NCBI GenBank assembly: GCA_039096225.1 | Contig: JBBPEB010000006.1 | Location: 620,001 to 684,000 of the forward strand | Origin: Blastocystis sp. Blastoise | Taxonomy: Eukaryota; Protista; Bigyra: Opalinata | Length of the DNA stretch: 64,000 nucleotides | Direction: 5' to 3' | Shown: positions 1-64,000 of the stretch, one piece after another | Layout of the letters: every line of letters begins with the position of its first letter | Position numbering within the stretch: position 1 is the first letter of the stretch | Translations under genes and position numbers: made by a program | Notes under the pieces: model-generated | What the model was told of the DNA's origin: nothing | The model's input: the letters and a program-made list of their open reading frames with translations, nothing else | The model's database searches: none

Positions 1-7430
<7,430 letters not shown>

Positions 7431-8042
7431 ACTACAGAGTTTTAGTAATAACTTTTTCTATTTATAGATGCTTAAATATACTTTTTAACGATATATTGGT
7501 TAAAACAAAAATTGAAAATAAATTTCGTTTAAATCTTTCTGAATAAATCTGAAAAACAAACTACTAAAGAACAGATTCTAATTTTGAAACTTGGTCCCAT
7601 AGTAGTCTTGTGGAATTAATAAAATGAAGTACATAACGTTGTGATTGTAAAACAATGTTAATAGTAGATATTTAATAAAAATAATTATTATTAACAGTCT
7701 TTAAAAATTTCAATTTAGTTACCAAACAGAAATTCGTTTCCTCTTTGTTTGTCTCAAAGAATGGATAATGTTTATTTGATCATTTATAATATTATTTCAA
7801 AAAAAATAATAATAATTACCATTTTCAACCACAAAGATTCTTTTGATAACTTTTACTCTTACAAAAACGCATAAATATTTTTCAACTAGTTTATATAAAT
7901 TAAAAGGTTGATACTTCTTTTTAAATAAAAAAAAAACAAACAATATATTTACGAGTCATCATCTAATTTAAAAACAGCAATAATAAATAATAAAAGAACA
8001 CAAAAGAATAAATTCTTATTTTTTTTAATTGATTAGTTATGT

Positions 8043-9043
8043 TTAACAATCCATATGCATATACCAACGACCAAAGTATTTGTTAATTTGTTCTAAGAAT
8101 ACAAGAGTGAAGATGGTGTGAGGACCAACACGAAGGAAGTAGGGAAGGAAACCTTTCCAAAGACTAAAGAAACCTTCTCTCTTAACAGTACCAAGCATAC
8201 AATCCATAGCACCTTTATATTGACCAGGTTTAGCAGTTTGAAGACGAGTTTTAGTAATATCAAGAGGAAGAGAAGCAACAGAACATAAGAAACCAGAAAT
8301 AAGAGAACAAACAGTATGTAAAGGTAAACCATCATTCTTAATAAGACCATAACGATCTCTAATAAGTTCTTTAGCTTGAGCATAACAACCTAATTGAACA
8401 GGAGTAATAACACAAGCACGAGTAACAGAAGTAATAGAACCAACCCAAAGAGTCTTAAGACCTTCTTCTTTATAAACTCTAACAAGAGCTTGAATAGCAT
8501 TTTTATAACCACGTCTTTGTTCAGGAGGTAAACGACCATCAGCAGTCATACGAATAAGAACAACTTCAGCAGGATTACCGACATAAGCACCACAAGCACC
8601 ACCAACAATACCACAAGCCATCTTTTGAAGGAAAGTAGTATTCTTACCACCGTTCTTCTTCTTGATGATAGAAATAAGTTGATTGTTGACACCAAGACGG
8701 ACAGTACCATAGGTAAGTTGACGTAAGATAGCAGCAGTATAACCATATATAAATAATGAATATAAAATTTATTCAAAAAAAAATTTAATAAAATAGAAAA
8801 ATTAAATAAAAAAAGTTAAGAAATATATATATAACCTTTGTAAAGAGCCATAACACCTTCACCCTTAACAACCTTCTTAATACAATCGAAAGAACCTTTG
8901 TAAAGTTTCTTACCGTCTTCACCACTGAGTTGCATACGAGTCTTACATAAATCCATAGGTTGAACAATGGTAGTAGCACAACAAGCAGCTAAACCACCAT
9001 TTACGTAATTAGACCAACCAGGGAAACTCTTAGTATCAACCAT
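8043..9043 (-). CDS. Mitochondrial carrier, 2-oxoglutarate/malate or dicarboxylate type (SLC25A11-like); 2 exons
   Basis: Three Px(D/E)xx(K/R)xR-type signatures: PMDLCKTRMQ, PAEVVLIRM, PLDITKTRLQ. Also RQLTYGTVRLG and RMTADGRLPPEQRRGY, typical of OGC/DIC. One intron at about 8744-8835. Confidence 0.9.
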
Positions 9044-10725
9044 CTTCAGTTATATCAAATACAAGATAAAAATAAAAATATATAATTCTTATAGTCAATA
9101 AATTTTTTTGATGGACTCTAGAAAAAAGATGACGCTAACAGAAAAAGCAAAGGAAAACCAATCAATCCCCCTGACGCATTCTACATCAATGATTCCTCGT
9201 TTCGATTGGCTTATTTAACTCGACGCCAGGGTGTGCCAAAACTGCGCTTTTAGCGCAAAGTGCGCTTATTGATGCTGTTTTTGCGCTTAAACGATTATTT
9301 TACATTTTCTCTCTGATTATTTATTTTTTTCACTTGAAAATAGTTCGGTTTTGTGTAGCACGTCAAGATAAGCTCAAAAACAATGTCTTTGAAAAAATAC
9401 CGACGGTTTTTAAGAAAATTATACTTGTTTTTTTATTTTTTTTAGTGGTTTTTTAATTATTTTTTGACTGATTCTTCAGTGTTTTTTTGTAAAAACTGGC
9501 TCTTTTTGCGCTTTTTTTCCCCATTTCCCGCTGAAAGAGGTCCTGCCTGATGACCCCTGCTCGACGCTACAGAAGTTCAGTATAAACAATCCAATGAATC
9601 TTTGAAGCAAGACTCTTTTTGAATTCTATTGAATCTGATTTGTTTTTAATGGTTTATTCATGAAGATGGCAAAAGAAAATTTTTTATGGAATGACTGATT
9701 TTAATTATCTTTGTTTGGAGAGTATATATGTTCCTAATTATTGTAAAAACAAACTCCCTTGACTATTTCAAGCAGATCAACTACAAAAACAACACCAAAA
9801 TGGTCACTTCCGTTATTTTTCGTCAATAAATCACTTATCTCGCATTCTTATGCATGTATTATCATCCTATATACACAAATAGCTTATTTACTGGTCGTAG
9901 ACTCCTATGGCTATACAAATAAAGCTTGTTTTGAGGCTCTGATGCGTCTCTTATTTGAATAATGGCTTCTAGATACATTGAACGCTAAAAGGATATTACT
10001 ATCAGATTCGTCAAATAAGATTATGAATTGATTCAATTATACATAGAAATAATTATTGCTAGCAAACAGTGTATTTTTAAATATAAGGGTATCAAAATTG
10101 TTGTTAAAGGTTCTCTCCGTAATGAAGATTAGTCTATAATAAATATGAAATCTTGTCGAACAAGCAAAAAAAACATTTTTCATTGAATTGCCTTTTTTTA
10201 TATTCTAAATTCATTCATTAGAAAGCAGAGTGCTTTTTCAATAAATATTATGAAAATAAGATTGATAATATCCTTTATAAGCGTTGAAAACGTCAAATTC
10301 ATTTCAAAAGGATTATTTTTGTATTTAGAATTCTATAAAATCAATGGTTTAAAAATCATTTTTTTTTCTAATGATCGCTAATTTTCTGTTCTAATTCAAA
10401 TAATCAATTCTTTGATTTACTCAACTTCACGTTATTTCATCATCGTAACATTCAAATAGCTAATACAGATCGATCTCACTATAGTTTTCCAAATACAAAA
10501 CTTTTATTTTATTTTTAATTTTGTTACAAATCGTATTTCACTATGACTTATATTTTCATTTCATTAATAATTGGAATAAACACCTGATACAACATAATGT
10601 GTTTTTTTTTAATTCGTAGTTAAGCATACGTTCATCTTTGATTTATATAAGGGATATTGACCTTAATTTATTAAATATAACATAAAATAGATGAATACGA
10701 ATAAAAGAAATTGATTCGGAGAAAA

Positions 10726-12184
10726 ATGGAAGAGAAATTGCTAGCAATTGCCAAAAGTGTGATTTTCATAATATAGTAAACCTGGTAATAATTGTTATTT
10801 ATATAAAAGAGCATAATAAATAATCATTTTGAATTACTATAAAGTCTATTATGTGTGAGAATCCCGATCTGTTAAACAAGGCGATGGATCAATTTCCTAC
10901 ACTGTTTGAAAGCGATATGATGATAGATATACGATCACATATTTTCGACGATATAACACAAGATTTATCAAAATATGTAGAATACCCATCAACACTATTG
11001 AATATGAATGAATATGTTGATAATTGGATGAGGGAGTATAGATCTATGACTGATCAATTTTCTAAATCTCCTGTTAATTGTTATCATCGTGACTATTTAG
11101 ATTTTGCTCATGACGAACTTCTTCTACAATATCAGGCTTTACACAAGAATGGAGAACCGATTAATAAATATAATTCTTATAAACTTGATTTTTTTAGACA
11201 TATTGTCAATTCGAATCCACACACTTTTCCTTTCTCCTTTTTACAATCATCTCTTCATCCTGGTGATATATTATTTAGTCTTGATTGTCTGAATGTTTAT
11301 TATCAAGCTGATATATCCTTTTTTAACTTTTTCTTATATTTATTGATTTTTCTTTTATTTGTTTTATTTTATTTTTTTCAATTATTTATTTTTTTTTCTA
11401 TATTTAGTATTCATTTTATATATATATATATATTCCTTAATAGATAACCCTATGGTTTTATTACGTTCTTTATATAAAAATGATGATATTTATTTTGTTA
11501 ATGGGAATCGAAATCAAAATGTAATGATAGTGTTTATCAAATCAACGTCAACTATATATGTCATTTCTTTTGGAACTTCGAAAATCATGGATATACTAAC
11601 AGATTTAGGTATCAAAGAAAAGCCATTTCTTTCTGGTTATATTCATGAAGGTATTCTATATAGATATTTATTATTTTAAAAATATGTTTATACATATAAA
11701 TCGATCAATTTTATACTTTTTTTACATTATTATTAATATTGTTATTATTATTTCTTATAATATTTAGTTATATAGATATTTTTATATTATTAATATTGTG
11801 GTTATTATTTCTTATAATGTTTAGTTATATATATATATTATTATTATATTATTATTAATATTGTGGTTGTTATTTCTTATAATATTTAGTTATAGATATA
11901 TATATTTATATTTTTATGGATATTGTTCATGTTATTTCTTATAATATTTAGTTATATACATTTTTTACAAATAGTGCATCATTTTTCTACTATTCTATGA
12001 ATTATAAATATATAGGCTTTTATAATAGAGCCCATGAAGTATATGAATATATAGAAGATTCTATCAGTTCTTTCATTACATATCATAATAAACATTTTAC
12101 AGAATTGGCGCCAATTCGAATCGTTTTGGCGGGACATTCTCTTGGAGGAGCTGTTTCTCAAGTTCTCTATTTTATATTTAAAGT

Positions 12185-12247
<63 letters not shown>

Positions 12248-12620
12248 TATATTTATATACTATTTGTCATGAATATTATATACTTATATATTTTAGAGAG
12301 AGACAGAGTATTATGTATATACATATTATTGTTTCTATAGATATATTTATTTCATTTTAATGACTTTATTTTAATTCTTATAAATATTCTTATAATAAAT
12401 AAATAATGCTACATATATATATATATAGAATCATCCTGAATATAACATCTTTTGTATAACTTATGGCAGTCCATTTTCTGTTTCTGAAGAATTACAGTCA
12501 ATAATAACAAATAATAAGGAGATATTAAATTTTATTTGTGCTGGAGACCCTATTCCTTGTATTACTTCTCAATACTATCTTGGTATATATATAATGATTA
12601 ACTTTTTTAATTTATACATG

Positions 12621-12663
<43 letters not shown>

Positions 12664-12740
12664 TTTGCTTTTGTTTTTATTAGTATATTTATATATTTAT
12701 TATTATTTTTATTGTTTTTTTTTTATTATCATTTTATTCT

Positions 12741-12792
<52 letters not shown>

Positions 12793-12885
12793 TCCTACCT
12801 TGAAGAAGATATGTTCACATATATCAAAGTATATCGATCTCTCTTATCACTATACTTTTATGATTCTATTTAATTGTAAAATTAC

Positions 12886-12943
<58 letters not shown>

Positions 12944-13424
12944 TAATACCAAAATCATTATGTCCTGATATTATTACTAACTGTAAAAATGGTAATTATG
13001 GAAGCTTCCATTCTATAGGAAAAACTATCATTGTATATATATATATATATATATATATTATTATACTTATTATTATACTTATTATTATCAACATTATTAT
13101 TATTTATGTATCACAAATATATTTTTCATTTCTATATAAATAATGTATAGTTACATTATGGTGATGATTTTGTTCTTGTGGAAGATGGTGAAATTCAAGA
13201 GGATGGAACTTTTGGAATCGAATTACAGTATTATTTTGATATAAGAAGAATTCCTACTCATCAATTAGATCTATATATTGTATTAATATTTAAAGTTATA
13301 ATTGATAATTTGTCATCAATATAGATATATTTATAAACTAACTTATTATTAAATCATTTTTTTATTGATTTTTTATGTGAATCATTTCTATTTGAAATAA
13401 TTATTTTTAATCTAGAATTATTAA
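10726..13424 (+). CDS. Class-3 lipase (alpha/beta hydrolase), multi-exon; start approximate
   Basis: Exons give SFGT...DILTDL, GYIHEG, the nucleophile motif LAGHSLGG, TYGSP, GDPIP and a C-terminal THQLD. Confidence 0.8.
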
Positions 13425-13668
13425 TAAGTATTACATGTAGAAAATTAGATCCAACATCAATTTTCCAATACAATTATTATTTACTTTTCGATTTATTTGT
13501 CGTTTTTTTTTAATTAATTCATCGTGTTTTGTTCAATAAACACATTTTGAGTGTTTATAATTATTCGTGTTTTTATACTTTATAGTTTTTGATTCTTTGT
13601 CGTGTACGTGTTTATAGATTAATAATTATAAATTGTCAAAATATACAATTTTTTTAAGATTAAATAAA

Positions 13669-14646
13669 ATGGAATTACCTATTGATCTTGAACAAAAGAA
13701 TATAGAGAATCGTAATTCAGTTATTCGTAAGATTTCAAATTATTTAAAAGAAATAGCTAGTCTTAATAAGAGACTACATTTCTATTCTACACGTCTTTCT
13801 ACTAATTTTGAGTATGTATCTTGCTATTGAACTTATATTATCATTAATAGTGAAATTGGAAATATATATGGAATTAAAGAAACAGTATCTGTTGTTAGCA
13901 ATGGTATTATGAATGAAGAAAACTCTAGAATGATTGATTTAATTCAAGTATTACTACTCATAAGATTCTATATATACTTATCTATATAGAAAGCAAATTA
14001 TTTATCAAATATGATGAAAGATTTAGAAATACGAGATGTTCAACCAATCAAAGAGATGATGCAAGAACTTCAAAAAGTAGTGAAAAATAGAAAGAAATAT
14101 GATAATAAAATACAAAAAGCAGAAAGAAAAAATAAAAATGTATGATAAATATAATAGTATTAATATATATTGATACATATACTCAATAAATATATTAATA
14201 TATATAAACCGAAAATAATATATATATAGCCAAAAAAATATATTTATATAATAAAAAATATATAATAAAAAACATTTTTTAGGATAATTATTTGAGAGAT
14301 TTAGAAGAGAAACGAATACCTTTACTGGCAAGAGAAGAAGAATTAACCATGAAAATCAAAGTAAAACAAGAGAATTCAGAAAAACAAACACTTCAAGAAA
14401 TAGAAAAAATGATGTGTGAATATATAAATGGTATAATAATTAAATATCCTCTATATATAGTAATAATACTATATAAATAATTCTTTATATAAATAATACT
14501 ATATATATAATAAAACATATAAACAATAAAAGATATATATTATATGAATTATTTTGATTATATTTATAGATTTAGTGAATTACCATCAACATGCACTTGT
14601 GGCTTTACAATCTGCTCAAGCATTTATTCAAGAAAAAGAACTGTAA
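13669..14646 (+). CDS. Small helical/coiled-coil protein, possibly BAR-like; multi-exon
   Basis: Spliced exons MELPIDLEQK...YHQHALVALQSAQAFIQEKEL* are charged and helical. The family call is a guess. Confidence 0.5.
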
Positions 14647-14759
14647 ATATATTATATATATATATTATATTATATTATATATATTATATAGAGTAATACA
14701 TTATATATATAGTTATATATATACATATATATATAGTAACATTGCTCATGAAGCAGCAT

Positions 14760-14793
<34 letters not shown>

Positions 14794-14969
14794 AATGATA
14801 AATAGAAATACTTAATGAATAATAATATAAACGAATAATTTTTATACTTTATAGAATATAATTATATTTAGAATAGATTTCAGTTATATATATAAATAAA
14901 TGAGTTTTGTTCTTTATTAAACAAAAATAGAGTATTAAAACATCACTTTTTATTAATAGAACTATATTT

Positions 14970-15701
14970 CTAATTATGTGTTTCTGTGACATGGAATGGC
15001 CTAAGATTGGGGAGTAATGCATGAGGGTGTGCTACATGATCAATACAATGAGAACAGATACAAAACATATTTGGACATGATTCGCATTCATAACGAATAC
15101 TATTGAAGATATCCATATCACATATATCACAAAAGAAATGTCCTTTGTCTTCAATTGTAGATAATTTTTGGACATCGTACTCTATAGATAATAGAAATAA
15201 ATAGAGAAATACAAGATAAACATCACATATACTTTGAGAAAAAGAAGACCATTGTTGTTCCAATTGTTTTTTAATAGATTCTTTGTAGATTTGTGTTTTA
15301 TCCTTTACTTGATAATAATAAACTTCTTTTGAATCATTGACACTCCTATCAGATACACTATCATTCAATAATTCTTTTGACTTACTTTCTATATCAATAT
15401 AAAATCAATATATTATCATTTCATACCTTGAATAGGTAAGTTGAATAAATTTGAATCCTTTAATTGAACAGGAAGAACAGTATCACTAATAATGACTTTA
15501 TAAAATATAATTAATGAATACAAGATACTATTTTTTGTAACGAGCCTTTCTTTCAGATTCTGTTTCAACTTGGTTGCTTTCCTCTGTAGCAAATTGAGGT
15601 AACGATGGTATCACAAAAACTTCAGGAAGATCCGTAGACCATGATATATGTCTTCTCAACTTCTTGTTACTCTCAGGAACAAACTCTATAAATCTTTTCA
15701 T
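14970..15701 (-). CDS. ZZ-type zinc finger protein with an N-terminal RVxF-like motif (RHISW)
   Basis: The C-terminal exon reads CDICDMDIFNSIRYECESCPNMFCICSHC...HPH. ATG at 15701 opens MKRFIEF...RRHISWST. Confidence 0.65.
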
Positions 15702-16827
15702 CTATATATCAATCAACGAACTCTGAATGAAATGTTGTTTTTATTATTTAAAAATATATATAACACTATGTGGGAATATGCAATTCACAATATATATTTT
15801 TATTTATAATAAAATAATAAAAACAAACACGAAAAATAATATTGAATTCCAAAAATGAAAAATATTTAATTTTATATTTTTAAAAGCCATTGTTAACATT
15901 AATTTATTTTTTATGAAACATTTCAAATCAATGTACTAATTCTATATCTGTTCTTTATTAGTAATAAATAATGTGACTTGAACTGTAAATTAGTTGAACA
16001 TTTGTTCATTTATGTCTACAAAATTTCGCTTTTATTTGGATCGCAGATATAAAACATGAATTTTATGCTTCGTTTAAAGAAAATCAAATGTCACTTTCAT
16101 TACTTATAAGAATTTAAATATGAATACTCTCCTATTATTTCATATCCATTAATGTAAATATTTATTATGTATTGATTATAGATTTGTAGTATATTTGTTT
16201 ATCATTTCAAAATAAAATTAAAAATAAAAATAATAATTACAGCCTAAATTATCTTATGGAGTCCGTTCTTTTTTACAATTTCAATGATTTTTAAAAGATT
16301 CAGGAAAGATACAAGCAATAAATGTATTCGTATCCGTATATCGAAACACAGGAACTACCTTTATATGTTTATTTCATGAAAAACAGAGGATACGTTTTTT
16401 TTTTCTTTATTATATCCCGAGTAAATCTTGTCTTTTTATATAGATTATCTGTGTATAATAATGAGAATATGAGACCAATGACGGATTCTTCTATTCGCAG
16501 AGAAATCAACACATGTCTATGCTGAACACTTTTTTATAAGCAATTTAAGTATATATAATAAAGCGATAAATATTTCTGGATCTTAAAAACATAGTATTCA
16601 TGTATAGATAATAAAATGACCTCAGTACAAAAAATGAATAAACGAAAAAGTGTTCATAACAATTAGTATTGTCAAAACACAGTTGGCAAATCGAAATGGA
16701 AATAATGGATTTCTGGGCAGAATTTTACAAAATTTCAGGAAAACAGGAAAGAGTCGGTAATTACCTAACATTATTCAATTTAATTTCATAAGCTTATGTA
16801 TATTTATTAATATATACTAAATCTAAT

Positions 16828-20403
<3,576 letters not shown>

Positions 20404-21523
20404 ATATATAATTTATATTTGTATAATTTATTTAATAATTATGTATATATACGTTTATATATACTCCTATTTAATCGACAATCTTTTTTTCCCATACTAT
20501 TTATAGTTACTATCATTTATTTATGTTGTATTATACTATACTAATAATATAAGCAATATGTTATATTATCTATTTATTAATAGACTAGTGTTTTTTTCTC
20601 TTCATTCAATCAGTACTTATCATTATTTTTTTAATTTTTTTTTCTATATCATTTTATATATATATATTTTAGCATTATATATATATATATTTTTTTTTTC
20701 TATAACATTTTATATTTTTTTTTTATATCTTTTTTATACATATTTTTTATACGTTTATTAAATGTAAATATTTATAAATCTGTATTCTTATATACCTTGT
20801 TGTTTTTCTTTCATTACTATAGTATTGTTTTACTTCACTTTTCTTCTTTTCTTATAATTATGTTATGTTTAATACATATATATATATCATTTATTATTGA
20901 ATCTTTATGGAAATAATTAGAAACATATATATATATATATATTATTTCCTTTCGTTTCGTCATTTCAAATGTATTTCTGACATTTGTTTTCAAGTATATT
21001 TCAATAATTCAAATAGTTGTGTTTTTTTTTAATTTATTTCTCTTTATGTTCTACATGATTGTCTATCTTTTATTTTATATATTGTTTCGTTTACCTAGTT
21101 CATTTTATTACTTCTTATATGTTAGATATACGTATGTTTTATTTAACGCAAAATATTTTATTTGTTTCAACATATTTTATATACATATTGTGAACAATCT
21201 TTATTAACTTATATTCAAATTTGAATATATTTATAACTCAAATCAGCAATTTCTAAATTGAATTGAATCTTCAAATTACTTAGATATTCATTTTCAAAAT
21301 AATATCAATCGTATAATAAAATTATGTCATTGTTTCAGCTTTATATAATCTTTATATATATATAACAAACCATGTAAATAAAAAGAATAAAAACTCTACT
21401 AAAAGAATTTTGAATCTAAATATTTATATTAAAAGACAAGTGTCAATAAACTTATTAGAAAGTTAAAATACATATATATATTATAAAATTATCAGAAATA
21501 AATGTATATATATATTATTAATA

Positions 21524-23866
<2,343 letters not shown>

Positions 23867-24141
23867 GATACTTTGATTAAAAAAAGAAATAAAAGAAATG
23901 AATATACAATTATGGGTTCACATTGATTGAATGAATTTTTAAAAACTCAGTTCTCATGAATAACCATGAACAAATAGGCAATATGCCAATAAAATCAAGA
24001 TTCATGGTTTCAACTAGGGAAACCAACCTCAGTTCCCTAATTATTGGAAACAAATGATGTGTTTCTACTTATATGATTGGTTCTTCTTTTCTGAATAATG
24101 AATCATCCAATAAAAAGAATGATGAATAAAAGATAAAACAA

Positions 24142-26941
24142 AGGAATATCTGTCAAACGCGTATCGTTTTTTTCTCAAACGCGTATTTTTATGTTTTTGT
24201 GTATATTTTGTTTTTGGTTGAACTCAGTTGATATTTATTTTTTTTAAATAATTTTTTGCATAAACTCTTTTCTAATCTATCAGAGACTACTTCATAAATA
24301 TGAAGTGTATACACATAATACACAATGAAAAATCAGTACACAAAGTTGCTCGTCTTATTTTATAGTACCAACTTTTTTAATGACAAGAGCGACTTATTAA
24401 AAAGAGTTAATCTAAAAAATATATAAGAATATGTTTATCTTCAAGAATATACAAATAATTTTCACTCAAATGAGTTTGAGCAAGTATCACTTGAATAATG
24501 TTCTTTCAAAATTAGTCTATTACAACATAAATGAGGTCTATATCGTCTGCAATTATTGTTAACGTATCTATCTTAAAAATTAGTAATATCTTATCAATAA
24601 TTTAGTGCTAATTCTCATATTATTATCATTAAAAATCATTATTTGTTGGATATTATAATCAACCCTAAATCAAGACTAATATAAATGATAAAATAATCAC
24701 TTAACATTAAGAAATACACTACCTTTAGACACACAATTAACAACTGTTTTTTATAGTTTTATATATTGAGTTAACAATCCTACTCATAAAATAAATTAGT
24801 TAAAGAAATAATATGTCAAGTTATTTATAAAATAATATCTATGTATAAACATATAATAAAAATTAAGAATAATGAAAAAGACAACAAAAAATTTCACACT
24901 CATTCCTTTACTCCATGAATATTCCTGATTACTGAAGTTCATAGAATGATTAACTAGTTTCTATTTTTATATATGTATAAAATATAAGCCGTGCTTATTT
25001 ATATTATTTATATTAAAATATTTGAAATTAAATTTAGTGTTTCAAAAAGAGGATTTTATTTTTTTTTACATTTTTTATTGTTTTTCATAAAAACACTAAC
25101 TAACTATGATATTTTGACGGTTAATAATAAGTCACAGAGTATTGAAATTTTGGTATATTATGCATCTATCAATCTATATTATATATATAAACCTTGAAAA
25201 CAATTAATGAAATATTTATTGATTCAAGGGCATGATAACAATACCCTAAAACGAGTTTTTAAAAAATGTATATTATGTCAAATATATATATGTTTTCTTT
25301 ATGTGTTTATTTCTCTTTATTATATTTTTTGCAACTATAGTCGAATATCTATCATTTTTAAATAATTTAAAATTCTGAAATTTATTTATAATTTATATTA
25401 CTTTATTGTCAAAAAGTATGAAAAAAATGCATTTCATTGTGTTGTATCATAATGTATTGATTCTAGAATTTTCACTATCATAATGTAATAGCAAGCATAT
25501 AAACAGTTTGAAACTGCACATACTTTTGAATTTCTATTTTTCAATATGGGAAAAAAGAAAAAAGTGTAAAAAACTCAAAAAGCCATATACATATAATTTC
25601 TTTTGTGTTAATAAATATTAAAATATTTATATATAAATCTATATTTTACTAAATAGAGATACTTAACATTGTACTAATTTAATATATATAAACTGTTCCC
25701 AATCTACATGAAGAGATAGGTAACCTGACATTAATTAATAACAGAAAAAAATCATTTTTTTTTTGGCTTTTTCTTTCTTTTAGCAGCTTTCTTTATACCA
25801 GTAAGAATTATTTGTTTTTTAAAATATCATTTGAATATTTATATAAGAGAGTGTTAAATATATAAGAATATATTTTTTTTGTTTTTAATTCAATAATTAT
25901 CAAGAACTATCACTAAGTGTAACAACCCTTTTTTAGAAAAACACTTTAACGTCAATTGAAAATGATTATTTTTCTCCATAAGGAAAATATTAAAAAGATA
26001 TTTATTAACATAATATTAAAGTTCACATAACATATATCTTATAACTATAAATTAAAATTATAAATAAATCAATTTGGTGAAACTAGACGCTTGCAAATCC
26101 ATAATAAATCAAATTTTCTGTTTAGTGTTAATAAACTATGAAGAACTAATTTTTATGTTTTTTGCTTATTGTTGTAGTCAAAAGTATTTGGTACTCAAGA
26201 AAATATAATTATTTTTAGTTTGATGATATTGGAAGTTAATCATTTTACAATTCTAATAATTATAAAATATTTTATAATCTACAAAAATTATTATGAAAAA
26301 TATTCACGTCATATGCAACCTAAAAATAAAAATATGACTGTCTGAAATAAAAGACAGAAACCTGAAAATAGAATTATGACATGACAAATATATTTATTGT
26401 TTTATTTATTTTATTAATTAGTTCAATCATTTAATCATAGTACAATAGTTGAAATCAATTTGAGAAGAATCTGATTATTTATAATAGGGATTTCAACCCA
26501 TTCAAAATTTTATCTCATATATTTAGCTTTTAAGTCATTACAATATATTTAAAGTACTCTGTAGAAAGTAAATCATAATAAATTAAAACAAACAAAGAAT
26601 ATGAAGTTCAGTATCACGACCTAGAAGACAGTTTCAAAGACTTATTTGTCGACAAGATTATGTCAGAACTCATTCTCTATGTGTATTTACGAAATCAGAA
26701 TGACCTAACAAAGTTTGACAGAGTACACCCTTGAAATGAATACAATTTGACTCTTATTTTTCTTCTTCATAAGGCACTAATGAAATATTTAATCATATGT
26801 TGTGTGTAATAGCACTGAAGCTTGACATAAAAAGTTATATAGCTAAGAAAAAAATATCACAGTTATTCTTTTATTTTAGAAAATAATCTTGAGAAAATAC
26901 GCGTTTGAGAAAAAAACAATACGCGTTTGACAGATATTCCT
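24142..26941. mobile_element. Non-autonomous or decayed DNA transposon with 48-bp terminal inverted repeats
   Basis: 24142-24189 (AGGAATATCTGTCAAACGCGTATCGTTTTTTTCTCAAACGCGTATTTT) is the reverse complement of 26894-26941 at 47/48 positions. Each TIR has two CAAACGCGTAT subrepeats. There is no long internal ORF. Confidence 0.75.
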
Positions 26942-27487
26942 AAAGTGAATATTGTTTTTAGGGTGTCATCTATCATGAATGGTTATAGAATCAAGATAAA
27001 TAGAGATTACTTTGATTTCCAAAGACCTGTAGAATGTTTCGAGAAAAAGGGAATTACTTAGGAAATGCATTCTAGGGTATGCAATTGTCTATTTTATATC
27101 AGTATTATCATTGTTGTGTTTTTTATTCTTTCATTTTATGATCAGAAATCAACAGTGTTTAGCTTAGTATATTATTTGAGTATAGTCAATCATAAAAGAT
27201 AATAATTAAGTTTTTTTGTATTCTGTTTTCATTACAGTTTTAGAAAAGCAATTCTAAATGCATAAAGAATATATGAAAGAATAACTCCATTGTCATTCAC
27301 AGGAGTATCATCAATCACATACTATTTAATTAAAATATGCATGCTACGCTGTTGTAAAATACTTTCAGGATAGAATGTATGCTATCAAAAGAAATTCAGG
27401 TTTTCTCGCAGCTAAAAGAAAAGAAAATCGAATATTTTCTATTTTTTCAAGAATTGTCATTTGAATTTAATATAGATATTGTTTATA

Positions 27488-28483
27488 ATGAATACAGTAG
27501 AAGGTTTAAAGTTCTTACAATATTGCAACGACTTGAAACAACTTCCTAGAAGAGGATGGGTACTTAGAGGAGTTGAGAATCCAGAAAGTGTTGCTGATCA
27601 TAGTTGGAGAGTTGTATGAAAATATTCGATTATGTATCATTGCATTATTTTTGATTCGTTTATATATAGGGTATGATGTCTTTTTTAATTGTAGCAACTG
27701 ATGTTGATAAAATCAGGTAATTTCTTAATTAAATTTAGATATATATGTTATGTTTTGTTTGTCTTTCGCGTTGGCTATTGCGTTTTTCATTGTCTATGAG
27801 TTCTGTATATAGATGTATGAAGATGGGTTTAGTTCATGATTTAGCCGAAAGTATTGTAGGTGATATTACTCCAGTAGATAATGTTGCTGAGGAAGATAAG
27901 CATGATCGTGAAGCAGTACGTTGTTTTCTTTTTTGTTTATTTATTTATTAATTTTTTATATATGTTTAGAGAGGTTTTCTTGAAATTGTTTCACATTTAC
28001 CTAAAGAAGTTGGTATATAATTATAATTATAATTATGATATATATATATATAATCTATAGCTGAAGAAATTAGTGGTTTATGGCATGAATATGAAGATCA
28101 AAAAACACTTGAATCCCATTATGTCTATGATTTTGATAAGCTAGATATGCTTATTCAAGCTAAAGATTATGAATATCGTATTTATATTTATTATTAATTT
28201 TTTATTATTATATTTATTATTATATTTATTATTATATTTATTATTATTATCGTCTTTATTATATTTATTATCATCATCATCTTTATAATATTTATTATTA
28301 TTAATTTACTATGTCTTCCATATATAGAACAAAATAAAGATCTTGAAGAATTCTTCTTTAATTGTCAAACATTAAAAACAGATATGGGTAATGAAGTAAG
28401 TTATACTATTATATACCTAATAATTTATATATTTATAGTATTTAAAGACATTAATTTCTCAAAGAAAAGTAAATAACCAATAA
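27488..28483 (+). CDS. HDDC2: HD-domain 5'-deoxynucleotidase (HDDC2/YfbR-like), multi-exon
   Basis: LKQLPRRGW...[30 protein letters not shown] and [15 protein letters not shown]. Confidence 0.9.
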
Positions 28484-28679
28484 AGAAAATTTCTTGATGT
28501 TTTTATTTAATAAAAAAAAATGTTTTCAATATCTCAAGTTATTGAAATATCATTAAAATCATAAATAGTGTTTTTCGTTTAAATTAAAATATAAACACAA
28601 CATTTTTTTTCAAATACTTCTTCATGGATAAGAAAAAGAAAAAAAGCATATATATACGTATAAAAAAGTGAACTAGTAT

Positions 28680-29539
28680 TTAAGAATGAGGTTTTTCCTT
28701 CTTACCACGGAAAAGAGCAAGAAGAGAAGTCTTAGATACACAGACAACCTTAAAACGAACTCCGGGAATATCACCGACGGCGTGACCAGAACGACCGAAA
28801 CCAGCAATAAGGACTTCATCGTTTAGTTAATATAGATGAATAAAATATTGAAAAGTAGTGATAAGAAAAAACATTAAAATAAAAATAATGAAAAATATTA
28901 ATATAGTATACATATATATATAATTATATTAATATTTTATATTTAAAAATATAAAAATCAAGTAAATTCAATATAAAAGAGTATCACCATATATATATTG
29001 AAGAAAAAAAAATATATATATATACGTTTTCATCGACAAAGTTTAAGCAACCATCACGAGGAACGAAAGCAGTGATCTTCTTTCCGTTCTTGATGAGTTG
29101 ACAACGAATACACTTACGAATAGCAGAGTTAGGTTGTTTGGATTCGACACCAATCTTTTCAAAAAAAGATTAAAATGATATATTAGAGTTTTTATTCATA
29201 TCAAGATTATAAATAAATATTTAAAAAATAAGAAATGAAGAAAAAAAGCATAAACTACGATAAAAATACACCAATCTTTTCAGTAACAATACCCTTGGCC
29301 ATAGTAGCACCACCTAAAACGTTAGCCTTGATGGAGGCAGCAGAGTGAGTTTTGTTGTAGTGCTTATCAGCCCATCTTTCAGTACGACGATGGATGTGTA
29401 ATTTACGAGCAGCTCTAATACCACTTGGCTTTCCAAAAAAAGAAATGATAATAAAATGGAGCTAAAACTGGATTGAAAATATCAATTTGTTGAAAAGTCA
29501 AAGATTCACTATACTTATAAATACATACCCCTTACCCAT
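28680..29539 (-). CDS. RPS23: 40S ribosomal protein S23 (uS12), 4 exons
   Basis: [15 protein letters not shown]...[17 protein letters not shown]...[39 protein letters not shown]. Confidence 0.97.
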
Positions 29540-30101
29540 GTTGTTTTAATTACAAGAGAATATGAAGAAGTTATGTTCTAACAAAAAACCAACAATTTTT
29601 TTACTTAAGAAATTTCGAACCCACCCCTGGATTGCCCCAACTCTGGGAGAATATCCGACAAACTTTTTCTCATTTTTATGGGGGTAATTATCATTTTTTA
29701 TTTTTTTTTAATTCCCAAGGTTTTCGGCAAAAAAAATGTTACTTTAAAGTCAAATAGAATCCAATATATGAATTATTTTATAGAAATATTAGTTATTTAA
29801 CCTTTTAAAGATTATTGATGAAATTATTAGATAAGTTATATAAATATTAGCAATAATCATTATTATTATTATGCAATTATTTGGGTTTTCCTAATTTATA
29901 AGACATTGAATACTTATGTACCATGATTCTATTTATGAATAGATTATTAAAAATGAAGAGAAACTAGAATTATTTTTGTTTTTACATTATTATCGTTAGA
30001 TATGGGATTTGTTAGTTTGATGATATATGTTAAATTATTGAAAATTGATAAAACATAACATAAATGCACATTTCACATCTTAAGATATAGAAACTTCTTT
30101 A

Positions 30102-30337
30102 TCACTGAAACCGTGATAAACAAATAGCCATAACTTCTGTAAATGGTAATTCATCCTATATATATAGTTTAGAATTTTAAAAAAAAATAGTTTATACATC
30201 GAAATTAATTAAAAATTTGTTTTTATTGATTTTTCCAAATTCTATAACGATCTAAAAGGAAAGTAAATATATATATGTATATATATAAGGTAATCATAGA
30301 TTTATAGGATATAGTTATTATTATTATTATATATATA

Positions 30338-30374
<37 letters not shown>

Positions 30375-30955
30375 ACTTTTTCTGATTGACAAGAATATAA
30401 TTGAAAATTTCTCTTTGAAGGAATCGGTGATATTTCCATAAACTGTAGATAGTATTCTTTTGTCTAGAGTTTTATAGAAAGTCATTATAAGAATAAATTC
30501 ACATCACTGATGATTAAAGATACATTTTTATTGTAATTTGGTAACATGGACAAATAATGTTGTTGAAAAACTGTATTTTTATTCTATATAAAGAATATAA
30601 ATGAATCAAATAAAAAACAAATATTCACAATAATGACATAATGTACTATAATTAAAAAATACTCGATTAATACCACAATACTCAACAGTAAATGTATCTG
30701 GACCATCAATATACCATATACTATGTTCTACACGAATATTCATCTATATAATATATACACAACAAATAATAAAAAGAAACACACATGAGTCTTGTCCATT
30801 TCGTTATAAAATGTTATTCTTTTATTTTTTGATTTAGAATATCCAATATATTTTTCATTATATTCTGATGATGATATTTGATGTTGTTTAAAATTTGTTT
30901 TCTTATGTATTTGACGAGATTGAGTACCCATTACAATTGTTTCCTTACTAAACAT
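30102..30955 (-). CDS. Hypothetical small multi-exon protein
   Basis: Exon-like segments with GT/AG borders (MFSKETIVM..., MNIRVEHSIWYIDGPDTF..., DELPFTEVMAICLSRFQ*). No recognisable family. Confidence 0.4.
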
Positions 30956-31399
30956 TCATAATAATCGTTTCTGTTTTCATAAAATACTTATCATCAGATA
31001 TGCTTGCAATAAAAATAATTGATCGTGAATCTAAAGACAAAAGATTGTCTACGAAATGATAAGGATATACTTGTTGTTCTTGACAATATGCACGTATGTG
31101 TAAAACTATTCATTACTTATTGCTATATATGTTAATTTCTTCTAAACTAGACATATTGACTAATTAAAACAAAAAATAAATAAATGAAACACAAACACGA
31201 TAAAATCTACACTATCTTTTCAATTATTATGTTTAATACTATATCTCTTCTCTTTAGTGTTCGTAGTCATCCTTTAAATGAATATAATAAAACCTAGATT
31301 ATATTTAAATATCAAAAAGAAAAACTTCAACAAAACAAAATTAATTAAAACACTCCTTGTAGTTTTATTTTTCAAATTGTATATGAATCATACTAAAAT

Positions 31400-32899
31400 T
31401 TAGTTCTTGTGAGTACGAGCAGCCTTTTCTTCAAGAATAGATAACTTGATACCCTTACCGTAAGGAAGAGAAACAAGAGCCTTTTCACCTTCACCAATAA
31501 CAAAAACGTTACCGAGACGAGTAGCGAATTCGTGACCAGCAGCATCTCTGATTAAGACAATATCGAAAGAACCAAAGTGACGATATAAATATTAAATTAT
31601 ATATATATAAAGAATATTATTGTTATTTATTCTAATAAATTTATGACATATAAGAAGTATTAAAAAATAAAAAGAGATTGATTATATATAAATTATTCTA
31701 TTAAATATATAAAATGTATATAATATGAGACAAACAAAATTATATAAATATATACCGATCACGACGAACGATGGTACCAATACGACCAGTGTTACGTCCC
31801 TTGGTGATCATAACGAGATTACCGTTTTCGAATTTGACGACTTGTTCAATCTTACCAGTTTCAAGGTTAAGCTTGATGGTATCGTTAACGTTGATGGCGG
31901 GATCAGGATAACGAATAGTACGACCATCGTGAGTAACAATGAAAGGAACTTTGTTTTGAGCAGTTTGCTTCTTCATAACACGGCAAAGCTTGAACTATAA
32001 AGAAATAATCATCATAAGAATATTCATTTTATTTGTATGTAATTAATAGAGAAAAAACATAATATATATAAAATATAGTTATAATGTATATATATAATAG
32101 CATATTGACATCAATCATAATAAAGAAATTAGTTTATAAAATGATTTTTAATTAAGAAATCATAAAATTAATAAAAACAAATATTAGAAACTAATAAAAA
32201 ATAAATATTAAAAGCAAATAATGTGTAATAAAAAATAAATTCAATATAAATACCTTAGTTTCTTGTTCATCAATTCTGTGAAGAACGAATCTACCCTTGG
32301 TATCATAAAGTAAACGGAAACGATCGTTAGAGAGTTCAATAGTAACAACATCCAAATTTTAAGAAAAATAATAGATTATATTTTTGTATGCTAATAAAAT
32401 CAATAAAACAAAATATTAAAAAATGTAAAAAAAAAATAAAAATTGCAAAAAATGAGAATTAAAATAAATACCCATGAAACCAGCGGGGAAGGTGGGTTCA
32501 GTTCTGATTTTACCATCGACCTTAATGAGTCTTTGCATACAGATCATCTTAACTTCATGACCAGTAAGAGCGTATTTCAGACGATTACGGATCATAAGAA
32601 TAAGAGGAAGACATTCACGAAGCTTGTGAGGACCAGAAGAAGGACGAGGGGCCCAGATACCTCCCATCTTATCTAACATCCAATGCTTAGGAGCATTTAA
32701 ACGCTTTAAGTGCTTTTGTTGAGATCTAGCCTATTTATATATTTTGATTAATTATTATATGACCAAAATGAATTATTTTTAATGACGAAGAGAAGACATC
32801 AAATAGGTAATGAAATGATGGACTAAAATTTTCTTTCGAGAAATACATAACACAAAAATAATTCATAAAAATAGTATAGTTATAAAATATATATACCAT
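31400..32899 (-). CDS. RPS4: 40S ribosomal protein S4 (eS4), 5 exons
   Basis: [44 protein letters not shown]...[12 protein letters not shown]...[12 protein letters not shown]. Confidence 0.97.
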
Positions 32900-33963
32900 A
32901 TTTGAAGAAATAAAACTTTAATATAAAGGAGCTATTATGATTTCGTGGTAGGTTAAGCGAAAAAATGGGAAAATAAAATGAAAGGCAATTCTCAATTATC
33001 CCCTGGATCGAAATCAAAAATTAACTACAAAAAGAGCTATTCTTGAAATTTAGGGCCACCCAAATTTATTTTTATTTTATTTTTTTTTTATCTTTTTCAC
33101 GATTAAATGAATTTATGTCTCAAAAAAAAAAAGTTCACTTTTTTTAACAGAACTGAAATTTTTTCAGATAAATCCTCTTGATCATTAATTATATGCTTAT
33201 ATCTCTGCAATTTACAAGAAATTGTTCTAAGATTTGTGGATTAGAAGATTCAAATATTTTTTGATATGTTTTGAAGGGTAACATAAATTTCATTATCGAT
33301 CTTCTATCTGATATTGGCATGATTTTTCATTGTAAACGTTCTTTAATAGTGCTAGATTTGATTTTAAAATTATGGTTTACATTTACAGTGTTATGAATTA
33401 TAGCAAATTAATCATTTTTAACGATGATTTTTATATTACTTATATGTTCTTATTACTCACAGACAAGTACCAAGAACGCTTATTCATAAGAATTAGAAGA
33501 ATAATCGTTGACACAACTAGAATAGGTTATTCGATCATTCTGTTGTTATTATATCAATATTAATGGAAAAATTAGTATGTATGTGTAGCTTATAAATTCA
33601 GAATCCATGTGTATTAGAAAAAGATAGTGAAAAAACTTCAATATTCAACTTACTAAAAAACAATACTAAAAGCTCAAAAAACGTTTAGTGAAGAAATTCT
33701 CCAATAAAAGAAGACAATAAGAATTAGTTGATAACTATTGCAGTAATATAATTGGTCAATTTGCTTTTTACCTATATTTGATCTTAGAAAAACACACAAA
33801 ATAAGAATCATGCGAAAAACTCGAATTTTTTAGAATTTTCCAAAAAATTCTTCGTTTATCATAAGAGCAGCTTGAAACACATATTTTCATTTGAATAAAA
33901 ACTATAACAACATAAATTATTTGTTTTGAATATATTATTTTTTCTGCTATTCTTATAGATTCT

Positions 33964-35190
33964 ATGTTTGAAATGTTTAACGCTTCGAGTAATTTAGATG
34001 AAAGCTCAAAAAAGTATTATTTGAGTATTTTCCTTTTTTGTGGATTTTTCTACCAAGGATTCTATCAAAGTACTATAAATGCTATCAGAATGTACTCACT
34101 CACGGATATTCACATCCCCTACAACTCTATTCTTAATTATGTTTTCCTTGTTGGTCCTGTTTTTGGTACAATCCTTCAAAAGAAATTTGGTTTCCGTCTT
34201 TCCTTCCTTACCAGTCTTCTAGTATCTCTATGTGGAGTGTTAATGACTTTTATTCCGAAGTCTTGGAAACTCTCACAAATTTCTTCGTTGCTTCTCTCTC
34301 TTGGTTCTGGTTCTTTTGATAGTTGTTTGAACACTACTGCTTGTTTACTCTTTGGTGGTAAATATAAATCTCTTTTCCTTTCTCTTCTCCATTTATGTTT
34401 TGGATTAGGTACTTTTTATGGCTTCCCAATCTTGAATCGTATTATTTCATTAGAACCATCTAAAGCAATGCATGGATATGAACTGTATCTTATATGTATT
34501 TCTTGTTTTATAAGTTATATTATCTTTTTCTGGAGTAATGTTGATTCTTTATGTCAAAGTGAAAAGAGTCAGATGACTTTTAAGTATTCCTTCAAGTCTT
34601 ACTATGTCTGGAGTATTGGAATTTTGCTTGGTATTAGTAGTTTGATTGAAAGCAGTTCCGTTATTATGTATCAACAACAATTTCTAGAAGAATCACAACC
34701 TTCTTTTGAAACTTGTTTTAAACTCTTTTTCTTTACATATTCTCTGTCAAAAATACTTATTAGTTATGTTTCTGATTCTATTGGACATCTGAAACCTATT
34801 CTTATTAGTTTTATATCACTATTTGTTATATATAGTTTAGCAATAGTATATCCTTCTCTTCGTTATTATTGTTTCATCTCTTCTGGAATATTCTTATCTG
34901 TATTTTTACCTGGACTTTACAGTTGTATTAGTGATATATTTACATATGATATTATTATTCCTTTTGGAATTAGTTTTACTATTGCTTCTTTACTTTCTTA
35001 TATATGTGGACGATTGTTTAATTACTATTCCTTTTTTTACCTTCATGGCTCTTTATCCATATTGGCTTATTGTATCATAGGTATTCTTATTACTACTTCT
35101 TTTCATTATCCATTCTATTCAAACTCAGATTATTCTCTTGTTACTAGTAAATCATTCACTTTTAATGACCATTCTCTCTTACCTATCTAA
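33964..35190 (+). CDS. MFS transporter, intronless
   Basis: 408-aa ORF with about 12 hydrophobic segments, a motif A-like KKFGFR, LLHLCFGLGTF and YVSDSIGH. Confidence 0.8.
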   Translation: MFEMFNASSNLDESSKKYYLSIFLFCGFFYQGFYQSTINAIRMYSLTDIHIPYNSILNYVFLVGPVFGTILQKKFGFRLSFLTSLLVSLCGVLMTFIPKSWKLSQISSLLLSLGSGSFDSCLNTTACLLFGGKYKSLFLSLLHLCFGLGTFYGFPILNRIISLEPSKAMHGYELYLICISCFISYIIFFWSNVDSLCQSEKSQMTFKYSFKSYYVWSIGILLGISSLIESSSVIMYQQQFLEESQPSFETCFKLFFFTYSLSKILISYVSDSIGHLKPILISFISLFVIYSLAIVYPSLRYYCFISSGIFLSVFLPGLYSCISDIFTYDIIIPFGISFTIASLLSYICGRLFNYYSFFYLHGSLSILAYCIIGILITTSFHYPFYSNSDYSLVTSKSFTFNDHSLLPI

Positions 35191-36366
35191 TGTATTATAA
35201 TTTATTTTCAAAATAATATTTTTATTAATATTTCATAGATTATATATATATATTTCTATCTAACTATTTATTTATTTTCTTTGAGAATCTTTAGTTAATT
35301 TATTTAACTCAATTCTTTTTTTGTTTTGTATCTAAATATTTGTATTAGCTGCTTTTCTTTTTTTTTTATTTATATTTTGATTTATTTATATTTTATTTAT
35401 TTTTTATTTATTCTGTTTTTTTTTTTTTTATTTATTCTTATTTATTTATTTATTTTATAAAAACAATTTTCTTCTATTTAAAAGAAATCTATGTCTTTTT
35501 TTATAAATATTTTATAATTAAATTCATATAATAAGATGAAGTCGCATCTCTTTATTATCCTGTAAAACACAAACCCGTTCTTCTATATATATATTTATTT
35601 ATTTATTTATTTTTTATTTATTTATTTATTTATTTATTTACTATTTCTTTCCTTTTTAATATTATTTATTTATTATATATTATATTATCTACTTGCTTGT
35701 GTATATTCACTCAACATACACAAAATATCTTCAGAAATGTATCATCTATATTCTATTTCTTTGATTCGTAGATCTATTATTATTTCTCTACTAATTTCTC
35801 TTGTTTCACTAAATATGTAGTTATTCTACTGCTTCCTAAAACTATTCTATTTATTACTAATTCTATTTTCCTTTATTCAATTCTTATTTTTTGTTCTTAA
35901 TTTTCCTTTTTTGATACTTAATTATATTTCAATTGATGAATATTTGTGAATATATTTGCTTATTTTTTCAATTATATTCCTAATCTTCATTTATTTTTAC
36001 TTGTTGTTTATTATTACAATTTTTTTTTTCTTTCAAATATTACTTTTTATTTCTCAAATTCACAATAGCATAATCAATTCATTCATTTTAACTTTAAAAA
36101 GAAAAACAATTGAGTTTCTTGTTTCTACTCCATTTTTTTTAACCCCTCTTATTGGAGAAAGTCAGTTTACGATAGCATATGTCATTATCATTTTATTCAA
36201 TACATTTCTTTAACTTTTTTATTTACGGTTATCTCGTGGAAACAAAAGGTGATCTCAATACAATTCTTTTGGTGAAATTCCACAGGCTTTTTCCTTTCAA
36301 CTACATTCTCTTTATTATTATTTTTGTTTGTTCTTTTATCCATTCTTTACTTTAAAAAGACGAAAT

Positions 36367-37581
36367 ATGGAAAGTACTCCTTCAAGTGATATACAGAAAG
36401 CTCAAAACAGATCTAAATTGTATTGTGTTTTGTTCATTTATTCTCTTTGTTTTCTCATGGGTCTTAATGAACCAAGTTATGAAATAGTAAAACGAATGGG
36501 AGAATTAGATCCTAATGCTATTGAATTCACATTAGGAGACTACTTTTCTTTTGTTGGACCATTAGTTGCTTGTTTACTTGTCAATTATTTTAACTTAAGA
36601 GTTACTTGTATAACTACATTATCCTTATACATTGCTGCCTACGTATTAGCTTTCTTCAAATCTGTTCCTGTACTTTTTTTAATTGCTAATTTGATACACT
36701 TCCTTGCTGATGGTATTTGTGATACATTCCTTATGTCAGCTTGTTGTCTTCTCTTCCTTGGAAATAAATCTGCACTTTTAATGTGTATGCTTTCTTTCTG
36801 TTATGGTTTTGGTAATACATTTAAATTACCACTTATTGATTGGATCAGTTCTGTTTTTCCTGCTAGTTATATTGGTGTCTTTATTGTATTCATCGTATTC
36901 TATATTTTCGCATTAGTCACTGCTTTCTTTATTGATTTCTCTATACCTTGTTTTACAAAAGGAAAAGAATCGAATGTTGGTATTAAGAAGTCACTTACTA
37001 TTCCTATGACTTATATTTCTGGTATTACTTTAGGTATTTGTACTTTTGTTGAACTTAATTCTAAGCAAGGACCTCAAACTTATTTACAAGATCGTTATGG
37101 TGTTGATGTTGATAATTTTTATCAAACATTTGTTATTTTCTTTACAATTTCTCGTTTAGTTTCTGGTTATTTCCTTGATTTAATTGGTCATTTAAGATCT
37201 ATGGTTATTACTTTAGTAATTGTATTCATCTGTACTCTTATTGGTATGATTCTGAAGAGTAATGGATTTTGGGCTTTTATTGTTAATGGCTTCTTTGTAG
37301 CTATTATTTGGCCTGTTTATTATACTGTTATTATGGATATCTATAAGAATGATGTTATGGTCCCTGCTACTGTTGTTTATGTCATCAATAGTGTTATTGT
37401 GTCTCTTTCTATGCTTCTTTATAGCTATGTTTATAACCTTAATCCTTTAGTAGGGGTTCATCTTAACTTAGTATTTTGTATTGTTGGTATTGCTTGTGTC
37501 CTCTTTAATCAATGGATATTTAAGAAAAGAGATGCTAAGAAACCAGAATTCAATCAATTCATGCAACCTTTAACTGCATAA
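36367..37581 (+). CDS. MFS transporter, intronless, paralog of 33964-35190
   Basis: About 12 TM segments. Shares ACxLLFxGxK, C(F/Y)GxG(T/N) and D(S/L)IGHL with the upstream gene. First ATG is at 36367; the ORF track start is a TTG. Confidence 0.8.
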   Translation: MESTPSSDIQKAQNRSKLYCVLFIYSLCFLMGLNEPSYEIVKRMGELDPNAIEFTLGDYFSFVGPLVACLLVNYFNLRVTCITTLSLYIAAYVLAFFKSVPVLFLIANLIHFLADGICDTFLMSACCLLFLGNKSALLMCMLSFCYGFGNTFKLPLIDWISSVFPASYIGVFIVFIVFYIFALVTAFFIDFSIPCFTKGKESNVGIKKSLTIPMTYISGITLGICTFVELNSKQGPQTYLQDRYGVDVDNFYQTFVIFFTISRLVSGYFLDLIGHLRSMVITLVIVFICTLIGMILKSNGFWAFIVNGFFVAIIWPVYYTVIMDIYKNDVMVPATVVYVINSVIVSLSMLLYSYVYNLNPLVGVHLNLVFCIVGIACVLFNQWIFKKRDAKKPEFNQFMQPLTA

Positions 37582-38996
37582 AGTATTTAAATACAATATT
37601 TATATTTCTCATTCATTTTTTTATTATATATATAATTTTCCTTAAAATTCTTATATACAACCTTTAATATTCTATAAAGAATAATCATGTTGCCATTCTT
37701 TTGATACTTCAGTCTCTTCTGAACGATATACTTTTTTATCATTATTTTGTTATTTAATTCATTTTGAACTTTTCATTTAATAAAAATCCTTTTCAAAATA
37801 TTTATAATTTGTTTATAATAAAAAAATAATTTTTTTACTAAGCATTTTATTTCCTATTTGAGCAACATCAATTCATATAGACTATCACAAATACATTTTT
37901 TATATCATATATAGAGTTCTGTAAAACTATAGTGAAAATAAATGTTGTCAATGTTCACAAATATAATTATTCTAATTTATTTTTTGTATTTCATCATTAC
38001 CAGTACCATATTATAATTGCTTTTATACAATAATTTGGCAATCTATGATAATAATTTCAATTATGTGAAATGCAAAGCACATGACATTTCAAATAATATG
38101 GCTTAACAGCATATTTTTATTATTTATAATCTATTATAAAAAATAATAACTATTATATATTCGCAAAATGAATCAGAAAAAAAATTAATTCCTTTAAAGA
38201 AACAATAGTATACATATATGTAATCTAGATATGAATTCCATTCACTTTTTCATAACATCACTCGAATATAAAACAATGTAATTCAAAAAGTATATAAATA
38301 AAAAAATTAAGATTTTTGGTATTGTAATTTCATTTTCTATCTTTCATCATATAATCATAAACTATTTATTGTTTTAAAAATCTTATTTGATATTAATTTC
38401 TTGTATTTATGCATGTTTAGTTATCGAAATAACTATATTCTAACGTTTTACAGATGTTTCATAATCAAATCAACGATATTTGTTTTTATTTATTGAGCGA
38501 GTTTGTGTTTTTACGATTCTAAGAAGTTGTGGAATATGAAAATTGACATAGTATGCCATTTATCGGCTTTTGTAATTCTTAGTTCTTTATATTCATAATG
38601 TGTTTTTACATAATTTAAGAAGTCTTATGGTATTTAAAACACCATATCATTTAAAATTCCTTGTATATCACTAAAATACACTAAATAAACACACATTCTA
38701 TGTCAATAATTCATTTAGTTCAGTGATTAGGCTGTATTAGTATGTATAATTAGTAACACAGAGTTTATTAAACTCTTTTTATTCGATATTTATATCAAAA
38801 TAAGGAATTTTACACTCATTATTTAACTGATTGTTTCATTTTTAGATATTCTATATTTATATACATTGTAAATTAGATTCGTATTTAATAATTAAGTCAT
38901 AATTATGTCTAAGAAAAATGCAATGTATCTGCAGCATGAGATCTAGAAAATAGCTGGTATTCTCAATTATACATGGAAAAATTGATATTTCAGAGA

Positions 38997-39068
38997 GCCT
39001 GGTTAGCTCAGCGGTAGAGCGCTTGACTTTTAATCCAGTGGTCAGGGGTTCGATCCCCCTATCAGGCG
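38997..39068 (+). tRNA. tRNA-Lys(UUU)
   Basis: Cloverleaf: acceptor GCCTGGT/ATCAGGC, D arm GCTC/GAGC, anticodon loop CTTTTAA, T arm AGGGG-TTCGATC-CCCCT, discriminator G. One U-C mismatch in the anticodon stem. Confidence 0.95.
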
Positions 39069-39078
39069 TTTCTTTTTT
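39069..39078 (+). terminator. Pol III terminator T-run, repeated at 47661-47670 and 56252-56261
   Basis: TTTCTTTTTT immediately follows the tRNA 3' end. Confidence 0.75.
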
Positions 39079-39097
39079 ACATTTTTTTTATATCCTC

Positions 39098-42000
39098 ATG
39101 CAATCAGCAATCCATTTTAGTAACAACGGTGAAGTTCCGGAGTCAAAACTCCAAGTTGATCTGAAGATCAGAGATAAATCTGGGTCTACGAACCTGGCGT
39201 CTTCTTCTGCTCCTAGCCCTAGCGATGAGAACAGTTTACAGATAAACGAGAAACGAATTAAATCTGTGGAAGATGAGAAAAACGAAAAACAAAAAAATTA
39301 TGATGAAAATGGTGATCCAAGATCAAAATTGGTTTTTTCCGGATTTGAAATCCCACAAAACTCCGAGTTCTCCCGTGATTCTACTACTACTAAAATAGAT
39401 CCTCAAAATAAACAAGATTATTCTTTAAATACTAAAGAATTAATAGACTTATCTCTTACTGGTTCAACTACTACAACTACAAACAATTCTTCTAACTGGG
39501 TACTTTCTGAAAGTGATACCCTCTACGTAGATACTACTTCCTCGGCTAAGAAACGAATTATGTCTCCAGATATCTACACAATACAAGTCTATTCGAAAAA
39601 GAGTGGATACTCCTTTGAACCCTCCTCTTGACTCTTCTCTACAAGTGAATTCTGAACCTTTGAAACCTTCTACTGAAAATACTTCTGAAAAGAAAGATGA
39701 ATCTTGGTCTTCTACTGGTTGGTCTTCTGATGCCTTTGCTAAGTCTTGGTCTACTAATGTAAACATTTGGATTGATTATGATGATCCTAAACAAAACGTG
39801 AAATCTACTCAAAAATCTACTACCAATCTTGGACTTCCTACACAAAATACGACTCTAAATCAACAAAATGATGTACCTATGGTTATTTCGGTGGCTACAA
39901 ACACTCTTAATGAAAATTCTACTACTATTATTTCTTCTAATGCGTTATCTACTCCTGAAAATGTGTCCTCTACAAAAGAATCCCTGTTGAACAATTCTAC
40001 TAACGAATCTACTAATTTATCTATTATTTCTACTCATGAAAATATTCCTACTGTTAACATTACACAATCTAATTCTACTGTTTTAAATACTTCTGAATCT
40101 ACTAATTTAATGAATTCTTCTAATGCTATTGATTCTTCTGCTTTTGTTGATTCTACTAATTCTATTTATTCTTCTGCTTCTATGGTTTCTTCTAATGCTC
40201 TTGATTCTTCTGCTCCTATGGATTCTTCTTTTTCTATGGATTCTTCTGATTCTATAAACTCTCCTGATGCTATAAATTCTCCTGAATCTTCTGATTCTCC
40301 TCCTACTCCTACACTTAGTCAATTACTACACAATAGAATATTCCCAAATGATACGAATCCTCCTTCTTGGGCAAGAAATCCTACACTAGAACTATCTCCT
40401 TCTTTATCTACATCTTCAAATACTACTATAATAGATACTGCTACAATTACAAATAATACTCCTATTGGAAATGAAATTATTCATCCTTCTATACAAACTA
40501 CCTCCCTTTTATCCTCTGAAGATGAACCTATTTCTATCAATTTAAATAATACCGAACAAGAGGATCAAGATATATATACGAATTCTGATTCTAATATAGA
40601 AATACCTATACTTACTCCTAATGATATAATAGATGAAAATGAGATTCCTACAAATGAAACTATACTAAATACTATTGAAAATAATGAATTTATTCTTTCT
40701 TTTCCTACTAATATATATACTATTACTTCTCCTCCTAAAGATTTTCCTACTAAATTTAATTGGCTTTTCCCGGCAAAACCTGAATTTCTAATTGGTTATA
40801 ACACAATAAAAAAACATAAAAATGGAAAGAAATGGAATAATATAGAATCCTTAAAGGAATTTATAAATCACTTCACTTTAATGTTTATCTACGAGAAAAG
40901 AAAAAATAGGCCTAGAATTCAAAAAAGAATTACCCGCCAAAAAGCATTCTCCATGTTATTCCCTCAGTCAAGTGTGAATACACTGTTCTACTTACTACGA
41001 ACTCTCAGAAATATTTATTCAAATAAACATAGAAATTCTAGTGCTCCAATAAATGAAGTAGCGAAACAAAATGAAATCCCTATACAAGAAAGAATAACTC
41101 CAAGTGATACAACAAATAACTATATACAAAATGAAATTGAGGATAATACACATACTAATATGGGTACCTTTTTATCTCCTGTTCCTTCTGATTCTATAAC
41201 TACTATTGAACCTACTATTCCTTCTATCTCAAATTCTATAATTAATTCTAATTCTATTCCTATACATATTTCTTCTTCTTCTACAAATACTACAAATAAT
41301 ATTGATACTCCTATTATCATGAATACTACTATAAATCCAGATGATCATACTATAATAGAATCTTCTATATCTATAGAATCTCCTATTACAGTCAATATTT
41401 CTTCTACTATAGAATCTCCTATATCTATAGAATCTCCTTCTAATATAGATTCAACAAACTTATCTTCTTCTATGAATATAGATCAAATAAATACCAATAT
41501 AATAAACAATACTATTATATCTTCTCCTTCTATAAATAATACTCAATTGTCTCCTAATAGTTCTATAGAAAATATAGATATGGAATTAGATATAGATATT
41601 AATAGTATTCCTTCTACTTTGAATACTATCGATTCTAATACAAATAATATTAATCAGCAAAAGGAATCTATCCATAAGGATTTAGTAAATAATACTATGA
41701 ATATTACTACAAACAAGGAGATTACTACATCTATAACTAATGAAGAAGAAAATACACAAAATAAGAGAAATACTATTAATCTTGATGAAACTAATACTCA
41801 AATGAATAATACAACTACAATACAGAATCGAAATGAATACTATGATGTATCTTCTGATGAATCGATAATTAATATTTCTTCTACATCCACTTCAACTACT
41901 ACCTCTCCTATGAATTCTCCTATTCCTCTTGAAAATCATATAAGTCTCTCGAATATAGATTTTAATTTTACTCCACTTAATTCTACTCAAAAAGACATAA

Positions 42001-45000
42001 ATGGATCTAAGAAGACTACTACAGAAACTACTACTACTATAGAAACTACTACTACTCCTCTTCCTATCAATACGAATGAAATTTTAAACAATAATAATAC
42101 TATAGATATTGATATAGATATAGATCAAAACATGAGTAATTCTGAAACAAATACTCCTATGAATACTATGGAAATACAAGAAGAAATAGCTTCTACTACT
42201 ATGAATACTAATAATGATACTATGATGGATATTGAATCTTCTAATACTCAAGAAAATACTTCTACAAATAATTCAACTCAAAAGAATAAAAAGAATTCTA
42301 CACAAAAAGGAAATAGAAATAAGAATACTAAGAATAAATCAAAATATGATGATTATATAAAGGCTCCTCGAATTCCTAATACTGAAGATCTCCTTTCTAC
42401 TTACTCTCCTATTAATATTCAGAAAACTATACAATTCTCAAAAACTATCAAAGTAGATAATACTCCTAAAAGACGACTTTCTTCCATGGCTATACATAAA
42501 TTAGGAAATTGGAAAAGTTTCATTAGATTTAACAAATTTATAGAAGATAAACTCATACCTCTTGTTACTCCTTTCCCTAACTCCTCTGATGAATCGAATA
42601 CTATACAGATGAATAACGAAATGATTAATTCCTTCAATAATATATGTGATTATATTCAAAATGAACTCTATAATTGGATATATAATAATTCTACTCCTAC
42701 TTATAGATCTTGGCGTAATAATAATCTCAATAACAACAGTTCTATTAAGAAATATAATACTATATACAGAAAGAATAATAGTTATTCTCCTTCTCAAAGG
42801 AATAACTATAATGATAAGAATTCTTCAAATAAATATTCTTATGCTGGAAAAAATAGAAATAGCAATTCATATAGATCAAATAACCAATATAGAAACTTAA
42901 AGAAAACATATACTAGAAAGAATAATCAATATAGAAAGAAGTATATGGATATGCATGATATTTCTCAAAATAATCGCGGTTATGGTCAAAATCAAAACTA
43001 TACTGGTTCTTCTCCTAATAATCTTCAGAATACTACTAATAATACGGATGCTATGAATACTCATGATATTTCTCAGAATAATCATGGGAATACTCAAAAT
43101 CGATATGATACTCAAAATATTCCTGGAAATAATCATGATTATAATCAACATAGATATAATAGAAGAAAGAATAATTATAATCATCCTATAAACAATTATA
43201 GTAATAAAAACAAATATAAAAAGAATAAAAAATATAAGAACTATATGGATTTAAGTCCTTCTACTACTACTACTACTAATCGATCTACTACTATAAATGG
43301 TACTACTCCCTCTACTGATACTACTTCTCCTTCTACTGCTTCTCCTCCTACTACTTCCCCTCCTCCTACTACTACTACTCCTACTAATAATACTAACACT
43401 ATACATATGAATAATAATTTCAAACAAACGAATGATGATTTCTTTGATAATAATCCTTTCAGAAAATCTACGGATAATGAAATTGAAGCTTTAAAGAAAT
43501 ACTATAATAATCTAAAAAGTAATCTAGATACTCTAAAATACGATTTGAATCATACTATATTACCTAATATTCCTGAAACTGAATCCTATACTATCTCTTC
43601 TACTCTTTCTGAGTCTATCCTTAATTGGAAAAATAAACTACAATCTATTACACTCTTTGATGAAGATGAAGAATTAAAAATAAATATATTAAATATCTTA
43701 CAGAAAGATAATGAAAATAATAATACTCCTCTACTTACTCTAGAACAATGGAAAGAGATATTAAATCTTATAATGAATGAGATAGAATCATGCTTATGGA
43801 ATATTAACCAACTTAAAGAAGCTAAAATAAGAATTACTTCTATTAATGATGCTAAGAAAATACAATCCGAATTTGATAAGAATACTAAAGCTTTCTTAAG
43901 AAGTAAAGTATTCTCTAAAACTACTCCTAGATATTGTGAAATACCTTCTAAGGATTTACAAGAACAATTTACGAAACTATATGATTCACAAGAAACTTCA
44001 GATAATATATTACTTCCAGATATTATAAAATCAAATACTAAACAATTACTAAATCCTCCTGCCCTTAATAAGATAACCTATGAAAGAATTAGACATGCAT
44101 TAAAATTTTTACCAAATAACAGTACTCCTGGTCCTAATGGTCTCCCTTATGAAGTTTACAAATACTCCTCTTCTGCTTGTTCTCTATTGGCTTATATATT
44201 AGAAATATGTCGTTCGAATGGTATTACTCTAAAATCTTGGAGTTCCTCTATCACTTGCCTACTAGACAAAAATAAATCGGATCCTAGTAGCTTAGGAAAC
44301 TGGAGACCTTTGGCTTTACAAAATACTGAATCAAAAATACTTTCTTCTATAATGGTTACCTACATGAATGAACTAAACAATAAACAAAACTTTATGTCAA
44401 AATATCAAAAAGGATTTATATCTGGAATACCTGGTTGTGAAGAACTTAATTTCATACTACAAAACTACATAGCTAACTTTAAACTATCTAGAAGAGCTAA
44501 AACTGCTGCCTATTTTACTTTCCTCGACTTGGAGAAGGCCTATGATACGGTACCTCAAAGATTAATGCATCAAATTCTTCAATATATGAACTTCCCTATA
44601 GACTTCAGAAATATTATTCTATCCTTATACTCTTCTGCTAATACTGTTATAAGATTAACCAAAAATTCATATACAGATCCTATATACTTAAAGCGTGGAA
44701 TAAGACAAGGTGATCCCCTATCTCCTCTTCTATTCAATATTATACTTAATCCTTTATTGAATTACCTGAACAATAATCAAGCCATGATGATGAATATTAA
44801 AGATAACACTACTCCTAATAATCCTATTGTTATATCAGAAAGTAATGCTTATGCTTATGCAGATGATATCGTCCTGCTAGCTAACAATAAAGAAGATACG
44901 GAAGTTCTTTTAGGAAAGGTAAAAGAAATACTTAATATATATCATATGAAACTATCGGTTAATAAATGTAAGTGTTTAGCGATGAAATATTCCAATGATG

Positions 45001-46805
45001 GAAATAGAAAACTTACGTATACTCCTCCTCCTCCTACTTATAATAATGAAGTGATTACTCTACTTAAAGATACTGAAATCCAAAGATATTTAGGATGTCC
45101 TATGGGTGAATCCATTACTAAACGAAGAGAATTCTGGGTGAATACGTTAGATGAAATCAAAGAAAAAATAAATTCTTTAAATACTATTCCTATTAGTCCT
45201 CATCAAAAATTAATAACTCTTCGTCAATATATTATTCCTTGTATTGAATTCTTGGCTAGAAATGGTGATACTAATATACTTAAAATAAAAGAACTGGATG
45301 TACTAATAAGAAATAATGTTAAGAATTGGAATGGATGTTCTTCTGTCTGGCCTAAAGACTTTTATAGCACTTCAATACGAGATGGTGGACTTGGTGTTAC
45401 TTCGTTGTTAGATAGGTACTATATTGGTAAAGCTTCTCTACTGGTAAGAATGGCTAATTCAAATGATATAAATATTAGAAATACTTTATATTATGCTCTT
45501 AGATATACTACTCTACAAAATTCTCTATATGTGATTAATGATCCAATAAACTATATGAGAGGCCATATTCCTACTGAAATCCCTGAAACTAGAAAGAAAG
45601 ATTTGGTATTCTTTAATCTATCTATCAACAATATTAACAAACCCTTAAAAGCAAAGAAAGAAAATAATACTATTATTCCTCTAGATATAGACTTTACTAC
45701 ACTGAACCATCCCTTCCCTTATATAAGAAAAGCAATTGATGCTATAGTTGCTTTAAACATGGACATATGTTACTATGAAAATAATCCGAAAAATGGAGCT
45801 GGAATAAGAATAAGAAGTACTGATAATAGTATATCGAAATTTATAGAAGCGAAAGATGTGAAACGTAAGATGTGTAAATTATTAAATGAATCTTTGAAAA
45901 TAAGACATGCTTCTATGCTGAAAGAATACTCCTATTTGCAATATACTAAATATTTGAATAATAATATATCGTGTAACAAATGGATATACAAAACAAAACA
46001 TATTAATCCTTCAAAATACTGTGCCTTATTGAATCTTCGAATGAGAACCCTATATACTGGTGAGATGGCTTATAGAAGACAAGATCCGAAAGGAAAGAAA
46101 CCTACTCTACATGATACTGTCGCTTTATGTCCTTATTGTTTGAAAACTAAAAATGAATCAAGAATACATAGTCAAACACACATCATGACTACTTGTGCTA
46201 GAATCTCTAGAAATGAAAATGGACACGATCTGATTAGCAAAAGACATAATGAAATACGAGAATGTTTAACTAGATCTTTGGCAAAAGCTCTTCCTTATAC
46301 TATTTATAAAGTCAATCAAGAAAAATCAATGAATACTATTCTATATGATGGTAAGAATAAAGAGGAATGGGCTAATCGTCGTCCAGATATTATAATTACA
46401 AGTGAGAAAGAAATAAGAATGGTAGAAATTGGTGTTACTTATGAACAAGTAGATGGAACTCGTGATACTATCTTAGAAATGAAACATACTAAAGATCATT
46501 CATATGATGAAGCTATACAAAAATTACAACATGATTTCCCTAATAAACAAATCTCCTACTATACTGTTATACTTGGTGCCTCTGGGACAATTCCTGAATC
46601 TACTATTCATAATATATCTCAAGTCTCAAAACTCAAAGGAAGATACTTATACTTTTTAATATCAAAAATTAATGATATAGTCTTAGAATGGGCCTATAAG
46701 TATTGGAGACTATCTCTTTCTGATTCTAGACTAATTACAAAAAATATTTCTAGACTACATTCTTCTGCTGCTCATATTGAACTAACTCAACGAAATATTG
46801 AATAA
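39098..46805 (+). pseudogene. Retrotransposon ORF copy 1, with a +1 frameshift near the N-terminus (real or sequencing error)
   Basis: An extra A at 39568 (TCTCCAGATAT versus TCTCCGATAT in copy 2) splits the ORF into 39098-39631 and 39603-46805. Confidence 0.75.
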
Positions 46806-47636
46806 TATATATTACTATATGGAATAATATATACTACTAATTATCCTCTATAATACTTCTATTCATCCTCCATATACTATATTGAATATACTACTTCTAC
46901 TTATACTATATTGATGAAATTTATCTACTACTTATCCTCTACATATTACAATGGATATTATATTAATAATTCTACTTTATATTATACTTACTATATATAT
47001 CTACTCCCTATCCTCTATATATTATATTGGATATATTACTTTTACTTGATTTTATAATTTACTACTTTTTATATATATCTTTTTATTGAAATCTTTTCTT
47101 TATATCTTATTCTAATTCTATTTAATGAAAACTTATTTATACTGATTGAATTTATAATCAGCTCTGATTGAATATCTATATATTTATAGATTGAATTTTC
47201 TCTTTTTCTCTTACTTACTATTTATTAAACTCTTATCTTAAAAATATTACTTAAAAAATTATTCTACTACTTATTAACCTTTAATATTAATTAAATCAAT
47301 TAAATTATATTAATTACATATATATAGTCGTGATATGAAAGGTATATTGTACCTATACATCAGCTATATCCCAGAAATGCTTGGGAGGTGTTAAAATTGT
47401 GTTACTAGATCTGGTATCAGTACACAAATCCCATTCAGAGAGTCCTATTGGTTATTTTAAGGTGCATATGAAATACATGTGTTGTGATATCCCCGTGGTA
47501 AAACATACTTAAACAAAACAAAATGAACAAAAGTTATTAAATGATATTTTAAATTTATTTTAATTTTTTTATGTTCTTTTTCTGTTTGTGTACCGTTCTC
47601 TCTGGTACAAATGGTTACTTTAATTGGCTAACACTT

Positions 47637-50600
47637 GGGGTTCGATCCCCCTATCAGGCGTTTCTTTTTTACATTTTTTTTATATCCTCATGCAATCAGC
47701 AATCCATTTTAGTAACAACGGTGAAGTTCCGGAGTCAAAACTCCAAGTTGATCTGAAGATCAGAGATAAATCTGGGTCTACGAACCTGGCGTCTTCTTCT
47801 GCTCCTAGCCCTAGCGATGAGAACAGTTTACAGATAAACGAGAAACGAATTAAATCTGTGGAAGATGAGAAAAACGAAAAACAAAAAAATTATGATGAAA
47901 ATGGTGATCCAAGATCAAAATTGGTTTTTTCCGGATTTGAAATCCCACAAAACTCCGAGTTCTCCCGTGATTCTACTACTACTAAAATAGATCCTCAAAA
48001 TAAACAAGATTATTCTTTAAATACTAAAGAATTAATAGACTTATCTCTTACTGGTTCAACTACTACAACTACAAACAATTCTTCTAACTGGGTACTTTCT
48101 GAAAGTGATACCCTCTACGTAGATACTACTTCCTCGGCTAAGAAACGAATTATGTCTCCGATATCTACACAATACAAGTCTATTCGAAAAAGAGTGGATA
48201 CTCCTTTGAACCCTCCTCTTGACTCTTCTCTACAAGTGAATTCTGAACCTTTGAAACCTTCTACTGAAAATACTTCTGAAAAGAAAGATGAATCTTGGTC
48301 TTCTACTGGTTGGTCTTCTGATGCCTTTGCTAAGTCTTGGTCTACTAATGTAAACATTTGGATTGATTATGATGATCCTAAACAAAACGTGAAATCTACT
48401 CAAAAATCTACTACCAATCTTGGACTTCCTACACAAAATACGACTCTAAATCAACAAAATGATGTACCTATGGTTATTTCGGTGGCTACAAACACTCTTA
48501 ATGAAAATTCTACTACTATTATTTCTTCTAATGCGTTATCTACTCCTGAAAATGTGTCCTCTACAAAAGAATCCCTGTTGAACAATTCTACTAACGAATC
48601 TACTAATTTATCTATTATTTCTACTCATGAAAATATTCCTACTGTTAACATTACACAATCTAATTCTACTGTTTTAAATACTTCTGAATCTACTAATTTA
48701 ATGAATTCTTCTAATGCTATTGATTCTTCTGCTTTTGTTGATTCTACTAATTCTATTTATTCTTCTGCTTCTATGGTTTCTTCTAATGCTCTTGATTCTT
48801 CTGCTCCTATGGATTCTTCTTTTTCTATGGATTCTTCTGATTCTATAAACTCTCCTGATGCTATAAATTCTCCTGAATCTTCTGATTCTCCTCCTACTCC
48901 TACACTTAGTCAATTACTACACAATAGAATATTCCCAAATGATACGAATCCTCCTTCTTGGGCAAGAAATCCTACACTAGAACTATCTCCTTCTTTATCT
49001 ACATCTTCAAATACTACTATAATAGATACTGCTACAATTACAAATAATACTCCTATTGGAAATGAAATTATTCATCCTTCTATACAAACTACCTCCCTTT
49101 TATCCTCTGAAGATGAACCTATTTCTATCAATTTAAATAATACCGAACAAGAGGATCAAGATATATATACGAATTCTGATTCTAATATAGAAATACCTAT
49201 ACTTACTCCTAATGATATAATAGATGAAAATGAGATTCCTACAAATGAAACTATACTAAATACTATTGAAAATAATGAATTTATTCTTTCTTTTCCTACT
49301 AATATATATACTATTACTTCTCCTCCTAAAGATTTTCCTACTAAATTTAATTGGCTTTTCCCGGCAAAACCTGAATTTCTAATTGGTTATAACACAATAA
49401 AAAAACATAAAAATGGAAAGAAATGGAATAATATAGAATCCTTAAAGGAATTTATAAATCACTTCACTTTAATGTTTATCTACGAGAAAAGAAAAAATAG
49501 GCCTAGAATTCAAAAAAGAATTACCCGCCAAAAAGCATTCTCCATGTTATTCCCTCAGTCAAGTGTGAATACACTGTTCTACTTACTACGAACTCTCAGA
49601 AATATTTATTCAAATAAACATAGAAATTCTAGTGCTCCAATAAATGAAGTAGCGAAACAAAATGAAATCCCTATACAAGAAAGAATAACTCCAAGTGATA
49701 CAACAAATAACTATATACAAAATGAAATTGAGGATAATACACATACTAATATGGGTACCTTTTTATCTCCTGTTCCTTCTGATTCTATAACTACTATTGA
49801 ACCTACTATTCCTTCTATCTCAAATTCTATAATTAATTCTAATTCTATTCCTATACATATTTCTTCTTCTTCTACAAATACTACAAATAATATTGATACT
49901 CCTATTATCATGAATACTACTATAAATCCAGATGATCATACTATAATAGAATCTTCTATATCTATAGAATCTCCTATTACAGTCAATATTTCTTCTACTA
50001 TAGAATCTCCTATATCTATAGAATCTCCTTCTAATATAGATTCAACAAACTTATCTTCTTCTATGAATATAGATCAAATAAATACCAATATAATAAACAA
50101 TACTATTATATCTTCTCCTTCTATAAATAATACTCAATTGTCTCCTAATAGTTCTATAGAAAATATAGATATGGAATTAGATATAGATATTAATAGTATT
50201 CCTTCTACTTTGAATACTATCGATTCTAATACAAATAATATTAATCAGCAAAAGGAATCTATCCATAAGGATTTAGTAAATAATACTATGAATATTACTA
50301 CAAACAAGGAGATTACTACATCTATAACTAATGAAGAAGAAAATACACAAAATAAGAGAAATACTATTAATCTTGATGAAACTAATACTCAAATGAATAA
50401 TACAACTACAATACAGAATCGAAATGAATACTATGATGTATCTTCTGATGAATCGATAATTAATATTTCTTCTACATCCACTTCAACTACTACCTCTCCT
50501 ATGAATTCTCCTATTCCTCTTGAAAATCATATAAGTCTCTCGAATATAGATTTTAATTTTACTCCACTTAATTCTACTCAAAAAGACATAAATGGATCTA

Positions 50601-53600
50601 AGAAGACTACTACAGAAACTACTACTACTATAGAAACTACTACTACTCCTCTTCCTATCAATACGAATGAAATTTTAAACAATAATAATACTATAGATAT
50701 TGATATAGATATAGATCAAAACATGAGTAATTCTGAAACAAATACTCCTATGAATACTATGGAAATACAAGAAGAAATAGCTTCTACTACTATGAATACT
50801 AATAATGATACTATGATGGATATTGAATCTTCTAATACTCAAGAAAATACTTCTACAAATAATTCAACTCAAAAGAATAAAAAGAATTCTACACAAAAAG
50901 GAAATAGAAATAAGAATACTAAGAATAAATCAAAATATGATGATTATATAAAGGCTCCTCGAATTCCTAATACTGAAGATCTCCTTTCTACTTACTCTCC
51001 TATTAATATTCAGAAAACTATACAATTCTCAAAAACTATCAAAGTAGATAATACTCCTAAAAGACGACTTTCTTCCATGGCTATACATAAATTAGGAAAT
51101 TGGAAAAGTTTCATTAGATTTAACAAATTTATAGAAGATAAACTCATACCTCTTGTTACTCCTTTCCCTAACTCCTCTGATGAATCGAATACTATACAGA
51201 TGAATAACGAAATGATTAATTCCTTCAATAATATATGTGATTATATTCAAAATGAACTCTATAATTGGATATATAATAATTCTACTCCTACTTATAGATC
51301 TTGGCGTAATAATAATCTCAATAACAACAGTTCTATTAAGAAATATAATACTATATACAGAAAGAATAATAGTTATTCTCCTTCTCAAAGGAATAACTAT
51401 AATGATAAGAATTCTTCAAATAAATATTCTTATGCTGGAAAAAATAGAAATAGCAATTCATATAGATCAAATAACCAATATAGAAACTTAAAGAAAACAT
51501 ATACTAGAAAGAATAATCAATATAGAAAGAAGTATATGGATATGCATGATATTTCTCAAAATAATCGCGGTTATGGTCAAAATCAAAACTATACTGGTTC
51601 TTCTCCTAATAATCTTCAGAATACTACTAATAATACGGATGCTATGAATACTCATGATATTTCTCAGAATAATCATGGGAATACTCAAAATCGATATGAT
51701 ACTCAAAATATTCCTGGAAATAATCATGATTATAATCAACATAGATATAATAGAAGAAAGAATAATTATAATCATCCTATAAACAATTATAGTAATAAAA
51801 ACAAATATAAAAAGAATAAAAAATATAAGAACTATATGGATTTAAGTCCTTCTACTACTACTACTACTAATCGATCTACTACTATAAATGGTACTACTCC
51901 CTCTACTGATACTACTTCTCCTTCTACTGCTTCTCCTCCTACTACTTCCCCTCCTCCTACTACTACTACTCCTACTAATAATACTAACACTATACATATG
52001 AATAATAATTTCAAACAAACGAATGATGATTTCTTTGATAATAATCCTTTCAGAAAATCTACGGATAATGAAATTGAAGCTTTAAAGAAATACTATAATA
52101 ATCTAAAAAGTAATCTAGATACTCTAAAATACGATTTGAATCATACTATATTACCTAATATTCCTGAAACTGAATCCTATACTATCTCTTCTACTCTTTC
52201 TGAGTCTATCCTTAATTGGAAAAATAAACTACAATCTATTACACTCTTTGATGAAGATGAAGAATTAAAAATAAATATATTAAATATCTTACAGAAAGAT
52301 AATGAAAATAATAATACTCCTCTACTTACTCTAGAACAATGGAAAGAGATATTAAATCTTATAATGAATGAGATAGAATCATGCTTATGGAATATTAACC
52401 AACTTAAAGAAGCTAAAATAAGAATTACTTCTATTAATGATGCTAAGAAAATACAATCCGAATTTGATAAGAATACTAAAGCTTTCTTAAGAAGTAAAGT
52501 ATTCTCTAAAACTACTCCTAGATATTGTGAAATACCTTCTAAGGATTTACAAGAACAATTTACGAAACTATATGATTCACAAGAAACTTCAGATAATATA
52601 TTACTTCCAGATATTATAAAATCAAATACTAAACAATTACTAAATCCTCCTGCCCTTAATAAGATAACCTATGAAAGAATTAGACATGCATTAAAATTTT
52701 TACCAAATAACAGTACTCCTGGTCCTAATGGTCTCCCTTATGAAGTTTACAAATACTCCTCTTCTGCTTGTTCTCTATTGGCTTATATATTAGAAATATG
52801 TCGTTCGAATGGTATTACTCTAAAATCTTGGAGTTCCTCTATCACTTGCCTACTAGACAAAAATAAATCGGATCCTAGTAGCTTAGGAAACTGGAGACCT
52901 TTGGCTTTACAAAATACTGAATCAAAAATACTTTCTTCTATAATGGTTACCTACATGAATGAACTAAACAATAAACAAAACTTTATGTCAAAATATCAAA
53001 AAGGATTTATATCTGGAATACCTGGTTGTGAAGAACTTAATTTCATACTACAAAACTACATAGCTAACTTTAAACTATCTAGAAGAGCTAAAACTGCTGC
53101 CTATTTTACTTTCCTCGACTTGGAGAAGGCCTATGATACGGTACCTCAAAGATTAATGCATCAAATTCTTCAATATATGAACTTCCCTATAGACTTCAGA
53201 AATATTATTCTATCCTTATACTCTTCTGCTAATACTGTTATAAGATTAACCAAAAATTCATATACAGATCCTATATACTTAAAGCGTGGAATAAGACAAG
53301 GTGATCCCCTATCTCCTCTTCTATTCAATATTATACTTAATCCTTTATTGAATTACCTGAACAATAATCAAGCCATGATGATGAATATTAAAGATAACAC
53401 TACTCCTAATAATCCTATTGTTATATCAGAAAGTAATGCTTATGCTTATGCAGATGATATCGTCCTGCTAGCTAACAATAAAGAAGATACGGAAGTTCTT
53501 TTAGGAAAGGTAAAAGAAATACTTAATATATATCATATGAAACTATCGGTTAATAAATGTAAGTGTTTAGCGATGAAATATTCCAATGATGGAAATAGAA

Positions 53601-56227
53601 AACTTACGTATACTCCTCCTCCTCCTACTTATAATAATGAAGTGATTACTCTACTTAAAGATACTGAAATCCAAAGATATTTAGGATGTCCTATGGGTGA
53701 ATCCATTACTAAACGAAGAGAATTCTGGGTGAATACGTTAGATGAAATCAAAGAAAAAATAAATTCTTTAAATACTATTCCTATTAGTCCTCATCAAAAA
53801 TTAATAACTCTTCGTCAATATATTATTCCTTGTATTGAATTCTTGGCTAGAAATGGTGATACTAATATACTTAAAATAAAAGAACTGGATGTACTAATAA
53901 GAAATAATGTTAAGAATTGGAATGGATGTTCTTCTGTCTGGCCTAAAGACTTTTATAGCACTTCAATACGAGATGGTGGACTTGGTGTTACTTCGTTGTT
54001 AGATAGGTACTATATTGGTAAAGCTTCTCTACTGGTAAGAATGGCTAATTCAAATGATATAAATATTAGAAATACTTTATATTATGCTCTTAGATATACT
54101 ACTCTACAAAATTCTCTATATGTGATTAATGATCCAATAAACTATATGAGAGGCCATATTCCTACTGAAATCCCTGAAACTAGAAAGAAAGATTTGGTAT
54201 TCTTTAATCTATCTATCAACAATATTAACAAACCCTTAAAAGCAAAGAAAGAAAATAATACTATTATTCCTCTAGATATAGACTTTACTACACTGAACCA
54301 TCCCTTCCCTTATATAAGAAAAGCAATTGATGCTATAGTTGCTTTAAACATGGACATATGTTACTATGAAAATAATCCGAAAAATGGAGCTGGAATAAGA
54401 ATAAGAAGTACTGATAATAGTATATCGAAATTTATAGAAGCGAAAGATGTGAAACGTAAGATGTGTAAATTATTAAATGAATCTTTGAAAATAAGACATG
54501 CTTCTATGCTGAAAGAATACTCCTATTTGCAATATACTAAATATTTGAATAATAATATATCGTGTAACAAATGGATATACAAAACAAAACATATTAATCC
54601 TTCAAAATACTGTGCCTTATTGAATCTTCGAATGAGAACCCTATATACTGGCGAGATGGCTTATAGAAGACAAGATCCGAAAGGAAAGAAACCTACTCTA
54701 CATGATACTGTCGCTTTATGTCCTTATTGTTTGAAAACTAAAAATGAATCAAGAATACATAGTCAAACACACATCATGACTACTTGTGCTAGAATCTCTA
54801 GAAATGAAAATGGACACGATCTGATTAGCAAAAGACATAATGAAATACGAGAATGTTTAACTAGATCTTTGGCAAAAGCTCTTCCTTATACTATTTATAA
54901 AGTCAATCAAGAAAAATCAATGAATACTATTCTATATGATGGTAAGAATAAAGAGGAATGGGCTAATCGTCGTCCAGATATTATAATTACAAGTGAGAAA
55001 GAAATAAGAATGGTAGAAATTGGTGTTACTTATGAACAAGTAGATGGAACTCGTGATACTATCTTAGAAATGAAACATACTAAAGATCATTCATATGATG
55101 AAGCTATACAAAAATTACAACATGATTTCCCTAATAAACAAATCTCCTACTATACTGTTATACTTGGTGCCTCTGGGACAATTCCTGAATCTACTATTCA
55201 TAATATATCTCAAGTCTCAAAACTCAAAGGAAGATACTTATACTTTTTAATATCAAAAATTAATGATATAGTCTTAGAATGGGCCTATAAGTATTGGAGA
55301 CTATCTCTTTCTGATTCTAGACTAATTACAAAAAATATTTCTAGACTACATTCTTCTGCTGCTCATATTGAACTAACTCAACGAAATATTGAATAATATA
55401 TATTACTATATGGAATAATATATACTACTAATTATCCTCTATAATACTTCTATTCATCCTCCATATACTATATTGAATATACTACTTCTACTTATACTAT
55501 ATTGATGAAATTTATCTACTACTTATCCTCTACATATTACAATGGATATTATATTAATAATTCTACTTTATATTATACTTACTATATATATCTACTCCCT
55601 ATCCTCTATATATTATATTGGATATATTACTTTTACTTGATTTTATAATTTACTACTTTTTATATATATCTTTTTATTGAAATCTTTTCTTTATATCTTA
55701 TTCTAATTCTATTTAATGAAAACTTATTTATACTGATTGAATTTATAATCAGCTCTGATTGAATATCTATATATTTATAGATTGAATTTTCTCTTTTTCT
55801 CTTACTTACTATTTATTAAACTCTTATCTTAAAAATATTACTTAAAAAATTATTCTACTACTTATTAACCTTTAATATTAATTAAATCAATTAAATTATA
55901 TTAATTACATATATATAGTCGTGATATGAAAGGTATATTGTACCTATACATCAGCTATATCCCAGAAATGCTTGGGAGGTGTAAAAATTGTGTTACTAGA
56001 TCTGGTATCAGTACACAAATCCCATTCAGAGAGTCCTATTGGTTATTTTAAGGTGCATATGAAATACATGTGTTGTGATATCCCCGTGGTAAAACATACT
56101 TAAACAAAACAAAATGAACAAAAGTTATTAAATGATATTTTAAATTTATTTTAATTTTTTTATGTTCTTTTTCTGTTTGTGTACCGTTCTCTCTGGTACA
56201 AATGGTTACTTTAATTGGCTAACACTT
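47637..56227 (+). mobile_element. RLE-type non-LTR retrotransposon, copy 2 (8,591 bp), apparently intact
   Basis: Head-to-tail with copy 1 and has the same 5' tRNA fragment and 3' end. Confidence 0.95.
47690..55396 (+). CDS. 2,568-aa retrotransposon polyprotein: low-complexity N-terminus, reverse transcriptase, CCHC zinc knuckle, restriction-like endonuclease
   Basis: RT motifs TPGPNG, NWRPLAL, QKGF, FLDLEKAYDTV, GIRQGDPLSPLLFNI, AYADD (YADD at 53447), RYLG and GGLG. Then CPYC...HIMTTC, KRHNEI and RPDIII...VEIGVTY (PD-(D/E)xK-like). Confidence 0.95.
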   Translation: MQSAIHFSNNGEVPESKLQVDLKIRDKSGSTNLASSSAPSPSDENSLQINEKRIKSVEDEKNEKQKNYDENGDPRSKLVFSGFEIPQNSEFSRDSTTTKIDPQNKQDYSLNTKELIDLSLTGSTTTTTNNSSNWVLSESDTLYVDTTSSAKKRIMSPISTQYKSIRKRVDTPLNPPLDSSLQVNSEPLKPSTENTSEKKDESWSSTGWSSDAFAKSWSTNVNIWIDYDDPKQNVKSTQKSTTNLGLPTQNTTLNQQNDVPMVISVATNTLNENSTTIISSNALSTPENVSSTKESLLNNSTNESTNLSIISTHENIPTVNITQSNSTVLNTSESTNLMNSSNAIDSSAFVDSTNSIYSSASMVSSNALDSSAPMDSSFSMDSSDSINSPDAINSPESSDSPPTPTLSQLLHNRIFPNDTNPPSWARNPTLELSPSLSTSSNTTIIDTATITNNTPIGNEIIHPSIQTTSLLSSEDEPISINLNNTEQEDQDIYTNSDSNIEIPILTPNDIIDENEIPTNETILNTIENNEFILSFPTNIYTITSPPKDFPTKFNWLFPAKPEFLIGYNTIKKHKNGKKWNNIESLKEFINHFTLMFIYEKRKNRPRIQKRITRQKAFSMLFPQSSVNTLFYLLRTLRNIYSNKHRNSSAPINEVAKQNEIPIQERITPSDTTNNYIQNEIEDNTHTNMGTFLSPVPSDSITTIEPTIPSISNSIINSNSIPIHISSSSTNTTNNIDTPIIMNTTINPDDHTIIESSISIESPITVNISSTIESPISIESPSNIDSTNLSSSMNIDQINTNIINNTIISSPSINNTQLSPNSSIENIDMELDIDINSIPSTLNTIDSNTNNINQQKESIHKDLVNNTMNITTNKEITTSITNEEENTQNKRNTINLDETNTQMNNTTTIQNRNEYYDVSSDESIINISSTSTSTTTSPMNSPIPLENHISLSNIDFNFTPLNSTQKDINGSKKTTTETTTTIETTTTPLPINTNEILNNNNTIDIDIDIDQNMSNSETNTPMNTMEIQEEIASTTMNTNNDTMMDIESSNTQENTSTNNSTQKNKKNSTQKGNRNKNTKNKSKYDDYIKAPRIPNTEDLLSTYSPINIQKTIQFSKTIKVDNTPKRRLSSMAIHKLGNWKSFIRFNKFIEDKLIPLVTPFPNSSDESNTIQMNNEMINSFNNICDYIQNELYNWIYNNSTPTYRSWRNNNLNNNSSIKKYNTIYRKNNSYSPSQRNNYNDKNSSNKYSYAGKNRNSNSYRSNNQYRNLKKTYTRKNNQYRKKYMDMHDISQNNRGYGQNQNYTGSSPNNLQNTTNNTDAMNTHDISQNNHGNTQNRYDTQNIPGNNHDYNQHRYNRRKNNYNHPINNYSNKNKYKKNKKYKNYMDLSPSTTTTTNRSTTINGTTPSTDTTSPSTASPPTTSPPPTTTTPTNNTNTIHMNNNFKQTNDDFFDNNPFRKSTDNEIEALKKYYNNLKSNLDTLKYDLNHTILPNIPETESYTISSTLSESILNWKNKLQSITLFDEDEELKINILNILQKDNENNNTPLLTLEQWKEILNLIMNEIESCLWNINQLKEAKIRITSINDAKKIQSEFDKNTKAFLRSKVFSKTTPRYCEIPSKDLQEQFTKLYDSQETSDNILLPDIIKSNTKQLLNPPALNKITYERIRHALKFLPNNSTPGPNGLPYEVYKYSSSACSLLAYILEICRSNGITLKSWSSSITCLLDKNKSDPSSLGNWRPLALQNTESKILSSIMVTYMNELNNKQNFMSKYQKGFISGIPGCEELNFILQNYIANFKLSRRAKTAAYFTFLDLEKAYDTVPQRLMHQILQYMNFPIDFRNIILSLYSSANTVIRLTKNSYTDPIYLKRGIRQGDPLSPLLFNIILNPLLNYLNNNQAMMMNIKDNTTPNNPIVISESNAYAYADDIVLLANNKEDTEVLLGKVKEILNIYHMKLSVNKCKCLAMKYSNDGNRKLTYTPPPPTYNNEVITLLKDTEIQRYLGCPMGESITKRREFWVNTLDEIKEKINSLNTIPISPHQKLITLRQYIIPCIEFLARNGDTNILKIKELDVLIRNNVKNWNGCSSVWPKDFYSTSIRDGGLGVTSLLDRYYIGKASLLVRMANSNDINIRNTLYYALRYTTLQNSLYVINDPINYMRGHIPTEIPETRKKDLVFFNLSINNINKPLKAKKENNTIIPLDIDFTTLNHPFPYIRKAIDAIVALNMDICYYENNPKNGAGIRIRSTDNSISKFIEAKDVKRKMCKLLNESLKIRHASMLKEYSYLQYTKYLNNNISCNKWIYKTKHINPSKYCALLNLRMRTLYTGEMAYRRQDPKGKKPTLHDTVALCPYCLKTKNESRIHSQTHIMTTCARISRNENGHDLISKRHNEIRECLTRSLAKALPYTIYKVNQEKSMNTILYDGKNKEEWANRRPDIIITSEKEIRMVEIGVTYEQVDGTRDTILEMKHTKDHSYDEAIQKLQHDFPNKQISYYTVILGASGTIPESTIHNISQVSKLKGRYLYFLISKINDIVLEWAYKYWRLSLSDSRLITKNISRLHSSAAHIELTQRNIE

Positions 56228-59200
56228 GGGGTTCGATCCCCCTATCAGGCGTTTCTTTTTTACATTTTATTTTTATCCTCATGCAATCAGCAATCCAAAT
56301 AAGTAACAATGCTTCTGTTCCGGAGTCAAAACTCCAACATGATCTTTTACAATCAGTTGATAAAGGTCAGAATTCTTCCGTTTCTTCTTCTGTGTGTGCT
56401 AGAGAAGATGATAAGATGATTAGTGATGAAGGAAATACTCAAGAATTCCTTGGGGCTTCAAAAAATCAAAAACAAATAAAATATGCTCAGAATGGTCTTC
56501 CAATTCAGGAAAAAGAGAATTTCTCCGGATGTGAAATCCCAGGAAATTCCGAAGCCTCCCGTGGTTCTTCTATTACTTTGAAAGATCCACCAAATAATAA
56601 CGGTTATTTACAACCCAAAAATAATCCTGAAAAGGATATTTCTTCTTCTACATCTATCTCTACAACTACATTACCTCTACACAACCAGAACAGTCCTATA
56701 CCTCTAGAAACTGAAGTCTTCTACATTGAAACTTCTACACTTGCGAAAAAGAGAAAGATGTCTCCTGTATGTACTGATTTTATGAGTTTAAGAAAGAAGA
56801 AAGATGGTGATGAACTTGTTGAACCTACTATGTCTACAAAGGATGCTGTAAACTCTCTATCTACGAAAAATGATGATACTACGAAAAAGAATGATTGGAA
56901 TTTCTCCTCTACTAAAACTTCATGGTCCTCGAACTACTCTGTGCAAAGCTCTTGGTCTACTGATATCAATATTTGGATTGATTATGATGATCCTCGAAAT
57001 ACTATGAAACCTACTTCTACATTCTCTATGAACTTTGGTACTACGAATGACGAAACTACTACAATACCCTTAGATGAATCTAATACTATGAATGAAACTA
57101 CTATGAATCCCTCTATGAATGAAACGACTCAGAATCTACAAGAAATTATTCCTAATTCCTCTCAAAGTAAAGAAATACGAAATGAAAATGAAATGAAAGA
57201 TGTTTTGATGAATACTGAAGAAAACAATGTGATCAATATTGATACAACAGTAGTTGATGTGAATGATAAAATGGATGATGAAATACAAAAAAGTAATATA
57301 AATATAGAATTGAATGAAAACAATATTGATAACTCTATGAACGAAAATACCCCTAGTGAATCTTCAAATTCTCCAGAATCTTCTAATTCTCCTCCTACTC
57401 CCACACTTAGTCAATTATTACATCAAAGAATATTCCCAAATGATACAAATCCTCCTTCTTGGGCTCAAAATAATAATATATCTACATTGGAATTGTCTTC
57501 TTCATCATCTACAAACACTTCAATAAATACTTCTATAAATACTAATAATAATACTTTGTTAACTACTAATAATCAATCAAATGATATACAACATAATTCT
57601 TCTTTATCTTCTGAAGATGAATTAATTACAATGAACTTAAGTGATGAAGAACAGGAATCCTCTTATGATACTTTAGATGATATACATACCTATACTCCTA
57701 ATGAAATACTTGGTGAATATGAAATTCCTACTATTGATAATATACTTGAAACTACTCATGGAAATAATTTCAATATTCTATTACCTACTAATATATATAC
57801 TATTACTTCTCCTCCTACAAATTTTCCTACTAAATTTAATTGGCTTTTCCCGGCAAAACCTGAATTTCTAATTGGTTATAACACAATAAAAAAACATAAA
57901 AATGGAAAGAAATGGAATAATATAGAATCCTTAAAGGAATTTATAAATCACTTCACTTTAATGTTTATCTACGAGAAAAGAAAAAATAGGCCTAGAATTC
58001 AAAAAAGAATTACCCGCCAAAAATCATTCTCCATGTTATTCCCTCAGTCAAGTGTAAATACACTGTTCTACTTACTACGAACTCTCAGAAATATTTATTC
58101 AAATAAACATAGAAATTCTAGTGCTCCAATAAATGAAGTAGCGAAACAAAATGATATCCCTATTAAAGAAAGAATAACTCCAAGTGATACAACAAATAAC
58201 TATATACAAAATGAAATTGATGATAATACACATACTAATATGGGTACCTTTTTATCTCCTGTTCCTTCTGATTCTATAACTACTATTGAACCTACTATTC
58301 CTTCTATTTCAAATTCTATAATTAACTCTAATTCTATTCCTATACATATTTCTTCTTCTTCTACAAATACTACAAATAATATAGATACTCCTATTATCAT
58401 GAATACTACTATAAATCCAGATGATCATACTATTATAGAATCTCCTATATCTATAGAATCTCCTATTACAGTCAATCTTTCTTCTACTATAGAATCTCCT
58501 ATATCTATAGAATCTCCTTCTAATATAGATTCAACAAACTTATCTTCTTCTATGAATATAGAGCAAATAAATACCAATATAACAAAAAATACTATTATAT
58601 CTTCTCCTTCTATAAATAATACTCAATTGTCTCCTAATAATTCTATGGAAAATATAGATATGGAATTAGATATAGATATTAATAGTATTCCTTCTACTTT
58701 GAATACTATTGATTCTAATACAAATAATATTAATCAGCAAAAGGAATCTATTCATAAGGATTTAGTAAATAATACTATGAATATTACTACAAACAAGGAA
58801 ATTGCTACATCTATAGCTAATGAAGAAGAAAATATACAAAATAAGAGAAATACTATTAATCTTGATACAACTAATACTCAAATAAATAATACAACTACAA
58901 TACAGAATCAAAATGAATACTATGATATATCTTCTGATGAATCGATAATTAATATCTCTTCTATGTCCACTTCAACTACTACCTCTCCTATGAATTCTCC
59001 TATTCCTCTTGAAAATCATATAAGTCTCTCTACTATAGATTTTAATTTTACTCCTATTATTTCTACTCAAAAAGATACAAATGAATCTAAGAAAACTACT
59101 ACAGAAACAACTACTACTATAGAAACTACTACTACTTCTCTTCCTATCAATACGAATGAAATTATAAACAATAATAATACTATAGATATTGATATAGATA

Positions 59201-62200
59201 TAGATCAAAATATGAATAATTCTGAAACAAATAGTCCTATGAATACTATGGAAATACAAGAAGAAATAGCTTCTACTACTATGAATACTAATAATGATAC
59301 TATGATGGATATTGAATCTTCTAATACTCAAGAACAAACTTTTACAAATAATTCAACTCAAAAGAATAAAAAGAATTCTACACAAAAAGGAAATAAAAAT
59401 AAGAATAATAAGAATAAATCAAAATATGATGATTATATAAAGGCTCCTCGAATTCCTAATACTGAAGATCTCCTTTCTACTTACTCTCCTATTAATATTC
59501 AGAAAACTATACAATTCTCAAAAACTATCAAAGTAGATAATACTCCTAAAAGACGACTTTCTTCTATGGCTATACATAAATTAGGAAATTGGAAAAGCTT
59601 TATTAGATTTAACAAATTTATAGAAAACAAATTGATACCTCTTGTTACTCCTTTCCCTATCTCCTCTGATGAACCGAATACTATACAGATGAATAATGAA
59701 ATGATTAATTCCTTCAATAATATATGTGATTATATTCAAAATGAACTTTATAACTGGATATATAATAATTCTATTCCTACTTATAGATCTTGGCATGATA
59801 ATAATCTCAATAACAATAGTTCTACTAAGAAATACAACACTATATATAGAAAGAATAATAGATATTCTCCTTCTCAAAAGAATAGTTATAATGATAAGAA
59901 TTCTTCAAATAAATACTCTTATGCTGGAAAGAATAATAAGAATAGAAATGGCAATTCATATAGATCAAATAACCAATATAGAAACTCAAAGAAAACATAT
60001 ACTAGAAAGAATAATCAATATAGAAAGAAGTATATGAATACTCATGATATTTCTCAAAATAATCGCGGTTATGGTCAAAATCGAAGTCATATTGATTCTA
60101 CTCCTAATAATCTTCAGAATACTACTAATAATATGGATGATATGGATACGCATGATATTTCTCAAAATAATCACGGGAATACTCAAAATCGATATGATAC
60201 TCAAAATATTCCTGGAAATAATCATGATTATAATCAACATAGATATAATAGAAGAAAGAATAATTATAATCATCCTATAAACAATTATAGTAATAAAAAT
60301 AAATATAAAAAGAATAATAATTATAAGAACTATATGGATTTAAGTCCTTCTACTAATAACAATAATACTACTACTACTAATCGATCTACTACTATAAATG
60401 GTACTACTCCCTCTACTAATGTTACTACTTCTACTACTTCTCCTCCTCCTACTACTACTACTCCTACTAATAATACGAACACTATACATATGAATAATAA
60501 TTTCAAACAAACGAATGATGATTTCTTTGATAATAATCCTTTCAGAAAATCTACGGATAATGAAATTGAAGCTTTAAAGAAATACTATAATAATCTAAAA
60601 AGTAATCTAGATACTCTAAAATACGATTTGAATCATAATATAATACCTAATATTCCTGAAACTGAATTATATACTATCTCTTCTACTCTTTCTGAGTCTA
60701 TCCTTAATTGGAAAAATAAACTACAATCTATTACACTCTTTGATGAAGATGAAGAATTAAAAATAAATATATTAAATATCTTACAGAAAGATAATGAAAA
60801 TAATATTACTCCTCTACTTACTCTAGAACAATGGAAAGAGATATTAAATCTTATAATGAATGAGATAGAATCATGCTTATGGAATATTAACCAACTCAAA
60901 GAAGCTAAAATAAGAATTACTTCTATTAATGATGCAAAGAAAATACAATCTGAATTTGATAAGAATACTAAAGCTTTCCTAAGAAGTAAAGTATTCTCTA
61001 AAACTACTCCTAGATATTGTGAAATACCTTCTAAGGATTTACAAGAACAATTTACGAAACTATATGATTCACAAGAAACTTCAGATAATATATTACTTCC
61101 AGATATTATAAAATCAAATACTAAACAATTACTAAATCCTCCTGCCCTTAATAAGATAACCTATGAAAGAATTAAACACGCATTAAAATTTTTACCAAAT
61201 AACAGTACTCCTGGTCCTAATGGTCTCCCTTATGAAGTATACAAATACTCCTCTTCTGCTTGTTCTCTATTGGCTTATATATTAGAAATATGTCGTTCGA
61301 ATGGTATTACTCTAAAATCTTGGAGTTCCTCTATCACTTGCCTACTAGACAAAAATAAATCGGATCCTAGTAGCTTAGGAAACTGGAGACCTTTGGCTTT
61401 ACAAAATACTGAATCAAAAATACTTTCTTCTATAATGGTTACTTACATGAATGAACTAAACAATAAACAAAACTTTATGTCAAAATATCAAAAAGGATTT
61501 ATATCTGGAATACCTGGTTGTGAAGAACTTAATTTCATACTACAAAACTACATAGCTAATTTTAAACTATCTAGAAGAGCTAAAACTGCTGCCTATTTTA
61601 CTTTCCTTGACTTGGAGAAGGCCTATGATACGGTACCTCAAAGATTAATGCATCAAATTCTTCAATATATGAACTTCCCTATAGACTTCAGAAATATTAT
61701 TCTATCCTTATACTCTTCTGCTAATACTGTTATAAGATTAACCAAAAATTCATATACAGATCCTATATACTTAAAGCGTGGAATAAGACAAGGTGATCCA
61801 CTATCTCCTCTTCTATTCAATATCATACTTAATCCTTTATTGAATTACCTGAACAATAATCAAGCTATGATGATGAATATTAAAGATAACACTACTCCTA
61901 ATAATCCTATTGTTATATCAGAAAGTAATGCTTATGCTTATGCAGATGATATTGTCCTACTAGCTAACAATAAAGAAGATACGGAAGCTCTTTTAGGAAA
62001 GGTAAAAGAAATACTTAATATATATCATATGAAACTATCGGTTAATAAATGTAAGTGTTTAGCGATGAAATACTCCAATGATGGAAATAGAAAACTTACT
62101 TATACTCCTCCTCCTCCTACTTATAATAATGAAGTGATTACTCTACTTAAAGATACTGAAATTCAAAGATATTTAGGATGTCCTATGGGTGAATCAATTA

Positions 62201-63909
62201 CTAAACGAAGAGAATTCTGGGTGAATACGTTAGATGAAATCAAAGAAAAAATAAATTCATTAAACACAATTCCTATTAGTCCTCATCAAAAATTAATAAC
62301 TCTTCGTCAATATATTATTCCTTGTATTGAATTCTTGGCTAGAAATGGTGATACTAATATACTTAAAATAAAAGAACTGGATGTACTAATAAGAAATAAT
62401 GTTAAGAATTGGAATGGATGTTCTTCTGTCTGGCCTAAAGACTTTTATAGCACCTCAATACGAGATGGTGGACTTGGTGTTACTTCGTTGTTAGATAGGT
62501 ATTATATTGGTAAAGCTTCTCTACTGGTAAGAATGGCTAATTCAAATGATATAAATATTAGAAATACTTTATATTATGCTCTTAGATATACTACTCTACA
62601 AAATTCTCTATATGTGATTAATGATCCAATAAACTATATGAGAGGCCATATTCCTACTGGAATCCCTGAAAATAGAAAGAAAGATTTGGTATTCTTTAAT
62701 CTATCTATCAACAACATTAACAAACCCTTAAAAGCAAAGAAAGAAAATAATACTGTTATTCCTCTAGATATAGACTTTACTACACTGAACCATCCCTTCC
62801 CTTATATAAGAAAAGCTATTGATGCTATAGTTGCGTTAAACATGGACATATGTTACTATGAGAATAATCCGAAAAATGGAGCTGGAATAAGAATAAGAAG
62901 TACTGATAATAGTATATCGAAATTTATAGAAGCGAAAGATGTGAAACGTAAAATGTGCAAATTATTAAATGAATCTTTGAAAATAAGACATGCTTCTATG
63001 CTGAAAGAATACTCCTATTTACAATATACTAAATACTTAAATAATAATATATCGTGTAATAAATGGATATACAAAACAAAACATATTAATCCTTCAAAAT
63101 ACTGTGCCTTATTGAATCTTCGAATGAGAACCCTATATACTGGTGAGATGGCTTATAGAAGACAAAATCCAAAAGGAAAGAAACCTACTCTACAGGATAC
63201 TGTCGCTTTATGTCCTTATTGTTTGAAAACTAAAAATGAATCAAAAATACATAGTCAAACCCACATCATGACTACCTGTGCTAGAATCTCTAGAAATGAA
63301 AATGGACACGATCTGATTAGCAAAAGACATAATGAAATACGAGAATGTTTAGCTAGATCTTTGGCAAAAACTCTTCCTTATACTATTTTTAAAGTCAATC
63401 AAGAAAAATCAATGAATACTATTCTATATGATGGTAAGAATAAAGAACAATGGGCTAATCGGCGTCCAGATATTATAATTACAAGTGAGAAAGAAATAAG
63501 AATGGTAGAAATTGGTGTTACTTATGAACAAGTAGATGGAACTCGTGATACTCTCTTAGAAATGAAACATACTAAAGATCATTCATATGATGAAGCTATA
63601 CAAAAATTACAACATGATTTCCCTAATAAACAAATCTCCTACTATACTGTTATACTTGGTGCTTCTGGGACAATTCCTGAATCTACTATTCATAATATAT
63701 CTCAAGTTTCAAAACTCAAAGGAAGATATCTTTACTTCTTAATATCAAAAATTAATGATATAGTCTTAGAATGGGCCTATAAGTATTGGAGACTATCTCT
63801 TTCTGATTCTAGACTAATTACAAAAAATATTTCTAGACTACATTCTTCTGCTGCTCATATTGAATTAACTCAACGAAATATGGAATAATATATTATATTA
63901 ATTATATTA
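56228..63909 (+). mobile_element. RLE-type non-LTR retrotransposon, copy 3 (variant); 3' UTR interrupted
   Basis: Same 24-nt tRNA 3' fragment at its 5' end and an intact ORF. The sequence departs from the copy 1/2 3' UTR within about 20 nt of the stop codon. Confidence 0.93.
56281..63888 (+). CDS. 2,535-aa retrotransposon polyprotein (RT, CCHC, RLE), variant
   Basis: Same catalytic motifs as copy 2. The first ~500 aa are strongly diverged. Confidence 0.95.
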   Translation: MQSAIQISNNASVPESKLQHDLLQSVDKGQNSSVSSSVCAREDDKMISDEGNTQEFLGASKNQKQIKYAQNGLPIQEKENFSGCEIPGNSEASRGSSITLKDPPNNNGYLQPKNNPEKDISSSTSISTTTLPLHNQNSPIPLETEVFYIETSTLAKKRKMSPVCTDFMSLRKKKDGDELVEPTMSTKDAVNSLSTKNDDTTKKNDWNFSSTKTSWSSNYSVQSSWSTDINIWIDYDDPRNTMKPTSTFSMNFGTTNDETTTIPLDESNTMNETTMNPSMNETTQNLQEIIPNSSQSKEIRNENEMKDVLMNTEENNVINIDTTVVDVNDKMDDEIQKSNINIELNENNIDNSMNENTPSESSNSPESSNSPPTPTLSQLLHQRIFPNDTNPPSWAQNNNISTLELSSSSSTNTSINTSINTNNNTLLTTNNQSNDIQHNSSLSSEDELITMNLSDEEQESSYDTLDDIHTYTPNEILGEYEIPTIDNILETTHGNNFNILLPTNIYTITSPPTNFPTKFNWLFPAKPEFLIGYNTIKKHKNGKKWNNIESLKEFINHFTLMFIYEKRKNRPRIQKRITRQKSFSMLFPQSSVNTLFYLLRTLRNIYSNKHRNSSAPINEVAKQNDIPIKERITPSDTTNNYIQNEIDDNTHTNMGTFLSPVPSDSITTIEPTIPSISNSIINSNSIPIHISSSSTNTTNNIDTPIIMNTTINPDDHTIIESPISIESPITVNLSSTIESPISIESPSNIDSTNLSSSMNIEQINTNITKNTIISSPSINNTQLSPNNSMENIDMELDIDINSIPSTLNTIDSNTNNINQQKESIHKDLVNNTMNITTNKEIATSIANEEENIQNKRNTINLDTTNTQINNTTTIQNQNEYYDISSDESIINISSMSTSTTTSPMNSPIPLENHISLSTIDFNFTPIISTQKDTNESKKTTTETTTTIETTTTSLPINTNEIINNNNTIDIDIDIDQNMNNSETNSPMNTMEIQEEIASTTMNTNNDTMMDIESSNTQEQTFTNNSTQKNKKNSTQKGNKNKNNKNKSKYDDYIKAPRIPNTEDLLSTYSPINIQKTIQFSKTIKVDNTPKRRLSSMAIHKLGNWKSFIRFNKFIENKLIPLVTPFPISSDEPNTIQMNNEMINSFNNICDYIQNELYNWIYNNSIPTYRSWHDNNLNNNSSTKKYNTIYRKNNRYSPSQKNSYNDKNSSNKYSYAGKNNKNRNGNSYRSNNQYRNSKKTYTRKNNQYRKKYMNTHDISQNNRGYGQNRSHIDSTPNNLQNTTNNMDDMDTHDISQNNHGNTQNRYDTQNIPGNNHDYNQHRYNRRKNNYNHPINNYSNKNKYKKNNNYKNYMDLSPSTNNNNTTTTNRSTTINGTTPSTNVTTSTTSPPPTTTTPTNNTNTIHMNNNFKQTNDDFFDNNPFRKSTDNEIEALKKYYNNLKSNLDTLKYDLNHNIIPNIPETELYTISSTLSESILNWKNKLQSITLFDEDEELKINILNILQKDNENNITPLLTLEQWKEILNLIMNEIESCLWNINQLKEAKIRITSINDAKKIQSEFDKNTKAFLRSKVFSKTTPRYCEIPSKDLQEQFTKLYDSQETSDNILLPDIIKSNTKQLLNPPALNKITYERIKHALKFLPNNSTPGPNGLPYEVYKYSSSACSLLAYILEICRSNGITLKSWSSSITCLLDKNKSDPSSLGNWRPLALQNTESKILSSIMVTYMNELNNKQNFMSKYQKGFISGIPGCEELNFILQNYIANFKLSRRAKTAAYFTFLDLEKAYDTVPQRLMHQILQYMNFPIDFRNIILSLYSSANTVIRLTKNSYTDPIYLKRGIRQGDPLSPLLFNIILNPLLNYLNNNQAMMMNIKDNTTPNNPIVISESNAYAYADDIVLLANNKEDTEALLGKVKEILNIYHMKLSVNKCKCLAMKYSNDGNRKLTYTPPPPTYNNEVITLLKDTEIQRYLGCPMGESITKRREFWVNTLDEIKEKINSLNTIPISPHQKLITLRQYIIPCIEFLARNGDTNILKIKELDVLIRNNVKNWNGCSSVWPKDFYSTSIRDGGLGVTSLLDRYYIGKASLLVRMANSNDINIRNTLYYALRYTTLQNSLYVINDPINYMRGHIPTGIPENRKKDLVFFNLSINNINKPLKAKKENNTVIPLDIDFTTLNHPFPYIRKAIDAIVALNMDICYYENNPKNGAGIRIRSTDNSISKFIEAKDVKRKMCKLLNESLKIRHASMLKEYSYLQYTKYLNNNISCNKWIYKTKHINPSKYCALLNLRMRTLYTGEMAYRRQNPKGKKPTLQDTVALCPYCLKTKNESKIHSQTHIMTTCARISRNENGHDLISKRHNEIRECLARSLAKTLPYTIFKVNQEKSMNTILYDGKNKEQWANRRPDIIITSEKEIRMVEIGVTYEQVDGTRDTLLEMKHTKDHSYDEAIQKLQHDFPNKQISYYTVILGASGTIPESTIHNISQVSKLKGRYLYFLISKINDIVLEWAYKYWRLSLSDSRLITKNISRLHSSAAHIELTQRNME

Positions 63910-64000
63910 CTAGGGTAACGCCGCTGGCGCACCGCCTAACGGCGACGCGCCGCGGCTGCGTTGTGCAGTTGGGTTTTAAAATTATTTCTTTAACTTTATT
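63910..64000 (-). mobile_element. Helitron-type 3' terminus; the element continues beyond the window
   Basis: The minus strand reads GGCGCGTCGCC-GTTA-GGCGGTGCGCC (GC-rich hairpin, 63951-63926), a 12-nt spacer, then CTAG followed by a host T. Confidence 0.7.

What the first reader, a model, noticed from the sequence alone, without database searches (positions are those of the whole stretch)
38997..63909. tRNA-Lys-targeting R2-type retrotransposon that regenerates its target tRNA and stacks head-to-tail
Seen: three RT+CCHC+RLE elements begin at the same base of the tRNA-Lys(UUU) T-stem, with GGGGTTCGATCCCCCTATCAGGCG followed by TTTCTTTTTT at 39045, 47637 and 56228. Before copy 1 this fragment completes an intact tRNA gene. 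Before copies 2 and 3 it is fused to the previous element's 3' end (...TAACACTT|GGGG). Known: RLE elements are site-specific for multicopy genes (R2/R4 rDNA, CRE/SLACS/NeSL spliced leader, Utopia U2 snRNA) and tRNA-internal targets are uncommon among them. Restoring a tRNA 3' end is the strategy of phage/ICE tyrosine integrases. Inference: the endonuclease nicks at A39044|G39045, and either a >=24-bp target duplication or an element-borne tRNA 3' end rebuilds the gene and terminator. Insertion would then be harmless and the site reusable, with the newest copy nearest the tRNA. The farthest copy being the diverged, Helitron-hit one fits this. It is a candidate new family and a possible safe-harbour gene-writing system.
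Basis: partly seen in the sequence, partly recalled or inferred. Interest (0 to 1): 0.93.

Follow-up and report, generated by a model that had tools for sequence, protein, structure and literature searches.

The report
tRNA-Lys-specific retrotransposon that spares its tRNA
An 8.6-kb R2/NeSL-type jumping gene of a tortoise-gut Blastocystis inserts at one exact base of tRNA-Lys(UUU) genes but duplicates the tRNA's last 24 bases, so a whole tRNA gene survives in front of it, can be hit again, and has built dated head-to-tail stacks at five of the six gene copies.

Summary
The window (Blastocystis sp. Blastoise, contig C14) has one tRNA-Lys(UUU) gene followed by three head-to-tail 8.6-kb units. 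Each unit starts with the tRNA's last 24 nt and encodes a ~2,570-aa protein with RT, CCHC and restriction-like endonuclease.

Genome-wide:
- Five of six tRNA-Lys(UUU) genes carry such an array.
- All 11 element 3' ends abut the same base (A49|G50 of the tRNA).
- No copy lies at an unrelated site.
- Eight copies are 99.9-100% identical.
- A derived SNP marks the tRNA-proximal copy in both arrays that hold both variants, and older subfamily copies lie distal. The stacks therefore grew at the tRNA end by separate insertions.

Distant relatives on metagenome contigs show the same layout behind tRNA-Pro, Arg, Ile and Asn genes. That favours a staggered-cut target duplication of 24-35 bp over an element-borne fragment.

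tRNA-specific NeSL-group elements and long duplications are already published (Kojima & Jurka 2015). I call this a new variant of a known kind: a duplication that restores the whole tRNA gene.

This scan already found the sister tRNA-Phe family on other DNA of this genome. Read-level checks of the arrays and of expression were not possible.

The parts
38997..39068 (+). Complete tRNA-Lys(UUU) gene at the head of the array. Its last 24 nt (39045-39068) are the first copy of the duplicated fragment.
   Evidence: ARAGORN. The 5' part is identical at all six genomic loci.
39069..47636 (+). Element copy 1, young subfamily, 8,568 bp after the fragment. It begins with a T-run leader, has its ATG at 39098, carries a +1 frameshift near 39568, and ends ...AACACTT.
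47637..47660 (+). Orphan 24-nt tRNA 3' fragment between copies 1 and 2.
47661..56227 (+). Element copy 2, young subfamily. It has an uninterrupted ORF from ATG 47690 to stop 55396 (2,568 aa) and a 3' UTR at 55397-56227.
52868..53686 (+). Reverse transcriptase domain of copy 2.
   Evidence: Pfam RVT_1, E 3e-32. The best PDB matches are R2 proteins, E 6e-41.
54719..55084 (+). C-terminal CCHC knuckle followed by the restriction-like endonuclease motifs (RHN, PD, E, K) of copy 2.
   Evidence: Translation, motif scan, and second aligned stretch to the R2 endonuclease.
56228..56251 (+). Orphan 24-nt tRNA 3' fragment between copies 2 and 3.
56252..63893 (+). Element copy 3, older subfamily B. The ORF runs from ATG 56281 to stop 63888. 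The first ~530 aa are only 16-48% identical to the young subfamily and the rest is 90-100% identical. The copy continues outside the window to C14:696852.
63894..64000 (.). Start of a 12.3-kb insertion in the 3' UTR of copy 3. It opens with a GC-rich palindrome and holds a Helitron Rep/PIF1 ORF just beyond the window.

Best explanation
This is a family of site-specific non-LTR retrotransposons of the restriction-like-endonuclease kind (R2/NeSL group). It is specific for tRNA-Lys(UUU) genes.

Shown:
- The element's 3' end is always joined to G50 of the tRNA.
- A complete tRNA gene always stands in front of the array.
- An orphan copy of tRNA positions 50-73 stands behind every element.

Inferred mechanism:
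1. The protein recognises the tRNA-Lys gene.
2. Its endonuclease nicks the antisense strand opposite A49|G50 in the T-stem.
3. The nick primes reverse transcription at the RNA's 3' end.
4. The sense strand is cut 24-35 nt downstream, at or just past the tRNA's end.
5. Fill-in duplicates the T-arm 3' half, the acceptor 3' strand and perhaps the T-run.

The upstream copy is then a whole tRNA gene with A box, B box and a T-run terminator, so the host keeps the gene and the site can be used again. The downstream fragment lacks the upstream half of the site and is not reused. Arrays therefore grow only at the tRNA end, newest first.
For: - Specificity: only six tRNA-Lys(UUU) genes match. Five head an array. 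All 17 copies of the fragment are either in those tRNAs or directly behind an element end. A protein search finds the 11 family copies only in these arrays.
- Recent activity: eight copies are 99.9-100% identical, and seven have a full uninterrupted ORF.
- Separate insertions: tandem copies on C13 differ at 6 sites. Each matches a copy at another locus, C13_1 with C29_1 and C13_2 with C33_1.
- Order of stacking: at element position 8348 all three old B copies have A. The derived T lies in the tRNA-proximal copy and the A in the distal copy on both C13 and C14. B copies are always distal.
- Empty site: the free tRNA-Lys gene on C1 has a downstream flank 96.5% identical over 1.5 kb to the flank after the last fragment on C10.
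- Duplication rather than cargo: relatives at 22-31% identity sit behind complete tRNA-Pro, Arg, Ile and Asn genes. Each carries a repeat of its own tRNA's 3' end. In the two single-copy cases, L047 and L050, the repeat runs on into the T-run, at 27 and 19 nt.
- Protein class: RVT_1 plus CCHC plus RHN/PD..E..K, with R2 proteins as best PDB hits.
Against: - The final DNA is the same whether the 24 nt come from a staggered cut or from the RNA, and all 17 copies are identical, so there is no direct discrimination.
- The boundary is ambiguous. The element's first 11 nt equal the one verified native trailer (C1/C10). An extra A sits exactly between fragment and leader at two B copies, on C29 and C23, and at the C33 tail. 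That points to a 24-bp duplication, whereas the relatives point to a duplication that includes the T-run.
- One array (C23) has no head tRNA. Its first copy starts at element position ~3915 after unrelated DNA.
- No cleavage, RNA or read data were available.
- Whether the rebuilt tRNA genes are expressed was not tested.
Confidence: 0.8

Rival explanations
1. The element inserts just after the tRNA, between discriminator G73 and the T-run, and never breaks it. The 24-nt fragment is part of the element's own RNA 3' end, as with R2 read-through co-transcripts, and is copied at each event.
For: It gives exactly the DNA seen. All fragments are identical even behind old B copies. The extra A lies between the tRNA end and the leader, where a 5' junction would be in this model.
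Against: At least five families with different tRNAs (Lys, Pro, Arg, Ile here, plus Phe per earlier scan notes) each carry a fragment of their own tRNA. In this model every change of target would need matched changes in RNA and protein. In L047 and L050 the repeat also covers 5-9 nt of trailer, which would need a second, separate duplication. The element end plus the fragment shows no significant tRNA-like fold (z -1.0) and no similarity to the tRNA 5' part (p 0.76). Relatives lack the partner strand for a T-stem.
Confidence: 0.15
2. The head-to-tail arrays were made by unequal crossing-over or local tandem duplication of a single insertion, or are an assembly artefact, rather than by repeated insertion.
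For: Tandem copies are nearly identical. The two C10 copies differ at one site only. The arrays could not be checked against reads.
Against: On C13 and C14 the tandem copies differ from each other and match copies on other contigs. Subfamily B copies with a very different N-terminal third sit in the same arrays. Arrays exist at five loci with different flanks in a long-read assembly. Relatives from unrelated samples are also tandem (L051, L044).
Confidence: 0.05

Closest known systems
NeSL-group tRNA-specific elements: NeSL-1_TV (tRNA-Pro, Trichomonas), LIN15_SM (tRNA-Arg) and LIN25_SM (tRNA-Glu) of planaria (Kojima & Jurka 2015, PMC4640811)
   Same: Single-ORF non-LTR elements with RT, a C-terminal zinc knuckle and a restriction-like endonuclease. 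Each family is specific for one tRNA species, with a precise 3' junction inside the tRNA. The published LIN15_SM junctions imply a long duplication. A relative found here sits in tRNA-Pro(UGG).
   Different: In the published planarian junctions the upstream copy is not a complete tRNA, and restoration of the gene is not described in the text I could read. Here the duplication reaches the tRNA's end, so a full gene plus terminator remains. The protein is twice as long, no N-terminal zinc finger or Ulp1 protease was found, and identity to anything outside this genome is at most 33%.
R2 (28S rDNA-specific RLE retrotransposon; R2Bm, R2Tg structures)
   Same: Best solved-structure matches (E 6e-41). 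Same RT-CCHC-RLE order, no poly(A) tail, precise 3' junction, target-primed reverse transcription at a multicopy RNA gene.
   Different: Different target. It falls outside the R2-named clade in the RT tree. No Myb or zinc-finger N-terminus and no HDV-like ribozyme hit. R2 inactivates its 28S unit, whereas here the gene is rebuilt.
Long target duplications in RLE elements: R9 of rotifers (126 bp; Gladyshev & Arkhipova 2009, cited in PMC13580325), reptile Utopia (20 bp; PMC4640811), SLACS (49 bp, from my own knowledge)
   Same: Widely staggered first- and second-strand cuts give duplications of tens of bases within a multicopy RNA gene. Tandem Utopia/U2 arrays are reported in Phytophthora.
   Different: Those duplications are not reported to restore a complete functional target gene. 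Here the downstream cut lies at or beyond the gene's end, so the whole gene is rebuilt.
tRNA-gene-adjacent retrotransposons guided by Pol III factors (Dictyostelium TRE5/TRE3, yeast Ty3; from my own knowledge and PMC5391098)
   Same: They use tRNA genes as safe landing sites and leave the tRNA intact.
   Different: Those elements insert tens of bases up- or downstream of any tRNA gene by binding TFIIIB/TFIIIC, and they use APE or integrase enzymes. Here one tRNA species is used, at one base inside the gene, by an RLE element.
Phage and ICE tyrosine integrases that integrate into tRNA 3' ends
   Same: The outcome is the same: the tRNA 3' end is duplicated, so the gene stays whole.
   Different: A different enzyme and route (site-specific recombination with an element-borne attP copy), and found in prokaryotes. 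This is an analogy only.

Membership tests
RLE-bearing non-LTR retrotransposons (R2/NeSL/CRE/Hero group) | Single ORF with RT followed by a CCHC-type knuckle and a PD-(D/E)xK restriction-like endonuclease; no APE domain | tested here: met
   RVT_1 E 3e-32 and no APE hit. A single CCHC at aa 2344-2366, then RHN, PD, E and K motifs. The C-terminus aligns to the R2 endonuclease.
RLE-bearing non-LTR retrotransposons (R2/NeSL/CRE/Hero group) | Site-specific insertion in a multicopy gene with an exact 3' junction | tested here: met
   11 of 11 3' ends are joined to G50 of tRNA-Lys(UUU), and 5 of 6 genes are occupied.
R2 clade proper | RT groups within R2 | tested here: not met
   In the FastTree of 77 RT domains the R2-named clade (SH 99) excludes it. 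It groups with two unnamed long RLE proteins (SH 97). No Repbase references were available.
R2 clade proper | 28S rDNA target; N-terminal zinc finger(s) and Myb; 5' HDV-like ribozyme | tested here: not met
   The target is a tRNA. No Cys/His motif and no Pfam domain in the first 1,627 aa. No ribozyme family at E up to 1 in Rfam.
NeSL/Utopia clade | RT phylogeny with named NeSL or Utopia references | tested here: inconclusive
   No named references could be fetched. A Ulp1-bearing protein (P0123) and a tRNA-Pro-associated relative (P0117) fall in the same RLE superclade, but the branching is unresolved.
NeSL/Utopia clade | One to three N-terminal zinc fingers; Ulp1 protease in NeSL proper | tested here: not met
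   Neither was found. The N-terminal 1,600 aa are mostly low-complexity. Two short helical islands folded with pLDDT 45 only.
Pol III-guided tRNA-adjacent elements (TRE5/TRE3, Ty3) | Insertion at a set distance outside any tRNA gene; APE or integrase enzyme | tested here: not met
   The junction lies inside the gene, one tRNA species is used, and the enzyme is an RLE.

The most novel reading that the evidence does not exclude
A broad, unnamed clade of RLE retrotransposons, seen here behind Lys, Pro, Arg, Ile and Asn tRNA genes (and Phe by earlier notes), may need the intact tRNA gene for its own expression as well as for the host's benefit. In every family the ORF's ATG lies only 9-50 nt after the tRNA end, behind the T-run. 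The element RNA may therefore be made as a tRNA-linked transcript whose 5' end is set at +1 after the discriminator, for example by RNase Z. That would play the role the HDV-like ribozyme plays for R2. It would explain why the leader looks like a tRNA trailer, why an untemplated A sits exactly at that point, and why only the head copy stays active.
Probability: 0.2. Interest if true: 0.8.

Novelty: new variant of a known kind. Interest (0 to 1): 0.6.

Why it matters
- **Cost to the host.** It shows how a retrotransposon can occupy nearly every copy of an essential, low-copy tRNA gene (5 of 6) at little apparent cost. The staggered cuts are placed so that the duplication rebuilds the gene.
- **A natural time series.** The rebuilt site is reusable, so the arrays are time-ordered stacks of insertions. 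This is rare for retrotransposons.
- **A wider group.** The same layout behind four other tRNA species in unrelated samples points to a wider, undescribed group with changeable tRNA specificity.
- **Second-strand cleavage.** The group is relevant to how RLE enzymes choose the second-strand cut.
- **Targeted insertion.** Non-destructive target sites could in principle interest people who study targeted insertion.

Tried and rejected
- **Read support and expression:** The arrays and the RNA ends remain unchecked.
- **Sister tRNA-Phe family:** about ten copies at 47% aa identity on C4, C15 and C23. Its tRNA-Phe target rests on earlier scan notes only.
- **tRNA-like 3' end:** the last 97 nt plus the fragment fold into a cloverleaf-like shape, but not better than shuffles (z -1.0). 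The element end shows no similarity to the tRNA 5' part (p 0.76). Relatives lack a T-stem partner. Rejected.
- **HDV-like or other ribozyme at the junction:** nothing in Rfam at E up to 1 except a chance snoRNA hit.
- **N-terminal DNA-binding domain:** no Pfam hit, no zinc-finger motif. Two single-sequence AlphaFold models had pLDDT 45, so no fold search was run.
- **Protein atlas:** only generic RT clusters.
- **JGI metagenome scan for the exact 3' junction:** no match.
- **IQ-TREE run:** timed out, so FastTree was used instead.
- **Captured 5' UTR with unrelated insertion sites:** rejected, because no such copy exists.
Full report
**1. Observation**

The window is C14:620001-684000 of a 33-Mb, 34-contig assembly. 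The encoded proteins are deposited as hypothetical proteins of Blastocystis sp. Blastoise.

- ARAGORN finds one tRNA, tRNA-Lys(UUU), at 38997-39068.
- Its last 24 nt recur exactly at 47637 and 56228, with none expected by chance.
- At 39045 the fragment is part of the tRNA. At the other two places it follows ...AACACTT, the end of the preceding unit.
- The units are 8592 and 8591 bp apart.
- Each unit carries one long ORF with an RT domain, a single CCHC knuckle and RHN/PD..E..K endonuclease motifs.
- The best solved-structure matches are R2 proteins (E 6e-41). These score well above LINE-1 ORF2p (E ~1e-22). A second aligned stretch covers the R2 endonuclease.

**2. Genome-wide picture**

The 48-nt 5' part of this tRNA occurs six times at up to 3 mismatches, on C1, C10, C13, C14, C29 and C33. 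The 24-nt fragment occurs 17 times: six within those tRNAs and eleven directly behind an element end. Five of the six genes head an array, and only C1 is free.

| Locus | Content after the tRNA |
|---|---|
| C1 | no element (empty gene) |
| C10 | young, young |
| C13 | young, young, then a ~110-nt fossil of an older element's 5' end |
| C14 | young, young, subfamily B with Helitron, then a fossil |
| C29 | young, B |
| C33 | young |

A sixth array on C23, near a contig end, holds a partial copy and a B-like copy but no head tRNA. A protein search of the whole genome finds the 11 copies of this family only in these arrays. It also finds about ten copies of a second family at 47% identity.

**3. 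Age and order**

The eight young copies differ at only nine alignment columns. Two patterns matter.

- C13 copy 1 and C29 copy 1 share a cluster of five changes. C13 copy 2 equals C33 copy 1. Tandem neighbours are therefore separate insertions of different master variants, not local duplicates.
- At element position 8348 all three B copies have A, which I take as ancestral. On both C13 and C14 the tRNA-proximal copy has the derived T and the distal copy has the A. B copies are always distal to young ones.

This also means the orphan fragments inside the arrays are not reused. That fits a recognition site that includes the upstream half of the tRNA.

**4. What is duplicated**

The free gene on C1 has a downstream flank that is 96.5% identical over 1.5 kb to the flank following the last fragment on C10. 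It gives a reference for the native trailer.

Compared with it, the filled locus has gained the element plus one extra copy of the 24 nt. The next 11 nt (TTTCTTTTTTA) are shared by the native trailer and the element's start. The duplication is therefore 24 to 35 bp.

Two observations pull in different directions.

- An extra A lies exactly between the fragment and the leader at the B copies on C29 and C23 and at the C33 tail. This is what an untemplated base at a 5' junction would look like. It places the junction right after G73, giving a 24-bp duplication with the T-run supplied by the element.
- In distant relatives the repeat runs on into the trailer (section 5). That suggests a second cut beyond the T-run.

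Either way the upstream copy has A box, B box and a T-run.

**5. Relatives**

Outside this genome nothing exceeds 33% identity. In an RT tree the family joins two unnamed long RLE proteins (SH 97). It lies outside the R2-named clade (SH 99), within an unresolved RLE superclade. I read the contigs of several relatives.

| Contig | tRNA upstream | What follows |
|---|---|---|
| L047 | tRNA-Pro(UGG), complete | T-run, ATG after 17 nt; behind the element a 27-nt repeat of tRNA positions 55-72 plus 9 nt of trailer |
| L050 | tRNA-Arg(ACG), complete | 19-nt repeat of positions 60-73 plus five T |
| L051 | tRNA-Ile(GAU), complete | the tail fragment runs on into a second, diverged copy (tandem) |
| L052 | tRNA-Asn(GUU), complete | T-run and ATG |
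| L045, L046 | not seen | the same tRNA 3' part at both contig ends |
| L049 | none | repeats something that is not a tRNA |
| L044 | unclear | unclear |

So a wider group shares the plan: whole tRNA, T-run, ATG within 9-50 nt, then the element, then a copy of that tRNA's own 3' end. The first nick always lies in the T-arm. Each family carries a piece of its own target, and single-copy cases show one continuous repeat. A staggered-cut duplication is therefore more economical than an RNA-borne fragment.

**6. Mechanism proposed**

Shown: junction positions, target specificity, order of stacking and protein domains.

Inferred:
1. The antisense strand is nicked opposite A49|G50.
2. Reverse transcription is primed from that nick at the RNA's tail-less 3' end. 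The last 330 nt of the 3' UTR are 97-100% conserved between subfamilies.
3. The sense strand is cut 24-35 nt downstream.
4. Fill-in completes the duplication.

How the RNA is made is unknown. The T-run between tRNA and ATG rules out a Pol III read-through message. The very short leader suggests that the tRNA gene supplies the promoter context or a processing site.

**7. Comparison with the literature**

- Kojima & Jurka 2015 (PMC4640811) report tRNA-Pro-specific NeSL-1_TV, tRNA-Arg- and tRNA-Glu-specific LIN families, 20-bp duplications in reptile Utopia, and tandem Utopia/U2 arrays.
- Their S6 figure shows LIN15_SM junctions that imply a long duplication but not a restored tRNA.
- R9 makes a 126-bp duplication (cited in PMC13580325).
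- The genome paper for these Blastocystis strains does not mention retrotransposons or tRNA genes (PMC12129017).

The kind is therefore known. The variant is new as far as I could search: a duplication placed so that the whole gene and terminator are rebuilt, occupancy of five of six copies of an essential tRNA, and dated stacks.

The scan itself has already reported the sister tRNA-Phe family on other DNA of this genome. I confirmed that a second family exists but not its target.

**8. Limits**

- No read or RNA evidence could be obtained.
- The sister family could not be fetched.
- No named clade references were available.
- The N-terminal 1,600 aa, which must hold the DNA-reading part, gave no domain or confident fold.

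Noticed in passing
window 63894-64000, continuing to C14:696156 (L024:149-4825, minus strand): A 12.3-kb insertion in the 3' UTR of copy 3 holds a 1,559-aa Helitron Rep/PIF1 helicase ORF. It opens with a GC-rich palindromic stretch at about 63913-63960, of the kind other notes on this genome describe as highly iterated.
   Followed up: partly
C1:374852 onward (L017/L018) versus C10 flank after 52459 (minus strand): The flank downstream of the empty tRNA-Lys gene on C1 is 96.5% identical over at least 1.5 kb to the flank after the C10 array, while the upstream flanks are unrelated. This could be an old duplication or exchange whose breakpoint lies at the tRNA or array. The extent of the homology was not seen.
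   Followed up: partly
window 47690-49280 versus 56281-57780: The first ~530 aa of the ORF are only 16-48% identical between the young and B subfamilies, while the remaining 2,000 aa are 90-100% identical. This is either a swapped or a very fast-evolving N-terminal module.
   Followed up: partly
window about 39568 (copy 1): The tRNA-proximal, youngest copy in this window has a one-base insertion that splits its ORF (39023-39631 and 39603-46805). It is not in a homopolymer run, so it is probably real.
   Followed up: partly
C13:636243-636360 and C14:696877-697010 (outside the window): Both arrays end with the fragment followed by about 110-130 nt of a much older element's 5' end (leader plus the first codons, motif VPESKLQ), then unrelated DNA. 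How 5'-only fossils arise is unexplained.
   Followed up: partly
C23:75354, C23:269708, C15:488267, C15:724039-747536, C4:1520613-1584167, C4:2409021-2422170: About ten copies of a second RLE family (47% aa identity in RT-RLE, ORFs up to 2,787 aa). Earlier scan notes assign it to tRNA-Phe genes.
   Followed up: no
L049 (ENA ERZ27245258 contig), 66 and 6152: A related long RLE element is flanked by a 23-nt repeat that is not a tRNA. It is GC-richer and contains a T7 run. The target is unknown.
   Followed up: no
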